DNA from: a virus
DNA length: 64,000 bases
Virus record (IMG/VR): IMGVR_UViG_3300029566_000004
Reading direction: 5' to 3' (one strand)
Shown here: piece by piece, positions 1 to 64,000 of the stretch
How the letters are laid out: the number at the start of each line of letters is the position of its first letter
How positions within the stretch are numbered: the stretch's first letter is position 1
Program-made: the position numbers and the translations under genes
The notes under the pieces: model-generated
The model's database searches: none
Told to the model about the DNA's origin: nothing
Seen by the model: only the letters and a program-made list of their open reading frames with translations

Positions 1-3000
1 TTAGAATTATCTACACACCAAACAGATAGAACACGTTTATCAGAATTGTTTACATTTTGTGATAGTTTAATTTTTAATATAGATATTAAATGTAATTTAA
101 GGTCATCTTACCCATATGTTTACAAAGGAGCTTATAAAATTGAATTAGTACGTATTTTAAATGACACTGAATTAGTATTAGGAACGCTCGATATGAATGC
201 ACTGGTGGGTGATCCATATGGATATTATTCTTATTTACCACAATCTATTGTTATTAATTTAGATGCATTGCGTGAAGAGAAAAATGATTTATTCCCAGAA
301 TCTGCTATCTTGCAATTAAAAACATCATTAGTAACACCTTTTGAATATCGCACAGAAACAGGAGAGACATTGTTAATTCCAAGTGCTGTTTCTGCATATA
401 CACCTACATTAACTTATTAGATACCAGAATTAGTGGGTTTAAAACAATTTTTAACTACTGAAAAAATAACTATTTTACCTCCTTTGGTAGAATTTAAAAA
501 TTGTTCACTAGAAATTGGATTTAATACTACACATAAAAATCATACGTTTAATTTATATTAGCCTTTATAGAGTTCTGAAATGGTTGTCCCAATTTGGGTT
601 AATTATGATGAAGATACGAATACAAATATTGATTTTACTGATAGAAACAAACGCACATCATTATCATTAGAAGAATTTCGTTCTTCAGAAGAAAATCAAT
701 GGTTAATAGATGATGAATTAGCTACATGGCTAAATGCTATGATGAATAATACAAATAAGACCAATCCAGAAGCTATGTATGATGAAATAAAATATTCTAA
801 AATTGTTAATTATTTAAAACGTTGTAATATTAATCGTGCAACTGCTTTGTAGGAGTTTGGATTAGAAATTGCTCATTTGGCTCCTGAACAGAAAACAGAA
901 TTAATGCAAATGGTTAATACAAAAGAATTTTTAAGTGCTTATTCAGATATGCTTGATTTAAGCGCATTAATTGAAACAGATTGGCAAGAATTAATTGCCG
1001 CAACTAAAAAGGCAAATTAGTTGTTGTTGCGTCAGTATTTACCTAATGCGCAGGATAACTTACTTGTAGTTGATAATTCAGTTTCACTACTAGATAGTGA
1101 TTGTGAATTATTAGTTACTCCTACTGATTTTACAGATACTTATGCAACATTAAAAATTGCTTTAAAACGACGTGGGCCATTATATAATGGTAGTAATTAT
1201 TTACATTTAGTATTAGCGTTTAAAGAAAATATTGGTATTCAAATACCTGATGTAAATAATGAAAGAAAATGGAAGTATGCCATTGCTGATGGAACAACAT
1301 TTATGGAATTACCTACATCTCCTGACGATTCAGTTCCAAGAAATTCTACTTTAGTCAGTTGGATTAGTTCTTCAATATCTGATGATGACTATTATAAAGT
1401 AGCTATTGATATTTGGAATGGAGAACAAAGTTTTAATTTAGCTTCTAATATTATAACTTTATAGATTCCAATTGATGCAGCTTTTGTACAAGGACTAATT
1501 CCTCTTAAAATTGAAAGTGACGTAAATTCATCTATAAATACGCAAATATTTACCAATGATAATTTTGCTTCATTATTTACAACAGTTAAACAAAACATGC
1601 CAATGCATACTTGTTTGTTTTATCTTTATAAAGAATAGATTTCTACATCAAATACTCGAGATTATTATTCATTACCAGTTGGCAATGAACTTAAAGGATT
1701 TTTTGCCTCAGACTTATGGTGGTCAACAGAATCAGCTCAATTAAATGATTTATTAGTTTATGTATCTCGAGAATCATCGACATCTGCAAATGATTGGGAA
1801 TTTAGGCAGGGAGATTCTTTCAATGGTTTATATTTAAATAAATCAGCAGAAAATGCAGCTTATGGTATATTATTTCCTATTTAGTTTACAAATATTGAAG
1901 ATGATGAACCACTTCCTAACGTTTCTGAGGAAATCATTAATCAGAATCATAAAATTCAAGTCAGTTTTAATATTGAAGGCATAAAATCGGGTGATTAGTT
2001 AGAAGTTATTGTAAAACGTTGTACTAATGGTATAGAAACAATTCCAATTTATCAAATTTTTTAGCAAAATCGTTCGGTTAATTTTACTTTAGACGCAAAT
2101 CAACCAAGTAATGATTTTTATGTATTTAAATTTTTATACAAATAGGCAAATCTAAACTCACAGCCTGTATCTTGTTGTCTTTCTAATTTTCAATGTTCAC
2201 AAAAACATTGGGTAATTACGTCAGGATCAACGGATTTAGTAACTGGTGCATGGCAAGACGTTTTAGCATTTAATGTAATAAATCAATATAATATTAGTAA
2301 TGAACCAAAAGTTAATGGCTATACGTTTGCTCATAGTTATGTGGCTAAAACATTAGAGTTAAGTTATAAATCTAATATTGTTTTAACTACTGTATTAACT
2401 GATTTCTAGTGGCCTGATAATTTACAAGATTGGAGTGATATTTTAGAAGATAAATTAATTAATTTTCATAAGTATGATGTTCGAAAAGCTTTTAATCAAT
2501 TAAACGAAAAATTCGCTGAGTTATTTACTGATTTAAATATGTCTGTTTTACTTAATAATCATACTTGGCGCACCTAGTTTAAAATTTACTTATTAAATTG
2601 GTTGGGAATTTTAGATACAAGCTCTATTCCTATATCAAACGATCCAACCATTTTTGATATTTGGCAAGAAACTGCGATGCCCTTAAATGATATACTAAAT
2701 TTATAGTTAAAATACTTTACAGCAATTTACAATTATTTTCTTAATCTTTTAAATATTTGGTATTCAAATCAAAATATACAAGAATTAATTCCTTATTATG
2801 TAAGTGCTGATAATTTATTACTATTTAAAAATGAAATAGATTTATTGCAAATTCAATATGATCATTTAATTCTTATGATGAATGAATTAAATGAAAAAGT
2901 ACAAGCTTTATTTCCAAAATATATAGATTCTGCAGTTGAGACTATTGTTTCATTGTGGAAATTACCAACTGGAACTAATATTGGTCCGAACGATTTTGAG

Positions 3001-3435
3001 CGTGAATATAGCAATTTTTTAGATTATTTTAGTTAGCGTTATAGCGTTTTGCTATATCAATATAAATTATAGCCTGAAGAAACTAAACAATTTTATTTGA
3101 CTGGTCCATGGGAATTAATTCCGCCTATAGAGCATGAATATATTCAAGACTTATTAGATTCTACAGATTAGAAATAGATTAATTTATTGCCTTGGCTGTA
3201 GAGAATATCGACTACTGAGAATAGAACTCGTATTGATTCTAGTTCTATACGGGGTATTTTATTTTTCAACCATACCCCATATAAAAGCAATATTCTTAAT
3301 TTAGATGTCATAGAAGCAAATTCTAATGAATTAGTGATTGAACCTAATATTGAACTCATTCCTATATATACAAATACCGGTCAGATTTCTGGATATTTGA
3401 AAATACAGGATATTCGAGACGCTTTAGCTTTGTGA
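1..3435 (+). CDS. Large virion structural protein (tail/baseplate region), 5' end outside window; needs TAG read as sense
   Basis: Frame 1 is open from base 1 to TGA 3433-3435. Track fragments 46..420, 580..852, 1021..1464 and 2845..3036 are all in this frame. Every interruption I read is TAG (19); none is TAA or TGA. No catalytic motif recognised, so function is inferred from position only. Confidence 0.7.
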
Positions 3436-3486
3436 GATAAAGGAGGTCATATATGTATATAAAAACAAATATAAAGGAGGGATAGT

Positions 3487-6400
3487 ATGAGTAAATTATA
3501 CCCTCCAATCATTGAAAGTCGTTTACCCGCATTTAGTTTAACAGGTGGTAAAGGGTTAACTATTCCTTATCGCCAGAACCCTGCCGTTGGCGCTAATGAA
3601 GTAGATGGCTTTATTTGTTTAATTAAAACCTTGGGTGGTACAGAAAAAGGACGTTTATATTCTTAGACTAAGCCCAATTTAACCAATAATCTTGGCACTG
3701 TTACTTTTACATGGCATAAGCCAAGTACCGCAGAAAACAATGATAAGATAAAAAAGAGATTCGATGACAGCGCAGTTTTGTTAGCTTCATCTCCGCTCGA
3801 AGCTAGCGGAAGTGTGCCTGATACTGCTCATGATACTTCAGAATATATTTTAGGGCACCCTAATTATCAGTTAGAAGTAAATCGTATCTATAATGATGTA
3901 AATGATACAAATGCACTTGGTAATGAGCAATCATTAGACCATATACCAACAAGCGGTTATGATCCTGCCATTATTGAATTGATTAAACCAGAATATATAC
4001 CGCAAGATTCGGCATTTTTAGATGCAAGTCCAGGTGTATTGGCAGTTGAGGATTCATCCCCTACTGGAGGTACTGCTTTAATTGGTGATACTTCACAAGA
4101 AGATTATGATAATTATAAAAATATACCAATTGGCATTCGCGGCAATGCGATATTAATTAATAATAAATAGAATTATACTAATATTATTGATGAATTAAAT
4201 GGACAAACTATTTATAATACAGAGGGCAATTTTAATTTACAATACGATCAATTTTATAAAATTTAGTTGGCTTATTATCAAGGCGATGCAACTAATCTTG
4301 ATAATTTGTCTATTGGTTATTTTTCTGATGTAGCAATTATTAAATGTGTAAATTTGCCTAAAGCTATTATTGAGAATTTATCAATTAATTAGATTAATAT
4401 TATGAACAATAAATTTATTGGTGTCGTAAATAATTTGTATGGCACTGATAGACTTTATTCGTATCGTTTTGTTGTTGAAACTGTTAAATTAAATACTGAA
4501 CATGAGCATTAGATTGTATATGATACTGGTGAAATTTTATATACTGATTTTGATGATAAAATTTATACTAATTCTGATAATATTCAATTACGTTCTAGTC
4601 GTGTTGAATTGATTTATAATCAAGATCTAGAGTATATGCACAAGTACTATGTTACATTTTACGCAACGACCACTACAGGAATTAAAGTAGAATCTCCAAG
4701 CTATTTATTTAAAACTGGATATGCGATTCCTTTAAAATTTCATACACGTTATACACGACTTTTGGCGGAACCATTAATTAATAGTGGTGGTGTCAAGTTA
4801 AGCTTAACAACTGAACATGAAGCAATTGATACCAATACGGGGGAAAAAGTAATAACAAAAGATACAACTTTGTACAATGGTAAATTCCGCATTCTACGTT
4901 CAGATTCTCATTCTAAATATAAAACTTGGGATGAAATATTTTCTTTTGAATTACATGGTGAACATTTAGACCGAGCTTTATTTAATGATTTTACAATTGA
5001 ATAGAATACTGGATATCGCTATGCGCTACAACAATATAATCAAAAATTAGTTTCCAATAAATTATTGTCTAAAATAATTCATATTGATTATGAAGATATT
5101 TATCTGTCAGATGAAGACCATTTATTGCGAGTATGCTTTAATCCAAATATTTCTACCTTTAAACCAACAATTTTAGAATCTAAGTTGGAAACAATTGGTA
5201 GTAAATACCCTTATATGTTTAGAAATGGAATTGTAAACTATAAAGAATTTGCAATTACAGGCTTAATTTCTTATTTAATGGATAGTGACAATGTATTTTT
5301 ACCATATGAAGAAAGTATTTTTCAATTTGTAGAAAAAGAACCTCGTACAAACACTCGTAGTAAAATTGGTGTTAAACTTCCTGAAGAGTTTGACACAAAT
5401 AAAGATTCTATTAATTTAGTCTTAACTGATTTAACTGGTTAGAATATTTAGTATGAGCGTGATTTTAAGTTAAAAGTATTAAATTGGTTAACAAATGGCC
5501 AACCAAAATTATTACGTACGCCAACCGAAGGAAACTATATCGTTCGCTTAACCGGCGTATCATTATCTCCGTAGGCAGCTTTAGGGCGTATGTTACATAG
5601 CTTTAGTTGTACCGCATATGAAATCGATGAAGTAAATTTTGCGAATTTACAAAAATATCATTTATTGCGAATTAAATCTATTGCACCTCCAGAAGAGATT
5701 GAGTTAATATCAGACCAATTTGTATTTGATGAGCATGATTGTAAGGGTTTAATTAATCAAACTGATTTTTAGGCTTATTCAGATGAACAAGTTGGTGAAA
5801 CGAATTATCCTATTACCGCAATTCATATCCCAACTCAATCTGAATTGCTTGCAGCTATGCGTGATGACGGCGGATGGATTAATGGTTGGGCCAATCAAGT
5901 ACCACAGAATCTAACTAATGTGCGTTTTGAGGGATTTATACCAGGGTCTTATATTGGTTTAACCATGATTTCTTCTACTACTGGTGAAACTTATAAAGTG
6001 CCAATTTTAATTGGATTATCTGGTTGTTATAATGTATTAACTACAGATAAAATTAGTTTAGTTTATCCATTATGGGTACCGCCAAAACGCGTATGGAAAA
6101 TAAATGAAAAAATTAACTCTAAGGTAAGTAAGTTTGGTGCGCTTGGTTATTATACATATGAAGCGCAATCATTTAAAGGAACTATGTATTATTCTTATAA
6201 ACCATATTTAGTAGATAATACATTTAATTTAATTGATAGCGTTACTTTATCAGAAGATTTTATTCAAGTAACTGGATTACCTCGCAATTTAACGGCAGCA
6301 GAAACACCAAATTTAAAATATCCAAGATATTATTTTAATGTTAAAAATTAGTTAGATTTATTTGAATTTTATCAATTACATAATTTATTGACTAATGTGG

Positions 6401-8022
6401 CATATATTCATTCGATGCATTTTAGAGCACGTGATATTCTTGACTGTTATTTAATACCAGCACAAGATCTGTTGCCTTATGATTGGGATGAAACAAAAAA
6501 TGATTTTATTCAAGTAAATCGTTAGGGACAAGTCTTTTTATGTCGCACAGCGACTGCAGTGCCTTATAATAGTCCAAGGACTTATGACGGCAAGATTCCA
6601 TTATTAGTGAGTGAATTATTAGACCGCACTATTTATAGATGCCATTATTATAAAGATGGTCATGAACAAGTGAAAGATTTTGATGGCTGGCTTTTAAAAT
6701 TGGCTTTAGACAATTAGCATCGTAATATCCCAGAATGGGATTTTATTCATTATAAGTCAAATAGCTTAATTCAAAAATCATTATATGATTATGATTATGT
6801 TTATTTTAATAATTTACAATGGATGACTACTTGCGAAATTCCAGATGATAATTTTAATGCACAAATTACAATTGTTGTAGACGGTGAAGCCAGCGATCCC
6901 ATCACTTTTAATTATAATAATAATTTAACAATTACTGTAAAAACTGTTTCAGCAGAAGACGAGCAAGTATTAGCAAAAACGAAATTAACTACTGCCCAAG
7001 TGCAAATTAACCGTGATTCAAATGGTTATTCTTTCTTTGATTATCCTATTGGAACAACTTGCGAGATTGCGCTTGGGGCTAATGTTTAGGCGGATGCGAG
7101 CTTAACTGTAGCGCATTTAACTTATCAATTTCCCGCTTCCGCAGCGGCTGATACGTGGGCAAGAATTTTAAGTTGGTTTAGTGCTGCATTAAAAAAATAT
7201 TAGCAAAATTTTGCTAATAGTAACTCATCTTTAGATAGAACTTATTGGGATTATTAGATGCGTCATATTTGCTAGATCTACTTAGACTACTTAAATTGGT
7301 TTTTAATTGAAGCAAGTACTGTTGATCAGCCATTAATGATACCACCTATGCCTAGTTATAATTATTTTGATAATGCAGGAGTCAGTTTACCTTAGCTAAA
7401 CTATTGGAGAAATTTAGAATATTTATATGCAGATAGTGAAAGCTTTCCGCTAGAAAATGAAGAGCCAAAGTACGATCAAAATAATTTGATTTTTGCAGAT
7501 AAACTATACAATTATATTATTAAAGATATTAAGGCAGCTGAAATATCTGCCGCAGCGCCGGGCATTTATCGTGCGGCAGAGCCCATTTCTAATTTAGTGG
7601 GTTATATAGATAAGAATGGACAACTTATTACTTCAGTTGAACAAAATGGTTTAATTATTATTCCAAATAAAAGTGCTTTATTATTAGAAATGTCTCCTGA
7701 ATTGTTAGCTATTGAATCTAGTACTTCTAATATAGAAAATCAGTTAATGACGAATGATTTATATTCTGCGAAATCATTAAAAGATCTGGCAGCAAAAGAA
7801 GAACTTTCAATTCCCTTAGAATATGGCTACTATAAAGTTACAAATGATCTAACAGAAAATGAACTACTTAAACTAACGGTTGGTGGCAAATCATTGGCGC
7901 AAGTTATGCAAGACAATAATTTAGTAACATTGCATAAAAATACAATTTTATAGGTTATTCCTCCATTATATAGTAATGGTATAATAATTAATCCTACTAC
8001 TGGAGTTAATAATCAAGGATAA
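3487..8022 (+). CDS. Large tail/baseplate structural protein (1511 codons), TAG read as sense
   Basis: ATG 3487 follows AAAGGAGGG (3474-3482). Frame 1 runs through track fragments 3778..4170, 4609..5004, 5065..5442, 5590..5772, 5845..6351, 6823..7089 and 7486..7953 to TAA 8020-8022. Read codon by codon: 19 in-frame TAG, no TAA/TGA. Confidence 0.75.
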
Positions 8023-8039
8023 AAAGGAGGACTTTTATT

Positions 8040-11000
8040 ATGTTATATGATGCAAATTTTTTACAAAAACTAGATACACATCACGAACATACATATTACG
8101 TCCGAATACAAGCATTAACCTTTGATGAACGTCCACTAGAGCAGTTAGAAGGACGTATTACTTCTGGATCAATTAATCTTGATGGCAAGAGCGCAATTCG
8201 GCGCTCTTGCTCATTAAGCTTTATTGCTGAAGCAACTGAGATTAATGATTATTATTGGACATTTAAATAGAAATTTAAAGTTGAAATTGGTTTAGAAAAT
8301 AAAGTTGATGATTCATACCCATCTCGAATTTATTTTAATATGGGAACTTTTTTTATTACTAGTTTCAGTTCAACTTTTACTACTAATTCTGCCTCAATTA
8401 GTATCCAAGGAAAAGATAAAATGTGTTTATTGAATGGAGAATTGGGCGGCATTATTAATGCTGAAACAGATTTTGGTACTTATGACTATACTGATGCAAA
8501 TGGTGTTACAACGAATTATAAATTAACTATTCAAGAAATTGTTACAGATTTAATTTATAGTTATGCTCAAGAGCCATTATCTAATATCATTATATAGGAT
8601 TTAGATGATGTTGGTTTAGAATAGTTAGATTATAAGAACGACGATCCAATGTTTTTAATTCGCTCTTTTACAAGTGAGCGTTATGTGCTACCTTTGTTTA
8701 GTAGCGCTGATGTGACAGTTTATTGCTGTAAGGAAATCGGAAAAGACCAATATAAGTTTTCAGTATAGAAATTGAATAATGATAAAGTAATTATTTATGA
8801 TAGCCTAACTCGACCACTATTAGATAATAATTACATTGCTACACGATTTACATTTGAAGAAATGGATGAAACATAGACATATACGGCTGAATAGTTAAAT
8901 CAAATGCAATTATATTGCGCAGCTAAAATTACTTATGGTGAAGCAGTTGGCTACCGGGTTTGTCCATTGGTCTATGCGGGAGATTTAATTGCTAAAGCTG
9001 GCGATACAATTACTTCTGTGTTAGATAAAATTATAAAAATGTTAGGTGAATTTGAATATTTTTATGATGTTGATGGACGTTTTGTATTACGTCATAAAAA
9101 ATCATTTATCAATACTGTTTGGTTGCCAGAAATGGTAACAATTAGTTCGGATGAGGGAAGAGATCGTTATTGGCTAGATTATCAATATGCAACACCATAC
9201 ATATATGAATTTAAAGATACTAAATTAATTACTAATGTACAAAATTCTCCATAGTTAGCTTCAATTAAAAATGATTATACGGTTTGGGGGGAGCGCGTTT
9301 CTGCGGCCGGTGGTAAAGTACCTATTCATAGTAGATATGCTATTGACACTAAGCCAATTATATATGTCAGTGTTGCTCCTGATGCCGAACCAAATGTCTG
9401 GACTACTTTATCAGAAGCTGAATTTAAACACTATCAACTTAATATGCCATGGCTTAAGTAGCGTTTATTGTCGCGCATCTAGCTACATGCGTCATTAGAT
9501 TGGCGTGAATTAATTTATCAAATGGCTAAGGAATATCGTCAATACAATCATAACCATAACAATTTAGAATTTGAAGACTATCAAATTACGCTGGCAAAAC
9601 GCAATGAACCTTATTATCCAAATGGTCATACTGGCTATGAGCAATATTATATTGATTTAGAAGGTTTTTGGCGTCAATTATATTGGCCTTATGATAATAC
9701 TGATGAAGATGTTTTAAATGAAATGAGCGTTTATAATAAAGTAGTAGATTATAGTGAAATAAATAGTTCTAATTTATCTTAGTATTATATTAATGGTGTA
9801 TACCGTCCTAATAGTGCTGGATTAAAAATCTATTCTGAATAGGGAACAACTGAATTAGAATTAAAAACTACAGAGCATCCATGTAAGTTATATGGCACAA
9901 CTGATAAATGGGTTATTTTAGATAGTACTCATTGGTATTATGTTGATGAAAATGGTAAAGGATTTAATATTCCTACTGAATTAGGAATCAGTGAAATTCC
10001 GCAAATTGGACAATTTACTACTAAATTAATGCATGGTTGGTATACGTATGATACTATTCGTAATTTTTTAGAAAAAAGTCCAAGTGCAGATACATTTGTA
10101 AAATTTATTTATACTACGGCATATGACATTTCAAGTTAGTTGTGGTATAAATATTCTGATATTTCGCAATCTTTTATACCTTATTTGGACCAATATGACT
10201 ATTGTCCTATTTTAGCCACAGAAAATTATCCTATTGAAGGAATGACTATTAAAGAATATTATGAAAGAACATTTGTGGATGGAGAAGCGATATATAATGC
10301 AATTTCTGAAAGCTATAAAGGTTCAAAATATATGTTATATATTTTAAATGATGTAGATACAAATATAAAAAATATTCTACAGTAGAAAGATATGTGGTTG
10401 TCATTAATATCATTAATTCTTGAACGCAATCAATTACTATATTCCTCTTGGAGTAATTGGCAGAAATGGCTCAATGACAATGATTTTATTGAATTATTAA
10501 CATCAATTACCAATAATGTTTTATAGCAAGACTCAATAGAGCGTCGTTGGTGGCAAAATGAAATAATGACTACAGCTGATGCTATAATAGCTTTGCGTAT
10601 TGCTTTAGAGATGGAAGCATCTTCTCCTGAGTTATTATTGAAATATGATTGGAATCATGATGGATAGATTACTCTTACAGATGCTTTATTGATTATGCGT
10701 TCAGTATATAATCTTGATATGATTAACATTTCTTTGCCCAGTAGTATTTCATTAATAGATTTAAAAAACTTTATACAAAATGTAACAAATAATTATGGTG
10801 AAATAGTAGATAATTTAAGTGATGAGTTAATTGCGCAATATGATTTAGATGATGATGGATAGATTAATGAAGTTGAAATTTTTCTATGGACTTATATTTA
10901 TAATTCTTTGGTGTTAGCTGATAACTCAGAATTATCAAAATTAAACCCATTGGCACATTTTATTGTATCAAACATAATAGCTTGTCCTAGTGCAATTTAT

Positions 11001-12083
11001 GATTATTTTGTAAATTCTACTAGCACTAAGGATTAGCCCTTAATTTATGATGATTTAATTGGTTTAACTGTACAAATTAACAACACAGAGCTAATATCGG
11101 AATTATTTCAATTATTAAATTTTAATTCACTTTATCAATTGTAGTGGCTTTTAAATATGTACTATGATTTTATATATGATAATTTCTCTGTTTTGAAAGA
11201 TGCGCATATGTTATCATATCAATTATTTATAAATCAATTAGCTGCAAAAACTGATTTATACTATAATGCCAATAGTAATGAAAGTAAAAAAATGTAGTTT
11301 AATAAATTTATTACTTTATTTAATTCACATTACATTTATGATAATTTAAATTATTATAATTTACAGCATATAAAAATACATCCAATTTTATCAACATTTT
11401 ATCATTTAAATGAGCAGCCTATTGAACAATTAGCGATTATTCCATATGATATTCATGGTAATCCCACTTATTTAACACGTCACTATGAGAAAATAAATTA
11501 TTATACTCGTGATTTATTATATTATGGGGCGAGTGATGGTATACGAGCATATTGGAATAAAGCAGTTTATGAAGCTCCTTATACATTAAATTTCTGGTTT
11601 GATTTTTTAGATACAGATGGTAGTATTTCGGCATATGCTACATCCGAAATAGGAGACAGGCCAATAGTGGTTAATGATACTAATTTAAAATCCATTTTTT
11701 ATAGAGAAATTCCAAAAATTTTAATTTATACTTTTGATCAATTCCAAGATGAAAAAATAGAATTAAAATCTGGTTATGGCTATATTTTATTGCCAGCTGG
11801 TTATGAACAATATTTTTCTATTTCTTCACGAGGATTAAGTATTAAAAATAAAATTGATGATTTACTTTATCAACATACCTATTGCAATTAGACAATAAAT
11901 TTAACTTGTATACCTATTTATTATTTAGATGTAAATAGTCGTATTTATATTGGTGATAAAAGATTAGGGATTGATGATGATTTCGCCATTTAGAGCATTA
12001 GTTATTCATTAAATTATAATGGCACGATGTCTTTAAGTGCAGCAAAAATTTAGCCTAATTCAATATTTGAGAGAGAGGAGTAA
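8040..12083 (+). CDS. Tail-associated/baseplate protein with two dockerin/EF-hand-like Ca-binding repeats (1347 codons), TAG read as sense
   Basis: ATG 8040 follows AAAAGGAGG. The frame links track fragments 8040..8270, 8340..8597, 8904..9254, 9522..9782, 10140..10385 and 11667..11891 and ends at TAA 12081-12083. 22 in-frame TAG, no TAA/TGA. Loops DWNHDG(TAG)ITLTD and DLDDDG(TAG)INEVE lie near 10645-10900. Confidence 0.75.
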
Positions 12084-12088
12084 TTAGC

Positions 12089-12511
12089 ATGGCAAAATTA
12101 ATTGAACAATGGTTGCCTCCTATGGATAAATTAGGGAATTTAAATTTAATAGATGAATAGGGTAACCCAAGCAATACTTGGGTTATCCCTTTACAAAAAC
12201 GGCAAGTTGCATCGATTGGTATTCAAGGTCCAGAAGGATTAATGTTTAGTATTAATGGCGCGCCAACTAATAAAACTAATTATTTGACTATTGGTGCTTA
12301 TGGTGTTTATAATTTAACACGTCATGATATTCAAGATTTAACCATTCGATCTATTACTATTTATTTTACAGAAACAAATAGTAAATGGTTAACAAAAAAT
12401 CCTTGGCCAATTATTGTTGATGTTGTTTATAGCGAAGAAGAATATAAATTCATCGAAGCTACTACGCCTGATACAAATAATTCAGATCTAATTAATGATT
12501 CCAGTAAATAA
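12089..12511 (+). CDS. Small virion-associated protein (140 aa), one in-frame TAG
   Basis: ATG 12089 follows GAGAGAGGAG. Same frame as track ORF 12242..12511. One TAG near 12158. Ends at TAA. Confidence 0.6.
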
Positions 12512-12531
12512 GAGAGAAAGGAGATTATTAA

Positions 12532-15500
12532 ATGAGTAATATTATTACAACGGATAGTTTATATAATAATCAATTTACATAGAATTCTACATATAAAGAA
12601 TTACTAATCTTTAGAAGCAGATGGGATGCAGATAACCAACCCCGTAGTGGCACGGGCGCACTTGTTAATAATGAAGAAAAATTATTTTGGATAAAAACAA
12701 TTAAAGATTACCCATATGTAGAAATCAGTCATGGCAAACCAAATATGGAATGGGCTGATGGTACTGCTACGCCACTTGTTAATTCTAATAACATTTGTGT
12801 ATCATCCTCTGTGGCTAATAATCCGGTTGCTACAAACGCAACTGCATTGGAATGGGGATCGCAAATCCTTATTGCTAAGCCAATTGTTGCAGATACAGGT
12901 CATGTGATTGGTACAAAAAGTACAGGCATTAATATTCCAAAAGTTAATGCAATTGAAAAATTAGAAATGCGCAGTCATACTGCTAATAATTAGATAGAGT
13001 ATACTTTTGCGCATAAAACTATTAACAATCCGCCTAATTCCTCACCAATTGCAAATGCAACGGTTATTCAAGAAAGTCAAAATAATACTAGACCTAAATC
13101 TAAAATAAAATTTGGGAAAACTTATGATATATCACAAGATCAATTTGATCAATGGGGTCATTATCTATCTCAATCTACTTAGACAATAGATATGCCAAAC
13201 ATTAATGCAACGTCTCCAATAAGTGTTACTTTAAACAATGGTGACGCTTAGATATCTCATAGTCTGGCAACAATTGTTGAAACTACGCCACAATTTTCAA
13301 CTTATACTAATTCTACGAACACGAGGGTCAAACTGCCAGAATTGACATTAGAAAATAATTATAATTTAGAAGGCCCTCATACAGATGCATATGGACATGC
13401 TAATGCATAGGCGCAATTTGGTTTTGCTTTACGACATCACTTACCTTTAACCAGGAAGGCTACAGCGCATACTTATTTAAGTGATACTACTGGTAAAACT
13501 ACAGCAATAGCTAGACCAAAGCGTGACGGAGACGCAAGCAGAACTGCTCCAGAAAACCCAATTTCATCGCCTATTGATAAAATTAAAATGGCAGCAGTTA
13601 TTTATGCAGGAGATAATGATGGCAATCGTCAGTCTTGCGTATATTTAAATGATTCTACAGATACAATAATCAATATTTATTTTTTAAATAAATCATTAGC
13701 TACTAATGCTGGATTGCGCAATGCGTATTTAACTTTTACATTTCCAACAAATATTACAGTTACAGAAACTATTATGAATCAATCTTACATAGCTTCTACT
13801 GATACGCAATATCATTATTAGTTACTTAATAATCCAGATATAAATAATCCAATTAATATTTTAAAATTATCAGTGCGTTCAACAGGGATGATAAATAAGT
13901 CAGCGATTAATATATAGGTTACACCAGCTATTATTGAAGCGATTGATATCCCATGCACAACGGCTACTAATCTAGATGATAATGACCCTGATTCGAATAC
14001 CATTATAACTTGGCAAGAAGATGCAATTTTACAAACGCCAGTAATGCAATTTAATGAACAAGGTCATATTAATGATATTTTAACCAAAGGCATTGCTTTC
14101 CCACATTATACTACTCCTTATGGACGAGAAACTACATTTAGTAAGGCAATTGACTATTTAAATCGTTATTTATCACCTAATCCTCGTAATAGTGTAATTG
14201 ATTAGTATTTAACTGGCGCGTCGCCAATAATTGAAATTCCTACAAGCGATTCTCCTGGGTCTGGTGATTAGTAGATTTATAGTTCATATATTGAAGTAGT
14301 TTTATAGGCTTGTTTATTAAATAACGGAAATGGTTTAGTAACTGGCAAGTCTCTATCTTTCGCTGGCTTACAATTTTCTTTATATCAATATGATGAAACT
14401 GCAAATAAATGGCAGCCTTATGTTTGGCGCAAATCTATTTCGACAAATCAAGCTGAATTAGAGATTGGTAATAATAACAATACTTCTAATACTGGATACA
14501 TTTATTTAACTGATACTAAACAACGAATTGCTTTTGTTTTATCATAGCCTTATATAACAATAAATAATGAAATTTAGAAATATATATTAACAGGTAATAA
14601 TGTTGAATTACTATGGGATACATCAACTTATGGTTATGTTATTAATTTACCTGCGGTTAAAGATATTTCTCAAATTAATCCATATTAGTTAATTCAAATT
14701 TCATTAACTAAAGACGAAAGCTATTCTCCAAGCCCATCGCCAGATGTGCATAATGTTGAATTTAGAATTTGTGCAGCAATGAGAACTGGACTTAATACCC
14801 CACAAGGATGTAAGTTTTCTTTATATAAATCTATACAAGGAACAACTTTATACGATCGAATTGGTGCTCCTTATCAAATTAATGATATTTATATTGATGA
14901 AGCAAATTTATTAACAGATGTTAATCATTATGAATTTTATACTTCATAGATATAGACTATTGATTCCAATAGTCTTAATACTATATATGTAGGTTTGGAT
15001 ACTACAACAAATCAAACAATAAGTTTTAATTATGTAACTTGTCAATTGGCAGAAGAAATAGCTATAGGGAATAATGTTATTGCGTTTAAAAAGTTTACTC
15101 GTGGTATTAAGCCATCTATGGATCAATATGTGCTATTTGTCGTGGTAGACGAACAAGGTTATCCGCCAGTCAGACCAATTAATCCTACAGCCAGTGAATC
15201 TGAACAATCTTCTAAAAATGCAGGAATGGAAAATCGTATATCAGCTTTAGAGCAAGCCACATTACAATTAACTAATATTAGTGATTTAAAAAGTGTAAAC
15301 AATTTAATTTCACGTGTTGCTAATTTAGAAGATGAAATTAATCCTATTGAATATGACGCTGCAGTTGGGCAAATGATAGCAAAAAATCGTTTTGAGAAAA
15401 TTGATGCATAGACCAAATATTTAAATAAAAATAATTATCCAATAGATTTAGCTGATGCGTTTTCAAAATTATTAATGTGTTATACTGGATTAGTGAAAGA

Positions 15501-15645
15501 ATTAGCTGGTAAATTCTATAGCGATAATTAGAATCAATTTATAGCGACATTTGCATTGCCTCTTCTTAAAGAGAATGATAATTAGTCATATTTACCTAGC
15601 GATGATATACCTTCGTTAGATTCTAATACAGGAGGCGGTAAATAA
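12532..15645 (+). CDS. Tail fibre/spike-like structural protein (1037 codons), TAG read as sense
   Basis: ATG 12532 follows AAAGGAG. The frame joins track fragments 12745..12993, 13588..13821, 14746..14949 and 14995..15411 and ends at TAA 15643-15645 (TAATG overlap with the next gene). 19 in-frame TAG, including a tandem TAG-TAG at 14269-14274. Coiled-coil-like segment near the C terminus. Confidence 0.7.
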
Positions 15646-16133
15646 TGAATCTGAATTCAATTTTAGGCAATTTTGTTAAATTTGTACGTGGCACTCCAAC
15701 TGCATATAATAATCTTCAACAAAAAAATCCTGATACATTGTATTTTATTACTGAAGACAATGCTTCTTCGGGTAAATTATATTTGGGAAATAAATTAATA
15801 GGTGGCTCTATCACAGGAGCCACCTCTCTTTCTGAATTAGTTGATGTCTTCTTAGATAATAATTTATCGGTTAATCATATTTTAGTCTATGAAGGTAATC
15901 ATTGGGTTAATAAAGATATTCGAGATATTTTTGAGATATCTATTGGTACAATGCAAGGCGCAACTAAAGATACTGATGGTAAAATAGGTTTAGTACCTGC
16001 GCCGCAGGCCAATCAATAGGACACTTATCTTCGAGGAAATGGAACATGGGATAATCCTATAGCTACATACTCTGAACAAATTAATACTATGATTCAAGAA
16101 AAATTACAATGGTCTACCATTGAAGAAAATTAA
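15645..16133 (+). CDS. Tail fibre protein (short), one in-frame TAG
   Basis: ATG 15645 follows GGAGG. Track ORF 15645..16019 stops at TAG and continues to TAA 16131-16133. N-terminal VKFVRGT..YNNL..NPDTLYF fibre motif and YLRGNGTWDNP after the TAG. Confidence 0.65.
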
Positions 16134-16159
16134 AATAAATAAGAAAGGAATTTTTATTT

Positions 16160-17692
16160 ATGGCGACAAAATTAAATACTGCTGTAACGTTTGTACATGG
16201 TACACAAACTACATTAAATACTAAAGGTATTACCAGTGGTCAAATTTATTTTACTACTGATACTAATCGTTTGTATTGGGCAGATCCCAGCGATAGTGGA
16301 ACATTAAAATGGATTGATGGCGTGAGACGCACCAATGCATTGCCTAGCGCTCCGGGTTCATATAATCCAAGTGGTTCAATTTTAGTTGTTACACAATCTG
16401 ATGATAATGGTGCATATGATGGAGTCTATATTGCCGATGATACTAGTTGGATAAAATTAGATGCAACTACATTAAATAGTAGTATTACTACCGATAATAA
16501 TACCGCGCATATTTCTCTAACTCCTCAAGGAAAATATACTAAGGGGACAATGTTTGATATTAAAGGAGACGGCAATGTAACAATTAGCTCTGATTCAAGC
16601 ACAATTACTATTTCTGTTCCGACTCCAACTAATACGCATTTAGTTGCTAATGACCATGCTTTATCCGCGACTATAACTAATGGCGATTTATCCATTAATA
16701 TGTCTGCCTCTGATAGCGAAAATAATACAGTCAATGGTAAGATAATTATTAATGGCGGTTCAAATATTCATATTGACCAGAATGAGCTTGGCAATATCGA
16801 ACTTTCTGCAACTAATACTTAGCTTGCAGCTACCACCACCGCAGTTAATTTAACACCAGCATCTTCAACGAATGGTGTTAAAATTGTTACAACTATTTCT
16901 GATACTGCTTCTAATGCGGCTACTGGTAATTTTGAGCTTGTTGGCGCTGATGGTATTGCGATTTCCCATAATAATAATGTTATTACTTTAACAGGTGGTG
17001 CGGCAGGAGTTATTGGAAATATTAAAGATTATGTAAATTAGGCATTAGCTGATGCTCTTGGTGACTTAGACGCTATGAAGTTTAAAGGCGCAATTAGCGT
17101 AGCTGATTTTAATAATTTAAATCCTAGTACATTTGAAAGTGGTTGGGCTTATAAATTTATTACTTCTGGCACAGTAACAGGCGCTTCTGCGGATGTTGAT
17201 ATTGGTGATATGGTTATCATGTCACAAGATGCAAGGAATAATTGGATTTATAATATTATTCCTTCTGGTGATGACACTGATGTTTATTATACACCTTCTA
17301 ATGATGCTACAAATCATCAGGTTAAATTCACTGATAATACTGGCACTTTAACAGTAGCACATAAAATTATTGGTGCTAATGGTATTACTACAACTGCTTC
17401 AGTAAATGGCAAAACTTTAACTGAGACAATTAAACATGTAACAATTACACCAACCAGTACAAAAGCTACAGTTGCTAATAATTTCGTATCTACAATGACT
17501 TTTGATGACTACGGTCATCCGAGTACAGTTACATATGCACCTGCTCATGTTGCTGTAACACCTACTGCGAGCTCTTCAACTGTTAATACATTTATTAATG
17601 GTTTAACATTTGATACTTATGGTCATGTTACCGCATACACAAACGCTACTGTTGATATCGATACAAATATGTATTGGCATACACTTAGCTAA
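16160..17692 (+). CDS. Tail fibre protein (510 aa), two in-frame TAG
   Basis: ATG 16160 follows AAGAAAGGA. Track ORFs 16160..16822 and 17075..17692 share a frame and are bridged by TAG at 16820 and 17039. N-terminal VTFVHGTQTTL..GQIYFTTDT motif. Repeated TFDxYGH segments. Confidence 0.7.
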
Positions 17693-17716
17693 TTTTAAAG
17701 AAGGGAGTTGATAATA

Positions 17717-17962
17717 GTGCCAACTTCTATTATTCCAACAACGATACCTATTAAATTTATTACAACTTCAGCAGCTAATTTAAATGATATTAATATAGTG
17801 GCTGGCCAAATTATTTATACTACTGAAGGCAATATTTATTATGATCAATCAAATTTATCGCGTGTACGCATGACTATTGAACCTACTTTTACAGTTGAAA
17901 ATAATTCAACAACATTAATAATTGGAATGCCTACACATACTCCTCCAGTAGTTACCAAATAA
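17717..17962 (+). CDS. Small fibre-associated protein (81 aa)
   Basis: GTG 17717 lies 9 nt after AAGGGAG (the track starts at TTG 17708). The IKFITTSAANL..GQIIYTTEGNIYY motif is paralogous to the two fibre N termini upstream. Ends at TAA 17960. Confidence 0.55.
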   Translation: MPTSIIPTTIPIKFITTSAANLNDINIVAGQIIYTTEGNIYYDQSNLSRVRMTIEPTFTVENNSTTLIIGMPTHTPPVVTK

Positions 17963-17970
17963 ATAAAAAA

Positions 17971-17998
17971 AGGGACGTAGATAAAAATCTACGTCCCT
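17971..17998. terminator. Bidirectional rho-independent terminator between convergent late operons
   Basis: 12-bp perfect stem AGGGACGTAGAT / ATCTACGTCCCT with loop AAAA, flanked by an A-run upstream and TTATTTTATTT downstream. Confidence 0.8.
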
Positions 17999-18010
17999 TA
18001 TTTTATTTAC

Positions 18011-18406
18011 TTATTTATTCTCACGTACTTTAGCTTCAATTAAAACTTTAATATAGCTTTCTAAGTCGCCATATACTTCGTTTAAATATGTTTTAGCTTC
18101 GTCAGTCAAATTATTAAGTACTGCTGTATACGCCATGGTAAAAGCTTCTTTCTATGCTTCTGCTGTAAAGGCATTTTTACCCTTGAGCGCATCAACATAT
18201 GTCTAGTTTACAGCAATAACTGCATTGGTTACCGTGTCGGTAAGCATTGCAATATATTTCTTTGATAGCTCATTATCAGCATTTGCTGCAAGTGTTGCTG
18301 ATTTAGTTCTAATCCATTGAATTATAAATGGGACTAAAACACCTAACAAAGGAATAATACACATTTCAAAAATCTTACCCAAAAGTTCAACTATTTCTGT
18401 TGGCAT
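18011..18406 (-). CDS. Membrane protein, holin-like by position (131 aa), two in-frame TAG
   Basis: ATG 18406 follows GAGGTG. Hydrophobic N terminus (IFEMCIIPLLGVLVPFIIQWI). Track ORF 18203..18415 stops at TAG 18203; a second TAG is at 18152. True stop is TAA 18011-18013. Confidence 0.55.
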
Positions 18407-18421
18407 ATATATCACCTCAAC

Positions 18422-18913
18422 TTATTTTAAATTTGCTCGATACTTAACTTCTACTAAATTATAAAGATCGTCGCCATCATGATTTCCGTGTAATGCATTA
18501 TAAATTCGATGCTCGTTTGTAATGTGTTCAAATTCTTTTAGTGTAATTTCATGATCATTCTCTAATAAAGCACGACATTCTTCTTTAAATTGACGTCCTT
18601 GAATAGATAATATACCTTCTGTTAAAGTTGTTAAATTATTTTGATTATTTATAATCTAAGCATGAATTGCTTTATTTTCAGCGGCAACTTTATTTTCATC
18701 CTCTTGGATTATTTTTAGTATAGAACGCTAATAATCATCTAAAATTGTCTTTATATTTTCAGCAATTTCTTTATTCATTTGCTCTTGACGGTCTTCAGTC
18801 CTTTTTTTACGTTGTTTATACATAAGTGTTACACCAGTGACAATACCACTTGCAATTAAACCAAATACGAACTCAAGCCAATATTTGATGATAAATTCCC
18901 AGATAGCATTCAC
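18422..18913 (-). CDS. Membrane-anchored protein with long helical C-terminal part (lysis-module candidate), two in-frame TAG
   Basis: GTG 18913 lies 9 nt after AGGAGG. N-terminal transmembrane helix (WLEFVFGLIASGIVTGVTLM). TAG at 18728 and 18656. Ends at TAA 18422-18424. Confidence 0.55.
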
Positions 18914-18929
18914 TTAGATAATCCTCCTT

Positions 18930-18958
18930 TCTATATAATGATATTTTTTATCTGTCAA
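18930..18958 (-). promoter_or_regulatory. Sigma70-like promoter candidate upstream of the membrane-protein genes
   Basis: Minus-strand TTGACA (18953-18958), 17-nt spacer, TATAGA (18930-18935), directly upstream of the SD of the 18913 gene. Confidence 0.4.
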
Positions 18959-19007
18959 TTATTATGAAAATTATTTTAATAAAATAAAAGAATGTTGGCC
19001 TTGAAGG

Positions 19008-19481
19008 TTAAGACCAATCAAAGCCAACATTGTTCTTTACATATGCAGCACCTATACAGATAGCGTCACTTTCATCTTCAGATACTTTTTTATTATAGTG
19101 ATTTAAGACATATTGCTATGCGTTTTTTTTCTATATTCCACGCTCTTTTCCTTTAATGCCAAGTACTGAACGCCAATGCGCGCAAGTATAAATTATATAA
19201 TTTTTACCGAATAGTTCAACAGCTAATTCTTCTAATACTCCAAGAACTTTGCCTAAAATTTTATAAGTTTGTGGATCTTGCTATAACTATATATCTTCTA
19301 ATATCATAAATTCTATTTGATACTATTGGCATAACTATTGTACTGACTATCGTAAAATCTAAAGACGCGTACCCAAATGCTCATTAGTCAATTTAATAGT
19401 ACCACTTGCAATTAATTTATCTCCATCAAAAATACTATATCCTGTTACATGACTTGCCTAATCGAGTGCAAGGATTCTCAA
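19008..19481 (-). CDS. RuvC-like Holliday junction resolvase (157 aa) with nine in-frame TAG
   Basis: N terminus (M)RILALD(TAG)ASHVTGYSIFDG. Central ILEDI(TAG)L(TAG)QDPQTYKILGKVLGVL. C-terminal DESDAICIGAAY. Putative TTG start overlaps the dUTPase TGA (TTGA). Ends at TAA 19008-19010. Absent from the ORF track because TAG fragments it. Confidence 0.7.
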
Positions 19482-20020
19482 TGACTAGACCCAAAGCCCC
19501 CGATACGCTCCTTCTCGGCAACGTCATCTTCGGTCTTTATATATTTTTTAATTATTCCTTGCCCAATATAATCACCCTTTTGGATGATAATAGGAATTGG
19601 CGAGAAATTAATTAATTGGAAAAAAATTTCCCCCTCATTATCAGGATTGTTATAATAGTCAGCATCCACAATGCCGACTGCATTAGCCATTACAAGCCAA
19701 TGTTTATGAGGGAGAGAGCTACGAGCCATGATTTCAAGATATTCATCATCAGCTAACTTCACTTTCATTCCAGTAGACACTAATACAGGACGAGCATCTG
19801 CGGATTTTGTTAAGGTAGCCATTTGTGCCATGGTTAATTCAGGAGCGGCGATAGGGTTGCGATCCCATTCATGTTTCATGTCATATACCAAGCGTTCATA
19901 TGGAGGGATAATTTTCTCTTCTGCTGCTTGAAAATCATAACCGGCCGAACATTTAGTTGCCCGCGCGGGTAAAATCAAATTAGCATTATCAAAACGACTT
20001 ACAACTTCAAATTTTGCCAT
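19478..20020 (-). CDS. dut: dUTP pyrophosphatase (trimeric dUTPase)
   Basis: MAKFEVV start at 20020 after AGGAGAG (the track start 20146 is an upstream extension). Motifs SAGYDF, VGIVDADY and C-terminal GGFGSS. TGA stop. No TAG. Confidence 0.85.
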   Translation of the reverse strand: MAKFEVVSRFDNANLILPARATKCSAGYDFQAAEEKIIPPYERLVYDMKHEWDRNPIAAPELTMAQMATLTKSADARPVLVSTGMKVKLADDEYLEIMARSSLPHKHWLVMANAVGIVDADYYNNPDNEGEIFFQLINFSPIPIIIQKGDYIGQGIIKKYIKTEDDVAEKERIGGFGSSH

Positions 20021-20039
20021 AATATACTCTCCTAAATTA

Positions 20040-20297
20040 TCAAAAGTTGGGTTCATTACCATAAGAATAAGAAATAGTTGTAATACCATCAGGTTCTTTT
20101 TCATCATTGAATAAACGATTAAGTGTAACACGATACCAAGTATCAATTATTTCTCCTTTAGCTTTGCGTTCACGATATTCACAATTGTACTTAATAAGGT
20201 CACCTTTTCCATCTGCTTTTGCGGCCTCTATTAATTGTTTGGCAGCGTCTTCGTTAGGAACTCGATATATTTCTTGCGTTTTTAATAAATAATTCAT
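20040..20297 (-). CDS. Hypothetical protein (85 aa)
   Basis: Intact track ORF in operon context; RBS-like AAGGAG upstream. Confidence 0.5.
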   Translation of the reverse strand: MNYLLKTQEIYRVPNEDAAKQLIEAAKADGKGDLIKYNCEYRERKAKGEIIDTWYRVTLNRLFNDEKEPDGITTISYSYGNEPNF

Positions 20298-20306
20298 ATT
20301 AACTCC

Positions 20307-20570
20307 TTAAATAATTTCAATGTGCAGAGGAGGATGCCCTGCATAATATTCTTTACTGATGGCGAGTGCGTCACCAGCAATTTTGCTTGCTAACTCTCGA
20401 GGAGCAGCAACTACGATTGTATCACAATGATAAGTATAATAGAAAGCACAAAGTATTGTGCCGAGATCATATATCTTACTATATGCGATTAATGTTGGAT
20501 GCTCATTATTATCAACTAAATAAATAGCCTACATATTAGAACCAATTTGTACTTCAGTTGTTATTTTCAT
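20307..20570 (-). CDS. Hypothetical protein (87 aa) with one in-frame TAG
   Basis: ATG 20570 overlaps the upstream TAA (TAATG). TAG at codon 14 (20529-20531). Ends at TAA 20307-20309. Without read-through, 270 nt would be non-coding in a packed operon. Confidence 0.5.
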
Positions 20571-21094
20571 TATGCCACCCCATTTATAATACCTTGTTTG
20601 TAATCAAAGAAAACATAGCAATAAGTACCTTCATCATTTGTAATCCAGATTTCAGCCGTCCAAGTATCTTCATTTACAGTAATATCTTTAATTTCACCTA
20701 GATTTTCAATAACTTCCATAAAGATATCACTTAATTCTTCATTACTATAATCATCATGATGGAAAATAGTAATGTAACGACGTTCCCAGCATATAAGAGC
20801 CCAATAATTTTGTTCAGGCATACCCGGATCCATAGTTGCGCCAAACATACGATAAATATCTGTCTGTGCCTTGCGCAACTGTTCATCTGTCATTGGTTTT
20901 AATTGTGCAAAAATACTAGAATTTAAATCTGCTAAAGTAATTGTGAACTCACCGCCATCCAATTTTACTGGTTCCCAACTACCATTTTTACATTGATACA
21001 TTTTCTTATCTTCTTCCACAAGCGCATATTCATTTTCCATGTTCTCACGATATGGAAGAGCATCTAATATTTTTTTTGTTTTAATATTTAACAT
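20570..21094 (-). CDS. Hypothetical protein (174 aa)
   Basis: Intact track ORF; AAGGGAG upstream of the ATG. Confidence 0.55.
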   Translation of the reverse strand: MLNIKTKKILDALPYRENMENEYALVEEDKKMYQCKNGSWEPVKLDGGEFTITLADLNSSIFAQLKPMTDEQLRKAQTDIYRMFGATMDPGMPEQNYWALICWERRYITIFHHDDYSNEELSDIFMEVIENLGEIKDITVNEDTWTAEIWITNDEGTYCYVFFDYKQGIINGVA

Positions 21095-21122
21095 ATATTT
21101 ACTCCCTTACTATTCTATATAT

Positions 21123-21131
21123 ATTATACCA
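21123..21131 (-). promoter_or_regulatory. Extended -10 promoter element (TGgTATAAT) followed by ATATATAGAA
   Basis: Minus strand reads TGGTATAATATATATAGAATAG. Same -10 and downstream motif as the other early promoters; the -35 is weak. Confidence 0.35.
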
Positions 21132-21142
21132 TAAAATATTTT

Positions 21143-21604
21143 TCATTTCTACTCGTCATATACTTTAGCAGTGTTAATTAATATACGTTTTAATTGTGGA
21201 TCCATACTAAATCTATTAGCATTTTTTTCAATACTTTTTAATAGGTTACCATCTAACTGACGCTCGGAAGCAGCCTTCCAGTCGCAAAACATTTCAACAA
21301 TATCAATTAAATTCATATCATCAATACTATTATCAAAATGCTCTGGATGATGCCTATATTGAGCATAATGGTGTTGAAGCGCACCATTCATTTTTTCTAA
21401 GCATTCGCGATACTCCGGACTATCATAAGTTAATTCGGAAAGCTTAGGCGTATATTCTGTAAAGACTTCAAGCTCAGGGTTTTCGAGTTTAGCTCTATCA
21501 TGTTCAAGTCCACGAGCATATAGCTTATTAATAAATAGCTATATATACTCGCGCACTTTTTCAATATGTTTATAGGTTTCAACTTTACATTCAGCTTGTG
21601 TCAT
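21143..21604 (-). CDS. Conserved phage protein with HHY..YRHHPEHF / DWKAA motifs (DUF5662-like, tentative); two in-frame TAG
   Basis: ATG 21604. TAG at 21539-21541. Track ORF 21149..21391 ends at TAG 21149 and continues two codons to TGA 21143-21145. Confidence 0.5.
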
Positions 21605-21605
21605 A

Positions 21606-22816
21606 TTAACCACACTTACTATATCCACAGTCAATACATGTTACACAACCCATTTCATGTTTTAGATCTGCACCGCATTGAGGACATTTTTCTTCTAATA
21701 GAGTTTGAGTCTTTACTTTATGTTCATTATTAAATTTTTCCCACATTTCCATTAACGCATTTCCGATGGCGACAGGGCAGCATGAACCCGGAGATACGTC
21801 ATTCTTTGTAGCGCGGCGCACCGCATAACTAGGACAGGTTCCACTGCTCTTAAGCTGATCAACAATTTCTTCAATAGGAGTACCATTGCGCGCAGCCAGA
21901 CTAATCATACGCGAAAGTCCAATCATAAAGTTGTTGCATCCACCGGTACTTCCTTTGCTTAAATAAGTATTACGCAAATTGCCATCTTTATCAAAGAAAG
22001 CAGTTATATGTAGTGAACCACATCCAGTAGTTAAATGATGTTCCATACCTAAGCAATCAGAAGTGCCTTTCTTCGAAACTATCTTTTTAATCTTAGGTTC
22101 TTCGACCGCAGTTTCAGATTTCTTTTCTCCTGAAGTAGCGTTAAGAATAGCCGTGCGCGCACATCCAGCACGAAAGACTGTAATACCCTTTAAGCCATGC
22201 GACCATGCATTCATATAAATGTCGCGTACGTCATCAACCGTTGCTTCATTGGGAAGATTAACCGTTGATGAAATACTTGCATCTATGTGTGCCTGCCAGG
22301 TGCTTTGCATCTTGATACGATTAATGGGTTCAAGTTCAGCAGAAGTAATAAACCATTCAGGTAAGTCCGCATCATCTTTAATGCCATGGGCATCCATGTA
22401 TTCTTTAACTATTGGAGTATATACTTTGTAGGTTACGTCCTTACCATGTAAAGACTTCGTAGTACGAGTATAATAATTAGCAAAAATGGGTTCAATGCCT
22501 CCTGAAATGCCCAGCATGGTGGACAACGTGCCTGTAGGCGCAATGGTTAATAATTGACTATTATATAGACCAGCGCTTTTAAATCCGTTAATTGCTAATC
22601 CATTTGGATTGTAGTGTCGCTGAATAAAAGATGAATTTATTACTTCGGGAATATATTTAGGATATGGCGTGCCATGTTCAGCTGCCAATTTGCTGCTTGT
22701 TGCAATAGCGGTACGCGCCAATAAAGTACCAATTTCATCACTAATTGTAAGGGCTGCTTTGGAACCATAAGTAATTTGCATTTTAATCAATGCATCAGCA
22801 AGACCCATGATACCTA
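21606..22816 (-). CDS. nrdJ: Class II (B12-dependent) ribonucleotide reductase, exon 3
   Basis: Starts (L)GIMGLADALIKMQITYGS, completing the IGLG.MGLAD motif begun in exon 2. C-terminal CPQCG..CVTCIDCG zinc ribbon. TAA stop. Confidence 0.8.
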
Positions 22817-23752
22817 CATTAAATCTAATTATTTCTAATTAGAATGGACTATCTCTTCAATATTTATTATTGTTTTGCACTTCGAATAGTAACTCATCTT
22901 CTATTCTACTGGGCTACACTCATCACCCATAGTCTCTACACCTTTTTTAAATATATTTCCATTTATAACCAAAAGCTTTTTTGCTATCTTTGCATCTTTT
23001 ACAAATATCTGAACTAGGAGTTTGACTAACTGTTAAATGCTATTTTATACACCAATCACCAGCTTCTTTTAAACTGTTGAAAATTTTAATTATTTTATAA
23101 TCGTCTGTACACATAGCTACTTTTTTACTATTTTTTTCCCTTATTTTATTTTTAGTTTCTTCTGTGTGGTGATGATTATAAAAAGGATTTTTTTCTCCTG
23201 TTCTTAATGATGCAATTTTTGATATTTTTTCTTTTGTTTTTTCATTATGCCTATGACCATAAAAAGGATTATTTTCTCCATAAAGTTTTTCTCCCCCATC
23301 GGTCATATTATATCCATTTGGCATTTTTGAATTAAAATATTTTATATAATACTATTCTAATTCTAATAATTTTTCTTTATCATCTTCATATACAACAACT
23401 TCATATTTAAAATTTTCCCAACCATATTTTTTAATTGCTCGCCCTAATAAAGTATTATGATTTATATCATCATTTTTATGTCGGCGCATTCTTTCTTTTA
23501 AAGTAGCTGTAGTATATCCGATGTACAGTTTATTATTTATTATATTGGTTATTTTATAGATACATCCCATATTATCACTTCCTTTGAAATATAGGAAATA
23601 TATTTAAAACTTGGCACGGTATTATCATATCCTTTTTATAGGACTTAGACTCCCTTACCCATAATATAATTACTTATTTCTGGACCGTTAGCCGAATAAT
23701 CGACACCCCTGAGTAATAGGGTTCACAAAATTTTAATTGACCTAGATTTTTA
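22817..23752 (-). mobile_element. Group I intron 2 in nrdJ (936 nt) carrying a GIY-YIG homing endonuclease gene
   Basis: Exon 2 ends ..ATT GGC T (U) and the intron ends ..AATG (omega-G). R-like element GTAGAGACTA (+ strand 22931-22943) and S-like element AGATAGTCCA (22845-22855). Splicing restores the frame and the RNR motif. Confidence 0.7.
22857..23570 (-). CDS. GIY-YIG homing endonuclease (I-TevI/Seg-like, NUMOD3 repeats), TAG read as sense; 3' end uncertain
   Basis: GCIYKITN..LYIGYT, then NPFYGHRHNEKTKEKIS and NPFYNHHHTEETKNKI repeats. Track ORFs 23352..23570 and 23040..23324 share a frame and are joined by TAG 23352. TAG also at 23040 and 22914. The canonical ending AFGYKWKYI* sits in another frame after an A5 run near 22977. 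Confidence 0.6.
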
Positions 23753-24305
23753 AGCCAATTTGACGCCAATCGCGCACACTATCTCTTTGCTCTTGCAGAG
23801 GATGACGATACAGTCCCTCATCTAAAACATCGTTAAGTGCACGCACTGCAACATCAACTGCCCGTTCAAATTCTTTCCATTGAAATTCTCCATTTACAAC
23901 AAACGCAGCCAAATTTAATGAACCAAGTAAACAACTGCCGCCAGCGGGCAGTGGCTCTTCGGCGCAGGGATTAGTTCCAGCATATTCAAAATCCGGATGA
24001 GTATTTAGCATATTTTCTTGTTCAATTCTATCCCAAAACAAAATACCTGGCTCTGCATAATTCCAATTTTGTTCACAAAGCAAATTAAATAAATCTTTTG
24101 CTTTTACGGTTTTACTAATTACTTCACCTGTTTCAGGTCGAGTAAAACTTAATTCCCAATCGTTATCATGTTGTACAGCGGTCATAAAGTCATCAGTTAC
24201 GCGTACAGAAATGTTAGCATAATTAACTTTATTTAAGTCACTTTTGATTGTGATAAACTTTTCAATATCGGGATGGTCGCATCGCATGGAAATCATTAAA
24301 GCCCC
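23753..24305 (-). CDS. nrdJ: Class II ribonucleotide reductase, exon 2
   Basis: GALMISMRCDHPDIEKFI continues the ..QNGRR of exon 1. Contains NPCAEEPLPAGGSCLLGSLNL. Confidence 0.8.
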
Positions 24306-25286
24306 CATAGTGGACTATATCTTATTTATTATATAATAATAAACTCGGGCGCTAATACGGTCTTATTGTTTCCTCAACCGTTAGTCTCTACACCTTCTAC
24401 TGCTTTTTCTTCAGTAGCTTGGCTCGGGGTTGTTGGGCCTTCCCCGAATTCACCCAATTCAAGACGCAGGGCTTGTGCTTTATCGTATTTTCTTTTTAGA
24501 ATAATAAAACTATCGTTTGGATAAATAAAATTTAAAAACTTTAATACATCTTCTCTATTGGCGAATTCTAATACGAAACAATTTTCATTAGACTTTGGTC
24601 TAATAATTGTTGAAATTGCGCATTGTTTTAATAAAATTTGTTGGATTCCTTCAAGTATTTTTAACGAAGAAGTAAAAGAGATTTTTTGCCATAATCTATT
24701 TCGGTCTTTTCTTCTACCCCATGTTAAACATCCGTCTCCATCAAAAAATCCTTGTACCAAATATTTTTCTAAATTTTTAGGAATAATGGGACAATGTTTA
24801 TTTTCTTTTGAAGAACAATGCTTATTAAAATCAGTAATTAAATCTAAATTACCAATAGTAATTCTAGCGCGAGGAAAACGTTTGGTTTTTGGAATATAGG
24901 TTAAATCTTCTGTATAATTTGCTCCAATGTATTCTGCAATAAATTGTAATATCTTTTTATCTTCTAAACAACACCCAAATTCAACTACATTATCATTGAT
25001 GTATCCATCTGCTAAAGCATAGCCAATAATATAAGCTTTTTCTGGAGTATCAATTTTATTAAACATTTTTGGGTTTTTATATTTAGGTTTTTTATATTTA
25101 GACTTGTCATTTAACCCATATTTAGTAATCCAATATTCAATAGTTGATTTTGCTTTTCCAACAATCTTTGCAATTTCTTGTTGTGTTAATCCTTTTTCTA
25201 AATATTTTTCTAATAGTTTTCTATTCACAGAAAGAGCCTCCTACTCTATATATTTTCGGAAACTTACAATTTAATTAAGCAAGTTT
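24306..25286 (-). mobile_element. Group I intron 1 in nrdJ (981 nt) carrying a LAGLIDADG homing endonuclease gene
   Basis: Exon 1 ends ..AGA CGT (U) and the intron ends ..ATG (G). R-like GTAGAGACTAA (24382-24394) and S-like GATATAGTCCA (24311-24321). Confidence 0.7.
24374..25228 (-). CDS. LAGLIDADG homing endonuclease with N-terminal HTH (284 aa)
   Basis: Two LAGLIDADG motifs (YIIGYALADGYI, LVQGFFDGDGCL). GTG 25228 follows AGGAGG. No in-frame TAG. Confidence 0.8.
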   Translation of the reverse strand: MNRKLLEKYLEKGLTQQEIAKIVGKAKSTIEYWITKYGLNDKSKYKKPKYKNPKMFNKIDTPEKAYIIGYALADGYINDNVVEFGCCLEDKKILQFIAEYIGANYTEDLTYIPKTKRFPRARITIGNLDLITDFNKHCSSKENKHCPIIPKNLEKYLVQGFFDGDGCLTWGRRKDRNRLWQKISFTSSLKILEGIQQILLKQCAISTIIRPKSNENCFVLEFANREDVLKFLNFIYPNDSFIILKRKYDKAQALRLELGEFGEGPTTPSQATEEKAVEGVETNG

Positions 25287-25736
25287 ACGTCTGCCATTTT
25301 GTCCAATTTGTTCGGTCACTTGTGAGAAAGTGTCCATGAAAGAAACAGCGCCACTTGTTGTTTTGGCTTGATTATGAACTCTTGCACCTGCTGGAGCCAA
25401 TTTACTAATATCAATGCCGCATCCTCCACCATATGAATAAGTACGTGCCAACTTTTTACAAGTTTCATAAATACTTTCAATGGAGTCCTCTGGAGGACTA
25501 ATAACATAACAATTACTATATGTTACTCGCTCTATCTGCTCACTTACATTTCGGTTAGAAAGAATACGACCACCAAATAAAAATTTCTTATCAATAATTA
25601 ATTGTTTTACTTCTTCATGACCATTACTAATACGGTCTAACCATTGGTCAAAACTTTCATCACCACGACGATATTTTTTCTCCCATATATCAATACCGAG
25701 AGTATTATTTTCGCCTAACCAATCTTGTATTGTCAT
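25287..25736 (-). CDS. nrdJ: Class II ribonucleotide reductase, exon 1
   Basis: MTIQDWLG..FGGRILSNRN..YGGGCGIDISKL..QIGQNGRR. The three exons total 737 codons in one frame. Confidence 0.8.
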
Positions 25737-25805
25737 AAGTTACTCCTTTATCTAAATGTAGTATGGTGTGGGGATACACCTACTATATATGGATTTTATA
25801 ATAAT

Positions 25806-26387
25806 TTATTTAATGTAATTTACCCAATCATCTATGTATCCTTTAAGTACTTCAGCTTCTTCTTCAGTAGTTAAAGAACCATCAGTTCGCATAATGATTG
25901 TATTCTCTCTATTTGAAATATCGAATTCAGAGAAATCAAATCGGTCAGTATTATACCGCCTTAATACTTCTTCCACATCTGGAGTATTCTCTCGTGAAAG
26001 CTGGCGTATGAGCCGTATATGGTCTGGGCAATCGCACATAATTAATAAGACATTTAAAAAGTCATGACTATCAAGAGCTTCCACCCCAGCAGGATTGAAG
26101 ACTCCAAAGTTTAATTTATCTTCGGCTAAATCAAGAACACTTGTGCCATATACCCAGCCATTAAATTCAGCTGCTTCAAGCATCTTACCTTCTTCAATTA
26201 GTTGAATAAATTCATCTCTGGTTATAAAATGATAATCTTTACCATCTACTTCATAATCTCTTGGTGGACGCGTAGTATAACTTACTTTTATGTGCGCTTC
26301 TGGATATATTTTTGCAAGGGCTTGGAGCAGCGCATCTTTGCCTGCTCCAGCCTTACCACATATCGCAACTATATTATACTTCTTCAT
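25806..26387 (-). CDS. Guanylate kinase-family (d)NMP kinase
   Basis: P-loop CGKAGAGKD and signature YTTRPPRDYEVDGKDYHF. Confidence 0.75.
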   Translation of the reverse strand: MKKYNIVAICGKAGAGKDALLQALAKIYPEAHIKVSYTTRPPRDYEVDGKDYHFITRDEFIQLIEEGKMLEAAEFNGWVYGTSVLDLAEDKLNFGVFNPAGVEALDSHDFLNVLLIMCDCPDHIRLIRQLSRENTPDVEEVLRRYNTDRFDFSEFDISNRENTIIMRTDGSLTTEEEAEVLKGYIDDWVNYIK

Positions 26388-29300
26388 CTTCCTCAGTTGT
26401 GCCTCCTTGATAACGAGTATCTTGTAAGATTAAATCTCCATTGCTTTTTACTTCGTTAATTTTATATAATTGATGTCCTACTGTGCTTGCATATTTCTTA
26501 CAAATGAAATTATCCCCTGAACGCATTCCATTTACAATTATCATATTACCACGCTTAAACCAAGAACGCTCAACTATATGTTTCTTGCCATCCGCTCCAC
26601 GTTCAGAAATCTGTCTATCAAATAATGCGAAATATTCTTTTCTAAACTTTACTTCAACAACGCCATCGGGAGTCAGCAAGGTTACTGTACTTTTTGTTTT
26701 ATTTCTATCAATACAAGTTCCTGCAATTTTCGTTAACTTAAAAAGTGGAATAGTTTTATTGCCACGATACCAATACTTATCAGCTTCTGGCTCTTCTGGT
26801 AAATCAAAGAAATCACTTAAACCATATTTTTCATTATTGATATTTAATAACTCGTGGTCATGATAATAAATACATGCAGCTTCCATTTCCCAATGTGAAA
26901 TTGTTCCGGACGCATATTTATCCCATTCTTCTTTGAACAAAATTGTATTTAACTTGAATAATAAATCTGATTTATTTTGCATCATCCAATGTCTAAATAT
27001 ATCCATTTCGCTTTGATATATCTTATCCCACTGTTTTGCATTCATTAAATCTCCATCAATTAATCTTTCCCAACCTTGACTAATTAAAAAATCAATTGCG
27101 CGCACGTCTAACCGATAATTTATATCTGATGCTTTCTCACGACATACTGCTTTGAGATAACGATTAAATTCATAAATGCGCAGACCGCGTTCCATCTTTT
27201 CATCATCTAATGGAACCAAATTGTATTTTAGTAATGTAGGGAAACTTGTTAAGTTCAAATTTGTCTTTGGCTCACAAGTTGTCCATAAATACCATGCCAT
27301 TGTAAACTTGCGGTCTTCTATACTATCAAAAGCTCCTGCTTTGATAAGTGAAATCATTGCTTGTTTTTTTGGATGTGCTCTATTTACAAAATCTTTTGGT
27401 GATGTATATGGACGATTCTCAATTATAACTTTGATAAAATCATCACCAACATTTACCAAATTCTTAAATCCCATTAAGATACAATTATTTTTTACATCAG
27501 GCGTAAAGCCATATTTTGAGGTATTAATATCAACTAACTTAACATCAATATCAGATGTTGTCAATTCACCAATAGCTTTTGCAATTTTACCATAATTAGT
27601 ACTTGCGCCACCGTCTTCATCAGTTGCACCGCTATTTACAATTAAACAAGCTGTATCCCAATATATTGAATTCCAATGAGTGGAAAGATAAATCATCTGT
27701 ACTCCAACAAATGAATACGGTAATGAATGATTTTTACTAAATGCATATCCAAGACTTGGTGCAATCGCTGTAAACCAAATATAATCTGCATAATGTGCGT
27801 CGCCCACATGCTCATATAATTGTTTACGCAAATCGGGAATTTTTTTCATTTGTTTCTTTGCAACAATTTTACGAGCTGCGTTTGCTTCTCCCAAAGTAAA
27901 CTTTGCAATATCTTCATCCATTAAAATTTCCATCATTTGCTCTTGAAGAGGAACTGTGCCATAATACGCATCACAATACTTATGAAACGCCGCACGCTGC
28001 TTATCATTTAATCCTCGAGTTAACATTTCCTCTTCAAACTCATTAGGATGTTCTTTTATACGAACATATCTATCCTGCTGTGGCTCTTTGCCTTTCTCAG
28101 ACATAAGACGCATCAACGCCGATGCCGCAGTCATCTCTAACATATTTTGCGGTTTGAGCTTTTTTGCTATCATCAAACCAACACCTGTTGCGAACTGGAA
28201 TACGTCGAGAATATCTCCCGCCGCAAGGTGATCCCAAAGTTCTTGATTAGTTACATCTATAACTTCTGGATGGAGATATTGATTATAAAATGTTCTCAAA
28301 TCAATATCTTCTATTTGTTTATCTTCCTTTAACATCTCATAACATTTGATAATTTTATCAGATGCTTCTGTTACAAGGAAGTCATACTTTGTATCACCAG
28401 CGGCTTCTGCCTCATGCAAATCCCAACAAGTTACTAAATCCCAACCAGGAGAACGCATAAATGATGCGGTTTCAAATGGGTTATCACCATACAAAATTAC
28501 ACCACTTGCATGTACTCCACGCTTATTGACAAGACCGCAAATATAAACTATGATATCTAATAAGCCAGGATATTTATTTACTTCCTCTAAGAAAGATGTA
28601 ACAGGTTTCCTATCTCTTTCTTCATTTCCATATATAACATCATTAATCTCCCATAAGAAACCACGCTCTTGTGGAATGAGAGAAGACATATATTGCGCTA
28701 TATCTACATCAATTCCATCGGGATATTCTTCACTTCTATATCCACGACAAGCAGTTTGGATTGCAGATTTAGTTGCTTCTGTACCAAATGTGACAACCTG
28801 CACAACACCAAATTCTCCGCGTTCTTCTCTTATCTTTTCAAAAATCAAAGGACGCTTACTTGGCGCAAGGTCAATATCAATATCAGGTAATTCCGCACGT
28901 TCTTTATTTAAAAACCTCCAGTATGGCAAGTCCCAACGAATCGGGTCAAGCTGGGTGATACCCAATAGATAATTAGATAAAAAACCTGTTGCTGAACCAC
29001 GACCGGGACCTACGATGCTACCGCACTCCCAAAATAAATTAATATAATGTTGGAATGTATTAAAATATGCAAATAGACAATCGTCTAACTTTTTTCCGAT
29101 ATCTTGAATAATATCAGCTTCAACGCAAATGCGGTCAATATAATTCCATTCCCACAAACCTTTTTCTATTAATCCTTCAAGACATTGATTAATCCAATAT
29201 CTCTCTTGAGGATTATCTGATGTTCCTAAATCTTGAATGATTTTCCATCGGCCCTTTAATTCATCGGCATAATCATTATTAACACCAAAATAATGATGAT

Positions 29301-30261
29301 ACTCACTTTTATCGTATTCTTTAACTTGAATCTTTGGAATAATCTGTTTGCGCTCAAGGCTAAACCATTGAATTTTTTTTTGCAGCTCTTGACTATTTTC
29401 AAACATCCAATCAATTACTGCCTCATCTTCAATGCTCTTTAACATTAATTCTTTGACTTCATCGGGAGACATTACATATGTATACTGATAGAACTTATCA
29501 GTTTCACGGTCGCCATCTTTAGAAGTCAAATACGCACGATGAATTGGTCTATCTTCTGGACGCAGATAATGAGCATCAGTACCAATAACCATAGGGATGC
29601 CCAATGCTTTACTTATCTTATATAAAGTTTGATTAACTAATATCTGTTCTTCATCTGTGCTTGGAGCGCACTCAATATAAAAATCAGAACCAAAAATATC
29701 TAAACAATAATTTAAGAAATTATTGATATTGTCATAATAAATCTTGGCGTTTTGATTATCTCCAACTGCTCTTGCCTTTGCCATCAATAAAGCATTAGAT
29801 GATAACTCACCACCAATACAAGCACTTGTTGCAATTACATGTCCAGGATTTTCTTTAATAATTCTCTTTAAATCTTCCTTTAAAGTTGGAACACGTTCCA
29901 GACGACCATATTCATATATGTTTGTCCATGCAAGTGAACTTAATTTTTTAAGTTGTGTATAACCGTCATTATCCTTTGCAATTAATATAAAGTGATAATA
30001 CTTTTGCTTCGGTTCTCTGGTCTCTGTAAGATAAATTTCATTACCTAACGCAATCGTAAAATCTGGGTCGGTTTCGCGCATCGCTTTCGCTAATTTATTA
30101 ACTGTCATATGCGCACAAAGAGCTTCGTGGTCCGTTATTGCCAAACCACTTAGCCCTAATTCTTTCGATGTTTTAATTAATGCTTCAGGTCGATTAATAC
30201 TATCAAGTAAGCGAAGATTTGAATACATTGTATGCGCATGGCAATTAAAGTATGTGTTCAT
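26374..30261 (-). CDS. dnaE: DNA polymerase III alpha subunit (DnaE-type, N-terminal PHP domain)
   Basis: 1295-aa intact ORF. PHP motif CHAHTMYS..DHEAL and GPGRGSATGFLSNYLLGITQLDP. No TAG. Confidence 0.9.
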   Translation of the reverse strand: MNTYFNCHAHTMYSNLRLLDSINRPEALIKTSKELGLSGLAITDHEALCAHMTVNKLAKAMRETDPDFTIALGNEIYLTETREPKQKYYHFILIAKDNDGYTQLKKLSSLAWTNIYEYGRLERVPTLKEDLKRIIKENPGHVIATSACIGGELSSNALLMAKARAVGDNQNAKIYYDNINNFLNYCLDIFGSDFYIECAPSTDEEQILVNQTLYKISKALGIPMVIGTDAHYLRPEDRPIHRAYLTSKDGDRETDKFYQYTYVMSPDEVKELMLKSIEDEAVIDWMFENSQELQKKIQWFSLERKQIIPKIQVKEYDKSEYHHYFGVNNDYADELKGRWKIIQDLGTSDNPQERYWINQCLEGLIEKGLWEWNYIDRICVEADIIQDIGKKLDDCLFAYFNTFQHYINLFWECGSIVGPGRGSATGFLSNYLLGITQLDPIRWDLPYWRFLNKERAELPDIDIDLAPSKRPLIFEKIREERGEFGVVQVVTFGTEATKSAIQTACRGYRSEEYPDGIDVDIAQYMSSLIPQERGFLWEINDVIYGNEERDRKPVTSFLEEVNKYPGLLDIIVYICGLVNKRGVHASGVILYGDNPFETASFMRSPGWDLVTCWDLHEAEAAGDTKYDFLVTEASDKIIKCYEMLKEDKQIEDIDLRTFYNQYLHPEVIDVTNQELWDHLAAGDILDVFQFATGVGLMIAKKLKPQNMLEMTAASALMRLMSEKGKEPQQDRYVRIKEHPNEFEEEMLTRGLNDKQRAAFHKYCDAYYGTVPLQEQMMEILMDEDIAKFTLGEANAARKIVAKKQMKKIPDLRKQLYEHVGDAHYADYIWFTAIAPSLGYAFSKNHSLPYSFVGVQMIYLSTHWNSIYWDTACLIVNSGATDEDGGASTNYGKIAKAIGELTTSDIDVKLVDINTSKYGFTPDVKNNCILMGFKNLVNVGDDFIKVIIENRPYTSPKDFVNRAHPKKQAMISLIKAGAFDSIEDRKFTMAWYLWTTCEPKTNLNLTSFPTLLKYNLVPLDDEKMERGLRIYEFNRYLKAVCREKASDINYRLDVRAIDFLISQGWERLIDGDLMNAKQWDKIYQSEMDIFRHWMMQNKSDLLFKLNTILFKEEWDKYASGTISHWEMEAACIYYHDHELLNINNEKYGLSDFFDLPEEPEADKYWYRGNKTIPLFKLTKIAGTCIDRNKTKSTVTLLTPDGVVEVKFRKEYFALFDRQISERGADGKKHIVERSWFKRGNMIIVNGMRSGDNFICKKYASTVGHQLYKINEVKSNGDLILQDTRYQGGTTEEDEEV

Positions 30262-30302
30262 TTCTTCCTCCCTTCATAATTTTATAATATTCTTACTTTA
30301 TA

Positions 30303-30331
30303 AGTATACCATATATTTTTATCAAAATCAA
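30303..30331 (-). promoter_or_regulatory. Early promoter (TTGATT-N17-TATACT) upstream of dnaE
   Basis: -35 at 30326-30331, -10 at 30303-30308, exact 17-nt spacer. Confidence 0.5.
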
Positions 30332-31520
30332 TCATGCTTTACAATAACCAATTTATCAACGGCACGGGTAGCCGCAGTATAAAGCCAGCGCGCATGTTCA
30401 GTTTTATTAAATGGAAACTTTTCTTCCAGAACTAATACTTTATCCCACTCGCTACCTTGCGCTTTATGGCAAGTGATTGCATATCCATATGAAAACTCTT
30501 TTGGTAATAAATCTCCATAACGATTTTTTGCACGATTAAGCTTATATGCTAAACGCCAATCGCAACATTTTTCACCAGTTAAAAGCATAATGCGATCACC
30601 CATAACCGCAGGATAAATACTTCCATTAGCAACAAAATCAAAATTCAGAACATCAAATTTTTGTATAGGTTCGTTATAAATTAATTGACGGGGTAACTTT
30701 AACCATTCTTGGCTACTATTAGTTAATGTGCCGATTGTTCCATTTACTAATGCGTCACCATCATAGTTAATACTTTCCCAATAATTACGCAAACAAATAA
30801 CTTTATCTCCATCTTCTGGGTTAATACCTTTGCCCAGAAGTGCGCGAATATTATTATTCTGCGCAAGGCGTTGCATATTTGTACCAACGATAACTTGGTC
30901 ACCCCATAACAGCATCCCAGTATTTAAACTATGATTAGGCAATATCATTACATCATTACCTTTCCAATCATCCAATGTTGCGTTTTCACGAATTTTCATT
31001 GTAAGCTGAATGATTTCTGAGTCCATGGCCTGACGCACGATTTCATCAAGGAAAACATGCGGATGGTCAAGTAAATGATTATCTTCATCTGTATCTATTG
31101 GTGGCAGCTGAAATGGGTCGCCTAAACATATTACATAAACTTTATGCTTAAATAGCTGGTCCATAAGACTCTTTGGCACCATACTGACCTCATCAACTAC
31201 AACAATAGTAAAGCCAAGGGCGGGCTTAGGCTTATGCATAAAACCACCGGCAGGGCGAGGCACACTATCAAATAAAAGTCGATGCATTGTCATAGCATTA
31301 GGATTACCCTTTTTGCGCAAAACCTCGGCGGCTTTGCCAGTGAAACTGGCATACGCAATTTGTTCCGGAGCGACATCAAGAGCTTCAACTATAAATCGCA
31401 CAAGAGTTGATTTACCTGTTCCAGTTAAGCGTAGCCAGCAATTACGGTGTATTTTTCACCAGCGCGATGCCGAGCTACTGCTATTTTCAGTCCTTCTTCT
31501 TGACCTTTAGTCAAAATCAT
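30328..31520 (-). CDS. SF1 RecD/Dda/Pif1-like DNA helicase; reading frame changes inside the Walker A region
   Basis: ATG 31520 after GGAGGA encodes MILTKGQEEGLKIAVARHRAGEKYTVIAGYA, then TAA (31425-31427). The -1 frame continues LTGTGKSTLVRFIVEAL.. (track ORF 30328..31401) with VVVDEVSMV, GDPFQLPPI and CHKAQGSEWD. Confidence 0.7.
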
Positions 31521-31571
31521 GACTTACTTCCTCCATTTCTTGAAGTTTTAAATTTTTTATTTTCTATAATC

Positions 31572-31600
31572 ATTATATCATAATTTATAAAATTTTTCAA
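31572..31600 (-). promoter_or_regulatory. Promoter (TTGAAA-N17-TGATATAAT) upstream of the helicase
   Basis: -35 at 31595-31600, -10 at 31572-31577 with a TG extension, 17-nt spacer. Confidence 0.55.
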
Positions 31601-31642
31601 CAATTGCTCGCAAAATTTCCAAAAGCATTTTTTAATTAGGTT

Positions 31643-31679
31643 TTCGGGTCTCGCATCCACTACCGGGCGGAGACCCGAA
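31643..31679 (-). terminator. Stem-loop after the recJ-like gene (possible terminator)
   Basis: 10-bp stem TTCGGGTCTC / GAGACCCGAA with a 17-nt loop. The downstream tract is only moderately U-rich. Confidence 0.4.
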
Positions 31680-31689
31680 CGGATACATT

Positions 31690-33435
31690 TTAGAAGTAAT
31701 AAGGCCAATTTCGTGTCACATAATAATCCTTAATTTCTACTTGTGGTTTTTCATATCCACCATAGTTATTAATTTTACATTCACCAATAATAGTAAGTTC
31801 ATGACCACCCATTGTGTCATGTAAATTTTCATATTCCTCGTCAGACACTTTAAATTTAATAAAACTTAAATCACCAAAACTAATATGAAGTGTATTTGCT
31901 TTATATAAATTTACATTATCCGCAGTTACATTAACATTTGTAATAGCGACTAGTGGTTCAGCTACGCCTTGGCCCCAATAATCATACAACGCACCAATGT
32001 CTAAAATTGTTTGCTCTAAATTATCATCAGTACGATGTAATTCTAAATCAACAAAATAACAAGGAGAAAAATCAATATCAGCATATTTTTCATCTAAATA
32101 ATTAATTAATTTAGTGAAATTTTCATCTTTAATACTGACACCACCCGCATTTGCATGACCTTCGCAATATTCAACCAATCCACTATCTAAAAACATTTGC
32201 CGCGTATCGGTGATGGGAATATGGGGTGCGCCACGCATTGATCCTTCCCAATACTTCACGCCATCGCGCTCTACCTCATTCAATATTGCTGTTGGATGCC
32301 TCCAATAGTTAGCAATTTGTGTAGCAATTAAACCTGTCAAATTTTTATCTGCTGCTTTTTCTTTTGGCATCTTAACTGCAATTAATACATGGTCATAAAG
32401 GCAATTGTCAGCAATAATTTTTTCAACAATCGCTTTAATATCATCACGGTCTTTTTCTTGATGACGTTTAACATTGCCGCAAGTGCGCACCGCCTGTTCG
32501 ACACGCATTTCTGTCATTCCCTTTTCGCCGCGCTTAGTGGATGGAATTTGTTCATATGCGCGGAAAGTTAACATGGATTCAAATAACAATAGGCGCTCTT
32601 GTGCATTACCAGAACGGTTAATTGCATTAATAAATGGCGCAATATAAAATGCCACTTTAAAAGGATTTAAAGAACCTTGCACTTTAAATTCTTGCTTCTT
32701 TACCATTTCTTTTAAGAACGGATTTGTGATATTTTGTAAACCTTGTTCAATAATAAAACGCACTTCATATGAATTTAAATCCATAATATCAGCAATAATA
32801 CCAACAGCAGCTAAATCCATAAAGCTTTCAGAGTAATCAATACCTAATAATTTATCTAAATAAGCACAAAACTTATATACCACTCCGGCGCCTGACAATG
32901 ATTTAGTAGGATAATCACACATTTGATTATTTATAATACAAGCATATTCTGAAACATGGTCAGCTAAGTGATGGTCGATAACTAATACATCACAACCACG
33001 TTCAGCAAGTTGTTTATGCACATCATAGTCATTGCTGCTGGAATCGGGCGCAATTACAAGTTTGATATCCTTAGGTATAGTATTTAATTTAAGTCCATGA
33101 GATTTATCATCATGTACTCGATAAGTAATATTATTTTGAACATATGCAGGGAATAAACAATTTAAATAATTAATTAACAAAGCCGCAGAAGTATAACCAT
33201 CACAATCTGAATCAACTTGAATTAAAATTTTGTCTTGCGCTTTAATATGTTTAATTAACATTGTTGCCCCTTCACGTACATTCATTAAACACTCAGGCGC
33301 AATTAAATCATCTTTAGTCGTATGTAAATAATGATTTATATTTTCTTTTCCAATTATTCCTCTATTAGCAAAAATTTGCTCAATCGGACTCAGCTTCGGA
33401 TTCCTTGGTTGTATCAACTGATATTGTAGACTCAT
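31690..33435 (-). CDS. DHH-family RecJ-like single-strand-specific exonuclease
   Basis: DSDCDGYTSAALL, VIDHH and GGHANAGG-like (EGHANAGG) motifs. 581-aa intact ORF. Confidence 0.75.
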   Translation of the reverse strand: MSLQYQLIQPRNPKLSPIEQIFANRGIIGKENINHYLHTTKDDLIAPECLMNVREGATMLIKHIKAQDKILIQVDSDCDGYTSAALLINYLNCLFPAYVQNNITYRVHDDKSHGLKLNTIPKDIKLVIAPDSSSNDYDVHKQLAERGCDVLVIDHHLADHVSEYACIINNQMCDYPTKSLSGAGVVYKFCAYLDKLLGIDYSESFMDLAAVGIIADIMDLNSYEVRFIIEQGLQNITNPFLKEMVKKQEFKVQGSLNPFKVAFYIAPFINAINRSGNAQERLLLFESMLTFRAYEQIPSTKRGEKGMTEMRVEQAVRTCGNVKRHQEKDRDDIKAIVEKIIADNCLYDHVLIAVKMPKEKAADKNLTGLIATQIANYWRHPTAILNEVERDGVKYWEGSMRGAPHIPITDTRQMFLDSGLVEYCEGHANAGGVSIKDENFTKLINYLDEKYADIDFSPCYFVDLELHRTDDNLEQTILDIGALYDYWGQGVAEPLVAITNVNVTADNVNLYKANTLHISFGDLSFIKFKVSDEEYENLHDTMGGHELTIIGECKINNYGGYEKPQVEIKDYYVTRNWPYYF

Positions 33436-33739
33436 CGATGGTTTCCTCCTCTGCTGTTATAATTGGATTTGTGATAGGATCGTAGTTATCACTTATATCA
33501 ACATGACACATATTTTTTAATTTACGACGACCTTCACGATTATTTACTCCATGATTAATCACTTTTAAGAATGCTTTTGCGAGTGACTCATTTTCTTCAC
33601 GAGCCTCTTTTAACATATTTTCTACATCGACGAGATAATCTGTTAAAATTCCTACATTCTTATTATATTCTGCGTCTTTTGGCGCATATAAAGTAACCGC
33701 CATCAGAGCATCAATTACTTCTTGTTGTTTATGTTTCAT
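33380..33739 (-). CDS. Hypothetical protein (119 aa)
   Basis: Intact track ORF in operon; overlaps its neighbours by a few codons. Confidence 0.5.
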   Translation of the reverse strand: MKHKQQEVIDALMAVTLYAPKDAEYNKNVGILTDYLVDVENMLKEAREENESLAKAFLKVINHGVNNREGRRKLKNMCHVDISDNYDPITNPIITAEEETIDESTISVDTTKESEAESD

Positions 33740-34839
33740 AATATTATTCTCTCCTTAAATAATTGCATAAATTTTTCTGGGCCTTCATCGGTTGGGCTCG
33801 CTTTATATGAAGTAATTAAATGTTTATCAAAAATAAAGGATATTAATACTTCATTTTTATATTTTTTATGTAAACCTAAAAGTTTTGCTTTTAAACGTTT
33901 AAATTCACTATCACCTAACTCTTGGAATTGTCGGTCAAAAGCAATAATAATTTCTTGCACTCTATCTTCAATCAATAACTGTATTTGATATGATGATACA
34001 CTGCTACCACAGCATGCAACCGATATATCATTTTCCAAACCAAAATAACTTTGAAATTGTAGAGTGGATTTTTCACTTTCAAAAACAATAGCTTTACCCA
34101 TACGCTTTATATTGTCTTTTGAATTATTAAGGTTATATAAATTTAATCCAAGAGAATGATTATATTGTTGTTTATTAATAATCATTGGACGATATTTACC
34201 AAATCGTTCTGCATCTTCTTTGACCATCGTTCGTCCGCGCAGGCCTATAAATCGACCATCTTTATCAAAATGAGGAATACTAATTTGATCAGTAGAAAAA
34301 TTATATCCTATTTGCGCATGCGCTAATATCTATGGTTTAATATGATCATTAATCCAAGGCGTTAAATAATTCGGATTAATTGCCAATGGTCCCAATATGC
34401 GTTTATCATATTCTTTTAATTGCGGTACTTGATTTACTGTTGGAATATCATTAATCTTATCATATGCAATTAAATATTGCCAATCTGTTAAACCAAGATC
34501 TTCTGTATCACCTAAATCAATAACTATATTAAATTTAGCAGCAAGATAACGCACCGCATCATTTAAATCCATTTTGCGATTAGATTGAATTTGAGCAACT
34601 TTAATTGTTAATTCAAATATATCAAAAGCGCAATCACAATCAGTATAACATTTAAATAAATCACTATTTTCGTAAAAATAGAGTTTTCTACTTCCTTCTC
34701 CAGGCGGATTATGACAGATGGTATCAGAGATAAAACCAAAAGGGGTGAACTCTGGATTGCCACCCCATTCAGTTACTAATTGAAAGTAGTCATCAATGGA
34801 TAACTCTTCTCGAATTGCCTTCTTATCATAATCTTGCAT
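33736..34839 (-). CDS. dnaG: DnaG-type DNA primase (zinc-binding plus TOPRIM), one in-frame TAG
   Basis: Track ORFs 34330..34839 (Cys/His zinc-binding region CHNPPGEG..CYTDCDC) and 33736..34227 (TOPRIM: IVFESEKS, IIAFD) share a frame. They are bridged by TAG 34330-34332 plus an open 100-nt segment. Confidence 0.7.
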
Positions 34840-34841
34840 AC

Positions 34842-35117
34842 TTAACCTTCAATGATGACTTTGCAACACCAGCCGAGAAGACCAAATTCTTTTGTGACAA
34901 CTTCACATAAAAATTCCATAGGTTTCATATTTGCTGGTTTTTGTTTGATATAAAATTTTGCCATATCTTTTGGCATCTTATATTCATAAGGATGACCATT
35001 TGCGTATGTGGGCATTGAAATTGAATCATCAACCCTGGGTGTTAATTTCTTTTTTGTAAATTTCTTTTGTGACGTACTCTTAGACTTTCGAGTAATAATA
35101 TTTTCACTAAAATTCAT
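34842..35117 (-). CDS. Hypothetical protein (91 aa)
   Basis: Intact track ORF; AAGGAGGA upstream. Confidence 0.5.
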   Translation of the reverse strand: MNFSENIITRKSKSTSQKKFTKKKLTPRVDDSISMPTYANGHPYEYKMPKDMAKFYIKQKPANMKPMEFLCEVVTKEFGLLGWCCKVIIEG

Positions 35118-35126
35118 ATATCCTCC

Positions 35127-35625
35127 TTAAAAAGCACTTGGCTCTTCTGTAAATATTTTTAAATCTTCTATCGATTGAATTGCATAATCATATGAAGTGC
35201 AAAACATTGGCTTAATACGACAACAGCCCAAATCTGCTTTACACCACAGATATATTCCTTTCCATCGTCCACGCCTATTTTTATATACTGATAATTTTAA
35301 ATTCGGTGTATCAAACGTATTAGAGCTTAAAATTGTCTGTAATGCTTCTAAATCTTCTGATTTAACTGGAAGATAAATACCACCCCAGTCAACTTTATCT
35401 GCAATAGCTTTTGCACCACGCAATAAGTTTTGGTCAGGAGTTGTAGCTTGTTGATAATCCATATTTAACTGCGTTGCAGACATTATAAAGATTCCATACT
35501 TATTACATATATCTTTAAGCCGAATGGAAAGCATGTATAAGATATTATCTTCTCGAAGTTTAATTCCGCCACTTCGACGAGTGATTTCTTCCAATATTTT
35601 AAGGGAAGTATGAATATAGTCGTGA
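35127..35625 (-). CDS. dnaB: DnaB-like replicative helicase, exon 2
   Basis: (F)HDYIHTS..IFIMSATQLN..LRGAKAIADKVD..YKNRRG (RecA-fold C-terminal motifs). Confidence 0.75.
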
Positions 35626-36665
35626 CACGTTATTCTCATATTTCTATGAGCGCTGACTATCTCTTACTACATAAAAATTTTTATGTAGGACACCTTTTCG
35701 GCATTTAACTGGCTTCGTTTCCTAAAACCAGACTACGTATCAATAGTAGCCCTACTCCCCCGTCCAGAAGACCTGGGGGATAGTCGATACAGCTTCTTTT
35801 TTTAGACGTTATTCCAAGTTCTATTTTTTATTATATCAGCGACTGTTGATCTAGAACATTTATATTCTTCTGCTAATTTACTATAAGATATTTTTTCATT
35901 TTGATATCTTTTTCTAATTTCATTAGCTATTTCCTAATTCATTTTTGTATGTCTTCCTTTTTCAATATAGTCTGGCATAATATTTTTATATCTTCTTCCA
36001 GACCAAATATTTAAAAATGAATTATAATGTAGTCGTTCTGAATATTTTTCTTTATAAATTTTACTTGGACTTTCTCCATTTTTATAAGCAATACGTAATT
36101 CTTTTATCTCGCTTGGGGTTAACTCTGCTTGCCCCCAAGTTAATTTTTCTTTCTATTCCAATGTTTTTGGCTTAGAAGCGTTTTTTCCTCCAATTTCAAT
36201 ATTATATCCATTTGGAATTAATGTATTATACTAAATAATATAATATTTTTCTAATTGATTTAATATATCTATATCGGGAATATCTTTAACTAATATTTCA
36301 TAAGTAAAATTTTCAAATCCATATTTTCTAAACGCTCTATGCAATGGTGAATTATATTCACTACTGTTTTCATTTTTATATGAACTTTTATGATTATTAT
36401 ATCTTTCATTTTTTGGACTAATTGATTGTCCTATATATTGCTTATTATTAATTTGATTTATAAATCGGTAAATAATTCCCATAAAATCAACTCCTTTCAA
36501 TATCGTATGAAAATAGTCAATTATATTTTAATTACTCCCGTCCAAAAAAAGTTTGCCACGGGATTCCCATGCATTACTGTTTAGGGTTCCCCGTTAGCCA
36601 CAATTGTGACCCCGCTGATTAGCGGAAAAGTGTTTCACTGTCCCGTCACCCTTTCAATAGGGTCG
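35626..36665 (-). mobile_element. Group I intron in the dnaB-like gene (1040 nt) with a GIY-YIG homing endonuclease gene
   Basis: Exon 1 ends ..GTG TT (U) and the intron ends ..ACGTG (G). R-like GTATCGACTA (35781-35790) and S-like AGATAGTCAG (35653-35663). Both flanks are about 85% identical to the thyX-like intron. Confidence 0.7.
35802..36482 (-). CDS. GIY-YIG homing endonuclease (226 aa) with three in-frame TAG
   Basis: ATG 36482 follows AAAGGAG. GIIYRFINQ..QYIGQS, ..YYII(TAG)YNTLIPNGYNI, C-terminal HTH-like region. TAG at 36231, 36153 and 35934. Frame checked triplet by triplet to TAA 35802-35804. Confidence 0.75.
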
Positions 36666-37696
36666 AACACGTATTTAATGTCATGATCACGGATATTTTT
36701 CTTAATTTTATCCTCAACGTCTTGTAGGGAGAAGTCAGGCAACTGTTCAATATATAGCGGGGCACTCGCAAGTACTGTGGCGGCTTCGCGGACTCTATCC
36801 TCTTCATCACCTTGATATTTTCCATTAATAATATGCTCCTCATTTACATTTGCTAAAAACGCAAGCATCATTGTTTGCAATTCTTCTATATCTTGCTCTG
36901 TACTTATATACAAAGTCGGTTCACAAGTTCCATTTTTAATCCATCCAAAAATTTCATCATAAATTTTATTACAAGAAATGAAACAAGCATCTGCAATCAT
37001 ACTACGAGATTTACCAACGCCAGTAGGAGCTGAACGCAGATAAAATTTCTTTAATCGTGCGCCTCTTGTAACTGTGTTGATAAGTGGACCATATAATGGT
37101 ACTCCAACTTCTGGATATGCTTTCAAGCGGTCAATTAATTCTAATGCCCCTTCTCCAGCTTGTGTTGCTTCGCCAAATTCATTATCTACATATTCAGCGC
37201 GAATAGACTCAATTTTCCCATCAACCTTGTTTGCAATATCTTCTAAGGTTGAATTATCTAACCATTCTTCTTGCATTTGTTTGCGTTTAGTATCTAAAAT
37301 ATTATCTGGGTCATAGATATCTGATACATCAATACCATATTTATCATATGCTCGCAATAATGACATTTTCTTCATTCTGCTATAATAATAATCAAATGCA
37401 TCAGGGATTGCCGCTTCAGATACTTTAGCTAACCATTCATTTCCCTTATTGTTTTTAAATACTGCTTCTGCCTTGGGGCGACTACTAAAAAAGTCAGCAA
37501 TATTTTCTAATGTAATTTTTTGTGCACCCAATTCATAAATTTTATATATAGCACCAAAGGTAACACGATGAAATTCATCAGGAAAATCTTCATCTGTGAT
37601 AGTATATTTATCTGTGAAGTCCAATAGACTAGGATTATTATAAACGCATCCAATAACTTGCATTATACTTGGAACATCAACATACTTACTTGCCAT
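36666..37696 (-). CDS. dnaB: DnaB-like replicative helicase, exon 1
   Basis: MASKYVDVPSIMQVIGCV start at 37696 after GAGGAG. Walker A SAPTGVGKS. Ends ..HDIKYVF. Exons sum to 509 codons in frame. Confidence 0.75.
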
Positions 37697-38198
37697 CAAT
37701 ATTCTCCTCATCTAAAAATGTAAAAACTTTTCTTTTTTTCATTGGTTCACGCTGTGGAGATTTTATAACTACCACAACTTCATTAGGTTTCTCAATTACC
37801 TTACCCTCATTTAATTTTTTAGCTAAATATAATTTATAATAATACTCTTTAGCTGCAGGATAAACATATGGTACAATACCAATAGTTGGATTAGCGAGAG
37901 TAGGACGATTATGTAAAATTTCAAAATAATAAAATAATGTGCGATATATGCCAGAATATGAAAAACCTAAACGGCTGATATATTCAGTTATTTGTTTTTG
38001 AATATTTGGATGAACATAATCCATTTTGAAAAGTTTTTTTACATATTCTTCTAATTCAATTTGTTCATGACGTTCGACAGGAATATTATTAATGCTACAT
38101 TGTTTGTGTGCATATCGTTTTGTGTTTTCAATCTTAATACACTCTTCTTTGTCCCTATCGAACATTTGACCGCAATAGTAACATTTTACTCGATGCAT
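37686..38198 (-). CDS. Zinc-ribbon protein (170 aa), unknown function (helicase-loader position)
   Basis: N-terminal CYYCG..HKQC. First gene after its promoter, immediately upstream of the dnaB-like gene. Confidence 0.5.
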   Translation of the reverse strand: MHRVKCYYCGQMFDRDKEECIKIENTKRYAHKQCSINNIPVERHEQIELEEYVKKLFKMDYVHPNIQKQITEYISRLGFSYSGIYRTLFYYFEILHNRPTLANPTIGIVPYVYPAAKEYYYKLYLAKKLNEGKVIEKPNEVVVVIKSPQREPMKKRKVFTFLDEENIDGK

Positions 38199-38216
38199 AC
38201 ATCCTCCTTCATTATT

Positions 38217-38245
38217 ATTATAACATAATTTTATAAAAAAATCAA
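38217..38245 (-). promoter_or_regulatory. Early promoter (TTGATT-N17-TATAAT)
   Basis: -35 at 38240-38245 overlaps the U-tract of the upstream terminator. -10 at 38217-38222. Confidence 0.6.
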
Positions 38246-38272
38246 CTCACAGTTATAATAACCGTGAGTTGA
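38242..38272 (-). terminator. Rho-independent terminator after the AAA_24 ATPase gene
   Basis: 9-bp stem TCAACTCAC / GTGAGTTGA, followed on the minus strand by TTTTTTTAT. Confidence 0.7.
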
Positions 38273-38285
38273 CCGAAATTATCTG

Positions 38286-39281
38286 TTATGAAAGCTGCTT
38301 TAAGTCGTATATAATAAGGTCAAGTTCTGCAGCCTGTGCCGGTGTGCATTCTCCAACCTTCTTTCCAACTCCAAGATGACTCTCTACAATTTTTGTAATT
38401 TTCTGAGCCATAGTTGGACTATTGGTCTGCATTAAATGTCCAACGATGGACTGGAATTCATCCATTAATGCATTAAAGTTATAAGAAGTAGTTGGGGCCT
38501 CACGATTTGCTTTTTCATCCGTAACAAAATTGTTACTATGTTCAGCAGCTTCTTTATCAATTGCTTCACCAATTGCATTCACTAGTGAATCATAATTAAA
38601 ATCAATTACTGCAGGGATATACTTAAAACGAGAACCAGCGATAAAGCGAGGAGTTCCACGCATAAAGAGTTTAGTTACAACTTCGCCATTTTCAGCTTGA
38701 ACTTCACGAGCATAACCAATGATATCACAAGTACGTTCACAAACTAAACGACCACGAGTATCCAGAGTGGGAACCATCTGATTAAACTCTGTACCAGTTT
38801 CATCCTTAAATGTCTTATCAACATCGTGACTAATTATAACAAGACCGTAATCCATCTGAATAATCTTACGAAGACATTCATCAAATTCTTGCATAACGAG
38901 CTTATATCCTTTACCATAGGGGATATCACCGATTGCTTCATAAGTAACTTTTTCATTACTCTCTTGTGAGCAAATAGCCTTTTCGCAATAACCATATGCG
39001 ATATCTGCAGTATCAATAATAACTGTTTTGAACAGCTCTTTGACTTCTGGGTCATTTAATTCACGTAAAGTTTTCTTAAATTCAGACCAAGAATTAATAG
39101 GCTTTACCATAATTCCGGGAATTGCATTATAGCCTTTTTCGAAAGCAAGCAATAACGCACCAGGAAATTTAGAGGCAACAGTGGTCTTTCCACTCTTTGC
39201 AGCGCCATAGAAAAATACTGAATACCCTCTTAAATCTCGACTAACTTTATGTGGTTTAATACTCAATAATGAATTTGCCAT
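38286..39281 (-). CDS. AAA_24-family (Sak4-like) ATPase
   Basis: Walker A GAAKSGKTT, Walker B VIIDTAD. 331-aa intact ORF. Confidence 0.7.
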   Translation of the reverse strand: MANSLLSIKPHKVSRDLRGYSVFFYGAAKSGKTTVASKFPGALLLAFEKGYNAIPGIMVKPINSWSEFKKTLRELNDPEVKELFKTVIIDTADIAYGYCEKAICSQESNEKVTYEAIGDIPYGKGYKLVMQEFDECLRKIIQMDYGLVIISHDVDKTFKDETGTEFNQMVPTLDTRGRLVCERTCDIIGYAREVQAENGEVVTKLFMRGTPRFIAGSRFKYIPAVIDFNYDSLVNAIGEAIDKEAAEHSNNFVTDEKANREAPTTSYNFNALMDEFQSIVGHLMQTNSPTMAQKITKIVESHLGVGKKVGECTPAQAAELDLIIYDLKQLS

Positions 39282-39301
39282 AATTTACTCCTTTTCTAAA
39301 A

Positions 39302-39318
39302 AGGCAAGAAACTTGCCT
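39302..39318 (-). terminator. Short intra-operon hairpin (attenuator/terminator candidate)
   Basis: AGGCAAG-AAA-CTTGCCT, followed by TTTT on the minus strand, between the SSB-like and AAA_24 genes. Confidence 0.4.
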
Positions 39319-39326
39319 CTATTTCA

Positions 39327-40280
39327 TTAGAACTTAAAGTCACCAGTTGCAGGAACAGTGGTTGTCTTAATCGCATTAGCTTGATTGGCTCTCCATTCAG
39401 CCGTACGCTGTTTCTTTGCTGCAAGTTCCATTTCTCTATCACTCATTGCCTTTTTGAGTTCATTTACAGTAATAGTATCTTCACTATCCCATTCATAAGC
39501 TTCGGCACGCGCGCCAGTGATAACCCAGTCCTTACGACTGTGACTAATTTCACGAATAGAAGGCTCGCCAAATGCAGATTCCTCTGTAATTGTGCGAGTT
39601 ACTGTGGCAGATACTTGATTACCCCAAATATTAGTAAATACGGGTTCTTTAGAGCTAGCGCCTAAACTAAGGAAATAATTAATTGCATTAGGATTGGTTG
39701 CAATAAAATCTACAGGGAGCAGAACATTACGGAAATCAAAAATACAACCCTTAACAATAAGACCATCAGGAATATTTTTATCGGGGTCGCCTTCGCGCTC
39801 AGTAGTTCCTGTGATAATCATATCAACTTTGAAAGTATTACGACGCTTCTCATCAGCATCAAGATTATTATCAGTAATAATATGGATAAAGCCACCTTCA
39901 TTACGCTTTGTACTTACCAAAGTTTCCTCATCTTTAGTAGTAGTATCATACCATTCATTTAAACCGATTGCAGAATCAATACGAATACGTGCAGCTTCAT
40001 TCCAATCAGAATCCATAACAGTTTTAATCTTACCGTTAAGAATATCCATAAGAATAGGATAATTTGGGTTTTTCTTAGTCTTATTGGGATAAGTGGGTGC
40101 AACATAGGTAAAATGAACAGATACAATATTAGTATGATTATTATCAGTAGCAATATCAATAGTGCCAGTTACATATGGGGTGCCAGGGTTTTTAGATTCT
40201 TTACTAGATTCCTTAGCCTCAAGTTTATGTGCATATAAAATTCCTTCAATATGTGTCTAATTAATCATATTTTTCTTCAT
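39327..40280 (-). CDS. Putative ssDNA-binding protein (317 aa), TAG at codon 8
   Basis: ATG 40280 follows AAAGGAGAAG. MKKNMIN(TAG)THIEGILY.. continues in frame into track ORF 39327..40049. Function is inferred from position next to AAA_24 only. Confidence 0.5.
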
Positions 40281-40323
40281 AATTATCAGCTTCTCCTTTA
40301 ATTTATTTTCATTCTGTATTATT

Positions 40324-40352
40324 ATTATAACAAATTTTTTATTTTTTTTCAA
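40324..40352 (-). promoter_or_regulatory. Early promoter (TTGAAA-N17-TATAAT)
   Basis: -35 at 40347-40352, -10 at 40324-40329. Confidence 0.55.
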
Positions 40353-40355
40353 TCT

Positions 40356-40786
40356 TTACTTAGATATTTCATCTCCAAAAAGCAGAACATCCGCATAAGG
40401 TAACTGTCGTGCAAACTTCATAAAATCTTTCGACCATTCAGTTAATTTATGGTATCTACGCTGAGTTGGCAAACACATTTCATAAAGATTTTCATAATTC
40501 ATAGTGACTGTACGAGTTTGCAAAAAACTTTCTGGCAACCAACGAATCAATTCTTTCCAATATTTCTTATCTTTTGTTTCAAGATATTTTTGACGTAATG
40601 ATTCACAAATATTAATTATAGTTTTTGCTGCTGATTCATTTAATCCAGTTTCAATTTCATGCATTACATCAGAATGATAGTCATCAATTTCAAAACAATC
40701 TAATGTAATTGGTTTACTTGTAAGTTTATGCATAGTAGAAGTCGAGTTAGCAGTAGTACCTACTTTATAAGTATCAAATTCTTTCC
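40356..40786 (-). CDS. ThyX-like (Thy1-fold) protein, exon 2
   Basis: (W)KEFDTYKVGTTANSTSTMHKL.. continues ..APLYW from exon 1. Confidence 0.6.
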
Positions 40787-41381
40787 CATTTATGGACTAT
40801 CTTTTACTCTCTAATGAGAGGATACCATTTCGGCATTTAATTAGCTTCGTTTCCTAAAACTAAACTACGTATCAATAGTAGCCCTACTTCCCTGCCCAGA
40901 AGGCCTTGGGAATAGTCTCTACAGGTTCATTTCAAACACACATTTTAAATATAAAACTTTACTCTACGTCTAAACTATAGCCTTCAATCTCGGCTTTAAT
41001 TTCAAGCTGGTACAAATATTGCCCCATAGCACTTGCTTGTGACTTCCACTGCTCCATAGGGCAATTTGGTTCAAAATCAAGCTTACCAGCTTCTCTCTTT
41101 ATAATCATTGAATGGAGTTTATTATACTTGTCCTTAACAAAATAATACTCTCCAATCGCCCTACTCTTATAATCATCAGATTTTAGTAATTCAATAATCC
41201 TATCAAACGTCATAGTAATTGCCTCCTTAAAATAACAAATCCTTAGTTTACAAGTTATATGTGTGTGTTTGAAATGTTTCCCACGGGATTCCAATGGGGG
41301 GTTCCCCGTTAGCTATATTTTACAAAAAATATAACCCTCGCTGATAGACGAGAAAAGTATTTCATTGGCAGAAAGAATTCT
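40787..41381 (-). mobile_element. Group I intron in the thyX-like gene (595 nt) carrying a non-nuclease ORF
   Basis: Exon 1 ends ..TAC TGG T (U) and the intron ends ..AAATG (G). R-like GTAGAGACTA (40913-40922) and S-like AGATAGTCCA (40793-40802). Paralogous to the dnaB intron. Confidence 0.7.
40959..41213 (-). CDS. Intron-encoded 84-aa protein without recognisable homing-endonuclease motifs
   Basis: ATG 41213 follows TAAGGAGG. MTFDRIIELLKSDDYKSRAIGEYYFVKDKYNKLHSMI..; predicted helical. No GIY-YIG, LAGLIDADG, HNH or His-Cys motif seen. Confidence 0.5.
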   Translation of the reverse strand: MTFDRIIELLKSDDYKSRAIGEYYFVKDKYNKLHSMIIKREAGKLDFEPNCPMEQWKSQASAMGQYLYQLEIKAEIEGYSLDVE

Positions 41382-41772
41382 ACCAGTAGAGTGGAGCAGT
41401 AATATCAACAGATACTATAATTTGTCGCATAAATTTACGATGCTCTGGACCAGCCATAATAAGCTTATGAGCAAGATTTAAATCATCAGGACACAAAGCA
41501 GCATATTCTACATAACTACCATCAGTATGAATAATAGAACGCTGTGTAATATCTTTTACAGTCTTGGCATATAAAGTATCATAATCGGGATCGAGCATAT
41601 TTAAATGAGCTGCTTCCAACCATTTTGTCGCTAGACTCTATACAGTCGCACCGAATACAATAATAGGCTTAGTTCCAAATTCGCTTAAAGATTTATTCCA
41701 GCTATTATGAGGATTTCGCATTCCTCGAAATGCCCCCTCAAAATTAAACACTCTTATATTTTCAAATTTCAT
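41382..41772 (-). CDS. ThyX-like protein, exon 1, one in-frame TAG
   Basis: MKFENIRVFNFEGAFRGMRNPHNSWNKS.. TAG at 41638-41640. ..EHRKFMRQIIVSVDITAPLYW. Exons sum to 273 codons. Confidence 0.6.
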
Positions 41773-41995
41773 TTTTTAAATCTCCAGCATTTTCTATTAT
41801 TAAATTAATACCGCTATCAGAAGGTGAAGACATAGTTGTATAAGTGGAAGAAGTCCAGTTCGGATTTGTCAATATATAACTTATTCCCTTACTATGATAA
41901 CCTTCCTAAAAAGCTTCATATAATAACTATTTTAATTCATCGACTGTAAATGTAATTTTACCATCTTTGTCAGCTGTAAAAATTTTAATCATCAT
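41762..41995 (-). CDS. Hypothetical protein (77 aa) with two in-frame TAG
   Basis: ATGATG at 41995 follows GAGGT. Its TGA overlaps the thyX-like start. Not in the track because TAG fragments it. Confidence 0.45.
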
Positions 41996-42004
41996 AATTT
42001 TACC

Positions 42005-43045
42005 TCATTTAATACTATAACCAAATTCTTTTGCTCCAAAATAATTTTGCCAATAGATTTCTCGTTCATTTAAAAGTTCTGGAGGACATTCCTCGATTAC
42101 TTCAAACATAAAATTCTCAACACCATCGGCTTGCATAGCTGGATACAACTTATTGCGAGTTTGCGCTTCAGCGCCTAACCCGCGTTTTATGTGCTGGCGC
42201 CAACGGTCGGCAAAACGCACGCATTGACCTACATAGCACATTCCATTTAAAGTATTTGTAATTTTATAAATGCCCCCTACTTTATCACCAATTACACGAC
42301 CAATTAAATCGGTTGTAGGTTTTTCATAGTAACATTTATAAATTAATTTATTGAGAGTTTCTGGATTGTGTAAATACGGAGTGATACTTCGTAATTTTTC
42401 AATCTCCAATAGGTCAGTAGAAGGAATTTGTAACATATAGAAACTTTGCTGTTGCGCGTCAAGCATCATGCGTTTATAAGATTCAATGGCTGCCCGAGTT
42501 TTCTCTTGACATTCATTTAATCTATGGCGCTCTGATATAAATTGTTTGCGTAATTCTTTAATTTCATTTGCAAATTCTTCTTTTACTATTAAAAAATCTG
42601 ACCGATATTTATCAATTTCTTCTTGATAATTTTCGGCTTCTCGTTGAGCACTTTCCTCAAAGGAAGTTTCCATTCGCGCTTTAGCTTTATCATAAATTGC
42701 GCTGACGGCTTCTCTTGCCATTTCTTCAGTTGTTCGTGCATTAAAATCTAATTGACTAATGCGAGCATTAAGTTCAGCTTCTTCTGACTATAAAAAACCA
42801 ATGCTAAGATTAAGTGCATCTTCTCGTTCTTGTAAATCTCGGATAGTATTATTTTCCTGCTCAATGAGTTGAGAAGCTTCAAGCGCCTCAAGGCGCAAAT
42901 TGTCTCTCTATTCTTGTAGAATAGCAATCGACTTCTTCTATCGAATAATTGAGTGCTTTCTACTAAAATAAATATAAAAGTGTGCGCCGATGGAAATCAG
43001 ACTTATTGTTCCAAATATTATTAAAAGTGATAGTTCAATCGGCAT
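42005..43045 (-). CDS. Membrane-anchored coiled-coil protein with C-terminal GIY-YIG/T5orf172-like domain (346 aa), three in-frame TAG
   Basis: ATG 43045. N-terminal transmembrane helix (LSLLIIFGTISLISIGAHFYIYF). TAG at 42938, 42908 and 42788. C terminus GGIYKITN..CYVGQ..RWRQH..NE.EIYW. Confidence 0.6.
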
Positions 43046-43060
43046 AAGTTAAAAAATTAA

Positions 43061-43083
43061 GGGGCAGAAACTTGCCCTGCCCC
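43061..43083 (-). terminator. Rho-independent terminator
   Basis: GGGGCAG-N9-CTGCCCC, followed on the minus strand by TTAATTTTTT. Confidence 0.7.
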
Positions 43084-43104
43084 TATTTGAAAGACTTTAT
43101 TCGA

Positions 43105-43371
43105 TTACTCTTCCTCAGCATCGGGATCGAAAGCCATACCAGCATCATTAAGAGAGAGGAACTTGACTTGCTTATGGGTTCCATCCTCAAGCTCAATCTC
43201 AGCAACGGTACGAACACCCAGCTTCTTGCGCTGAATAGCAGAAGTAAAAATACCATCAACCTGACGCTTTTCGAGACCGAGAGCCTCAGCAACATCAGCA
43301 GCAGTAAGGTTAACACCCTTGTTTTCCTTTAGATAATTAAGAACATTCTTTGAATTCTCTTTCATAGCCAT
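43105..43371 (-). CDS. Small acidic-tailed protein (88 aa), monocistronic; possible DNA-binding protein
   Basis: Has its own promoter and terminator. C-terminal DPDAEEE. No motif recognised. Confidence 0.5.
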   Translation of the reverse strand: MAMKENSKNVLNYLKENKGVNLTAADVAEALGLEKRQVDGIFTSAIQRKKLGVRTVAEIELEDGTHKQVKFLSLNDAGMAFDPDAEEE

Positions 43372-43439
43372 AATACATTTTTCTCCTTTAGATTAAATAA
43401 TTTTTTATTATTTGTAGCATTTCTTTTGCTTACATTATT

Positions 43440-43468
43440 ATTTTACAAAAAATTTTTAAGAAAATCAA
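43440..43468 (-). promoter_or_regulatory. Early promoter (TTGATT-N17-TAAAAT)
   Basis: -35 at 43463-43468, -10 at 43440-43445. Confidence 0.5.
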
Positions 43469-43656
43469 GATTGATTGAGTATTTTTAAAACTTCTTCGTC
43501 AATCTTTTCCATATCTGCAAGATCACTATATCGATTGCAAATATCTATTATTTCTTTTTGAGCAGCATATCGCGCATTGGGGTCATCAGAGTTTCGCATA
43601 ATTAACTCAAGTTCAGCTAGCCGTTGCGCAATGCGCTTAATTTCGCGTTTCGTCAT
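43465..43656 (-). CDS. Hypothetical protein (63 aa)
   Basis: Intact track ORF with its own promoter. Confidence 0.45.
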   Translation of the reverse strand: MTKREIKRIAQRLAELELIMRNSDDPNARYAAQKEIIDICNRYSDLADMEKIDEEVLKILNQS

Positions 43657-43679
43657 ATTTATTCCTTATTTATATACTT

Positions 43680-43708
43680 ATTATACAATAAATTTTTTAC
43701 AAAGTCAA
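43680..43708 (-). promoter_or_regulatory. Early promoter (TTGACT-N17-TATAAT)
   Basis: -35 at 43703-43708, -10 at 43680-43685. Overlaps the 3' end of ligA. Confidence 0.55.
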
Positions 43709-45673
43709 GAACTGCTGCTTAAAGTCGTCCTCAGAGATAATAGGAATATTCAACTTTTTCGCTTCAGCATTTTTAGTTGAGGTTGATGTAATATCATTGT
43801 TAATAAGATAGTCTGTCCGAGAAGATATGGTAGAAACAACCTTGCCTCCGTGCTTCTCGATATCCTTTTGAAGAGCGACGCGATTAGGGTATTGCCGCAG
43901 CCGCCCAGTAATTACGATTATTTTTCCTTCCAATGATTTCTCCACTTGCTGTTCTATTGGAGATTCCTCAAATATTATATAATTTTTTGCGAGATTATCT
44001 GCTTCATCATAATTAAATTTCATGATGGCATTATGTTTCTCCCATCCGTAATTAGGCAACGTAAAAAACTGGAAGTTATTTTTAATCGCATCTCTAAAAT
44101 TATTATACGTTTTAAACCGAATTGCTAAATCTCGTGATGCGGTTGCTCCAATTAGAGGAATCCCAAGAGCACATAGGAAACGCTCAAAGGTAGTGTGAGA
44201 ACTAGTTTTAATAGCGGTTAAAACGTTCTCTACGGATTTAGGTCCGAATCCGTCCTTTTTCTCCCATATGCTAGCATAGTCATCTAAATGATAGATGTCG
44301 GTGATAGAATTAACCCATCCCCATTCAATCAGTTGACCTAAAGTGGCTACTGATATACCCTTTGCATCTAATCCTTTTTTGCCAAGATAATGATCTAATC
44401 GATTAATTAATAAACCGGGGCAATAAGAATTAGTACATACCAGTACTTTAACTCCTTCATTCTCCTTGATTTGAGTTTTATGAGCGCAAATAGGACATGT
44501 TTTAGGAATTGTCCATCTGATTTCAAAGTCTTTACTGCCATCATTTGGACTTTTATATACTTGTGGAATTATCATATTTGCTTTATATATGCGTATCGGC
44601 TGTCCTGTATATGACGGACGTGGACCTAAAAGGTCTTCCATTACGCTAATATTATGCAAACTGGCTCGTTCTACAATAGACCCATCGGCATCAACTGGCT
44701 CAAATACTGCTACTGGTGTAAGAACTCCAGTACGACCCATTGTCCATTCAATAGACTTTAAAGTCGTATCATATAATTCGTCTTCAAACTTATACGCAAT
44801 AGCATTATTAAAATGATGTGCGGTTGAGCCAAGTGTATCACGCAAACTTAAATCATCATATTTGAATACAACGCCGTCAATTGGATAGCTCATTTTTTCG
44901 GAACGAACTTTAATGAGTTCAATTGCTGCCTTTAAATTTTCATCCTGCTTAGAGCAACACCAGTATGGAACAATCTCAAAACCATACATATCAGCTGCTT
45001 GTAACTGTGCAGAAAGTGTATTTTCGGCAGTATTAAATGGTTCAATTACGTCCCAAACCACAAATGTTAATTTGCGATTGTATGATACTTTTGCATCTAA
45101 TAATCTTATACTACCAGCTGCAAAATTTCTTGGATTTTTAAATTCACTTTCAAATTCTTTAAAATCCTTATAAGTACAAATAATTTCACCATCTAATACA
45201 ACACGTTGCTTATATGAAATATGTTTAGGAATAGTTGGATTGATTTTCATATTATGAAGAATATCCTCTCCAACATTTCCATCGCCACGTGTCTCAGCTT
45301 TTACCAACACACCATTTTCATATGTAAGAGAACAAGTAAGACCATCCATCTTTGCCATAGCTACCCATGGGACACTATTAGACCGGCCCAAGAAATCCTT
45401 AACTTCCTCTACGCTCTTAGTCTTTGCTAAAGAGAGCATAGGATGATCGTGTTTAACTTTAGAGAGGGATGTTTTTACTTCAAAATGGATTTTAGCTGTG
45501 GGTGATTCGGGCAAAATTATACCACTTAAGCGCTCCATGCGCTCAAGTTGAAAATAATTTTTATCCCAATCTGCATCGGACATAATAGGTTCACCCTTAT
45601 CATAAGCTTCCGTCGCTTGATTCAAGAAGTCTATTAAATTGTGCATTTCATTGATGATATAATCCTTACCCAT
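43697..45673 (-). CDS. ligA: NAD-dependent DNA ligase
   Basis: MGKDYIINE start at 45673 after AAAGGAG (the track start 45760 is an upstream extension). Adenylation motif AKMDG, Cys4 zinc finger CPIC..CTNSYCP, C-terminal BRCT-like region. Confidence 0.85.
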   Translation of the reverse strand: MGKDYIINEMHNLIDFLNQATEAYDKGEPIMSDADWDKNYFQLERMERLSGIILPESPTAKIHFEVKTSLSKVKHDHPMLSLAKTKSVEEVKDFLGRSNSVPWVAMAKMDGLTCSLTYENGVLVKAETRGDGNVGEDILHNMKINPTIPKHISYKQRVVLDGEIICTYKDFKEFESEFKNPRNFAAGSIRLLDAKVSYNRKLTFVVWDVIEPFNTAENTLSAQLQAADMYGFEIVPYWCCSKQDENLKAAIELIKVRSEKMSYPIDGVVFKYDDLSLRDTLGSTAHHFNNAIAYKFEDELYDTTLKSIEWTMGRTGVLTPVAVFEPVDADGSIVERASLHNISVMEDLLGPRPSYTGQPIRIYKANMIIPQVYKSPNDGSKDFEIRWTIPKTCPICAHKTQIKENEGVKVLVCTNSYCPGLLINRLDHYLGKKGLDAKGISVATLGQLIEWGWVNSITDIYHLDDYASIWEKKDGFGPKSVENVLTAIKTSSHTTFERFLCALGIPLIGATASRDLAIRFKTYNNFRDAIKNNFQFFTLPNYGWEKHNAIMKFNYDEADNLAKNYIIFEESPIEQQVEKSLEGKIIVITGRLRQYPNRVALQKDIEKHGGKVVSTISSRTDYLINNDITSTSTKNAEAKKLNIPIISEDDFKQQFLTL

Positions 45674-45703
45674 AGCTTTCTCCTTTATTTTTCTTACATA
45701 TAT

Positions 45704-45732
45704 ATTATACAAAAATATTTTTATAAAGTAAA
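45704..45732 (-). promoter_or_regulatory. Promoter (TTTACT-N17-TATAAT) upstream of ligA
   Basis: -10 at 45704-45709, weak -35 at 45727-45732. Confidence 0.45.
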
Positions 45733-45738
45733 GAAAGA

Positions 45739-45758
45739 GGGGAGAGACAAGCTCTCCC
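45739..45758 (-). terminator. Rho-independent terminator after the topoisomerase A subunit gene
   Basis: GGGAGAG-N5-CTCTCCC, followed by a T-rich tract on the minus strand. Confidence 0.65.
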
Positions 45759-45764
45759 ACTATC

Positions 45765-48113
45765 TTATATTTTGCTAACTGATTTAATCTGTTTATTCTG
45801 TATCATTAAATTGCCTTGCGCCGCACGTCCCATTAAAGGTATCTCCGTAGCCTCCAAAAGAATGGAATTTTTATCACCAAAAATAAGGACCTGGTCTCCA
45901 TCTTGAATTAAAGTAGCAGCTACAATATTATTTTCTCCCTTTGAAACCATTATACCACGTGTGCGGCGATTTTGCTTGGGAATTTCATTTAAGCGAACAC
46001 GTTTACCGTATCCACCATCAAAGAATAAGCCCAAATCATCAGTATCATTATGGATAGGCAAGACGCACACAACTTCATCATCTTCTTTAAGATTGATTGC
46101 AATATTTCCAACAGTCAATCGACTACTTGCAGCCCAATCTGTTGTAGATAATCTGAGCGCATACCCCTTCTTAGTAACTACAATTACATCTTCATCTTTT
46201 AATAATACTACATTGGCAAGTTGGTCGCCTTCGCGCAAAGTAATAGCACTTAAACCTGTCTTTTTACGCGTTCTTATATATTCTGACAGCTCAGTTTTTT
46301 TCATATAACCCTGTTTGGTAATAAAGCAAACATATTCAGAATTAGTATTTCTATATAACGAATAAATAACTTGTGCGTGTTCGCCATGTTCCATTGCAAC
46401 TAAACCATCTACTGGAATACCTTTACTCTTATTATCACCATTTGGAATATCAGCAACAGGCAAACGATACAATTTACCGCTGTCACTAAATATCATCAAT
46501 GAATCGGCAGTTGTAGTACGAATAATCATTGAAGTTAATTCTTCTTGTATCTTTACCCCCTTACCTTTACGCTTTTGAGGCTTATAGATATCAGAAGGAA
46601 TGCGCTTTATGGTATTGCCATGTGTTAATATAATCATACAATTTTCAGGAGTTATTGCTTCATCATCAGTATTTTCTAAACTAATATCAAGAATTTGAGT
46701 GCGGCGAGGGTCACCATACTTTTTAGCAATAGCACGCCATCCTTCAATTAATTGATTATTAAATTTAATTGTATCATTTAGAACATCTTCAATACGAGCG
46801 ATTTCATTTAATAAATTATTTTTTTCTTGTCTTAATTTTTCAACTTCAAGATGCGCTAAACGACTTAATTTCATATCAAGTACAGCTTGCGCCTGTTCTT
46901 CATCTAATATGAAATTTTTTATTAATGCCATTTTTGCATCAGCTACTGAATTAGCCTGTTTAATGGCAGCAATAACTTCATCAATATTAGCTAAACAAAT
47001 CAATAAACCATCAATAATATGAATTCGATGACGATATTGATTAATATCATATTCAAATCCTCGACGATATACATCTTTTTCATGGTCAATATGTGCTTGA
47101 AGAAGTTGTTTCCAAGTAAATACTTTCGGGAATCTTCCAGCATCCAAAAGTGTGAAATTAATACCAAAATAATATTGTAAAGAAGTTTCTTTGTAAAGAT
47201 AACGAATTACTTTTTCTGGTATTACGCCTTTATGCAAATATATTTTAATTAAAACAGTTTTCTTTGTTAAATCATTATGACGCTCAATGCCGGGATTATC
47301 TTCCCGTTGTTCAATTTCTTCCAACTCTTTACAAATTGTGTTTGTGTAAACACCATATGGAACTTCGGTTACTTCTAAACAATTCTCTTTCGCATCATAA
47401 TTTATAACTGAACGCAATTTACAAGAGGCTCCATGTCCATTTTTAATTGCTTCTTTTACTTCACTTGCATTTACCAGAATTGCACCAGTAGCAAAGTCTG
47501 GAGCGCAATAAATATCATCAAAAGTACAATTTGGATTTAAGGTTAACTTTTCTAAAGCTAAATTGATATCTTTAATATTAAATTGAGGTACACTAGATGC
47601 CATACCAATACCAATTCCAGTAGTACCATTAACTATATTATAAAAGCCCTTAGAAGGCAAAACTGCGGGATACTGTTGTGTGTCATCATAATTGTTGCGC
47701 CATTCCGCAATTGTATCTTTTTTGATATCAGTAAAAAGATAATTAGAAAATTCACTTAAACGCGCTGATGTATAACGCATAGCTGCCCAGTTTCCACTTT
47801 CTATTGGAGAACCTCCATTGCCTTCTACTTCAATTAGAGGATAACGCATGGCAAAAGGCTGGCCCGCACGCATAATAATGCCTTCCGCAGAAGTATCACC
47901 ATGAATATAAAAATCAACCATTGCCATACCAACAGCATTAACAGTTTTCTTAAATGAATTAGTATGGGTTAATTTATGTGAATGCATTGAATAAAAGATC
48001 TGTCGTGCAGAAGGTTTTAAGCAATCTCGCGCATCTACAAGCGCACGAGACTGCAAAACAGCTCCGCTATATTGTACGAAAGAATCACTAATTACTTGTT
48101 TTAAATCACTCAT
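45765..48113 (-). CDS. Type II DNA topoisomerase, subunit A (GyrA/ParC-like)
   Basis: LKPSARQIFYSM and active-site AMRYTSARL. C-terminal beta-pinwheel-like repeats. 782 aa, no TAG. Confidence 0.85.
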   Translation of the reverse strand: MSDLKQVISDSFVQYSGAVLQSRALVDARDCLKPSARQIFYSMHSHKLTHTNSFKKTVNAVGMAMVDFYIHGDTSAEGIIMRAGQPFAMRYPLIEVEGNGGSPIESGNWAAMRYTSARLSEFSNYLFTDIKKDTIAEWRNNYDDTQQYPAVLPSKGFYNIVNGTTGIGIGMASSVPQFNIKDINLALEKLTLNPNCTFDDIYCAPDFATGAILVNASEVKEAIKNGHGASCKLRSVINYDAKENCLEVTEVPYGVYTNTICKELEEIEQREDNPGIERHNDLTKKTVLIKIYLHKGVIPEKVIRYLYKETSLQYYFGINFTLLDAGRFPKVFTWKQLLQAHIDHEKDVYRRGFEYDINQYRHRIHIIDGLLICLANIDEVIAAIKQANSVADAKMALIKNFILDEEQAQAVLDMKLSRLAHLEVEKLRQEKNNLLNEIARIEDVLNDTIKFNNQLIEGWRAIAKKYGDPRRTQILDISLENTDDEAITPENCMIILTHGNTIKRIPSDIYKPQKRKGKGVKIQEELTSMIIRTTTADSLMIFSDSGKLYRLPVADIPNGDNKSKGIPVDGLVAMEHGEHAQVIYSLYRNTNSEYVCFITKQGYMKKTELSEYIRTRKKTGLSAITLREGDQLANVVLLKDEDVIVVTKKGYALRLSTTDWAASSRLTVGNIAINLKEDDEVVCVLPIHNDTDDLGLFFDGGYGKRVRLNEIPKQNRRTRGIMVSKGENNIVAATLIQDGDQVLIFGDKNSILLEATEIPLMGRAAQGNLMIQNKQIKSVSKI

Positions 48114-48279
48114 TTATTATTACCTCTTTCGCCTTTAAACAAACGCGATATGGATGACCGCCAGTAGGATAAAATACTACATTATGTGTTTTTGCGGTAA
48201 AAGTAAAGTCAGCTATTCCTATTCGATTAATATATTGACCAGCTATAACTTTTACATGTTTAAATATACGTTCACTCAT
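48106..48279 (-). CDS. 57-aa protein between the two topoisomerase subunit genes
   Basis: ATG 48279 follows GGAGGT and overlaps the subunit B TGA (ATGA). Its own TGA overlaps the subunit A ATG. Below the track's size cutoff. Confidence 0.45.
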   Translation of the reverse strand: MSERIFKHVKVIAGQYINRIGIADFTFTAKTHNVVFYPTGGHPYRVCLKAKEVIINE

Positions 48280-50138
48280 TCTGCTACCTCCGTAAAGTCA
48301 ACATTGTTAAATATAAAGTCGCGACGTGGAACAATATCTGTACCCATTAAATCATAAAGTAAATCAATTGCTTCTGGAGAATACTCCATTTGTTCAAAAC
48401 GTTGGAATTCATCAGTAAACATAGATTCCTGTGCTTCCTCAGGCTCCAATGTGCCCAATCCTTTACAACGCTTAATTTCACCTTTTATTTGTCCACGTAC
48501 TACATTAAATTCGTCATCATCAAAATAATAACTGCGCTTTTTACCAGTAGATACAACCCAAAGAGGTGAACGCAACCAATATAAACGACCTTCTTTAATG
48601 AATTCTGGAGCTAAATATGTCAAAGCAGACATAATTAATAATCCAATATGATATCCATCACTATCAGCATCGACGCAGATACCAAGTTTACCGTAACGCA
48701 ATTTTGAAGCATCATAGCGTCCGGGAATAATATTCATCGCACTTAAAAGCAATTTAATTTCCTCGTTTTGATAAATATCTTCCTCACTATTAGATAAGCA
48801 ATTAATAATTTTACCCCGAATAGCTAAAAGTCCATATTTCTTATAATCACGAGCTTGTGCCATACCGCCCATAGCCGAGTTACCCTCTACTATTAGAAGT
48901 GTGGAGTTTGGGCCTAAATATTCTGCATCTTTTAACTTATCAGATTGGAATACTTTGCGCTTTTGATTGCGTTCAATATCTTTTGTCGTTTCTAAAGCCT
49001 GCTTACGAGCTTTTTCTGCGGCTGCGTCGGCTTTAGTAACTCGTTTGACTAAATTAGCTACTGTAGCAAATTCATCACGATATGCTTTTTCCATCATCTT
49101 TAAAGCATTGGAAAATGCTGTTGAGGCCATGGCTCTTAAATTAGCATTATTAATTTTAGTCTTAGTTTGATTAGCAAAACTAGGCTGCGCGACAGAGCAA
49201 TTAATTACATAAAATAAATTTGCACGAATTAATTCTCCATCATAAGTTTCACCTGTTAAAGTGTTAAATGTACGGGTAATTGCCATTTTTGCGCCTGTAA
49301 TCGGGGAACCTCCTTCAGGACAACGTAAACCATTTACGAAAACGTATGAGGTTTCATGCTTACTACCCCATTGAAATGCTATTTCTAACTTATCGGTACC
49401 GTCAGTTACAGTTTCATGAATAATATGCGGGTGAATCGGGTTTTTTAGATTATCTTTTACAAAATCTATTATACCATTTTTAGCATAATGCGTTATTTTT
49501 TCACCTGTGTTTGAATTATATAAATTAAAAGTAATTCCGCTATATAAGTAAGAAATATTTTTAATATCTTCGCATATGCGTTGAAAGCTGTAATGAATAG
49601 GTTCATCTTTAAAAACTTCTGGGTCTGGAGTAAAGCGAACGCATGTTCCATTAGCGTGTTTAGTTGGATATTCATGATAATCAATTAAATCGCCTTTGAA
49701 AAATATAGCTTTTGCCATTTTCCCATCACGGCAACTTTCAACAACAAAATCATTAGAACTTAAACAGACACATTTTGCTCCGATACCATTTAAACCTGAA
49801 ACATTTTTATATACGCCTTCTTCAAATTTACCACCAGTGTGAGATTTTGAATAAATAGATACTAAAACATTTTCTCCATTTTCACGGATACCAAAAGGAA
49901 CACCACGACCATAATCTTGGACTTCAATGGTGTTATTGTCTTCATCAACGCTAATATCAATTTGATTTCCATATCCACAGAGGGCTTCATCGGTTGCGTT
50001 GTTAATAATTTCTTTGAATGCTTGATATGTGCCTTCATTATCTGCGCTACCGAGATACATTTGAATACGAGTTCGAACGCCTTCTTTAAAACTTAATGAT
50101 TTTATGTCGTCGATACCGTAATTATTTTTTCTTTCCAT
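48276..50138 (-). CDS. Type II DNA topoisomerase, subunit B (GyrB/ParE-like)
   Basis: GHKL ATPase region (GLNGIGAKC, HTGGKF) and TOPRIM (EGNSAMGG, IRGKIIN, DADSDGYHI). 620 aa. Confidence 0.85.
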   Translation of the reverse strand: MERKNNYGIDDIKSLSFKEGVRTRIQMYLGSADNEGTYQAFKEIINNATDEALCGYGNQIDISVDEDNNTIEVQDYGRGVPFGIRENGENVLVSIYSKSHTGGKFEEGVYKNVSGLNGIGAKCVCLSSNDFVVESCRDGKMAKAIFFKGDLIDYHEYPTKHANGTCVRFTPDPEVFKDEPIHYSFQRICEDIKNISYLYSGITFNLYNSNTGEKITHYAKNGIIDFVKDNLKNPIHPHIIHETVTDGTDKLEIAFQWGSKHETSYVFVNGLRCPEGGSPITGAKMAITRTFNTLTGETYDGELIRANLFYVINCSVAQPSFANQTKTKINNANLRAMASTAFSNALKMMEKAYRDEFATVANLVKRVTKADAAAEKARKQALETTKDIERNQKRKVFQSDKLKDAEYLGPNSTLLIVEGNSAMGGMAQARDYKKYGLLAIRGKIINCLSNSEEDIYQNEEIKLLLSAMNIIPGRYDASKLRYGKLGICVDADSDGYHIGLLIMSALTYLAPEFIKEGRLYWLRSPLWVVSTGKKRSYYFDDDEFNVVRGQIKGEIKRCKGLGTLEPEEAQESMFTDEFQRFEQMEYSPEAIDLLYDLMGTDIVPRRDFIFNNVDFTEVAE

Positions 50139-50614
50139 TTATCATGCTCCTTATCGCCATCGGCTGACGCTAAACGATCTGCAACTTCATTCCATTTAAC
50201 GCCGCTATGACCTTTTACTTTTTCTAATTGTATACGATAACCTTTTTTATATAATTCATAATATTCTTTTACAATATCAACATTTTCGGCTATCTTTCCA
50301 GAACTATTTTTCCAATCATTATTAGCCCATTGAAACATCCATTGATTAAATGTGTTAACCGCGTATGCACTATCACTAAAAACAATTGGAAAGTTAAAAA
50401 GAAAACTATCTAATGTAGTTGCTTCATAGATATTAATTCCATAATTCTTTAAGCAATACAAGACAGCTTTCAGTTCTTCGCGATTGTTTGTTGTGTTTTC
50501 ACATCTCTCTCTATATATATTATAGACAAAATTTTCGTGATTGTCAACTGCGATTACTCCGAAGCCACCTGGACCGGGATTTGGATAGGCACTTCCATCA
50601 CAATATATCTTCAT
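50102..50614 (-). CDS. rnhA: Ribonuclease H (type 1)
   Basis: MKIYCDGS start at 50614 after GAGGGTG. Catalytic-residue contexts DGS, NNREELKA, SDSAY, GHSG..NE.AD. Confidence 0.8.
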   Translation of the reverse strand: MKIYCDGSAYPNPGPGGFGVIAVDNHENFVYNIYRERCENTTNNREELKAVLYCLKNYGINIYEATTLDSFLFNFPIVFSDSAYAVNTFNQWMFQWANNDWKNSSGKIAENVDIVKEYYELYKKGYRIQLEKVKGHSGVKWNEVADRLASADGDKEHDKWKEKIITVSTT

Positions 50615-50861
50615 TTTTATCACCCTCTTCAAGCCAGGCTAATTCCATTTCTAACCATTTCTTATAGTCCGCTCGAGAGACGGCATCAAGATATACACCT
50701 GAACGCACAGCAATTACCAAATGTTCATTAAACTGCTGATGAAGAGCTTCAAAAACTTTACGAGCTTCTTCATAATCAATTTCATCAGTAAAGCGTACAA
50801 GAATAATATCGTTTTCATTAACGGGGAAAGATGTTATTTCATATTGTTCATTAGCTGTCAT
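50598..50861 (-). CDS. Hypothetical protein (87 aa)
   Basis: ATG 50861 lies 8 nt after AAGGAGG (the track starts at TTG 50867). Confidence 0.5.
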   Translation of the reverse strand: MTANEQYEITSFPVNENDIILVRFTDEIDYEEARKVFEALHQQFNEHLVIAVRSGVYLDAVSRADYKKWLEMELAWLEEGDKNEDIL

Positions 50862-50885
50862 ATACAATACCTCCTTTACTATATA

Positions 50886-50914
50886 ATTATATCATAAAAT
50901 TTAATTTTTTGCAA
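50886..50914 (-). promoter_or_regulatory. Early promoter (TTGCAA-N17-TGATATAAT)
   Basis: -35 at 50909-50914, -10 at 50886-50891. Confidence 0.55.
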
Positions 50915-50921
50915 TAAAAAT

Positions 50922-50953
50922 AAGCCATAGGATATTAAGACATCCTATGGCTT
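50922..50953 (-). terminator. Rho-independent terminator
   Basis: 12-bp stem AAGCCATAGGAT / ATCCTATGGCTT with an 8-nt loop. Confidence 0.7.
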
Positions 50954-50968
50954 ATGTAATTATTATTA

Positions 50969-51364
50969 TTAATTTTCTTCATAGTCTTCATTCATTTTTT
51001 GCTCAATATTATCAGATGTTGTATAATTATATTTTAATGCATTTGCTTCTTGTTCGAGTCGAGCGTTTAATTCTGTCATGACAGATTCATATTTAACTCC
51101 ATCTTTTGTGTTTTCTTTGGTGGATTTTCTATAGTAAAAACCTTGACTAACACCGTAAGCAGTCCAAGGGAGACCAACCATTGCAGTTAACCAAGGCAGT
51201 TCACCAAAATATGCATTTTTAACACATATATAGGCTAAAATAATAAAAGAAAGACTAATTACCCAAATTAGAGCTGACTCTTGGATTAAAAGAACTTTAG
51301 AAAATTCTTTTTTTGGCTGTGCTTTTTTCTTTCTTTTGGTTTTGACTTTCTTGTTTTTATCCAT
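50969..51364 (-). CDS. Membrane protein (131 aa, two predicted transmembrane helices)
   Basis: Lys-rich N terminus, then VLLIQESALIWVISLSFIILAYI and LPWLTAMVGLPWTAYGV. Confidence 0.55.
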   Translation of the reverse strand: MDKNKKVKTKRKKKAQPKKEFSKVLLIQESALIWVISLSFIILAYICVKNAYFGELPWLTAMVGLPWTAYGVSQGFYYRKSTKENTKDGVKYESVMTELNARLEQEANALKYNYTTSDNIEQKMNEDYEEN

Positions 51365-51390
51365 AACTTTAATCCTTTCGAGAAAATAAA

Positions 51391-51411
51391 AAGGGGGCTT
51401 TTAGCCCCCTT
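51391..51411 (-). terminator. Rho-independent terminator
   Basis: AAGGGGGCT-TTT-AGCCCCCTT, followed by TTTTATTTT on the minus strand. Confidence 0.7.
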
Positions 51412-51416
51412 ATATA

Positions 51417-51878
51417 TTAGTGACGAAGTTTATTTACTTCATCCAAATTAATCCAACAAGGTTTATTAAAAATTTTACCGAAATGATCCCATTCTGTTTC
51501 AATGAGTAAACGATCCCCAGGATTGCATGTTCCTACCTTATTGCTCTCCACCGTAGGATTATCGTAAACTGTTATTTCGCCCTCTTCATGAACAAGCACT
51601 GAATAAGGAAGTGCAGTATACATAATATAATTACCATGAGATTTTTTTACATAACCAATTTTATTTGGTTGATATCTTAAAATAACTTTAAAATATTCTT
51701 GATTAAAATCATCAATAATATATACACTTTGATGATAGCTTAAAATATCAAGTACGTTAGGACTCTTTGTCTCTGTATCAGGACTATCCATTACAGAAAC
51801 AGTCTTAGTCTGAGCGGTATAAATACCAATAATTCTAGAATGCTCAGGTGCTTTAGTTTTGTTCTTAAATAAACTCAT
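51417..51878 (-). CDS. Hypothetical protein (153 aa)
   Basis: Intact track ORF in operon. Confidence 0.5.
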   Translation of the reverse strand: MSLFKNKTKAPEHSRIIGIYTAQTKTVSVMDSPDTETKSPNVLDILSYHQSVYIIDDFNQEYFKVILRYQPNKIGYVKKSHGNYIMYTALPYSVLVHEEGEITVYDNPTVESNKVGTCNPGDRLLIETEWDHFGKIFNKPCWINLDEVNKLRH

Positions 51879-51892
51879 TACATTTTTCTCCT

Positions 51893-52311
51893 TTAAGTTA
51901 ATTTTCTTGCCAAATCGGCAACTTTACTACGATGAACATATCGTAATTCAATTTCGCCATATATATCAGTATTGCGGAATACTTTTGACACTCTTTTCAT
52001 TCCATTATGAATACCAGCATATGCGGGTGAATCAACTTGTGTTTTATCATCACCATCAATAATACATATTGAATTTTCACCAATGCGAGTGAGCGCAAGT
52101 TGCATCATATCTATATCCAAATTTTGAGCTTCAGAAATATATACACCACTATTATCAGGTGTTTCATATCCACGAATATCAGATAAAGGCAATAAAATCA
52201 ATTGTTCATTATCAATTAATGCCTCTACCTCCATACGACTACCTAATTTACTAATTAATAAGTTACCAATTTGTGAATCAAGTAATTTTTCATCACGAGT
52301 ACCGGGATAAT
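51893..52311 (-). CDS. PhoH-like ATPase, exon 2
   Basis: (Y)YPGTRDEKLLDSQIG.. completes the LG(F/Y)xPG..EK motif. Contains ISEAQNL and GDDKTQVD. Confidence 0.7.
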
Positions 52312-53589
52312 CATTTTAAAGCCTTATATTTTTCAATATAAGATAGACTATATCTTAATTTCGGTTTAATAAAGTTTTATATAAATCATATTTTCTTTGT
52401 ATATACATAGTAGAATCGTTATAAAGAATATCTAAAATTTTTGTTACCTATTTATATCCTCTCCACTGACAATGCCAAGCGGTAGTATAGAAAGGCTTAT
52501 TATGTTCTGTTTTATTTATTAAATTATCTATTAATAAAACAAGTTCATTTGCTATACCTTCATGGTAACTTGTAAAATTTAAAGTAACATCGCTACTTTT
52601 ATTTTCACTGAAACTTATACTACCATCTCCATCAATTAATCCACGTATAAAATCCCTTAAAAATTTTTGTGGAATATTTTTAGGAAGAGAATTAATTTCA
52701 TAGGTTTTATTTGGTACTATATTATATTTTTGTAAATCTTGATATATTTGTTCATCACAAAATTCTAAACTATAGCATTGATTTCCTCTATTATCTAAAA
52801 TTAAATCACTATCAATCTAAAGAACAGTTTTTAATTTATCTAAGATATCTCTATCTTTAGCCTATAACGATATTCTAATTCGCCCTTGCTTTCCAGGAAT
52901 TTTACTAACATTACCATCGGTAAAAAGTAAACCTATGAAATAAGCTTTATCTGGAGAGTCTATACAAGAAAAATAGTCACTAATTATTCTTTTGTTAACT
53001 CGATTGGTTGTCTTTTTAGTTAAACCCAATTCTTTTATTAAATTTCTTAAGGTTTCTTTATCCCAACCAAATTCTTGAGCCAATGTTTTTAAATCTTCAC
53101 TCTCTTCGCAATAGCGTTGTTTCAAAATTTTTAACTGTTCATTAGTTAAAGTTTTCTTTTTTCTTCCGCCTCGGATAGGAATATTAGCCTAAACTATAAA
53201 TTCTCTAACTTGTCGATAGTTATACTTTGAATTTTGTGATAACCAAGTAATGGATTTACCGTTTACATATTCTTGAATAATTTCTTCTTTTGTCATTTTG
53301 ATTTCCTTCTTTCTTAAAATATTTTCTATTATATATAATTTTTAAAGAAAGAAGTTTTTCTTTTTTTGTCCCGAAATTTCCTGCGCTTCGAAAAATAATT
53401 ATATTTTTCTACTCCCTTGCGGGATAGTCGTTGAACCTTCCTCTATTCGAGGCTTGGCTGCTGATTGCCCAATCTTTTTAATTTTCATACTTTCACACTT
53501 AGACTTATTTCATTCTTATGTTGTAGTTTAAAAAGCTTAAGGGGTTTCCAGCAATTCACAGGATTTTACTAGAGCTTATCCCTTTGTTA
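52312..53589 (-). mobile_element. Group I intron in the phoH-like gene (1278 nt) with a LAGLIDADG homing endonuclease gene
   Basis: Exon 1 ends ..CTA GGG T (U) and the intron ends ..AAAATG (G). R element GTTCAACGACTAT (53424-53436) lies upstream of the ORF. S-like GATATAGTCTA (52344-52354) is near the 3' end. Confidence 0.7.
52355..53296 (-). CDS. LAGLIDADG homing endonuclease with N-terminal HTH (313 aa), four in-frame TAG
   Basis: ATG 53296 follows GAAGGAAA. Motifs YFIGLLFTDGNV and FIRGLIDGDGSI. Track ORF 52862..53125 is the central fragment. Codon count matches the coordinates exactly when TAG is read through. TAA at 52355. Confidence 0.75.
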
Positions 53590-54430
53590 ACCCTAGCTTT
53601 GCGCTATTCCTAGTCGCAACAGTATTACAAAATATTACAATTTTACTGATTTGTCCTTTTTCCAATTTGGAAAATAAATAACCGAGTGCAAGAGTAGTTT
53701 TACCAGAGCCTGGCGCCCCCTTAAGCATTGTGACTTGATTTTGTAAAAGACTATCAACCGCACAAGCTTGATATATATCTCCGCGAATTGATTTAATATC
53801 GCCAAATAGTCGTGAAGAAAATACACCATACTTTAAATGCCTATGCGACATTCCAGTCCATACTACTGTATCTATTGGTTTATGATTTTTATCACATATA
53901 ATTAAATATTGTCCGATATTTAAATTATATATATTTACATTTTGATTTGAATAAAAATAACTTAATTCATCATCTGATAAAGTTTTTTCCATATAACCAG
54001 TATACTCTGGTTCTTGGTCATATCCAACCATTTCGATTGAATCATTACCAAAAATTAAATTAGATAATATAAATAAAGACATGTCATTTGTTACAAATAC
54101 AACTTCATCAGGATGATATTTTATATCATAATAAGTTGCGCAAGCTAAAATTCGCATATCGTTATTATCTAAATATAATCCAACTTTCTGTAAAGGCTCA
54201 AGCATTTCTGGTTGATAATTAATTACATCGTATTTATCAATATTATGGTATAATTGATTTAATAATTGTCTTGCCGTATATTTTATATCAGAGTCTTTAT
54301 TGGCAGATACTTTTATCAATTCCAGCTCTTCTAAAGTAATTGATGAAATGGCAAATCGATTATTAAATAACTTACTTCCCATCACTAATAGACTGCTGGT
54401 ATCATAAAATTTAAAAGTTGTCGTCCTCAT
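53590..54430 (-). CDS. PhoH-like ATPase with N-terminal PIN-like domain, exon 1
   Basis: Walker A GAPGSGKTT. Ends ..VATRNSAKLG. Exons sum to 419 codons in frame. Confidence 0.7.
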
Positions 54431-54464
54431 CTAACTCCTCCTCATAAGTGTTGGGTCTTGGTGA

Positions 54465-54671
54465 CTAGAACCCAATCACATTATGAACAATTTCACCACT
54501 TTGTTCATCTGTGATTTTTATAATTTCACTTTTTATTTTGGTAATTTTTATCATTATTTGATATTTCCATTTTTCAAAAACCACCTGTATCAATTCAGTG
54601 ATACCTACTAATAAAGGGTATGCTATGGTTGTAAATATAATACCTAAAATAAAATTAATCAAAATAGTCAC
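54465..54671 (-). CDS. Small membrane protein (68 aa)
   Basis: GTG start after AAAGAGG. Hydrophobic N terminus ILINFILGIIFTTIAYPLLVGI. Confidence 0.45.
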   Translation of the reverse strand: MTILINFILGIIFTTIAYPLLVGITELIQVVFEKWKYQIMIKITKIKSEIIKITDEQSGEIVHNVIGF

Positions 54672-54717
54672 CTCTTTTCATAGCCTTCATAAAATTATAG
54701 ACGATAGACTAAATTGA

Positions 54718-55152
54718 TTAATTTGATTTGGCCTTTCTTAATCTGCGAATTGCAGTGTAAAAATGATTCTTTGCTTTTAAATAAGCAGCTAATTCAAGTC
54801 TTTGTTGTGCAACTAATTTTTGAATTTCATGTAAATCATCTTCAATTTGTTTAATTTTACGTAAAAGCATTTTAGATTCATAATTATTTGGATTATGCTT
54901 AGAACTTTGATCTATATTATGTAAAAATTTTTTTAATGTATATAATTCAGGTTTTATAATATAATCACGAATATGTTTATTTAAAGCGATAGTGGCGCGC
55001 ATTTGTGCAATAGTGCATCCAGTTTTCTCACTCATCATATCTCTGTCTTCTTCAGCACATTGTGCAGTTTTAGTTATTGTAATTCCATCAGGAGCGATTA
55101 AAGTACAAGTTGCTATGCCTTTTTCTGCGTCCCAATTAATAAAATCTTTCAT
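54718..55152 (-). CDS. Hypothetical protein (144 aa)
   Basis: ATG follows AAAGGAGG. First gene after its promoter. Confidence 0.5.
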   Translation of the reverse strand: MKDFINWDAEKGIATCTLIAPDGITITKTAQCAEEDRDMMSEKTGCTIAQMRATIALNKHIRDYIIKPELYTLKKFLHNIDQSSKHNPNNYESKMLLRKIKQIEDDLHEIQKLVAQQRLELAAYLKAKNHFYTAIRRLRKAKSN

Positions 55153-55185
55153 TAAGAAACCTCCTTTGTTCTCAATACTACTATC

Positions 55186-55214
55186 ATTATACCAAAAAAA
55201 TATTTTTTAAGCAA
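55186..55214 (-). promoter_or_regulatory. Promoter (TTGCTT-N17-TGGTATAAT)
   Basis: -35 at 55209-55214, -10 at 55186-55191. Confidence 0.55.
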
Positions 55215-55289
55215 GTTTAGCCTTTTTGGTAAAAAATTTTCCATATGCGATTTTTGGTTCAGTTTCGGTCGAGTTCGAGTATAACAAAA

Positions 55290-55310
55290 AGCCCAGCACT
55301 AAGCTGAGCT
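55290..55310 (-). terminator. Rho-independent terminator
   Basis: AGCTCAGC-N5-GCTGGGCT (one mismatch), followed by TTTTTGTTAT on the minus strand. Confidence 0.55.
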
Positions 55311-55358
55311 TTATTGGAATGAATCAATATGGTAAAAAATAATAAAAATCAATGTTTC

Positions 55359-55910
55359 TTATCCAGAAGTGATACAATTGCGCATTTGTTGTTCCATATC
55401 GGCAATTATTTCATCTAATGATATCGGCTTGCAATCATGTGCATCTACCGATACATTATATACATATGGCAAATCATTATAGAATTTGCGTTTGTCATGT
55501 GTATGGCCCGAAAGATTGAGCGTCATCTGCTTAAGTGATTCACGCTCAAGGTTGCCTGTCATACAAGGGTAATGGGTCATGAAAAAGTGATGTTTATTAT
55601 ACTTGAGCTTAATCGCAAGCGCAACTTCAACCACATTCGGGCAAGTGCGGTAAAGCGCTTCGCGTGTATCAGTATCATGATTACCTAAAACAATATGTAC
55701 TCGGCAAGGAATTTGCAGAAGATATTCCAATCCCTTCTGGTTATCTCCAAGCATTACATCGCCGAGAATATAAAGATCATCATCGGGTTGAAGTTGAAGC
55801 AGATTATGAAGAATAACCCCATTCATTTCTTCTACGTTATTAAAACCACGTGGTTCATATAAAAATGCGCGGTCATGATTAAAATGGAGGTCAGAAGTTA
55901 CATAAATCAT
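55359..55910 (-). CDS. Calcineurin-like metallophosphoesterase
   Basis: SDLHFNH, GDVMLGD, GNHD and GHTH motifs. Confidence 0.7.
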   Translation of the reverse strand: MIYVTSDLHFNHDRAFLYEPRGFNNVEEMNGVILHNLLQLQPDDDLYILGDVMLGDNQKGLEYLLQIPCRVHIVLGNHDTDTREALYRTCPNVVEVALAIKLKYNKHHFFMTHYPCMTGNLERESLKQMTLNLSGHTHDKRKFYNDLPYVYNVSVDAHDCKPISLDEIIADMEQQMRNCITSG

Positions 55911-55932
55911 TTTTTACCTCTCTTTTCTGCGT

Positions 55933-56487
55933 TTAATACACTTTATTTTCATAAGGCGATTCTAAATATAAAACCTTTACTGATATTTTCGTATCATTTT
56001 CTGGACGTTCAAATGAATTCCACATACGAGTAACAATATCATCTGGTACAATAGCATGGTAAGCGCGCTGATGATTACGCTTTATCGTTTCTTTTAACGA
56101 GGCTCTGATAACAAGCACCGTTACTTCAACATTGGACAAATCCAAACGCTTTAACACTTTTAAACGAGATTTTTCAGTTAAATGAGTTGCATCAGCATAT
56201 ATACGAGTAGGCCCTTTGGCATCATTCAGATAATTCTGAATAGTTTCAATAAATTCATTGAAAACTTCGGTTTCATGAGTAAAATAATGGTCGTCTTTAG
56301 ACTGCATATAGCTAAAGCGAATTTCATCGCGAGATACTACAGCGCAATCAGAACCGATAGCATTTGCTCGCAACCAGGTGCTTTTCCCAGAGCCAGGAGC
56401 GCCGCACATCAAGAAAAGCTGTTTCTTTTCAGGCTCTTTATTAATCTCCACAGGTTTTTTTGATTTCTTAAAAAGATTAAATTCCAT
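55933..56487 (-). CDS. P-loop kinase (AAA_33 / polynucleotide-kinase-like)
   Basis: Walker A CGAPGSGKST followed by VVSRDEIR (the phosphoacceptor-binding motif of PNK-like kinases). Confidence 0.6.
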   Translation of the reverse strand: MEFNLFKKSKKPVEINKEPEKKQLFLMCGAPGSGKSTWLRANAIGSDCAVVSRDEIRFSYMQSKDDHYFTHETEVFNEFIETIQNYLNDAKGPTRIYADATHLTEKSRLKVLKRLDLSNVEVTVLVIRASLKETIKRNHQRAYHAIVPDDIVTRMWNSFERPENDTKISVKVLYLESPYENKVY

Positions 56488-57214
56488 AGATATTTCCTTT
56501 CACACGGTCATAAAACGGTATATGCTCACAAGTGTCTAAATTTAATAGTATCGCTCCACCAGACCAAAAAGAACCATTATCGATATCGATTTTATGGTCA
56601 TCACCATATATAAGCAGAGTAGGCTCATGCGGCACATCCATATGTAACTCATCGACTACAAAAGGAATTGGAGTATGACCATGGACGCATACTTCATCGG
56701 GTCGCTCACCGTTATCTTCTGGCACAATCACCTTATCACGAAAATGATTTCTGTCCCAAATTAAATCTTCACGGATAGGCAAATCTTTACGATATGGAGT
56801 ATATCCCGCATGCGATAAATGCCAAATTGTGTTATTTTTTTCACTAAAATAATCCATATGTATAGGCAGTGTGCGCAAACGATCCAACCATACTTTGCGC
56901 TCTTCTGGGGTCTCTTTTAACCAGCCCCTATATGTATCATAGCCGTCATTCACTATTACTAATTCAAGAGATTCATTGAAAGGATAGCCAGCAAGACACT
57001 CTTCCATGGCATTTATAAGCATATCTTCATGATTGCCCATCAGATAGATAAACTGCGGATTAGTGTATACAGCTTTGATTAATTCCCAGTTCTTATAACC
57101 ACGATCGCCGCAATCGCCTAAACAAATTACTTTATCTTCTGGTTTAATATAATCGAGAATTTGCTCATAAATATCATACATACCGTGTAGATCTGAACAC
57201 ACATACATCGACAT
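56477..57214 (-). CDS. Ser/Thr-type (lambda PPase-like) metallophosphatase
   Basis: SDLHGMY, GDCGDRG, GNHEDM and GHTP motifs. Confidence 0.75.
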   Translation of the reverse strand: MSMYVCSDLHGMYDIYEQILDYIKPEDKVICLGDCGDRGYKNWELIKAVYTNPQFIYLMGNHEDMLINAMEECLAGYPFNESLELVIVNDGYDTYRGWLKETPEERKVWLDRLRTLPIHMDYFSEKNNTIWHLSHAGYTPYRKDLPIREDLIWDRNHFRDKVIVPEDNGERPDEVCVHGHTPIPFVVDELHMDVPHEPTLLIYGDDHKIDIDNGSFWSGGAILLNLDTCEHIPFYDRVKGNIYGI

Positions 57215-57245
57215 GTTAAATTTCTCCTTTTATTTTTCTATATAT

Positions 57246-57274
57246 ATTATAACAAATTTTTTTATAAAAATCAA
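57246..57274 (-). promoter_or_regulatory. Early promoter (TTGATT-N17-TATAAT-ATATATAGAAAA)
   Basis: -35 at 57269-57274, -10 at 57246-57251. Confidence 0.6.
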
Positions 57275-57296
57275 AGGCGGCTGTTATGCCGCCTTT
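57273..57296. terminator. Rho-independent terminator (symmetrical A/T flanks)
   Basis: AAAGGCGGC-N6-GCCGCCTTT. Its U-tract overlaps the -35 of the next promoter. Confidence 0.7.
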
Positions 57297-57299
57297 TTC

Positions 57300-57473
57300 T
57301 CAATCCTTTTTCTTATTATCTAGCAGAAGTGAAATGTTTAAGCCGCAGCATTTATATTCTGAATTATATAGCATACATTTCTCTTCAAAACATTCTTCGA
57401 CCTTTTCGTTACCAGTAAAGGGATCTGTACGAGAACGCAATGGACAAAGTTTTATTTCTACAAGTCTACCCAT
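57300..57473 (-). CDS. Small Cys-rich protein (57 aa)
   Basis: ATG 57473 follows GAGGT (the track start is further upstream, inside the ligase gene). Six Cys residues. Confidence 0.45.
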   Translation of the reverse strand: MGRLVEIKLCPLRSRTDPFTGNEKVEECFEEKCMLYNSEYKCCGLNISLLLDNKKKD

Positions 57474-57480
57474 ATATACC

Positions 57481-58911
57481 TCACATTTCTGATGCGATAT
57501 CTGCATCGGCAACATCAATTGCCTCTTCAGTTATAATACCAGATAAACACTTAAATGTGAAATTCTTGTGTTTATAGGCAGTAAATGAAGGACGATTTAC
57601 AATACGGACCACTACACCTTCGCGCACATGGGTTTTACCTATTGGGTCTGGACCGTCGCAGTAAGTTTCAGCAGCTTCCATTACCCATTCTCCGGGAGTT
57701 TTAGTAACATAATCAATAATTCCTTCACTATTTAGATATAGAATATTGCGGTCATTACTATCTGGAATGCGGAGCTGCTCAAACACAGGAACAGTTTTAC
57801 AACCCATTTGCTCACAACGATAACGCATATAGTCAGGAGTATATTCTACGACATTGCCATCCTCATTAGTCATAGTCATACGATATACATAGAAATCAGA
57901 CTGAGACACAGGCTCTGGGATGCTAAATACACTGATTTCATCACGATAGAATTTTTTGCGCTGACCAGTTGGCTCACAGCCATATGAGAATACAGTAGTA
58001 GGACCATACTGACGCTCAAATTCTTTATCGTTTAACTTTTTATTACTTACTGATCCCATAATAGGCGCACCAGAAGTAGTAAAACCAACAACTTCGTAGA
58101 ATACTTCTTCACCCTTATGAAGTTTGCCTTCGAAGAACTTTGCGTGTGGCTCACGGAATTCATTAGAGCCATAGAAACCGCCATCGAAATTGTCAAGTAC
58201 AGTACGACGAGTACCAGTTACATAACCCCAATCATAAATTGGCTTGCCGGGACGACGGAATAGTTTGTCCCAAAAAGTGCGCTTCATACCCTTAAACACT
58301 GGCAGATAACCGGTGCGCTGAGAGGTGCCATGCAATTTGAGTGTAATCTCAATCTCGTCACCAGGCTTAAAAGCGTTAAGATTATACGCAAGTTGTTCAG
58401 TATCGGCGTGCTCGTTAAATAAAGGCGCAATAGGTATATTCTTAGGCTTATTCTTACGAGTGCGGTTTGGGCTATTAAATTCATTATGAGCCTTTACCTT
58501 AGGAATATATTTATCACAAATCCCGTGGCCATTAAGCTCATGGATAACAGCGCCTTCAGTTAAGAGAGACATATCTACACCAGTATATGCTACTGAGTCA
58601 AGAGCCATAAAGATACCATCAGAAGGTTCTCCGCGCAAACGAATAGTCTTGATGTTGCGCTTATCAGGCTCAAGATATCCACCAACATTTTTACCAGTTT
58701 CATCCTTGCGACGTACAAGATTATTCTGTGCGCAAAACTCTTCGCTTAACTGAAGCCCAGATGGGAAATAAATACCCATATCACCAAGTTTTACATCCAG
58801 ACCAACGCAAGTTTCACAGTCAAAGAACTTAGCGATTTGTAACTTATTGGCGTTCATATGTGGACGCAACTCTTTTACTTTCACTACATAACCACAGTGA
58901 GTAATACTCAT
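57481..58911 (-). CDS. RNA ligase-like nucleotidyltransferase (N-terminal OB-like domain plus adenylyltransferase)
   Basis: MSITHCGY start at 58911 after AAGGAG (ATGA overlap with the upstream gene). Candidate motif I KLHGTS. The architecture recalls the DRB0094/Rnl5-type ligases. Confidence 0.55.
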   Translation of the reverse strand: MSITHCGYVVKVKELRPHMNANKLQIAKFFDCETCVGLDVKLGDMGIYFPSGLQLSEEFCAQNNLVRRKDETGKNVGGYLEPDKRNIKTIRLRGEPSDGIFMALDSVAYTGVDMSLLTEGAVIHELNGHGICDKYIPKVKAHNEFNSPNRTRKNKPKNIPIAPLFNEHADTEQLAYNLNAFKPGDEIEITLKLHGTSQRTGYLPVFKGMKRTFWDKLFRRPGKPIYDWGYVTGTRRTVLDNFDGGFYGSNEFREPHAKFFEGKLHKGEEVFYEVVGFTTSGAPIMGSVSNKKLNDKEFERQYGPTTVFSYGCEPTGQRKKFYRDEISVFSIPEPVSQSDFYVYRMTMTNEDGNVVEYTPDYMRYRCEQMGCKTVPVFEQLRIPDSNDRNILYLNSEGIIDYVTKTPGEWVMEAAETYCDGPDPIGKTHVREGVVVRIVNRPSFTAYKHKNFTFKCLSGIITEEAIDVADADIASEM

Positions 58912-59783
58912 TTTATATCTCCTTTCTGAACAACAGTCCAATTTAAATTTTGATAAGTCAATTTATTCATATCTGACCAAATAATTTTTTTTGCAAGTGC
59001 TTTGTTGTCACGCTTATACTTAGGCATTGTTTTACGAATATGATTACACAGCCAATCACAAGCCTCTGTAAAAGTATTAAAACTATGTTTAAGTGCTTTA
59101 GTATCAGCATCATAAGCATATATGCATTCAGTATTATTGATAATTGCTTTGCGTGCTTTAGGATCAAGGCCCAAACGTGTAACTGCGGGCTTTGTTCCTT
59201 TCGCTACGAGTGCAGATTTATTTATTTCTGTTTTAGGCTCATAGTCCGGGAAAGGATGACCTTTTACCGTACCTCCTTGGTTCACCTCATCAAAAACAAT
59301 TTTGAGAAATTCGGCATCTTCAAGAGCATTATGCGTCTGAACGAATTCCTCTTTTTTATAATAATTTACAACTTTAATAAGAGCAATTTCTTTAATTAAT
59401 CCAAAATGATTTTTAACAGTAGGAGCATAATTCACAAGGTTAGCCGCAATCAAAGAAAGTGACATTTGTGCGGTTATGCTAGTAGCTTTTTTAATTGCTT
59501 TACGCACAAATGTTAAATCTGTATTGCCATAACAGAAAAAGCGGCAAGGTGTGCCATCATTATGTTCTAATACCCAATAGAAAAAATGAGTAAATACATC
59601 ATCTAAACTGGGCGCCGCTTTATTCATTCCATCAGTAATACCAGTTAAATTAGTAATAAAAGAAGTAATTTTCTTATCGGTATAAACCATACTGGAAAAT
59701 TTTGCATCTGTCTCACTAACGCAACCAATTGAAATAATTTCATTGGAAAATTGTGTTGCTTCAAAGTCAATAAAATAATTCAT
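58908..59783 (-). CDS. DEDDh (DnaQ-like) 3'-5' exonuclease with extra C-terminal domain
   Basis: FIDFEAT (Exo I) and HNALEDAEF (Exo III). Confidence 0.7.
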   Translation of the reverse strand: MNYFIDFEATQFSNEIISIGCVSETDAKFSSMVYTDKKITSFITNLTGITDGMNKAAPSLDDVFTHFFYWVLEHNDGTPCRFFCYGNTDLTFVRKAIKKATSITAQMSLSLIAANLVNYAPTVKNHFGLIKEIALIKVVNYYKKEEFVQTHNALEDAEFLKIVFDEVNQGGTVKGHPFPDYEPKTEINKSALVAKGTKPAVTRLGLDPKARKAIINNTECIYAYDADTKALKHSFNTFTEACDWLCNHIRKTMPKYKRDNKALAKKIIWSDMNKLTYQNLNWTVVQKGDIK

Positions 59784-59784
59784 T

Positions 59785-60627
59785 TTATACCTCTAAGAAA
59801 CTTTTAAGTTTATTACTTCTTATAGGATTACGCAGTTTAGTCAATGCTCGCTCTTCAATCCGACGAATCCATTCTCGACTATAACCAAGTATTGTACCCA
59901 CTTCTTCAAGCGATCTTTGAGAATGCCCATCTATGCCAAAACGCAATTTAATTACTTCACGCTCTTTTTCAGGAAGGGTATCTAAAACGGTTGAAACCAT
60001 GGTCTTTAATTCAATAGAATAAATAGCATCAATAGGATCAACAGAATTTTCATCTGCAATTAAATCTCCAATGGTTGTTTCATCTTCATCAGTAAGAATA
60101 GTATTAGTTGAAATAGGTTCTATAAAAAACGAAGTAATTTCTTCTACTTCTTTTGAAGTCAATCCCATTGCTTTTGCAATTTGATGCTTGGTTGGCTCAT
60201 GACCAAGAGCTTGACGCAATGCTTCTGTGGTTTTACGAATTTTATTATAAGTCTCTTGAACATTAGCGGGAATGCGTGCAGTGCGATTCTGATTAACAAT
60301 TTCACGTCTAATCGCTTGTTTAATCCAATAAGTAGCATAAGTTGAAAATTTATTCGTAGAAGTCAAATCAAATTTTTCAATTGCTGGAATAAGTCCTATA
60401 CTACCGATAGAAATAAGATCATCATTATCAAGCCCAGAGCATGTATAACGTCCAGCAATAGATTTAACAAGACGCATATTATGCATCATCAATTCATTAC
60501 GTGCTTCAATGTCGCCAGTTTGAGCGCGCTTAAGTAATTCGCGTTCCTCTTCAAATGTTAACAAGTCATAACTGTTCAGTTTAGCACGATAAGCATGTGA
60601 ACTATTGATGTCATTAATTGTACTCAT
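59785..60627 (-). CDS. Sigma-70 family RNA polymerase sigma factor
   Basis: Region 2 (NMRLVKSIAGRY..DDLISIGSIGLIPAIEKFD..FSTYATYWIKQAIRREI), region 3, and region 4 (EREVIKLRFGI..SLEEVG..SREWIRRIEERALTKLR). Confidence 0.85.
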   Translation of the reverse strand: MSTINDINSSHAYRAKLNSYDLLTFEEERELLKRAQTGDIEARNELMMHNMRLVKSIAGRYTCSGLDNDDLISIGSIGLIPAIEKFDLTSTNKFSTYATYWIKQAIRREIVNQNRTARIPANVQETYNKIRKTTEALRQALGHEPTKHQIAKAMGLTSKEVEEITSFFIEPISTNTILTDEDETTIGDLIADENSVDPIDAIYSIELKTMVSTVLDTLPEKEREVIKLRFGIDGHSQRSLEEVGTILGYSREWIRRIEERALTKLRNPIRSNKLKSFLEV

Positions 60628-60674
60628 TGACTTCCCCCTTATTTATCTTTATCTTTCTTTGATTTTCTATATAT

Positions 60675-60703
60675 ATTTTATCATATTTTTTTTTAAAAAT
60701 CAA
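60675..60703 (-). promoter_or_regulatory. Early promoter (TTGATT-N17-TAAAAT-ATATATAGAAAA) upstream of the sigma factor operon
   Basis: -35 at 60698-60703, -10 at 60675-60680. Confidence 0.55.
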
Positions 60704-60721
60704 AAAAGGTATATACACTAG

Positions 60722-60763
<42 letters not shown>

Positions 60764-60775
60764 GTCGTATAGTTG

Positions 60776-61613
60776 TCATGTACAGAGCATACATGGAGCA
60801 AGATTACGCCCAGTATTTAATATCTGCGTTTTATTATATTCACGCCAACGTTTAGCAATATTTTCAATATTTTCTATATCATAATAGAAATACTCAAAAT
60901 GCAGATCTTCAATACGATCAATGTGATAATGACCCATAAGCCAAGCATATCTAATTTTGATTTTATGGCGTAATTCCTCGAGCCATTTTTCCATAGTAGT
61001 ATCAACTTCACTTTGTTCAATAAAGCTAAGGAATTTATCGAAGGGGCGCATAGTAAAAGGTGCAGTATGAGACATTACAAAATCAAATTCTGGAGAAGTT
61101 TCAAATAGCAGCTCTGCGTCTTTCATCTCTTCTGGAGTTAATTGCTCATCAGAGAACCAACCACTTATTTTTGGATCATTATTTCCCTCGCACAAGCCAG
61201 CTCTTGCGAGACGATACCATTTATCTACAGAATAAGCACCACCAATTATTGCAACACGATAGCCGCCAATCATATATATGCCATAGTCAAGAAAATATCG
61301 AATGCGAGGATATTTTGGCTCCATATAAATCCAATTTTGGACATTCTCGTCATAGATTTTTTGCATCCCATTAATGGATTGCGGTCTTGCTTCATGATTG
61401 CCACGTAGACAGTAATAATAACATTGCGTAGTATTTATAATAATTTCCTTGGTATCTACATCGCGTTTGTTGAGATAATAATTGAATCCTACATCACCCA
61501 ATATGATTACTGCGGCCTCGTCGTCGAACACGCATGGCACACTTTGCATTGCATAAAGGCTACCATGAACATCGCTAACCCATAACAAACCATTTTTTTA
61601 GTTTGTTACTCAT
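60776..61613 (-). CDS. Calcineurin-like metallophosphoesterase; frame change in an A7 run 7 codons after the SD-supported ATG
   Basis: GAAGGTG-N8-ATG 61613 encodes MSNKLKK. The long ORF (track 60776..61588, VSDVHGS, GDVGFN, GNHE) is in the +1 frame from the A7 run at 61593-61599. Confidence 0.65.
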
Positions 61614-61646
61614 ATTATATCACCTTCTTTACTATTTTCTATATAT

Positions 61647-61675
61647 ATTATAACAAAAAATTATAAAAAAATCAA
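61647..61675 (-). promoter_or_regulatory. Early promoter (TTGATT-N17-TATAAT-ATATATAGAAAA), leftward arm of the divergent region
   Basis: -35 at 61670-61675, -10 at 61647-61652. Confidence 0.6.
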
Positions 61676-61754
61676 ATTATTGCTTTGGACAAACACAGTT
61701 AAATCTTATAGGTATTTTTTCAAAGTAAATGACCGTATGAAGGAGGTGCTAGAT

Positions 61755-61934
61755 ATGATTACATTAATGTCAACTAATGGTCAGGTTCAATATGACCATG
61801 ACGAATGGGTTGTTGACAAAGAAGAAGACTTAAAATTATTGCCGAGGAAAAGCGGTATGGGAAGTGTCGCTATTGTCATATCTACCGGAAAAGTGTATAT
61901 GAAGGATAGCTCCGGCGAATGGAAGGTAATCTAA
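61755..61934 (+). CDS. Small protein (59 aa), first gene of the rightward late block
   Basis: ATG 61755 follows GAAGGAGGTG (the track start 61680 is an upstream TTG). Confidence 0.5.
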   Translation: MITLMSTNGQVQYDHDEWVVDKEEDLKLLPRKSGMGSVAIVISTGKVYMKDSSGEWKVI

Positions 61935-61935
61935 T

Positions 61936-62184
61936 ATGGATTTAATAACATATGCTTTATTAAAGCGATAGATAGCTGAAAGCGGAGTTGATATTGAAAC
62001 TATCATTCCCCATATAGGTGAAAATGGGAATTGGTACATCGGTGATAAAGACACAGGCGTTTCTGCGTTGCCCCCAGACGTAACTAACGTAGACATAGCT
62101 GACATCCAATAGGAAAAAGATGTTACTTTATATATTTTTGGTGGGTCTGCCTCCCAAGTTTTACCAAAGGAGGAAAATGAATAA
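61936..62184 (+). CDS. Small fibre-associated protein (82 aa), two in-frame TAG
   Basis: ATG 61936. TAG at 61969 and 62110. IGENGNWYIGDKDTGV motif. TAA overlaps the next ATG (TAATG). Confidence 0.5.
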
Positions 62185-62708
62185 TGTCCAAAGTATTAAA
62201 AGCGGTCGTTTAGCTGCGACGTGATAATGAATTTAATTTTGAACCTATTGCGAATTCATTCGTTCCCGCCAATGGCGAAGTAGTTCTAATAGATACACGT
62301 CGAGATGGTTTGCGTGCAAAAGTAGGAGATGGTAAAACTCCCTTGGCCAATCTTATTTGGACTGATGCACGTTATCGCGATACCGTTGTGACGGGGTATT
62401 ATGATGAATCTGAAGATGTTTTTTATGAAACAGATGCCAAAGAAGTAACTTTATCTGCCTATACCAATCGTCTTTATATTGACAGATGGCGCAATAAAGT
62501 TTATTATTTTAATGGATTAACTTACGTATTAGTGGATGGGACTTGTCCCCCCGCATCCGCTACAATACCTGGCATAGTTAAATTATATTCTACTACTGGC
62601 CAGAACACAGATGGCACAATGACTCAGAAAGCAATTACTGATGCATTAGACACAAAGTCTAAAGCTTCTGTAGATTTGCAAGATGAGCTTTTAGTTTTTT
62701 CAATTTAA
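62184..62708 (+). CDS. Tail fibre N-terminal-domain protein (174 aa), TAG at codon 10
   Basis: AAAGGAGG-N9-ATG 62184. MSKVLKAVV(TAG)LRRDNE..PANGEVVLIDT..LRAKVGDGKTPLANL matches the widespread fibre/hyaluronidase N-terminal motif. Continues into track ORF 62310..62708. Confidence 0.7.
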
Positions 62709-62723
62709 GGAGGAAAAATTTAT

Positions 62724-64000
62724 ATGACATATACTTATGCAAATGCTCCCGTTCTTTCTAAAATTAAAATCGGTGATAATTATTATTATATGAAAGATGC
62801 CGATGTACGGGCAATACTTGATACGTTTAATAATGCGATCGTAACTGGTACTATTGCCGCAAACGCAAGCGATGGTAATACTACAGATTTAGTTACTTTA
62901 GGTGTTGTTAAAGATTATGTTAACGCACAAGTTGGTACTATTAATAAGTTTGACGTCGAAGTTGCAAATCCTGATAAAATTTTAACTACTCCTACCGCTG
63001 ATGATATGTATATTCTTTATTTAGTTCCATCAGAGAATGCTGCTGCTGGTAGTTATGTTGAATATATTGTATTACGTTCCGGTACTGAAGGCAATTATAC
63101 TTATGCTTGGGAGCAGATTGGCAATACAACTATTGACTTAACAGGTTATCTCTCTACTGATGCAACTGTTGCTGGCGTTAAATTCACTAATGGTAATGTT
63201 TCAGCCACAGCCTTAAAAACTGCATTAGACCTTGATAGCCTTGGCGCTTTTGCAAAAGCGGATACTGGTACTGCTACTGTTGTAAATGGTGTTGAGGATC
63301 ATTCGTATCAACCTGCTGGTAATGTATCAGTAGTTCCTGGTTCTACTACTGCAACTGTTACATCTACTGGTACATATACTCCTGCTGGTAATATAACGGG
63401 TAGTGTTGTAGCTAGTGGTAATGTTTCAGCTGCTAAGAATAATGAAAGTGGCGCATTCCAGCTTAGTGGCTCTGTCGCTGCTCCAACAATTAGTGTTGTT
63501 CTTTCAAACGATAATTTTGTTAAGACTGCTGATGCTGGTTCATTACCTTCTTTCACAGAGGGTGCTTTTACAGCTGCAACATTAACTTACTCTAATAGTA
63601 ATTTTGCTACTAATGGTTCTATTGCTTCAATTGGTAGTGGTGAAGATGCTGAAACCTTAATCTTCACTGCGGCAAGCACCGGTTCTGCAAGTAATATTAC
63701 CGCATTTAATGGTGGTTCTAAGGCTGCTGACACTTTTAGCGCAGGCGCGCTTCCCACTTTCACAACAGGCAGTGCTGCGATTGGTGTTACTAGTGCTACC
63801 GCAACCGCTCCATCCTTTACCGGAGATAAATTTGACTTTACGTTTATTGGCACAGCTGCTACTGTTTCTGCCAACTTTGAAGGCACAGCAGCTACTATTA
63901 ACGTAAGTGGTAATTATGACAAGACTACGATTGAAAGTGCGTCCTTTACTGGTACCACTGCAACTCTGTCTCATAATGTCACTACTGGTACAGTTACTGT
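62724..64000 (+). CDS. Repetitive tail fibre protein, 3' end outside window
   Basis: AAGGAGG-N8-ATG 62724. Frame open to the window edge (over 425 codons), so it is absent from the track. Thr/Ala/Gly-rich with repeated (S/A)LP(S/T)FT.G and Y.PAGN units. Confidence 0.7.
   Translation, partial: MTYTYANAPVLSKIKIGDNYYYMKDADVRAILDTFNNAIVTGTIAANASDGNTTDLVTLGVVKDYVNAQVGTINKFDVEVANPDKILTTPTADDMYILYLVPSENAAAGSYVEYIVLRSGTEGNYTYAWEQIGNTTIDLTGYLSTDATVAGVKFTNGNVSATALKTALDLDSLGAFAKADTGTATVVNGVEDHSYQPAGNVSVVPGSTTATVTSTGTYTPAGNITGSVVASGNVSAAKNNESGAFQLSGSVAAPTISVVLSNDNFVKTADAGSLPSFTEGAFTAATLTYSNSNFATNGSIASIGSGEDAETLIFTAASTGSASNITAFNGGSKAADTFSAGALPTFTTGSAAIGVTSATATAPSFTGDKFDFTFIGTAATVSANFEGTAATINVSGNYDKTTIESASFTGTTATLSHNVTTGTVT

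Follow-up and report, generated by a model that had tools for sequence, protein, structure and literature searches.

Sequence evidence for TAG-to-glutamine recoding of late genes in a divergent, DnaE-encoding gut-type phage

Code-15 phages and the place of this genome

Phages that read TAG as glutamine (code 15) have been described in the crAss-like, Lak and 'gemstone' clades (Ivanova 2014; Yutin 2021; Borges 2022, 10.1101/2021.08.26.457843; Peters 2022, PMC9523058) and in Phass-1 (OQ749652) of the proposed Phassvirus group, placed under the NCBI taxon 'Caudoviricetes code 15 clade' (Babkin et al. 2023, PMC10607447). Given that the Phass-1 group already combines DnaE, TAG-to-glutamine reassignment and CUA-anticodon tRNAs (tRNA-Sup-CTA; PMC10607447), the novelty originally claimed for recoding alongside a DnaE-type replisome and Shine-Dalgarno-driven translation fails. 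The DNA analysed here (the window, 64,000 nucleotides of IMG/VR record IMGVR_UViG_3300029566_000004) is part of a gut-type tailed phage of about 130-140 kb that is a new, divergent member of this already described recoding type, with Phass-1 as its closest described relative.

The two phages are alike in size and type and in possessing a very long tape-measure protein. In both, a plus-strand structural block is followed by a minus-strand block with DnaE, RecJ, primase, GyrA/B and PhoH, TAG stands for glutamine in genes for structure and lysis, the holin among them, and large tRNA arrays contain CUA-anticodon tRNAs with no dedicated synthetase (here in the approximately 95 kb examined). Window genes common to both encode DnaE (37% identity), RecJ, GyrA/B, PhoH and tail proteins. 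Protein identity is nevertheless just 25-40%, and a megablast search with positions 1-18000 gave no match to any GenBank phage, so the two belong to different genera at least; nucleotide similarity to Phass-1 falls short of the genus level, its congeners being 83-86% identical. The tRNA array, moreover, lies beyond a second late block rather than directly behind the replication genes as in Phass-1, and the examined parts of each contig show a single CUA tRNA where Phass-1 has two or three. Placement in the group is tentative: DnaE and gene order resemble those of Phass-1, but DnaE is equally close to that of SPbeta phages, and TerL and the capsid protein lie outside the window.

SPbeta-like Bacillus phages and Enterococcus phages EF1 and VRE9 likewise have in common with this phage a DnaE-type polymerase (YorL, with 38-39% identity across 98% of the protein; no match in that search reached 60% amino-acid identity) and a tail hub whose N-terminal domain is related (35% across 190 aa). 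These phages are of similar genome size and low identity, but use the standard code; for EF1, no recoding was reported (PMC10607447). Crass-like, Lak and 'gemstone' phages resemble the present one in their TAG-to-glutamine reassignment, its concentration in structural and lysis genes, their suppressor tRNAs and their standard-code-compatible early genes. They are unrelated lineages, however, and most crAss-like and Lak hosts are Bacteroidota; here, strong Shine-Dalgarno sites and the Enterococcus phage relatives point to a host that is probably among the Bacillota. Some of those phages also carry release-factor or synthetase genes, whereas the approximately 95 kb examined here held no release-factor, synthetase or amidotransferase gene.

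TAG as a sense codon

From the chosen starts, the eight packed plus-strand genes of positions 1-17962 (Table 1) comprise 5,935 codons, with 83 in-frame TAG and, as the original prediction had it, not one TAA or TGA. In the two other frames the same DNA contains 657 TAA, 248 TAG and 414 TGA, and position-specific base composition leads one to expect about 195 TAA and about 61 TGA in frame, which excludes chance. AGGAGG-like motifs lie 5' of ATG 3487, 8040, 12089, 12532, 15645 and 16160 and of TTG 17708. These motifs and the TAATG overlap at ATG 15645 agree with the predicted packing of 0-30 nt between a stop and the next ribosome-binding site and start, but the spacer between g1 and g2 is 51 nt. 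The first gene is truncated by the window edge, its true start lying about 460 nt further left, directly after the end of the tape-measure gene. Recoding was predicted for the virion/tail module; it holds across that module but is not limited to it, continuing past 17962 in the minus-strand genes of 18011-19481, in four of five homing-endonuclease genes and in a second plus-strand block that runs about 7 kb beyond the window with further TAGs. Among the tail genes, g3 has 1,668 homologues, and the AlphaFold model of a close one (P0036, 58% identical) matches Mu gp44, Listeria prophage gp18 and the T5 and 80alpha baseplate hubs, a predicted baseplate-hub fold.

Table 1. Genes and modules of the window, with in-frame TAG counts (ORF, the enclosing frame bounded by TAA or TGA; L025 and L026, syntenic relatives)
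Feature	Coordinates	Strand	In-frame TAG	ORF	Basis and remarks
g1, partial, first gene after tape-measure gene	1..3435	+	19	1-3435	L025 counterpart: 1656-aa gene directly 3' of 3379-aa PF10145 tape-measure protein
g2, large tail-tip/baseplate-region protein, 1511 aa	3487..8022	+	19	3475-8022	phrog_30026 (unknown function), E 5e-18; L025 counterpart 1467 aa, 39% identical
g3, baseplate-hub/Tal-like tail protein, 1347 aa	8040..12083	+	22	8013-12083	phrog_32343, E 1e-37; phrog_1887 'tail protein'
g4, small tail-module protein, 140 aa	12089..12511	+	1	12071-12511	L025 syntenic counterpart 128 aa
g5, large tail fibre/receptor-binding candidate, 1037 aa	12532..15645	+	19	12532-15645	Role suggested by position; no match in profile search; 79% identical to L026 and 36% to L025 counterpart
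g6, tail-tip-domain protein, 162 aa	15645..16133	+	1	15642-16133	Weak PF24243 'Phage tail tip domain' match; 84% identical to L025 counterpart
g7, fibre-like protein, 510 aa	16160..17692	+	2	16139-17692	71% identical to L025 counterpart
g8, small protein, 84 aa, TTG start	17708..17962	+	0	17699-17962	L025 counterpart 83 aa
Holin	18011..18406	-	2		phrog_13712 holin, E 5.5e-32
Holin-adjacent protein	18422..18913	-	2		Hydrophobic N-terminal segment (by eye); no match in profile search; possibly lysis-associated, judging from position only
RuvC-type Holliday-junction resolvase	19008..19481	-	9		PF02075, E 4.7e-10; PDB RuvC matches
Early/replication module, almost TAG-free	19478..61549	-	1 (early genes)		dUTPase, three-exon ribonucleotide reductase, guanylate kinase, DnaE (26374-30261), SF1 helicase, RecJ, primase (33736-34839, carries the single TAG), DnaB-like helicase, AAA_24, NAD ligase, GyrA, GyrB, RNase H, split PhoH, phosphoesterases, RNA ligase, exonuclease, sigma-70 factor (59785-60627)
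GIY-YIG/NUMOD3 homing endonuclease	22947..23570	-	2		In mobile insertion splitting reductase gene; 22817-23750 missing from same-species contigs L002 and L005
GIY-YIG homing endonuclease	35802..36482	-	3		
Protein with C-terminal GIY-YIG domain	42005..43045	-	3		
LAGLIDADG homing endonuclease	52355..53296	-	4		Splits PhoH-like gene (halves 53576-54430 and 51893-52234); 52362-53422 missing from L009-L012
Second late block (start), fibre-like proteins	61142..64000	+	5 (within window)		

That table 11 formally fragments the region would suit the standard code, with TAG terminating and the block being either a decaying, pseudogenised module or a set of more than 80 small genes. Such a reading is scarcely credible. 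In-frame stops are of a single type out of three, every one of the eight long ORFs has a ribosome-binding site, which most fragments would lack, and other phages have uninterrupted full-length homologues of 750-1,450 aa. Six strain contigs with about 98% identity to the window across the tail block are equally telling: none of 725 variant codons is a new TAA or TGA, 77 of the 83 TAGs are the same in every aligned contig, and single-nucleotide differences fall 203/129/426 at codon positions 1/2/3, a pattern of purifying selection across the TAGs. Gene decay, which the original prediction had argued against from the single stop type, is thus excluded by the strain variants as well.

Several comparisons identify the residue as glutamine, as predicted. 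The best probe of what TAG encodes is the RuvC gene, in which TAGs stand at Q8, Q65, Q67, Q117 and Q122, all invariant or near-invariant glutamine columns among 19 aligned homologues; the closest homologue, which uses the standard code (P0001, 78% identical), has glutamine at eight of the nine TAG positions. In g3, TAG codons 186, 195, 700, 1284 and 1318 are CAA in L025, L026 or both, and across all eight genes 46 of 250 non-TAG partners of TAG are glutamine codons. Likelihood ranks glutamine first (logL -715), with the next residue at -817 and Ser, Tyr and Trp at -850, -1016 and -1038. Among the strain contigs, the commonest change is TAG to or from CAG (10 of 15 polymorphic TAG sites), the others being TGG (2), TCG (1), AAG (1) and TAT (1), and TAG never interchanges with TAA. 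Distant standard-code homologues of g3 (40-50% identity), by comparison, have glutamine at only 4% of TAG columns, which is the background level, and mostly T, N, L, E, S or A there; many TAGs therefore occupy lineage-specific rather than ancestral glutamine positions. TAG positions also turn over quickly between relatives: of the window TAGs that align, only 7 of about 80 are TAG in L025 as well, and for L026 the figure is 20 of about 70.

A suppressor tRNA resembling tRNA-Trp

A tRNA with a CUA anticodon, which the original prediction had proposed looking for, is carried about 13 kb past the window's right end by three same-species contigs: L022 (at 6799-6887), L023 and L024. These are 96-99% identical to the window, and the tRNA was read there and not in the window's own record; the 64-kb window itself has none. 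It is 89 nt long, scores 58.5 bits against the Rfam tRNA model (threshold 29) and belongs to an array of 20 or more tRNAs that shares its strand with the replication genes. Its sequence and ARAGORN cloverleaf show U1-A72, G2-C71, G3-C70 and G73 in the acceptor, and U35 is also present; together these make up the tRNA-Gln identity set of E. coli. The closest paralogue is the phage's tRNA-Trp(CCA) (60/74 identical), ahead of its tRNA-Gln(UUG) (52/75), and the variable region has a 16-nt insertion forming an enlarged arm. It departs from an ordinary tRNA-Gln isoacceptor in that the variable loop is not the short one of class I and the nearest paralogue is tRNA-Trp. Because of this Trp-like similarity and the insertion, charging identity is not readable from sequence alone. 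Resemblance to tRNA-Trp does not imply tryptophan, however, since E. coli tRNA-Trp bearing a CUA anticodon is charged by GlnRS (PMC2965240, citing Yaniv et al. 1974).

The same tRNA is one reason to consider that TAG might encode some residue other than glutamine, whether Trp, Ser, Tyr, Lys or pyrrolysine. Similarity to tRNA-Trp with an enlarged variable region, a long arm and G73 in the case of Ser, the few strain variants to TGG, TCG, AAG and TAT, and the ARAGORN label 'Pyl' all lean that way. Set against the five near-invariant RuvC columns, CAA at the same g3 columns in relatives, a lead of about 100 log units for glutamine, the dominance of TAG/CAG polymorphism and the GlnRS charging of the E. 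coli tRNA, this reading is very improbable. Pyrrolysine in particular was rejected, the TAG columns fitting glutamine and 'Pyl' being the default ARAGORN name for any CUA anticodon; Pfam scans of those window proteins that were scanned found no pylS/pylBCD-type family. By sequence comparison, then, decoding of TAG as glutamine together with a phage-encoded CUA tRNA is established.

Comparable tRNAs are known from E. coli, where supE (tRNA-Gln CUA) and su+7 (tRNA-Trp CUA, Gln-charged) also insert glutamine at UAG. Like su+7, the phage tRNA is tRNA-Trp-like with CCA changed to CUA (PMC2965240), but it additionally has U1-A72 in place of A1-U72 and the variable insertion, its charging is predicted, and its task is the decoding of over 100 sense TAGs in one genome, not the rescue of a mutation. 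A tentative account is that the suppressor arose from a duplicated phage tRNA-Trp by the anticodon change, the change of the first pair and the gain of the arm, a natural 'su+7-like' route. One Phass-1 suppressor may have the same origin, as its anticodon arm matches the Phass-1 tRNA-Trp. With no release-factor or synthetase gene found in the approximately 95 kb examined, a single host-charged tRNA of such derivation would need to carry translation past as many as 22 TAGs in one gene, and some 20 per gene would demand very efficient suppression. The modest new point of this analysis is that, among the phage's own tRNAs, tRNA-Trp is nearest to the suppressor, which has an enlarged variable arm.

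Early and late genes

The predicted concentration of TAG in late genes is borne out at 13.8 against 0.1 per 1,000 codons. With genes classed by homology and position, TAG accounts for 101 of 7,333 late codons, 12 of 1,376 homing-endonuclease codons and one of 9,797 codons in the early set of thirty replication-type genes (Fisher p = 2e-32). CAA and CAG together number 300 alongside the single early TAG, and 212 alongside the 101 late ones. Consequently, the replication and nucleotide-metabolism genes, essentially free of TAG, could be translated by unmodified host machinery, while the tail, holin, RuvC, fibre and homing-endonuclease genes, with up to 22 TAGs each, would be completed only once the suppressor tRNA had become abundant enough to outcompete host release factor 1. 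With a suppressor presumably expressed early and charged by a host enzyme, the partition would gate the timing of assembly and lysis, a model published for other code-15 phages (bioRxiv 10.1101/2021.08.26.457843). Code 15 with TAA and TGA as the only stops, a CUA tRNA of the phage's own and a timing partition, taken together, have a probability of roughly 0.9.

The partition might alternatively be a neutral by-product with no regulatory role: low G+C would have removed TAG stops, a suppressor tRNA would have been captured, and TAG would have drifted into the faster-evolving tail and endonuclease genes, conserved replication genes having simply yet to acquire it. The G+C content of 29-34%, the tendency of TAG toward variable, lineage-specific positions and its rapid turnover between relatives fit this route, which follows one proposed by Borges et al. 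(10.1101/2021.08.26.457843). It is nonetheless unlikely, though by far less so than the other alternatives considered. The contrast between early and late genes is extreme, the well-conserved RuvC is recoded with TAG at invariant glutamine positions, and recoding also reaches the holin, which is not structural, and four of the five homing-endonuclease genes embedded among early genes, a distribution that function or timing explains better than evolutionary rate does. A recoded, intron-borne homing endonuclease inside an early gene has likewise been described, in a TGA-recoded clade (10.1101/2021.08.26.457843).

A host that itself reads TAG as glutamine, with the phage mirroring its code, is very improbable. 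It would not force thirty early genes to avoid TAG completely and would make the phage's own CUA tRNA needless, and to our knowledge no bacterium with code 15 has been established. DnaE relatives (57-62% identity) do occur on contigs binned as 'Clostridium sp.' and 'uncultured Mollicutes' MAGs; these contigs are of phage size (53-175 kb), however, and a single bin contains two distinct DnaE relatives, which suggests phage DNA placed in the wrong bins.

For the early/late partition, the window offers a clean, internally controlled case (1 versus 101 TAG). The phage leaves the current picture of phage recoding unchanged, but extends, by a divergent lineage, the code-15 phages that encode DnaE and probably infect Bacillota. 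Genes in this lineage are called correctly only with translation table 15; table 11 splits those for tail, lysis and endonuclease proteins into dozens of pieces and defeats functional or taxonomic annotation. Finally, the phage is a good system in which to study how a lone tRNA can suppress almost completely some 20 TAGs in a gene with no obvious release-factor countermeasure, and which enzyme of the host puts glutamine on a Trp-like CUA tRNA.

Recount and extent of in-frame TAG

With TAA and TGA alone taken as stops, a mechanical recount of the plus strand over 1-17962 gives eight ORFs, g1 to g8 (Table), which from their chosen starts hold 83 in-frame TAG and neither TAA nor TGA in 5,935 codons, exactly the numbers of the original prediction. 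Read in its other two frames, this DNA carries 657 TAA, 248 TAG and 414 TGA, and position-specific composition leads one to expect about 195 TAA and 61 TGA in frame, where none of either was observed. Seven of the eight ORFs have an ATG or TTG start with an AGGAGG-like motif upstream, the TAATG overlap at 15643-15647 is present, and the genes are indeed closely spaced behind SD motifs, although the claimed limit of 0-30 nt fails at the 51-nt spacer between g1 and g2. That spacer (3436-3486) also contains a second AGGAGG and an out-of-frame ATG at 3453, before g2's own SD and ATG. The left edge of the window truncates g1, whose start lies about 460 nt further left in a same-species contig; directly adjoining that start upstream is the C-terminus of a tape-measure-like ORF, also TAG-bearing.

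This block is a tail module. Because searches of g1-g8 against Pfam and PDB sequences gave almost no matches, functions were taken from synteny and predicted fold. In L025, a syntenic 153-kb ENA contig, one-to-one counterparts of g1-g8 (1656, 1467, 1374, 128, 1023, 162, 515 and 83 aa) follow a PF10145 tape-measure protein of 3,379 aa, and past the g8 counterpart the opposite strand carries a holin, a dUTPase and then the reductase. The g3 protein matches PHROG families, one of them annotated 'tail protein', and an AlphaFold model (mean pLDDT 73), not of g3 itself but of P0036, a database homologue 58% identical to it, matches the baseplate-hub proteins Mu gp44, Listeria prophage gp18, T5 tail tip and 80alpha baseplate. 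G+C of the window is 29-39%, and GC skew reverses at the strand switches near 18 kb and near 61 kb. A single metagenome supplied six IMG/VR contigs (77-139 kb) that are 96-99% identical to the window.

Coordinates of features in the window and, where stated, on the same-species contig L022
Feature	Position	Strand	In-frame TAG	Remarks
g1 ORF	1-3435	+	19	
g2 ORF	3475-8022	+	19	
g3 ORF	8013-12083	+	22	
g4 ORF	12071-12511	+	1	
g5 ORF	12532-15645	+	19	
g6 ORF	15642-16133	+	1	
g7 ORF	16139-17692	+	2	
g8 ORF	17699-17962	+	0	
Holin	18011-18406	minus	2	phrog_13712, E 5.5e-32
Holin neighbour	18422-18913	minus	2	
RuvC	19008-19481	minus	9	PF02075
Minus-strand module	~19.5-61.5 kb	minus		DnaE-type polymerase (38-39% identical to SPbeta YorL), SF1 helicase, RecJ, primase, DnaB-like helicase, AAA_24 ATPase, NAD-dependent ligase, GyrA, GyrB, RNase H, PhoH, dUTPase, guanylate kinase, ribonucleotide reductase, phosphoesterases, RNA ligase, exonuclease, sigma-70 factor
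Reductase pieces, profile order	25275-25736, 23733-24308, 21606-22808	minus		
LAGLIDADG gene between reductase pieces	24374-25228	minus	0	
GIY-YIG/NUMOD3 gene between reductase pieces	22947-23570	minus	2	
PhoH-like gene halves	53576-54430, 51893-52234	minus		
LAGLIDADG endonuclease gene splitting PhoH-like gene	52355-53296	minus	4	
Homing-endonuclease genes with TAG			12 together	three GIY-YIG, one LAGLIDADG
Second plus-strand block	from 61142, past window end	+	TAG-bearing	fibre-like proteins
tRNA-Trp(CCA)	L022 5331-5404			compared with suppressor, 6799-6887
Endonuclease-like and methyltransferase-like genes within the tRNA array	L022 1062-1727, 3153-3797, 6093-6653, 7203-7733		5, 0, 2, 2	

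TAG is thus used as sense across the block, as predicted, but the limit set at 17962 does not stand, since other genes of the window are recoded too. The 30 replication-type genes contain a single TAG (in the primase) against 300 CAA and CAG in 9,797 codons, whereas the late genes contain 101 TAG against 212 CAA and CAG (Fisher p = 2e-32). No gene terminates convincingly at TAG, and a TAG lies near the end of at most about five minus-strand ORFs. In the same-species contig L009 (11365-17933, covering the 7 kb that adjoin the window on its right) the second late block goes on with several fibre-like and repeat-rich proteins, most late-block proteins there having in-frame TAG and one, by eye, possibly being an endolysin; past it come TAG-free minus-strand genes (by eye adenylosuccinate-synthetase-like and vWA/TROVE-like) and then a tRNA array.

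Glutamine as the residue at TAG

Four independent lines of sequence evidence agree that TAG encodes glutamine: conserved columns in RuvC, codons in relatives together with a substitution likelihood, polymorphic TAG sites among strains, and the distribution of SNPs. Five of the nine RuvC TAGs fall at invariant or near-invariant Gln columns of 19 homologues (ALDQ, EDIQLQ, QK.NAQ), and the closest homologue, an uninterrupted ORF 78% identical, has Q at all but one of the nine. PDB RuvC structures proved too distant to show which residue TAG stands for. Likewise, g3 codons 186, 195, 700, 1284 and 1318, all TAG here, are CAA in one or both of the syntenic relatives L025 and L026. These codons were read directly because the database already had Q at TAG for this lineage: P0034 (ENA, cluster of 496 sequences) is a full-length g3 of 1347 aa, 97% identical, with Q at the TAG positions, so that code 15 has already been applied to the lineage by at least one pipeline. 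The Q in the four closest g3 homologues, translated with code 15 by the database, was set aside as circular. Between g1-g8 and L025 and L026 there are 27 TAG-TAG pairs, and 46 of the 250 remaining pairs have a Gln codon; under an empirical substitution-profile likelihood Gln is the best residue for TAG (-715), Lys comes next (-817), and Trp and Tyr are among the poorest fits. Similarly, of 15 polymorphic TAG sites among strain contigs, ten are TAG<->CAG, two involve TGG and none TAA. SNPs in g1-g8 number 203, 129 and 426 at codon positions 1, 2 and 3, the strain variants comprise 403 synonymous and 322 non-synonymous changes, and no new TAA or TGA arises in any of the 725 variant codons; the third-position excess together with the absence of new stops indicates that the frames are translated through the TAGs.

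A counter-signal comes from distant relatives of g3. When residues at its TAG columns were tallied in 118 homologues, nearly all 30-50% identical, Gln accounted for 4% in the 107 of 40-50% identity, which is background, and the residues found were mainly T, N, L, E, S or A. Codons 77, 186, 195, 405, 1284, 1318 and 1338 correspond in distant homologues to strongly conserved T, N, L, N, E, S and A/P, and the same codons are TAG here and, at most of them, CAA or TAG in closer relatives. The distant tally does not mean that TAG encodes another residue: low distant Gln combined with CAA in closer relatives places many g3 TAGs at positions that turned to Gln within the clade, and a set of conserved g3 positions must therefore all have become Gln there.

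A Trp-like suppressor tRNA

The window itself has no tRNA and no Rfam match. The CUA-anticodon tRNA that the original prediction proposed to look for was nevertheless located by walking along same-species contigs, a degenerate DNA pattern search being unsuitable as the suppressors known in the group are too divergent and true matches would be lost among random ones. At least 20 tRNAs are arrayed on the window's minus strand from about 11 kb past its right end, and among them, about 13 kb past that end, is an 89-nt tRNA with anticodon CTA, identical or nearly so in three contigs (L022, which is IMGVR_UViG_3300045988_165556, 6799-6887; L023, 6809-6897; L024, 3153-3241) and scoring 58.5 bits against the Rfam tRNA model (threshold 29). 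Its acceptor end has U1-A72, G2-C71, G3-C70, G73 and an encoded CCA, the first four of which match the tRNA-Gln identity pattern. Its closest phage paralogue is tRNA-Trp(CCA), identical at 60 of 74 positions (22 of the first 25 nt), as against 52 of 75 for tRNA-Gln(UUG); relative to tRNA-Trp, U1-A72 replaces A1-U72, CUA replaces CCA, and the variable region is lengthened by a 16-nt insertion. Descent from a tRNA-Trp would not conflict with the insertion of Gln, because GlnRS charges E. coli tRNA-Trp given a CUA anticodon (PMC2965240, citing Yaniv et al. 1974). In Phass-1, the closest described phage, the first suppressor likewise has a long variable arm, and the second has an anticodon arm nearly identical to that of Phass-1 tRNA-Trp. 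The same metagenome also contains L013 (IMGVR_UViG_3300045988_078413, 131 kb), a more distant relative whose fibre-like protein is 37% identical to that at window 62709-64000. It has a CUA tRNA of normal length (74 nt, 7025-7098) adjoining tRNA-Gln(UUG), and suppressor tRNAs are therefore heterogeneous across the wider group.

By eye, GIY-YIG-like and HNH-like endonuclease genes lie among the tRNA-array loci of L022, and a methyltransferase-like gene with an NPPF motif adjoins the suppressor. Release-factor, synthetase and amidotransferase genes were found neither by Pfam/PHROG scans of most window proteins (small ORFs partly excepted) nor by eye in ORF translations of about 31 kb of flanks (L009, L022, L027).

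Mobile insertions, relatives and a proposed mechanism

Several genes are split. The ribonucleotide reductase barrel domain lies in three pieces (Pfam profile positions 1-77, 78-286 and 286-522) with endonuclease genes between them, and 22817-23750 is precisely missing from same-species L002 and L005, which marks it as a mobile insertion, probably intron-type. Likewise, 52362-53422, within the divided PhoH-like gene, is missing from same-species L009-L012. An extra insertion of about 1 kb in the DnaE gene of same-species L001 (11100-12134), without counterpart at window position ~28660, is a presence/absence mobile element, intron or intein. The DnaB-like helicase (36635-37699, minus) may be another split gene: its match to the DnaB_C profile, which has 255 positions, covers no more than positions 10-134, and downstream of it lie a GIY-YIG gene (35802-36482) and a 178-codon ORF (35127-35663, minus) that has no Pfam match. 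The idea, formed by eye, that a ThyX-like gene is divided between 41362-41772 and 40356-40733 was dropped for want of Pfam support.

Phass-1 (OQ749652), placed by NCBI in the 'Caudoviricetes code 15 clade', has a similar gene order, with 30-31% identity to g2 and g3 and 37%, 35%, 39% and 40% to DnaE, RecJ, GyrA and PhoH. For its group, Babkin et al. (PMC10607447) describe genomes near 136 kb in size, with 41 ORFs, tail and holin genes among them, that use TAG->Gln and with two or three genes for tRNA-Sup-CTA; a DNA polymerase III alpha subunit serves as signature protein, and the host is predicted to belong to Clostridia. Enterococcus phages EF1 and VRE9 have the g3 N-terminal domain in common with the window; in EF1, recoding was not found (PMC10607447). 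Window 1-18000 had no megablast match among GenBank phages, and DnaE had no match above 60% identity, which sets this phage apart as a lineage of its own at the rank of genus or higher, although one already in IMG/VR, ENA and Logan assemblies (IMG metagenome 3300045988, ENA ERZ28653751, Logan ERR3588754). A search of bacterial genomes for the host returned only phage-sized contigs binned in metagenome-assembled genomes. DnaE relatives 57-62% identical lie on 53-175 kb GenBank contigs (L029-L032; JALFQD010000403/409, CAMELE010000001/10) in bins named 'Clostridium sp.' and 'uncultured Mollicutes', one bin holding two different DnaE relatives; the contigs appear to be phage DNA wrongly assigned to bacterial bins.

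The recoding finding is correct, but the kind of system is known: the combination with a DnaE-type polymerase is already published for the Phass-1 group (PMC10607447). Two points are modestly new: the suppressor is Trp-like and its variable arm is enlarged, and of the five endonuclease genes borne on introns or insertions four are cleanly recoded.

TAG is read as glutamine, a CUA tRNA is encoded by this phage species, and the early genes are readable under both codes. Genes that carry about 20 TAGs require very high per-codon suppression in the face of competition from release factor 1. Under the early/late suppressor-timing model that Borges et al. (10.1101/2021.08.26.457843) put forward, expression of the tRNA array would go along with that of the early strand, and tail, lysis, resolvase and endonuclease proteins would be completed only once the suppressor accumulates.

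Follow-up and report, generated by a model that had tools for sequence, protein, structure and literature searches.

A RuvC-type resolvase gene dense in reassigned amber codons overlaps a TAG-free dUTPase gene in a code 15 phage

In an uncultured gut-type phage of ~130 kb with Firmicutes-type features, the gene of a predicted RuvC-type Holliday-junction resolvase, which contains nine in-frame TAG codons, starts within the stop codon of a dUTPase gene (dut) that contains none. The stretch of DNA analysed here (64 kb; hereafter the window) comes from this phage, in which, as judged from the sequence, TAG means glutamine (genetic code 15). We consider it rather probable that RuvC output, which would follow that of dut by termination-reinitiation, is delayed and probably also lowered by the nine suppressor-dependent TAGs.

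TAA or TGA ends every gene in the window (~60), and TAG is the terminator of none; in the DUF5662 gene, a TAG two codons ahead of the TGA could serve as an early stop. Unless TAG is read as sense, stops interrupt the structural ORFs of 1037-1511 aa, the large structural ORFs having 0.4-1.8% TAG per codon, and TAG also occurs in-frame within genes supported by homology, namely RuvC, a holin gene, DUF5662 and one GIY-YIG gene. No TAG occurs among the hundreds of Gln codons in the genes of replication (DNA polymerase, helicases, RecJ, ligase, topoisomerase II and the phage sigma factor at 59785..60627, which matches PHROG 351 at 4.7e-81); over the ~12,900 codons of the minus-strand genes upstream of RuvC, 21 of 409 Gln-type codons are TAG, none of them in core enzymes. 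Replication genes thus lack TAG and structural and lysis genes contain it, the exceptions being homing endonucleases, a few small ORFs and a single TAG in a primase-like gene and in one other gene. On the minus strand upstream of RuvC, TAGs are found in three GIY-YIG genes and one LAGLIDADG gene (2-4 each), the primase-like gene (1), DUF5662 (21143..21604; 1-2), the small ORF o87 (1) and a few other small ORFs.

The same division is known from the code 15 gut phages (crAss-like, Lak, Agate and others), in which replication genes keep the standard code and structural and lysis genes are recoded (10.1101/2021.08.26.457843; PMC7886860), and the reading of TAG as Gln in gut phages has been proven by proteomics (Peters et al., PMC9523058). 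The window phage resembles these phages in having TAGs where Gln is expected, in the lack of TAG from replication genes and its abundance in structural and lysis genes, and in low GC; close relatives of the window phage also share with them a phage-encoded tRNA(CUA). It is similar to the Agate clade in size (about 128-139 kb), Firmicutes-type signals and recoding pattern, which is a resemblance only. A megablast search with 17000..24000 against GenBank phages gave no matches.

The tRNA(CUA), of 89 nt, is present in three close relatives (L299, at 17125..17213, L300 and L301) whose sequenced genes are 88-100% identical to those of the window, and it is located in a tRNA array about 65 kb upstream of RuvC; the parts of the relatives' contigs scanned on the way to this array gave no tRNA. 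ARAGORN found no tRNA within the 64-kb window, and in the first 82 loci the only tRNAs closer to RuvC than 6 kb were unrelated ones (in L024 and L029). The acceptor stem (UGGGGUG/CACCCCA), the discriminator G73 and the CCA of the tRNA(CUA) are like those of bacterial tRNA-Gln; its variable region has 19 nt. Its gene lies in a TAG-free early-type block on the strand of the replication genes, with a TTGACA just upstream. The tRNA may be present as soon as infection begins, in which case any delay would be shorter. If the host itself decoded TAG as Gln, TAG would be an ordinary codon and there would be no switch. We rejected this reading, which we regard as highly improbable, on the basis of the TAG-poor genes upstream of RuvC, the tRNA(CUA) carried by the phage lineage itself, and the published host predictions for such phages, which are standard-code Firmicutes and Bacteroidetes.

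The RuvC gene occupies 19008..19481 on the minus strand, with a TTG start, 157 codons and a TAA stop. Its TAGs are located at codons 8, 41, 45, 49 and 53 (19460-19458, 19361-19359, 19349-19347, 19337-19335 and 19325-19323) and at codons 65, 67, 117 and 122 (19289-19287, 19283-19281, 19133-19131 and 19118-19116), and neither TAA nor TGA occurs before the stop. The original prediction of nine TAGs in 157 codons and of the highest density in the window held on recounting (5.7% TAG per codon, the top value among the ~60 genes). The prediction had also made RuvC homology of the read-through product a point to be checked, and the searches agree on it: the product matches Pfam PF02075 with 40 bits (cut-off 22.2; 4.6e-10), residues 3-143 aligning to profile positions 1-144 of 148, as well as PHROGs 827 (1.7e-19) and 159, and a PDB sequence search returned the RuvC structures 6lw3 and 1hjr at about 6e-5. 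We found 572 homologs, most of which carry PF02075; in GenBank phages, tblastn with RuvC gave only distant matches, in Enterococcus phages (about 30%) and in Phass-1 (25%), and that collection contains no annotated relative that is close. Since the Pfam match covers residues 3-143 and the starts of relatives are at the same position, no other start or frame escapes the TAGs.

The fold was assessed with the AlphaFold model of an 84%-identical ortholog (P0001; pLDDT 93.4), for which Foldseek gave TM scores of 0.81 to 6lw3, 0.74 to 1hjr, 0.80 to 4ld0 and 0.76 to 4ktw. The last of these is RuvC of Lactococcus phage bIL67, which, like the present protein, is a phage-encoded RuvC-type resolvase in a Firmicutes phage. 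The predicted fold is thus that of phage and bacterial RuvCs (TM 0.74-0.81), with the same acidic catalytic residues, and at a low sequence identity to these structures: 13-24% over the fold alignments and, for bIL67 RuvC, at most 16%. In-frame stop codons are not known from the bIL67 and bacterial RuvC genes. The catalytic acids of E. coli RuvC are D7, E66, D138 and D141. In the present protein, D7, E62, D136 and D139 are invariant among 24-30 homologs; D7, E62 and D139 align to their catalytic counterparts in 6lw3 and 1hjr, and D136 fits the conserved D-x-x-D spacing, its column being scored as unmatched in the PDB sequence alignment. Five of the nine TAGs are at the invariant Gln columns Q8, Q65, Q117 and Q122 and at the near-invariant Q67. 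By sequence comparison and modelling, read-through yields a genuine RuvC of full length, with a predicted resolvase role.

Under the standard code, the gene has nine breaks, and one public pipeline called no more than a 99-aa fragment of it (P0002), both of which would be expected if RuvC were a decaying pseudogene or if rare TAG read-through gave an irrelevant product. We attach practically no weight to this explanation, which is effectively refuted by TAG being the sole interruption, by the TAGs at invariant Gln columns and by conservation: relatives down to about 40% identity retain the gene at a similar length and rich in TAG. The intact catalytic residues and the similar use of TAG in all large structural genes speak against it as well. 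The genomes of such recoded phages need to be annotated with code 15.

The dut gene (19478..20020, minus strand) has an ATG start, 180 codons and a TGA stop, and none of its five Gln codons is TAG; its product matches Pfam PF00692 with 47.4 bits (curated cut-off 22; 2.1e-12) and PHROG 135 at 9.6e-33. The TTG start of RuvC and the TGA stop of dut form a TTGA at 19478..19481, with the TG being common to both. The coordinates of dut, its TGA stop, its lack of TAG and the TTGA overlap are as the original prediction described them. An overlap or abutment of the two genes (ATGA, TTGA, GTGA, TAATG or ATGnnnTAA) is kept in the majority of 51 distinct relatives, both recoded and non-recoded, in which ATG, GTG or TTG stands at the position of the RuvC start. 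No canonically spaced Shine-Dalgarno sequence was found ahead of the RuvC TTG. A dut-RuvC fusion through frameshifting was rejected as unneeded, relatives having a plain ATG at the same position.

Three more genes lie upstream of dut on the same strand: o85 (20040..20297), which has no TAG and is syntenic in nearly all relatives; o87 (20307..20570), in which codon 14 is a TAG that is retained in the close relatives L001 and L003-L007; and o174 (20570..21094), which is TAG-free, syntenic in relatives and matched nothing in Pfam or PHROG. Adjoining o174 upstream is a predicted sigma-A/sigma-70-type promoter with an extended -10 element (TAGAAA-17-TGgTATAAT; 21123..21151, minus strand), which has 10/12 consensus matches plus the TG. 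Seven relatives whose RuvC is 47-64% identical (L008, L009, L016, L018, L020, L024 and L029) have TTGAC(A/T)-16/17-TGnTATAAT or a near match at this site, the deviations being a -10 of TAAAAT in L024 and the lack of the TG in L029. At the other end, a terminator-like hairpin spans the RuvC stop (18981..19031, minus strand; scan match 19017..18995), with its 5' arm in the last RuvC codons, the TAA stop in the loop and the 3' arm followed by CTTTTATTTT. In the window and eight relatives, compensatory changes in both arms maintain 8 of the 15 base pairs, and the T-run after the hairpin is present in all nine sequences; by the criteria for such elements, the hairpin is a predicted Rho-independent (intrinsic) terminator. 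The genes o174-o87-o85-dut-RuvC, with RuvC as the last cistron, form a predicted unit, described here for the first time, that extends from a conserved host-type promoter to a covarying terminator. RuvC very probably shares its transcript with the TAG-free dut, given the conserved stop/start overlap, the conserved promoter upstream and the covarying terminator after RuvC.

Alternatively, a late promoter in the 3' part of dut, dependent on the phage sigma factor, could time RuvC at the level of transcription, with TAG merely marking the late class and translational control contributing nothing. The phage does encode its own sigma factor, and our scan, which detected no promoter-like site in 19482..19700, sees only sigma-70-type sites. 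Nevertheless, the conservation of the dut/RuvC overlap in dozens of relatives, the lack of a Shine-Dalgarno sequence of its own for RuvC, and the placement of the conserved host-type promoter upstream of the unit and of the terminator directly after RuvC all argue against such a promoter, and we judge this explanation unlikely.

The original prediction took RuvC to be co-transcribed with early genes and proposed translational timing of resolvase and lysis functions alike; co-transcription with dut is very probable for RuvC, but the lysis-like genes downstream are located behind the terminator. The first of them, TM2 (18422..18913, minus strand; 163 aa), adjoins RuvC, is conserved (syntenic in 19 clusters) and encodes a single N-terminal hydrophobic segment and a coiled-coil-like tail, with no significant family match in Pfam or PHROG. 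The second (18011..18405, minus strand) belongs to a holin family (PHROG 13712 'holin', 5.5e-32). Each has two TAGs, as predicted. Ahead of TM2, the stretch 18922..18958 (minus strand) contains a candidate promoter with TTGACA at 18958..18953 and TATATA/TATAGA 15-17 nt downstream; TTGACA-N15-TATATA escaped the sigma-70 scanner because a spacer of 15 or the absence of T at -7 falls outside its rules. In this stretch, a strong Shine-Dalgarno sequence, AAAGGAGGA, also precedes the GTG at 18913, and the duplex that it forms with the anti-SD (-11.9 kcal/mol) ranks with the strongest of the window. Because they lie behind a terminator and have a TTGACA/TATA-like site and a strong Shine-Dalgarno sequence of their own, TM2 and the holin gene are probably outside the dut-RuvC transcript. 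Further downstream, a bidirectional terminator hairpin of 13 bp with T-runs on both sides (17970..17999; scan match on both strands) separates the converging minus-strand block and plus-strand structural block.

The sharp TAG boundary that had been proposed is real between dut (0) and RuvC (9), but sparse TAGs occur upstream and the step is not absolute; the boundary therefore separates genes, not operons, and the TAG in o87 means that it is not operon-wide. In the window, and beyond what chance would give, TAG makes up 9/15 Gln-type codons in RuvC versus 1/15 in the four upstream genes of the unit, and 13/27 in RuvC and the two downstream genes versus 21/409 in the upstream minus-strand genes (Fisher p=3e-9). 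Across 27 clusters of recoded relatives, the TAG share of Gln codons is 0.41 in RuvC (117/282), 0.13 in dut, 0.03 in o85, 0.08 in o174, 0.27 in TM2 and 0.16 in the holin gene. Taking clusters as independent despite their common ancestry, the RuvC share exceeds that of dut in 24/27 clusters (Wilcoxon 8e-5) and that of the remaining ORFs with TAG at these loci in 20/27 (Wilcoxon 0.003; pooled 40% vs 27%). Non-recoded relatives have the same synteny and no TAG, and dut has 1-4 TAGs in some relatives; together with the TAG of o87, the latter makes the rule statistical, not strict. That recoding favours the resolvase is new, though only as a modest detail.

Such a distribution could also reflect tolerance rather than regulation, with CAG-to-TAG drift in genes that are unneeded before the suppressor tRNA is available. 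RuvC would be needed only for the resolution of branched DNA at packaging and would accumulate TAGs for that reason, its density resulting from drift in a Gln-rich protein (15 of 157 residues, about twice the Gln content of the structural genes). Consistent with drift, the TAG positions turn over (7 common and 4 different sites between the window and L002), lone TAGs are scattered in several unrelated small genes, and within the window alone RuvC surpasses the other genes that use TAG only modestly (p about 0.02-0.04; 9/15 versus 83/267 in structural genes, binomial p=0.019). On the other hand, the family-wide excess over other TAG-containing genes extends to the neighbouring lysis-type genes, and of the invariant Gln codons, codon 8, beside the catalytic Asp, is recoded most often (TAG in 23/38 distinct recoded RuvCs). 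In a close relative, moreover, five head/tail-module proteins have 0 TAG among 41 Gln codons and their neighbours 40-50%; we call these five putative abundant virion proteins, which is a guess from position, PHROGs naming one as 'virion structural protein' and leaving the others unnamed. Their lack of TAG suggests that TAG use is under selection and not in free drift. We therefore regard tolerance as a possible but minority explanation.

Co-transcription, the 'early' character of the unit, translational coupling and the delay or attenuation of RuvC are what we infer from these sequence features. In the reading that we favour, TAG would be decoded as glutamine by the phage's own amber-suppressor tRNA, and ribosomes leaving dut would most likely reach RuvC by termination-reinitiation, given the weak TTG start, the lack of a properly spaced Shine-Dalgarno sequence and the overlap with the dut stop. 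As long as the suppressor tRNA is absent, these ribosomes would halt at codon 8, one residue past the catalytic Asp7, and release a heptapeptide. The full-length nuclease would require nine successive suppression events, which would uncouple RuvC output from RuvC mRNA. RuvC would be delayed until suppressor activity accumulates and would probably also be kept low, since any inefficiency per codon would be multiplied across nine sites. The TAGs in homing endonucleases of the otherwise TAG-free block and the avoidance of TAG by the putative abundant virion proteins of the close relative both fit a brake on dangerous or low-copy proteins.

More tentatively, the number and placement of amber codons may constitute a quantitative dial of timing and dose for DNA-cutting enzymes on host-promoter-driven transcripts. 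Taken as one joint claim, this would mean that selection has given RuvC the highest TAG load and put the first TAG at codon 8, directly past the catalytic Asp, so as to bar any truncated or premature nuclease, that the same applies to the homing endonucleases, and that abundant virion proteins have been purged of TAG because suppression is inefficient. We regard this joint claim as doubtful.

Keeping a junction resolvase and lysis functions untranslated until late would have a parallel in T4. Early read-through transcripts of T4 gene 49, which encodes endonuclease VII, and of the lysozyme gene e reportedly hide the ribosome-binding site in a hairpin, and only late transcripts are said to be translated. 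By analogy, a translational device would have a like outcome in the two phages; the device is mRNA structure at the start site in T4 and would be in-frame amber codons that require a suppressor tRNA here, and endonuclease VII is not a RuvC and shares no homology with it.

Borges et al. (bioRxiv 10.1101/2021.08.26.457843) proposed that stop-codon recoding controls late and lytic genes at translation and not at transcription, and dut-RuvC would be a clear, conserved example of this published way to hold back late or dangerous proteins. Unlike in the published cases, the most recoded gene here is RuvC, which is the last cistron under a host-type promoter and overlaps a TAG-free gene; the Borges, Yutin and Peters papers highlight lysis genes, tail genes and one intron endonuclease and make no mention of 'resolvase'. 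That endonuclease, the homing endonuclease of a group I intron within an early gene, is preferentially recoded in TGA-recoded Agate phages, which was read as nuclease production being held back until late (Borges et al., 10.1101/2021.08.26.457843). The three GIY-YIG genes and one LAGLIDADG gene of the window are similarly recoded nucleases in a standard-code region. Rfam at gathering thresholds gave no matches in the whole window, so the split RNR, helicase and PhoH genes are at most candidate hosts of group I introns. The Agate endonuclease differs from RuvC in being a selfish element with TGA recoded to Trp, whereas RuvC uses TAG and is a core phage function in conserved synteny. The preferentially recoded functions, which had so far comprised proteins of lysis and of the tail and one intron endonuclease, now include a core recombination nuclease, which suggests toxicity or a low required dose, and not lysis alone, as the common theme. 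Owing to its overlapping cistrons with 0 versus 9 amber codons, its apparently single host-promoter-driven mRNA and the conservation of this contrast across many lineages, dut-RuvC offers a clean setting in nature for testing the published view that recoding serves phages as a post-transcriptional switch.

Another gut phage of similar size, phAss-1 ('Phassvirus'; OQ749652, 135,976 bp), also reads TAG as Gln and has three tRNA-Sup(CTA) and 41 recoded ORFs (Babkin et al., PMC10607447). It is distant from the window phage, with no nucleotide matches beside the low tblastn identity of its RuvC, and PMC10607447 does not mention a resolvase. The recoded ORFs of phAss-1 include virion genes and 'several DNA-processing enzymes', and among its relatives the recoding of the holin and dUTPase genes varies (PMC10607447).

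The dUTPase gene dut (20020..19478, minus strand; ATG start, 180 codons) contains no TAG and stops at TGA, and the first two bases of that TGA are the final two of the TTG start of the RuvC-type resolvase ORF that follows it (TTG at 19481..19479 to TAA at 19010..19008, minus strand; 157 codons), giving a TTGA overlap. The RuvC frame is devoid of internal TAA and TGA and carries nine in-frame TAGs (codons 8, 41, 45, 49, 53, 65, 67, 117 and 122). As originally predicted, this density, 5.7% of codons, is the highest among the ~60 genes of the window (giant structural ORFs, 0.4–1.8%), and the two genes downstream, encoding a membrane protein (TM2; 18913..18422) and a holin-family protein (18405..18011; both minus strand), have two TAGs each. 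The observation behind the original prediction is confirmed, and its interpretation, translational timing of resolvase and lysis functions, is partly supported.

Reading TAG as Gln gives a full-length RuvC. It matches Pfam PF02075 over residues 3–143 (40 bits; cut-off, 22.2), PHROGs 827 and 159 ('Holliday junction resolvase') and the RuvC entries 6lw3 and 1hjr in the PDB (~6e-5), and 572 homologs were found; D7, E62, D136 and D139 are invariant in the alignment. The predicted model of an 84%-identical ortholog (pLDDT 93) superposes on bacterial RuvC and phage bIL67 RuvC with TM scores of 0.74–0.81. The homology whose lack would have spoken against the resolvase is thus present, and an alternative start or frame dodging the TAGs fails as an explanation; beside these matches and invariant residues, the view that this nine-TAG frame is a pseudogene is effectively excluded.

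Five of the nine TAGs (Q8, Q65, Q67, Q117 and Q122) fall where Gln is invariant or nearly so across the RuvC family, and the remaining four at variable columns in which Gln is also found. In the window, plus-strand ORFs of 1037–1511 aa, with 19–22 TAGs each, are open only when TAG is read as sense, and no gene terminates with TAG. The 64-kb window contains no tRNA gene; along the contigs of near-identical relatives (IMG/VR sample 3300045988; 128–139 kb), a tRNA array includes a predicted 89-nt tRNA(CUA) (L299 17125..17213, minus strand; L300 17133..17221; L301 17114..17202; Rfam tRNA, 58.5 bits) with the acceptor stem UGGGGUG/CACCCCA, G73 and an encoded CCA. Identity elements of bacterial tRNA-Gln are U1-A72, G2-C71 and G3-C70, and the stem, as judged from its sequence, is of this pattern; the variable region is unusual (19 nt; normal tRNA-Gln, 4–5 nt). 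The tRNA(CUA) gene sits in a TAG-free block, on the strand that also encodes the replication genes, with a TTGACA hexamer ~30 nt upstream. That the host itself reads TAG as Gln is effectively excluded beside this tRNA of the phage lineage.

Core replication and nucleotide-metabolism genes of the window, including those for DNA polymerase, Dda-like and DnaB-like helicases, RecJ, Sak4, NAD-ligase, topoisomerase II, RNase H, RNA ligase and a sigma factor, contain no TAG. The minus-strand genes upstream of RuvC together hold 21 TAGs among 409 Gln-type codons, nearly all in homing-endonuclease genes, DUF5662, the small gene o87 and a few small or single-TAG genes. Because TAGs are scattered in this way, the sharp boundary originally proposed is real as a contrast between genes but does not mark a border between TAG-free and TAG-using regions. 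TAG accounts for 31% of Gln codons in structural genes (83/267) and 60% in RuvC (9/15; binomial p=0.019).

The gene order o174-o85-dut-RuvC-TM2 recurs at about 80 IMG/VR loci (RuvC tblastn identity, 36–94%), of which the non-recoded members have no TAG throughout. Clustering the recoded members at 85% RuvC identity gave 27 clusters with both RuvC and dut; the TAG share of Gln codons was 0.41 for RuvC (117/282), 0.13 for dut, 0.03 for o85, 0.08 for o174, 0.27 for TM2 and 0.16 for the holin gene. The RuvC share exceeds that of dut in 24 of the 27 clusters (Wilcoxon 8e-5, ignoring shared ancestry); in 20 of the 27 it also exceeds that of the other TAG-containing ORFs, pooled by locus (40% vs 27%; Wilcoxon 0.003, likewise ignoring shared ancestry). 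Of 38 distinct recoded RuvCs, 23 have TAG at codon 8, beside the catalytic Asp7, and 9–16 have it at the other invariant or near-invariant Gln codons. An 84%-identical relative also has nine RuvC TAGs, seven at shared sites and two new. On its 1,052-bp contig (L002), the ORF upstream of RuvC (3..392) is not dut; its C terminus (...AYGYKWRF) resembles that of a GIY-YIG endonuclease of the window, and RuvC starts there with ATG, overlapping it by ~10 nt.

Three genes precede dut on the minus strand: o174 (20570..21094), o87 (20307..20570) and o85 (20040..20297). Upstream of the o174 start (21094), a sigma-70/sigma-A-type site with an extended -10 is predicted (TAGAAA-17-TGgTATAAT), and seven relatives with 47–64% identical RuvC (L008, L009, L016, L018, L020, L024 and L029) have TTGAC(A/T)-16/17-TGnTATAAT or a near match at the same place, the exceptions being a TAAAAT -10 in L024 and the lack of TG in L029. 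The final codons of RuvC fold with its stop codon and the adjoining bases into a hairpin, behind which comes a T-run; in an alignment with eight relatives, 8 of the 15 hairpin pairs are preserved through two-sided changes. Promoter and terminator-like hairpin together make it likely that o174-o87-o85-dut-RuvC constitutes a transcription unit with RuvC as its last cistron. No canonically spaced Shine-Dalgarno lies upstream of the RuvC TTG; among 51 distinct relatives, both recoded and non-recoded, most keep the overlap of dut stop and RuvC start (ATGA, TTGA, GTGA, TAATG or ATGnnnTAA), and this conservation points to translational coupling of dut and RuvC. Besides dUTPase, the neighbours of RuvC are the holin-family protein (PHROG 13712, 5.5e-32) and a single-pass membrane protein, for which Pfam and PHROG searches gave no family match. 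Their genes lie behind the terminator with a TTGACA...TATA candidate site and a strong AAAGGAGGA, and probably form a separate unit; the proposal that the lysis-like genes share the RuvC transcript is therefore not borne out.

The DUF5662 gene (Pfam 1.5e-35) ends in ...GAG TAG AAA TGA (21143..21151, minus strand), its TAG, two codons ahead of TGA, falling within the -35-like hexamer of the promoter downstream; early in infection this TAG could end the protein, and later read-through would extend it by two residues. The window also encodes a TAG-free phage RNA polymerase sigma factor (59785..60627, minus strand; PHROG 351, 4.7e-81), and so a phage transcriptional cascade probably operates too.

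In the best-supported reading, mRNA would be made from the host-type promoter and dUTPase translated immediately, while ribosomes reinitiating at the RuvC TTG would get no further than codon 8 before the phage tRNA(CUA) becomes active, and nine suppression events would cap the amount of the nuclease. A hidden late promoter inside dut is a less likely rival to this scheme, set against the promoter upstream of o174; a scan for sigma-70-type sites gave none in 19482..19700. A second rival, that TAG is merely tolerated in a late-acting RuvC gene, has to be weighed against the RuvC excess over pooled TAG-containing ORFs and against the TAG usage of a close relative, L148 (IMG/VR contig 3300045988_165556). 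There, five head/tail-module proteins (8535..9284, 9302..10423, 10904..11458, 14885..15817 and 18424..18954), on which PHROGs were uninformative, have no TAG among 41 Gln codons, and their neighbours (portal, terminase, tape-measure and others) use TAG for 25–50% of Gln; this suggests avoidance of TAG in the most abundant virion proteins, their abundance being a guess from position. Little of a RuvC-type nuclease is needed, and too much of it is harmful. This, the TAGs carried by homing endonucleases in the TAG-free block, and the lack of TAG in the five L148 proteins beside neighbours at 40–50% support a role of TAG as a brake and not as a clock alone. In T4, early transcripts reportedly carry the messages for endonuclease VII and lysozyme without their being translated, by a mechanism that differs from the TAG recoding of this phage. 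In another close relative (L119 9008..19282), a tape-measure-like ORF of 3424 codons has 78 in-frame TAGs.

Phages that recode TAG to Gln in structural and lysis genes, keep their replication genes in standard code and encode suppressor tRNAs have been published, as has the interpretation that such recoding controls late and lytic functions at the level of translation (Borges et al., bioRxiv 10.1101/2021.08.26.457843); the same authors described an intron endonuclease that is preferentially recoded and lies in an early gene of the ~127-kb Agate phages, and for crAss-like phages there is proteomic proof of code 15 (PMC9523058). The general phenomenon is known; within the literature searched, the papers found make no mention of a resolvase in this context. 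What is new is the preferential recoding of RuvC, conserved across the family, its position at a conserved overlapping junction with the TAG-free dut, and the placement of both genes inside a likely unit that runs from a host-type promoter to a covarying terminator. We consider the dut-RuvC junction a good experimental handle rather than a surprise.

Several minus-strand genes are split by endonuclease genes. Ribonucleotide reductase is encoded in three or more pieces (25275..25736, 23733..24308 and 21606..22808), parted by free-standing genes, one HNH-type (24374..25228, no TAG) and one GIY-YIG/NUMOD3 (22947..23570, two TAGs); the equivalent position in a 99%-similar strain (L001) is taken by a LAGLIDADG gene. 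At the gathering threshold, Rfam found no group I intron in the window. A GIY-YIG gene (35802..36500, three TAGs) interrupts the DnaB-like helicase gene (36635..37711 and 35127..35639), and a LAGLIDADG gene (52355..53296, four TAGs) interrupts PhoH (53576..54430 and 51893..52234). In these two cases TAGs occur in the endonuclease genes and are absent from their split hosts, a pattern published for an Agate intron endonuclease (Borges et al.). A 346-aa protein (42005..43045, minus strand; three TAGs) combines a hydrophobic segment near the N terminus, a coiled coil and, at the C terminus, a GIY-YIG domain; the adjoining 136-aa ORF (41362..41772, minus strand) resembles a truncated nucleotide-metabolism gene ending just past an in-frame TAG. 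In L148 (797..4663) and L151 (1051..4665), the large terminase region is cut by TAG-rich HNH-like endonuclease ORFs, in which up to 9 of 17 Gln codons are TAG and whose number varies by strain.

Follow-up and report, generated by a model that had tools for sequence, protein, structure and literature searches.

A phage class II ribonucleotide reductase gene interrupted by two group I introns with LAGLIDADG and GIY-YIG endonuclease genes

Introduction

Three neighboring open reading frames (ORFs) on the minus strand of a viral genome each correspond to a part of the ribonucleotide reductase (RNR) NrdJ, which raises the question whether they are exons of one gene or code for separate polypeptides. 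The window analysed here, a stretch of 64,000 nucleotides from the IMG/VR virus record IMGVR_UViG_3300029566_000004, contains them at the positions given in a first-pass annotation (25275..25736, 23742..24308, and 21606..22808), which had read them as one gene split by two group I introns. The gene is located in the early/replication module of a phage of about 130 kb that reads TAG as a sense codon. In the following, we argue that a single class II nrdJ gene harboring two group I introns, one with a LAGLIDADG and one with a GIY-YIG gene, is very probably the correct description of this locus; splicing, endonuclease activity, and the timing of expression are predicted.

The nrdJ gene and its exons

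Joining of 25736..25287, 24305..23753, and 22816..21606 (minus strand) yields a coding sequence of 2214 nt without internal stop codons and without TAG codons, so that the reading frame is restored over the proposed 737 codons. The spliced sequence aligns collinearly with NrdJ of T. maritima (1xje; E 2e-69), a B12-dependent RNR which is its best relative of solved structure, and the ORFs are therefore consecutive pieces of one NrdJ. The alignment runs across both junctions (..QNG-RRGALM.. and ..GLGIMG..), where, as had been anticipated, conserved RNR segments are rejoined. The product covers positions 1-522 of 523 of the Pfam profile Ribonuc_red_lgC in a single stretch (E 4e-107), and its residues 26-555 match TIGR02504 (NrdJ_Z) with 485.1 bits at a cutoff of 399.95 bits. 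By these profile matches the spliced product is a class II ribonucleotide reductase (NrdJ), for which cobalamin dependence is predicted. The gene is organized as follows:

25287..25736, minus: NrdJ exon 1, codons 1-150 (ORF, collinear 1xje alignment)
24306..25286, minus: intron 1, group I intron of 981 nt, terminal G at G24306
23753..24305, minus: NrdJ exon 2, codon 151 to the first base of codon 335 (ORF, 1xje alignment)
22817..23752, minus: intron 2, group I intron of 936 nt (precise absence in L001, L002, and L012; covariation)
21606..22816, minus: NrdJ exon 3, remainder of codon 335 to codon 737, then TAA (Pfam, TIGR02504)

Exon 1 ends with ...CAG ACG U, U25287 being located at the 5′ splice site, exon 2 ends with ...AUU GGC U, and exon 3 includes the C-terminal TSCPD domain. 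In comparison with the close relatives L001, L002, and L012, dN/dS per exon is 0.06-0.19, a signal stemming largely from one divergent patch in exon 3, since identity among these relatives is about 99% throughout.

Both junctions had been deduced from the sequence and are fixed independently, to the exact nucleotide, by intron-less alleles. The contigs L001, L002, and L012, which are 98-99% identical to the window, precisely lack intron 2 (23752..22817), with a 2-nt ambiguity (TA) in placing the boundary and, in L002 and L012, no other differences around the site. For intron 1, the sequence runs on without interruption exactly at 25287|24305 in the more distant homologues L003, L004, L015, L016, L018, L019, and L028. 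In agreement with the group I rule, which had also been invoked, both upstream exons end with U (T25287, T23753) and both introns with G (G24306, G22817). As natural alleles lack exactly intron 2 and homologues are contiguous at the site of intron 1, the arrangement is beyond chance. Two phage introns of the group IA type, presumed to be mobile, interrupt nrdJ at conserved motifs of the catalytic barrel, RR|GA and GL|GI.

Intron 1 and its LAGLIDADG gene

An in-frame TAA is present three codons past the 5′ splice site of intron 1, and no guide sequence was found near the 5′ end of this intron. The guide is located 820 nt downstream, within the 3′-terminal part of the LAGLIDADG ORF; this gene is consequently placed in the P1 loop and overlaps with the core of the ribozyme. 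The following elements were assigned:

24374..25228, minus: LAGLIDADG homing endonuclease ORF, 284 aa (Pfam LAGLIDADG_3, phrog_4645)
24462..24474, minus: P10 guide AAGCCCU (24474-24468), followed by the internal guide sequence (IGS) GCGUCU (24467-24462), read from the sequence
24306..24461, minus: catalytic core (sub-threshold RF00028 match, covariation, RNAfold)
24457-24451/24351-24345, minus: P3
24447-24442/24429-24424, minus: P4
24423-24421/24394-24392, minus: P6
24417-24412/24402-24397, minus: P6a
24386-24382/24317-24313, minus: P7
24381-24377/24361-24357, minus: P7.1
24343-24337/24331-24325, minus: P8

In P1, the IGS pairs with AGACGU of exon 1, with a U·G pair at the splice site, and P10 comprises 7 bp with the start of exon 2 (AAGCCCU/GGGGCUU). 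P10 covaries, reading UAAUGCGCU/GGCGCAUUA in L013 and UAAUGCUCU/GGAGCAUUA in L032, and these compensatory changes occupy synonymous sites in two different ORFs. RNAfold recovers P3, P4, P6, P6a, P7.1, and P8. In an alignment with 12 relatives (A2), pairing is seen in 89.5% of the cells, and compensatory changes occur in 20 of 36 pairs; between the 5′ strand of P7 and P3′ there is a single hairpin, with 41% of the cells paired and the relatives poorly aligned. The core contains no substitutions among L001, L002, and L012. A P5 helix was not found in intron 1, P4 being capped by a 12-nt loop (AAGGCCCAACAA), whereas 4-5 bp are formed at this place in L013, L032, and other relatives, and therefore unaided self-splicing is uncertain.

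The LAGLIDADG gene that had been attributed to this intron was confirmed by a match to Pfam LAGLIDADG_3 (41.3 bits; cutoff 22.5 bits), and phrog_4645 ('endonuclease'; E 8e-31) matches residues 3-253 only. The translated sequence contains two LAGLIDADG motifs within a single chain, YALADGYI and GFFDGDGCL, and homologues of the ORF are present in L013 and L032. It begins with GTG 8 nt past AGGAGG and lacks TAG codons, and its last approximately 35 codons constitute the P10 guide, the IGS, and the 5′ strands of P3, P4, P6, and P7. According to these motifs and profiles, the ORF belongs to the LAGLIDADG homing endonuclease family, with a predicted cleavage activity.

The missing P5 and the overlap of the ORF with the core would also suit a genuine group I intron which does not splice by itself, either because it requires a protein cofactor, which could be a host factor or the intron-encoded LAGLIDADG protein acting as maturase, or because it is defective, with nrdJ a pseudogene in this lineage; LAGLIDADG maturases are known, including a bacterial one in Thermotoga (PMC3984707). 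We consider this unlikely, because the P5-less core is free of substitutions in at least six contigs, all with intact nrdJ frames, because the remaining core helices, P1, P10, and the terminal G are all intact, and because dN/dS of the exons is about 0.1 (with the share of the exon 3 patch mentioned above). The narrower proposal that intron 1 is protein-dependent, lacking P5, with the entire LAGLIDADG gene between splice site and guide and with the ORF threaded from P1′ to P7, and that the LAGLIDADG protein doubles as a maturase assembling the ribozyme, is quite unlikely. If it were true along with a TAG-gated GIY-YIG gene, one gene would contain two distinct couplings between endonuclease translation and splicing.

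Intron 2 and its relation to RF00028

The second intron of the nrdJ gene is divided by its ORF into two ribozyme halves, for which the following elements were assigned:

23571..23752, minus: 5′ ribozyme half (sequence reading, covariation, RNAfold)
23747-23743, minus: P10 guide AUCUA
23742-23735, minus: IGS GGUCAAUU, pairing with AAUUGGCU of exon 2 (23760-23753)
23730-23725, minus: P3 5′ strand, UUUUGU
23722-23705, minus: hairpin A
23704-23691, minus: hairpin B
23687-23684/23620-23617, minus: P4, CGGU with ACCG, enclosing an extended P5 domain
22947..23570, minus: GIY-YIG and NUMOD3 homing endonuclease ORF in the P6 loop, 207 aa with TAG as sense, ends with TAA
22817..22946, minus: 3′ ribozyme half, terminal G at G22817
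22934-22930/22851-22847, minus: P7
22929-22925/22914-22910, minus: P7.1
22906-22901/22889-22884, minus: P7.2
22878-22873, minus: P3 3′ strand, GCAAAA
22872-22868/22862-22858, minus: P8
22843-22824, minus: P9 hairpin with GAAA loop

P1 comprises 8 bp including the U·G pair and is recovered by RNAfold, P10 (5 bp) adjoins the IGS, and a hairpin in the 5′ half covers the ribosome-binding site of the GIY-YIG gene. In an alignment with eight relatives (A1), all cells (100%) of the 41 pairs are standard-paired and 19 of the 41 show compensatory changes, as opposed to approximately 40% pairing in slid controls; for the long-range P3, covariation was seen in about 20 relatives. P7.1 and P7.2 are both present, and both covary, between the 5′ strand of P7 and P3′. 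In the Michel-Westhof classification, P7.1 together with P7.2 at this place defines subgroup IA2. The definition is also given in PMC3984707.

With P1 including its U·G pair, a terminal G, P10, and a covarying P3-P8 core in both inserts, the assignment of two group I introns holds. Of the classical R and S core elements that had been named for the two introns, AGAGACUA is present in both (24389-24382 in intron 1, 22937-22930 in intron 2) and GAUAUAGUCC in intron 1, whereas intron 2 contains GAGAUAGUCC, which is one base off. The search with Rfam RF00028 that had been proposed as a check gave no match in the window at the gathering threshold of 50 bits. Scanned alone, the core of intron 1 gave a match comprising the same helices that stays below this threshold (36.5 bits, E 3.8e-8); for intron 2, RF00028 gave no match. 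ORF-less relatives that share the R element attain 50-84.5 bits; for L080, a relative likewise devoid of an ORF, no Rfam match was found. The two hairpins between the 5′ strand of P3 and P4 of intron 2 are a layout outside the RF00028 model. A scan of viral contigs with the 5′ motif GUGAACC..GGGUGU..GCUAACGG retrieved at least 120 stretches, which are candidate members of an intron subfamily; strict R and S motifs are also present in only 25 of them. Judging from intron 2 and L080, this subfamily appears to be invisible to RF00028. Besides the introns of nrdJ, a third group I intron was noted in the window at 41381..40787.

The GIY-YIG gene and the use of TAG as a sense codon

The GIY-YIG gene ascribed to intron 2 was recovered with TAG read as sense only (GIY-YIG 47.6 bits, NUMOD3 50.4 bits). 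The ORF contains two in-frame TAG codons (23354-23352 and 23042-23040), both of which are kept in L010 and L011. The Pfam GIY-YIG match comprises the full profile (1-78 of 78) and spans the first TAG, and a single continuous match to phrog_314 extends over residues 1-207 (E 1e-43). On this basis the ORF is a homing endonuclease gene of the GIY-YIG family (I-TevI type) if TAG is a sense codon, and its activity is predicted.

TAG is used as a sense codon in this phage (code 15 type). Reading it as sense raises the stop-free coverage of positions 1-16000 from 8-45% to 89-100%, and close relatives swap TAG for CAG or CAA and nothing else (two codon sites, three contigs). Late genes contain 19-22 TAG codons each, nrdJ none, and small genes beside nrdJ also carry TAG. 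The exchanges suggest that TAG is probably read as Gln; at the first TAG of the GIY-YIG gene, homologues have variable residues, and therefore Gln is unconfirmed at that position. A suppressor tRNA was not found in the window or in the related loci searched.

With TAG read as sense, the GIY-YIG gene is intact. The opposing view, that two nonsense mutations mark it as a pseudogene in decay and that intron 2 would be immobile, could point to the three fragments into which the ORF is broken under the standard code, to the variable residues at the first TAG, and to a frameshift in the L010 copy, which means either that these endonuclease genes can decay or that the assembly contains an error. It is nevertheless very unlikely, as the two stops are both in-frame TAG codons that L010 and L011 retain, as TAG is sense throughout the window, as the read-through protein matches phrog_314 and the complete GIY-YIG profile, and as intron 2 is polymorphic among genomes of about 99% identity.

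Proposed expression of the locus

For an nrdJ gene with two group I introns, the following course is proposed. Ribosomes translating exon 1 or exon 2 of the unspliced transcript would encounter a stop within 3-6 codons of each 5′ splice site. Each intron would fold, the last exon bases pairing with the internal guide sequence and forming the U·G pair at the splice site; an external guanosine would attack, P10 would align the next exon, and exchange of the terminal G would ligate the exons, giving the mRNA for the 737-aa NrdJ. Since the LAGLIDADG ORF runs through P10, P1′, P3, P4, P6, and P7, endonuclease translation and ribozyme folding should be mutually exclusive on a single intron 1 RNA. 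In intron 2, the ribosome-binding site of the GIY-YIG gene may be sequestered in the hairpin, and because of the two TAG codons formation of the full-length enzyme would require decoding of TAG, which presumably takes place late in infection. Both endonucleases are presumed to cut intron-less alleles and thereby to drive homing, which would fit the presence or absence of intron 2 among phages of about 99% identity.

The alternative without splicing, in which free-standing endonuclease genes were inserted and NrdJ consists of three polypeptides assembling after translation like NrdA of Aeromonas phage Aeh1, draws on the ATG start given to every piece by mechanical ORF calling and on split RNRs assembling from fragments, which are known (PMC3045599), but it is extremely improbable, because the ATG of piece 2 is formed by the final 3 nt of an intron, no Shine-Dalgarno sequence was found by sequence reading before this ATG or the internal Met of piece 3, the cuts lie inside conserved barrel motifs, and both inserts contain complete covarying ribozyme cores with P1 and P10 tailored to the exact junctions.

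Comparison with known systems

The arrangement with two introns is well supported and classical in kind; what sets it slightly apart is the translation of TAG as an amino acid in this phage. With it, the class II gene nrdJ joins the phage RNR genes known to harbor group I introns, and the locus is a well-mapped case in which to examine the published idea that stop-codon recoding delays the endonucleases of early-gene introns. Natural alleles with and without an intron at about 99% identity offer a ready-made homing system. With respect to annotation, standard gene callers and Rfam miss both introns, so that three RNR fragments and a broken endonuclease would be reported.

A close parallel is phage T4, whose td, nrdB, and nrdD (sunY) genes contain group IA introns with I-TevI, I-TevII, and I-TevIII in genes of nucleotide metabolism including RNR. 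In T4, expression of the intron endonucleases is delayed relative to that of the host gene. A lag is likewise expected here, although it would stem at least partly from TAG codons needing recoding. Shared features are the GIY-YIG endonuclease in the P6 loop (I-TevI type, with NUMOD3 linker repeats) and nearly identical R and S elements; unlike in T4, the host gene is a class II nrdJ, and two additional hairpins are present in intron 2 between P3 and P4 (for background on mobile elements, see PMC2988022; PMC3984707).

Several group I introns per RNR gene are also found in nrdE of Staphylococcus phage Twort and in nrdE and nrdF of Bacillus SPbeta and the B. cereus group (PMC2248736; references in PMC3984707), again with insertion into conserved motifs, differing endonuclease genes, peripheral helices P7.1/P7.2 (as in intron 2), and variability in presence between close strains. 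In contrast to nrdJ, these genes are of class Ib, they are read with the standard genetic code, and their endonucleases are of the HNH or GIY-YIG type, not LAGLIDADG as in intron 1; phage introns mostly encode GIY-YIG, HNH, PD-(D/E)xK, or EDxHD enzymes (PMC3984707).

Introns and inteins are also known from gut phages with alternative codes (Delta and Zeta groups of crAss-like phages; Agate), in which recoded stops likewise co-occur with a high density of group I introns, some of them bearing LAGLIDADG genes (PMC7886860), and Borges et al. proposed that recoded stops in the endonuclease of an early-gene intron delay its production (10.1101/2021.08.26.457843). The Agate phages in that study read TGA as Trp, whereas TAG, probably read as Gln, is recoded here; the crAss-like phages have PolA or PolB, whereas this phage has a DnaE-type polymerase (26374..30261); and, unlike in those studies, RNA structures and exact junctions were worked out for the present locus. 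Finally, Clostridioides phage pCD1602_4 (CP069348, a 132-kb record) has an NrdJ of approximately 51% identity whose gene is also interrupted by an intron, which is group I-like and contains an HNH-type ORF. It differs from the introns described here in its third insertion site (NPCA|EEP), in its endonuclease, and in being unannotated in the record. In this phage group, nrdJ is a hot spot for introns: three or more insertion sites are used, and LAGLIDADG, GIY-YIG, and HNH genes are carried as cargo.

The nrdJ gene and its exons

The three minus-strand open reading frames (ORFs) which the first-pass annotation regarded as consecutive pieces of one class II ribonucleotide reductase (RNR) are present where they had been placed, and joining of the exons listed below yields a single nrdJ gene of 2214 nt (737 codons) containing neither an internal stop codon nor TAG.

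Segments of the nrdJ region
25736..25287, minus strand, exon 1
25286..24306, minus strand, intron 1 (981 nt)
25228..24374, minus strand, LAGLIDADG ORF of intron 1
24305..23753, minus strand, exon 2
23752..22817, minus strand, intron 2 (936 nt), with a GIY-YIG ORF
22816..21606, minus strand, exon 3

The spliced product aligns over both junctions without a break with the B12-dependent RNR of T. maritima (1xje; E 2e-69), QNG-RRGALM of the window lying opposite QGSRRRGALM at junction 1 and QIGLGIMGLADAL opposite RLGLGIMGFADLL at junction 2. It matches the Pfam profile Ribonuc_red_lgC in a single stretch (positions 1-522 of 523, E 4e-107) as well as the TSCPD domain, and scores 485 bits with TIGR02504, the NCBIfam equivalog model of NrdJ, the cutoff of which is 400. 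The boundaries conform to the rule for group I intron ends, as exons 1 and 2 terminate with U (U25287 and U23753) and the inserts with G (G24306 and G22817). Of the core elements that had been reported for both inserts, AGAGACUA does occur in both and GAUAUAGUCC in intron 1, its place in intron 2 being taken by GAGAUAGUCC. A group II intron is opposed by the presence of a group I core and the lack of a reverse transcriptase ORF, and an intein is ruled out because the inserts are out of frame and contain stop codons and ribozyme cores. The original observation and its interpretation as a reductase gene split by two group I introns are supported as a whole; splicing, endonuclease cleavage and timing are what we infer from these data.

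Distribution of the introns among related loci

When the spliced protein was searched against viral contigs, 35 loci (designated by L-numbers) were retrieved, which were sorted by BLASTN and TBLASTN. Both inserts are present in L010 and L011, which are 98-99% identical to the window; L001, L002, and L012, also 98-99% identical, contain intron 1 but are missing precisely 23752..22817, the boundary being ambiguous by 2 nt (TA). At junction 2, L002 and L012 read AAATTGGCT directly followed by TAGGTATCATGG, as does the spliced window, and junction 1 is borne out by L003, L004, L015, L016, L018, L019, and L028 (about 60% protein identity), which are contiguous precisely at 25287/24305 and read AGACGT directly followed by GG(C/G/T)GCATT. 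A homologous intron occupies the first site in L013 and L032 and, as partial copies, in L017 and L060. Other inserts were found in about a dozen loci at a third nrdJ site near residue 265, between NPCA and EEP of the active-site motif; this site is also filled, with an HNH-type ORF as cargo, in Clostridioides phage pCD1602_4, a deposited record that lacks annotation. L032 has introns at two nrdJ sites.

Reference junction and third-site inserts
Intron-less junction 1 (L003-type or synthetic): ...GGCAGACGT joined to GGGGCTTTAATG...
Third-site inserts: L017, L019-L027, L029, L032, and L267 (CP069348.1 87748-91181); 317 to about 1190 nt

The dN/dS values of the three exons relative to L001, L002, and L012 are 0.06-0.19, to be read against a background identity of about 99%, with most of the differences located in one divergent patch (22000-21000). 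Within this patch, which spans the C-terminal TSCPD part of nrdJ, identity to L002 and L012 falls to 86% from the background of about 99%, and the sequence comparison indicates putative mosaic recombination inside the gene. Sliding identity to L001, L002, L010, L011, and L012 (background about 99%) revealed no co-conversion tract beside the introns, the patch at 22000-21000 being regarded as unrelated to them in this comparison. A Megablast search of deposited phages gave no match to the region. In the related phage contig L024, a HEARO RNA (RF02033, 102.5 bits) is located at 8699-8913, about 2 kb downstream of nrdJ.

Structure of intron 1

The LAGLIDADG gene previously assigned to intron 1 was confirmed and is located in the P1 loop. 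By eye, no guide sequence was found near the 5' end of the intron, and an AAACUU/AAGUUU hairpin at this position does not pair with the exon. The internal guide sequence is GCGUCU (24467-24462), which pairs with AGACGU of exon 1 and places a U·G pair at the splice site, and the immediately preceding AAGCCCU forms P10 with GGGGCUU at the beginning of exon 2. The P10 strands covary (UAAUGCGCU/GGCGCAUUA in L013, UAAUGCUCU/GGAGCAUUA in L032), both members of the varying pair being third codon positions, one in an alanine codon of the endonuclease ORF and the other in a glycine codon of nrdJ. The last approximately 35 codons of the ORF are ribozyme core, and the match to a PHROG endonuclease family is confined to residues 3-253; in L001, L002, and L012 there are 0 substitutions in the core versus 7-12 in the ORF part.

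Scanned alone, the core (24500..24305) scores 36.5 bits with the Rfam group I intron model RF00028 (E 3.8e-8 for that small search), which is below the gathering score of 50, and the model assigns the same helices as the manual analysis. The low score of the contiguous core is probably due to the distant 5' strand of P1 and the absence of P5, which has 4-5 bp in relatives and is represented in intron 1 by just a 12-nt loop, AAGGCCCAACAA, on P4. In an alignment of the core family (12 sequences), 89.5% of the cells are paired, with compensatory changes in 20 of 36 pairs, versus 33-43% of cells in slid controls.

Paired cells in the alignment of the intron 1 core family
P3: 95%
P4: 97%
P6: 100%
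P6a: 100%
P7: 100% (invariant)
P8: 93%

Helix P7.1 was assigned by inspection only (ACGGU/ACCGU in the window, GUGG/CCAC in L013 and L032), because MAFFT misaligned it (41% paired). RNAfold recovered P3, P4, P6, P6a, P7.1, and P8 (z = -2.0). Upstream of the LAGLIDADG start, the stretch GAAAAUAUAUAGAGUAGGAGG (25238-25269, minus strand) resembles GAAAAUGAUAGAGUAAGAGAGG at about 4470-4500 of L013 and has a sub-threshold match to Rfam DUF805b (21.8 bits, E 0.008). This stretch is possibly a signal for expression that has been conserved, or else a chance similarity.

Structure of intron 2

P1 of intron 2 is formed by AAUUGGCU, ending at the splice site with a U·G pair, and GGUCAAUU, and was recovered by RNAfold; AUCUA directly 5' of the guide pairs with UAGGU at the start of exon 3 as P10. 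In the long-range P3 of this family, the six bases ahead of GAACC pair with the six bases past CGAAG(U/C): UUUUGU/GCAAAA in the window, and CCGUGU/GCACGG, CUGCGU/GCGCGG, GAACGU/GCGUUC, CACGGU/GCCGUG, and others in relatives. UUAUUC/GAAUAG, a P3 candidate chosen by eye, shows no covariation in L071 and L080, whereas UUUUGU/GCAAAA covaries. In an alignment of the window with seven relatives, from which the ORF and the P5 domain had been removed, all 328 cells of 41 pairs are standard pairs, and 19 pairs distributed over P3, hairpin B, P4, P7.1, P7.2, and P8 show compensatory changes, P7 and hairpin A being invariant. When the 3' partners were slid by 1-3 columns, 39-44% of the cells paired, and none of 500 shuffles matched the observed values. 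The arrangement is unusual in having two hairpins between the 5' strand of P3 and P4. The GIY-YIG ORF, likewise confirmed for this intron, is sited in the P6 loop, and a hairpin is able to cover its ribosome-binding site. The copy in L010 (about 4560-5476) has lost 1 nt from an A-run, giving an intron of 935 nt and a truncated endonuclease, which reflects either early decay of the endonuclease gene or an assembly error.

TAG as a sense codon

This genome reads TAG as sense, as seen on the plus strand of 1-17700 and in the window as a whole. In 1-16000, frames of 150 aa or more without a stop codon account for 8-45% of the sequence under code 11 versus 89-100% when TAG is read as sense, and TGA recoding brings no gain. 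Four plus-strand genes at 193-15645 then encode 1037-1511 aa, with 19-22 TAG codons each; most minus-strand replication genes, including nrdJ and the LAGLIDADG gene, are free of TAG, and several small genes contain 1-4. In close relatives TAG is exchanged only for CAG (L011) or CAA (L002, L012), which points to glutamine; alignment of the GIY-YIG homologues did not reveal the amino acid. Both in-frame TAGs of the GIY-YIG ORF are kept in L010 and L011. Read through, it encodes 207 aa, aligns over the first TAG with the GIY-YIG profile of Pfam in its full length, and matches phrog_314 ('homing endonuclease') in one stretch over residues 1-207 (E 1e-43). No suppressor tRNA was found in the window or related loci, and the window has no tRNA genes of any kind. 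Recoded stop codons in an early-gene intron endonuclease have been proposed to delay its production in TGA-recoded Agate phages (Borges et al., 10.1101/2021.08.26.457843), and crAss-like phages combine dense introns with alternative coding (Yutin et al., PMC7886860).

Rfam searches and wider intron families

The RF00028 scan proposed in the first-pass annotation was negative, the whole window giving 0 Rfam hits at the gathering threshold, and at E<=10 the region 21500-25900 and intron 2 alone gave chance matches only (DUF805b, MEG8, snoRNAs). The shared R element, AAGGUGUAGAGACUA, occurs in at least 120 viral loci, and 43 among the loci listed have a matching S element 22-262 nt downstream in the expected P4'/P6 context. 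ORF-less relatives with this element reach the gathering score (L083, 84.5 bits; L045, L074, L091, L055, L051, L052, L078, and L058, 50-80 bits), which makes the introns of the window homologous to genuine group I introns of Rfam. For the failure of RF00028 with intron 2, the best explanation is the inserted ORF together with the atypical 5' domain; the model misses even the ORF-less L080 of this subfamily, probably because of the two extra hairpins between P3 and P4.

The 5' motif of intron 2 (GUGAACC, hairpin, GGGUGU, hairpin, GCUAACGG) was found in at least 120 stretches of viral contigs, a count that does not equal family size, as chance matches are estimated at a few tens; strict R and S motifs are also present in just 25 among the matches listed. 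Six of these (L165, L166, L174, L180, L203, and L237) carry an intron of this type in a candidate recT-like gene, so called from exon translation alone, with a GIY-YIG gene at the same position in P6. Their P1 target is similar (CUUGGCU/GGUCAAG versus AUUGGCU/GGUCAAU in intron 2), which suggests that this intron type may have moved between unrelated genes sharing similar target sequences.

A third group I intron in the window

41381..40787, minus strand, third intron (595 nt)
41213..40959, minus strand, ORF of 84 aa inside its 16-bp P6 stem

The core of this intron comprises R CCUGUAGAGACUAU, S AAAGAUAGUCC, and P4 GCUAACGGGG/CCCGUGG. P1 (UGGU/GCCA, with U·G at 41382) is followed by a 10-bp P10 (GGAAAGAAUU/AAUUCUUUCU), and the terminal base is G40787; Rfam found nothing at this site. 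The spliced host gene encodes a 273-aa product, which aligns without interruption with phrog_6721, a family of unknown function (E 1e-52). A likeness to ThyX noted by eye was rejected, as the Pfam Thy1 match is not significant (E 0.08) and there is no PDB match. The 84-aa ORF has a strong ribosome-binding site, matches a Pfam crAss001_48-related protein (E 3e-11) and phrog_774 (unknown function), and contains no recognisable endonuclease.

Comparison with known systems

Several features are of some interest: the host gene is a class II nrdJ, the LAGLIDADG gene of a phage intron lies in the P1 loop and overlaps a core that has no P5, the GIY-YIG gene requires recoding of TAG, and genomes about 99% identical differ in having intron 2. 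A 2013 survey of phage RNRs listed no more than two split nrdJ genes and described neither as intron-interrupted. The arrangement itself belongs to a well-known kind, as the phage RNR genes of T4, Twort, SPbeta, and the B. cereus group likewise contain several group I introns with differing endonuclease cargo.

Follow-up and report, generated by a model that had tools for sequence, protein, structure and literature searches.

The 64,000-nt stretch of DNA analysed here (the window) raises the question of why homing endonuclease genes (HEGs) inside introns of replication-module genes carry in-frame TAG codons, while the exons that flank them carry none. An earlier note on this DNA had proposed that full-length endonucleases can be made only when TAG is suppressed, that this would confine homing to a late phase, and that the mobile elements have adapted to the code of the phage. 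The source is a gut phage with a genome of ~135–147 kb. The features of the window are compiled in Table 1.

Table 1. Features of the window. In-frame TAG codons of the HEGs were scored on the − strand; the higher number of each range is the first base of the codon on the + ruler.
Feature	Coordinates	Strand	Remarks
Late (tail/structural) gene block	1..17692	+	TAG is sense; 83/266 Gln-type codons are TAG (31%)
nrdJ exon 3	21606..22816	−	PDB alignment, anchors, spliced reading frame
nrdJ intron 2, group I by sequence	22817..23752	−	936 nt; precisely absent in L042, L043, L053
GIY-YIG + NUMOD3 gene (nrdJ intron 2)	22947..23570	−	207 codons; TAG at 23352-23354, 23040-23042
nrdJ exon 2	23753..24305	−	PDB alignment, anchors, spliced reading frame
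nrdJ intron 1, group I by sequence	24306..25286	−	981 nt; last base of 5′ exon T, last base of intron G; found in every close relative
LAGLIDADG_3 + HTH endonuclease gene (nrdJ intron 1)	24374..25228	−	284 codons; 0 TAG, 10 CAA/CAG
nrdJ exon 1	25287..25736	−	PDB alignment, anchors, splice model
Primase	33736..34839	−	1 coding TAG (34330-34332) at conserved Glu; counter-example to TAG-free early genes
dnaB exon 2	35127..35625	−	Splice model
dnaB intron, group I by sequence	35626..36665	−	1040 nt; absent in L103
GIY-YIG + HTH_7 gene (dnaB intron)	35802..36482	−	226 codons; TAG at 36231-36233, 36153-36155, 35934-35936
dnaB exon 1	36666..37696	−	PDB colinearity, splice model
Free-standing gene, C-terminal GIY-YIG domain	42005..43045	−	PHROG 'homing endonuclease'; 3 in-frame TAG, 18 CAA/CAG
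phoH exon 2	51893..52311	−	Splice model
phoH intron, group I by sequence	52312..53589	−	1278 nt; Q/R/S elements
LAGLIDADG_3 gene (phoH intron)	52355..53296	−	313 codons; 4 in-frame TAG at 53189-53191, 52862-52864, 52817-52819, 52448-52450
phoH (PIN + PhoH) exon 1	53590..54430	−	PDB colinearity, splice model

The four inserts in nrdJ, dnaB and phoH look like group I introns, as judged from a U before the 5′ splice site, a terminal G, R and S core elements, and precise presence or absence among related genomes. The spliced coding sequences (nrdJ, 737 codons; dnaB, 509; phoH, 419) contain no internal stop codon, their products are colinear with NrdJ, DnaB and PhoH from the PDB, and splicing reproduces the intron-less alleles of related phages, namely those already listed for nrdJ intron 2, L103 and L077 for dnaB, and L366 and L367 for phoH. 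With the junctions placed by reading frame and intron-less alleles, all four fit the U/G splice-site rule. The exact S element AGAKATAGTC occurs four times in the 64 kb, always on the − strand and once near the 3′ end of each intron, and upstream of it lies GAGACTA or CGACTA as the complementary R element; the core of nrdJ intron 1 comprises the R element GTAGAGACTA and the S element AGATATAGTC. The 3′ ends of the open reading frames abut or overlap the P7 strands or R/S core elements: that of the nrdJ intron 1 gene overlaps the R element, and the stop codon of the phoH HEG overlaps the S element. Neither at its gathering score nor at E ≤ 10 did the Rfam Intron_gpI covariance model match the introns, ORF-less forms included; it also missed the homologous region of Twort, so this test seems insensitive for such introns. 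Five putative group I introns were counted in replication-module genes, four of them HEG-bearing.

Related genomes hold these elements in several allelic states. Besides the intron-less allele, L106 and L107 have a dnaB intron without the ORF, with 130 nt in place of positions 36623..35800 of the window, and the phoH intron is ORF-less in L018 and L020 and bears another HEG in L019 and L021. The 5′ half of the phoH intron has nucleotide matches to 263 phage records, Twort among them. Substitutions are clustered beside the phoH intron site. The LAGLIDADG gene of nrdJ intron 1 is present in all six close relatives at 99% identity. The earlier note had regarded this TAG-free gene as a possible recent arrival; given that the variable elements are intron 2 and the TAG-bearing dnaB and phoH HEG cassettes, its recency is unsupported. 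The ability to home is indirectly suggested by presence or absence at fixed sites, by the occupation of the same sites in distant phages, and by the substitutions beside the phoH site.

The endonuclease genes were assigned by Pfam matches above gathering scores, to GIY-YIG with NUMOD3, GIY-YIG with HTH_7, and LAGLIDADG_3 (twice). The GIY-YIG domains (PF01541; cut-off 22.6 bits) scored 46.9 and 27.5 bits, and the LAGLIDADG domains (PF14528; cut-off 22.5 bits) 49.2 and 41.3 bits. Residues Y5, Y16, G18, R27, H31, E78 and N94 of the GIY-YIG family are invariant among 37 sequences, and D127, G128 and D222-G225 of the LAGLIDADG family among 28, the window copy being included in both sets. The HEGs align end to end with hundreds of homologues, and the window copies are free of frameshifts. 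No TAA or TGA was found inside the 746 codons of the three recoded intron HEGs, all nine in-frame stops being TAG in an AT-rich genome. In the TAG-free gene of nrdJ intron 1, translation starts at a GTG at 25228 just after AGGAGG, and the sole nearby TAG (25243) lies inside this Shine-Dalgarno (SD) sequence.

In this phage TAG is read as glutamine. It is dense in tail, holin and RuvC-like resolvase genes, which are the richest in TAG, and nearly absent from the replication module; in structural and lysis genes the in-frame TAGs align with glutamine, as in a recoded phage. In-frame TGA was never seen here; the reassigned codon is TAG. Across 27 early genes of the replication module, TAG accounts for two of 306 Gln-type codons (0.65%; 304 CAA/CAG), a ~50-fold contrast with the late block, and it terminates none of them. 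We infer a temporal decoding switch solely from this contrast. ARAGORN found no suppressor tRNA in the window or in the relatives' loci ~10 kb past its left end and 6.6 kb past its right end, and the ~81 kb examined of the ~135–147-kb genome yielded neither a suppressor tRNA nor RF2 or another code-change gene. The early genes are not uniformly free of TAG. The primase site is polymorphic between TAG and Glu across near-identical genomes, and an SSB-like gene of the same module has a coding TAG at codon 8, so both genes would also need read-through. Among relatives, exon TAGs occur in phoH (one in L019, six in L123, four in L129) and dnaB (five in L220), where they likewise interchange with CAA/CAG. 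TAG-free exons are thus no rule, and replication proteins can tolerate TAG.

Within the window, the three recoded HEGs contain nine TAG in their 746 codons, versus none in the 1,665 codons of the spliced exons, which have 55 CAA/CAG (Fisher p = 3.5e-5 for these HEGs against their own host exons). If the exon glutamine codons followed the late-gene rate, the probability of finding zero TAG would be ~1e-9. The earlier note had likewise described all three sets of host exons as devoid of TAG, and its counts of three in the dnaB HEG, four in the phoH HEG and none in nrdJ intron 1 hold, while the gene of nrdJ intron 2 has two instead of three. Taken together, the four intron HEGs carry nine TAG and 31 CAA/CAG (9/40, 22%), which differs from the 27 early genes (Fisher p = 7e-8) and is indistinguishable from the late share of 31% (p = 0.35). 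This bears out the view that the mobile elements share the code of the phage; with a frequency not above the late level, nothing points to positive selection for TAG. Among seven near-identical genomes, nine of 11 HEGs contain TAG and two are TAG-free, with 26 TAG against 103 CAA/CAG. Many other phages have HEGs of these families at the same positions in dnaB and phoH, and many of these HEGs and some of the host exons contain TAG. The comparison with homologues that the earlier note had suggested placed the HEG TAGs in glutamine columns, invariant ones included, where they swap with CAA/CAG even at 94% identity; two invariant glutamine sites at which TAG had seemed conserved lost this pattern when more copies were added. 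On these alignments, the HEG TAGs are sense codons for glutamine in intact genes.

The SD sequence of the dnaB HEG is predicted to lie in a hairpin (z = −3.5; SD pairing probability 0.87), which recurs in most of 12 family members with differing arm sequences. The corresponding signal was z = −2.1 for the phoH HEG and was not significant in the two nrdJ HEGs. For a late promoter in or behind the 5′ arm of the hairpin, a further trait of the I-TevI type, the HEG leaders offered only candidate TATATAAT-like strings.

With moderate confidence, we favour the reading that the three intron HEGs and the free-standing GIY-YIG gene, all of them intact, are written in the late-type code, and that active endonuclease would be made only once TAG is decoded. 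Without suppression, ribosomes would halt at codon 73, 84 or 36 and release products without essential parts of the enzyme. As the earlier note had anticipated, the sequence implies that the full-length enzymes need TAG decoding and that the three spliced host mRNAs do not; active endonuclease would thus appear later than the products of nrdJ, dnaB and phoH. Initiation would provide a second brake, at least in the dnaB HEG and probably in the phoH HEG, through the SD-burying hairpin, as in I-TevI of T4. A likely benefit would be that ribosomes are kept out of the ribozyme core, next to or within whose P7 strands the ORFs end, while the host mRNA must splice. The nuclease would also act when replicating genomes offer both targets and repair templates. 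It is plausible that the HEGs are confined to the late phase, a view weakened by the TAGs of the primase and SSB-like genes and by the TAG-bearing dnaB and phoH exons of relatives. The HEG TAGs may have been selected as a gate, or may simply be tolerated, the phage having no early need of the HEGs. A bolder version, which appears unlikely, would have them selected as a 'ribosome brake and code lock', with the code change as a barrier to mobile introns. If true, the brake would halt early ribosomes before the ribozyme core and so protect the splicing of essential early genes; HEG lineages would be functional only in TAG-decoding phages, and the code change would confine mobile introns, or shield against them, among co-infecting phages. 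As a corollary, the TAG-free, GTG-initiated LAGLIDADG gene of nrdJ intron 1 would have been kept translatable early for a role that benefits the host, such as that of a maturase.

Several alternatives bear on this reading. There may be no temporal gate, with TAG read adequately from early on and HEGs, under weak selection on their expression, drifting to an unconstrained mix of glutamine codons; the replication genes would then avoid TAG on other grounds, such as the efficiency or fidelity of translation in essential, highly expressed genes, or because the recoding has spread incompletely. This is consistent with a HEG share of TAG equal to that of late genes and without excess, with the fast turnover between TAG and CAA/CAG, with the exceptions in the primase, the SSB-like gene and the relatives' dnaB and phoH exons, and with the varied use of the alternative code by replication machinery according to Borges et al. 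(bioRxiv 10.1101/2021.08.26.457843). However, the ~50-fold early/late contrast is difficult to account for unless TAG is poorly read for a time, TAG never ends an early gene, and the concentration of TAG in tail, holin and RuvC-like genes matches published late-biased recoding. We consider the absence of a gate unlikely.

Descent of the introns and HEG cassettes from phages recoded genome-wide, with the TAGs as a relic of donor codon usage, is in our judgement quite improbable as the explanation. In phages with just 42–75% identity between their host proteins, the phoH and dnaB sites are occupied by the same LAGLIDADG and GIY-YIG families, and some of these phages have TAG-rich exons and HEGs with 42–67% TAG among Gln-type codons; exchange of this kind is also suggested by the swapping of HEG cassettes within a constant intron between near-identical genomes. 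Yet a donor signature would fade under such quick codon turnover, and the TAGs would be purged, as in neighbouring genes, if early translation mattered; such a legacy would account for the origin of the TAGs, not for their persistence, and is compatible with gating. That the TAGs are true nonsense mutations in decaying HEGs is extremely improbable. Decay does occur in these families, as in the frameshifted nrdJ intron 2 GIY-YIG copy of L122 and in the nrdJ LAGLIDADG homologue of L054, which contains TGA and TAA. In the window, however, all nine in-frame stops are TAG, they sit at glutamine columns of frameshift-free genes that align over their full length, and the catalytic residues are invariant, which effectively refutes the pseudogene reading; the decay foreseen by the earlier note as a possible objection was not found in these ORFs.

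Compared with known systems, the introns resemble those of the Twort, SPO1 and T4 type in their R/S core, in the U/G rule and in the matches of the phoH 5′ half to phage records, and precise presence or absence, ORF-less introns and a frameshifted copy recall the HEG life cycle; they differ in that the Rfam group I model misses them and that their HEGs depend on a non-standard code. As in Lak, crAss-like and 'gemstone' phages, TAG stands for glutamine, and the recoding is late-biased, frequent in structural and lysis genes but rare in those for replication; here, by contrast, no code-change gene was found in the ~81 kb, and sporadic TAGs occur in replication genes. In the td intron of T4, entry of ribosomes into the intron core impairs splicing, and translation of I-TevI is delayed (PMC3073962), for I-TevI and also for mobE by a hairpin that sequesters the ribosome-binding site (Gibb & Edgell 2009, 2010; PMC3073962). 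The window shares with this system a GIY-YIG HEG that occupies a peripheral loop of a group I intron in a phage gene for nucleotide metabolism or replication, an ORF whose 3′ end reaches the ribozyme core, an SD sequence in a conserved hairpin, and the logic of keeping the intron free of ribosomes while it splices. In this phage the extra lock would lie in elongation and termination, at the in-frame TAG, and not only in initiation. The closest precedent is that of the TGA-recoded Agate phages, for which a recoded endonuclease in a group I intron was already described, and its delay to late infection proposed, by Borges et al. (bioRxiv 10.1101/2021.08.26.457843; Nature Microbiology 2022). In both cases the reassigned stop codon is much more frequent in a HEG, itself inside a group I intron, than in the early gene that harbours the intron, and the genome size of 135–147 kb lies within the Agate range. 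In contrast to Agate, the reassignment here is TAG to Gln instead of TGA to Trp, recoding of the HEGs is at the late-gene level and not shown as 'preferential', several HEGs of two families in three host genes are involved, and near-identical genomes provide intron-less, ORF-less and HEG-swapped alleles.

Pfam searches confirmed four intron-borne homing endonuclease genes (HEGs), three of which an earlier note had described as recoded with TAG inside TAG-free host exons. In-frame TAGs numbered three in the dnaB-intron GIY-YIG gene (36231, 36153 and 35934), four in the phoH-intron LAGLIDADG gene and none in the nrdJ intron 1 LAGLIDADG gene, which starts at a GTG after AGGAGG, all as previously counted; the GIY-YIG gene of nrdJ intron 2 carries two rather than the three assigned to it. 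The spliced nrdJ, dnaB and phoH genes have exactly the lengths reported (737, 509 and 419 codons) and contain 55 CAA/CAG codons and no TAG. Expressed as TAG/(TAG+CAA+CAG), the share was 31% in late genes (83/266), 22% in the four intron HEGs (9/40) and 0.65% in 27 replication-module genes of 10,134 codons (2/306). The HEGs differed from early genes (p=7e-8) and not from late genes (p=0.35), which they resemble in codon usage. When near-identical genomes were pooled, TAG was found in 9 of 11 HEGs, with 26 TAG against 103 CAA/CAG codons. From these shares and the pooled count, the contrast between HEGs and exons is therefore real and general in the phage group.

A pseudogene reading of the TAG-bearing HEGs was rejected: all nine in-frame stops in the four ORFs are TAG, with no TAA or TGA, each gene aligned over its full length to hundreds of homologues, and the catalytic residues are invariant. 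Standard-code annotation cuts HEG proteins short (P0267), and database homologues were predicted with TAG translated as Q, so that part of their glutamines are TAG codons (Q54, Q143, Q247, Q277 and Q283 of protein P0159 are TAG in the DNA). Residue counts at TAG columns of database proteins are for this reason unreliable, and codon-level alignments were used instead; a tally of TAG-aligned residues across all ORFs was too noisy, with non-coding TAGs and single-mutation neighbours mixed in. At the codon level, TAG interchanges with CAA/CAG among homologues. At two invariant glutamine columns of the phoH LAGLIDADG family, 6/14 and 7/14 aligned copies have TAG and almost all of the rest have CAA/CAG; copies of 94% identity differ at three TAG sites, and the invariant glutamine of the YIGQ motif is TAG in three copies of the dnaB GIY-YIG family. 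Among 19 TAGs in relatives' host exons, 12 stand opposite a glutamine of the window protein. On all these grounds the HEG TAGs are sense codons. Selection for TAG at the two phoH LAGLIDADG columns was suspected, as five of five recoded copies had it there, and this idea of TAG retention was dropped given CAG or CAA at these columns in loci L289, L290 and L292, even in one copy of 94% identity. TAG-free copies of the HEG families occur at loci L126, L286, L287 and L291.

Exon joins were set using structure alignments of NrdJ, DnaB and PhoH, intron-less alleles and the reading frame. In all four inserts of these genes, the 5' exon ends in U and the insert in G, and a GAGACUA/CGACUA R element is accompanied by a complementary AGA(U/G)AUAGUC S element. 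A search of the 64 kb for the exact S motif gave four matches, one at the 3' end of each insert. The 5' half of the phoH intron is 71-81% identical to 263 phage records, including Twort, AR9, SP-15 and ICP1. Rfam searches at the gathering score and at E<=10 gave no group I match in the window or in the ORF-less introns of relatives. Rfam 15 missed all five apparent group I introns (window and relatives' loci L018, L106 and L368), and a control search of the homologous Twort region was likewise negative, which suggests a gap in sensitivity for this intron type. With Rfam silent, the case for introns is built on splice-site rules, R/S elements, intron-less alleles and nucleotide similarity, and this sequence evidence agrees across all four inserts.

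Several alleles of these introns were found among the relatives. The second nrdJ intron, the dnaB intron and the phoH intron are each precisely missing in some of them (L042, L103 and L366, respectively, among others), and ORF-less forms of the dnaB and phoH introns lack the HEG cassette alone. Such cassettes, made up of the ORF and a leader of about 130-140 nt, are swapped or deleted while the rest of the intron stays conserved (loci L018-L021, L106 and L107). The phoH intron thus occurs without an ORF, with LAGLIDADG variant A (4 TAG) or with variant B (6 TAG, 50% amino acid identity), and the dnaB intron with and without its GIY-YIG gene. Strings resembling TTGGAC...TATATAAT are common to the HEG leaders; chance matches are likely because the genome is AT-rich (33% G+C in the window). 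An intron-less phoH (L366/L367, 16176-17435) encodes a protein 97.6% identical overall to that of the window; a cluster of substitutions lies in the ~25 nt next to the insertion point, a pattern that co-conversion or target-site immunity would produce.

A fifth intron, again of this type, interrupts a Trp codon (T/GG) and carries a TAG-free ORF of 84 residues (Pfam crAss001_48) that is not an endonuclease; it is precisely missing in L103 and L107, and a different 560-nt insert takes the place of the ORF part in L104 and L106. In a Hadza contig of a near-identical phage (NODE_347; L122, 1-7201), the DnaE polymerase gene, uninterrupted in the window, is split by three additional HEG-bearing inserts (NUMOD3, HNH and GIY-YIG, with 1, 1 and 3 TAG, respectively), and the nrdJ intron 2 GIY-YIG gene is frameshifted. 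Relative _165556 (L103) is without the window's dnaB intron and has another insert 76 codons further downstream, with a LAGLIDADG gene of 3 TAG, as well as an insert of 1.1 kb that carries a TAG-free LAGLIDADG gene at the equivalent of window ~39143 (insert coordinates in L103, 6260-7437 and 2460-3555).

Reading TAG as sense raised the long-ORF DNA from 51 kb to 70 kb. The RuvC-like resolvase and holin genes form the distal end of the minus-strand block, downstream of the TAG-free replication genes, and the DnaE-type polymerase of the module is related to YorL of SPbeta. A sigma-70-family factor encoded inside the TAG-free module may drive middle or late transcription. The product of the free-standing GIY-YIG gene begins with a hydrophobic segment, continues into a long region resembling a coiled coil and ends in a GIY-YIG domain, a layout unusual for a homing endonuclease; the gene's apparent restriction to one relative was a locus-edge artefact, as it is present in every locus that reaches it. 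Near-identical genomes (93-99% at the nucleotide level) came from IMG/VR sample 3300045988 (_166184 and _165556 among them) and from a 146,870-bp Hadza gut assembly (ENA ERZ4561717, NODE_347).

Positions of features in the window
Feature	Position	Strand	Remarks
ORFs of 1000-1500 codons	1-17692	+	19-22 in-frame TAG apiece; one matches PHROG tail-protein families
Replication and nucleotide-metabolism module	~61.6 kb down to 18 kb	-	sigma factor, PhoH, gyrase B/A, ligase, DnaB, primase, guanylate kinase, NrdJ, dUTPase, DnaE-type polymerase
Holin	18014-18421	-	2 TAG; adjoins RuvC-like resolvase
RuvC-like resolvase	19011-19523	-	~10 TAG in 171 codons, densest recoding of the window
DnaE polymerase gene	26377-30261
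Primase coding TAG	34330-34332	-
HEG cassette swap/deletion spans	52361-53423 and 35800-36623
Hairpin regions upstream of HEG start codons	36483-36560 and 53297-53360	-
Fifth intron	40787-41377	-	591 nt, R/S elements; splits phrog_6721 gene (exons about 41378-41772 and 40359-40786)
Free-standing GIY-YIG gene	42005-43045	-	3 in-frame TAG; PHROG 'homing endonuclease'
phoH insertion-site junction	53590/52311
Sigma-70-family factor	59785-60627	-	regions 2, 3 and 4

The earlier note took the TAGs to restrict HEG production to the late phase. Without suppression, ribosomes would stop at codon 36-84 and would be kept off the ribozyme core; the HEG ORFs end right beside the P7 strands (R or S) or run into them. 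The Shine-Dalgarno (SD) sequence of the dnaB-intron HEG lies inside the hairpin ACUAUUUUCA/UGAAAGGAGU (z=-3.5), and a 10-bp hairpin extends across the SD region of the phoH HEG (z=-2.1). Most of 12 members of the dnaB GIY-YIG family (loci L207-L221) have an SD-containing hairpin with differing arm sequences, in TAG-bearing and TAG-free copies alike.

This late-only reading is tempered by TAGs outside the HEGs and by the lack of a tRNA gene in the sequence searched. One coding TAG falls in the primase, at a position where 30 homologues conserve Glu; among near-identical genomes the site varies, with TAG in the window and in three relatives (one fetched twice) and Glu in two others. The pattern has the look of a recent G->T mutation, here in a replication gene that is essential to a recoded phage. 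Codon 8 of an SSB-like gene is TAG, and the phoH genes of L019, L366 and L367, all close relatives, have one TAG each. In more distant phages with the same intron, phoH has 4-6 TAG; dnaB has as many as 5. A hunt for a suppressor tRNA turned up no tRNA gene, either in the window or among 24 loci from relatives, which took in flanks past both window ends. Borges et al. report that recoding is variable in replication genes and that a suppressor tRNA can be detected in just ~40% of TAG-recoded genomes (bioRxiv 10.1101/2021.08.26.457843). The TAG density of the HEGs is not above the late-gene level, and codon-level alignment of HEG copies revealed no specifically conserved TAG site; simple tolerance accounts for the HEG TAGs as well as selection does. 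Decoding-timed HEG production is a plausible hypothesis for the mechanism.

The TAG-free LAGLIDADG gene of nrdJ intron 1 had been proposed as a recent arrival. This is unsupported, since the gene is fixed in all six close relatives, 99% identical and TAG-free; the elements that vary between relatives are the TAG-bearing ones. With ten glutamine codons, late-gene usage would leave no TAG at all with a probability of ~0.02, which makes the deficit no more than mildly significant, and chance and a need for early translation are equally open as explanations.

If decoding state does time the endonucleases, stop-codon recoding would be more than a lysis timer and would discipline selfish DNA within essential phage genes. 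The genes come in intron-less, ORF-less-intron, HEG-A, HEG-B and frameshifted-HEG forms among genomes of 93-99% identity, which makes a ready-made test set, and amber suppression is readily supplied in E. coli. In T4, SD hairpins are found on I-TevI and mobE, and ribosomes entering the intron core impair splicing (PMC3073962); the same SD-burying device is present upstream of the window's dnaB HEG and probably of its phoH HEG, and decoding-based timing, if true, would be another way, acting at elongation, to reach the delay that T4 obtains from RNA hairpins. The observation in the earlier note is correct, and the idea of HEG delay is already published: in Agate phages, a group I intron endonuclease in an early gene is preferentially recoded (TGA), and in-frame stops were proposed to block endonuclease production until late (bioRxiv 10.1101/2021.08.26.457843). 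The window is the TAG counterpart of that TGA case, to which its phage group adds multiple HEGs, a natural series of alleles and a ribosome-binding-site hairpin.
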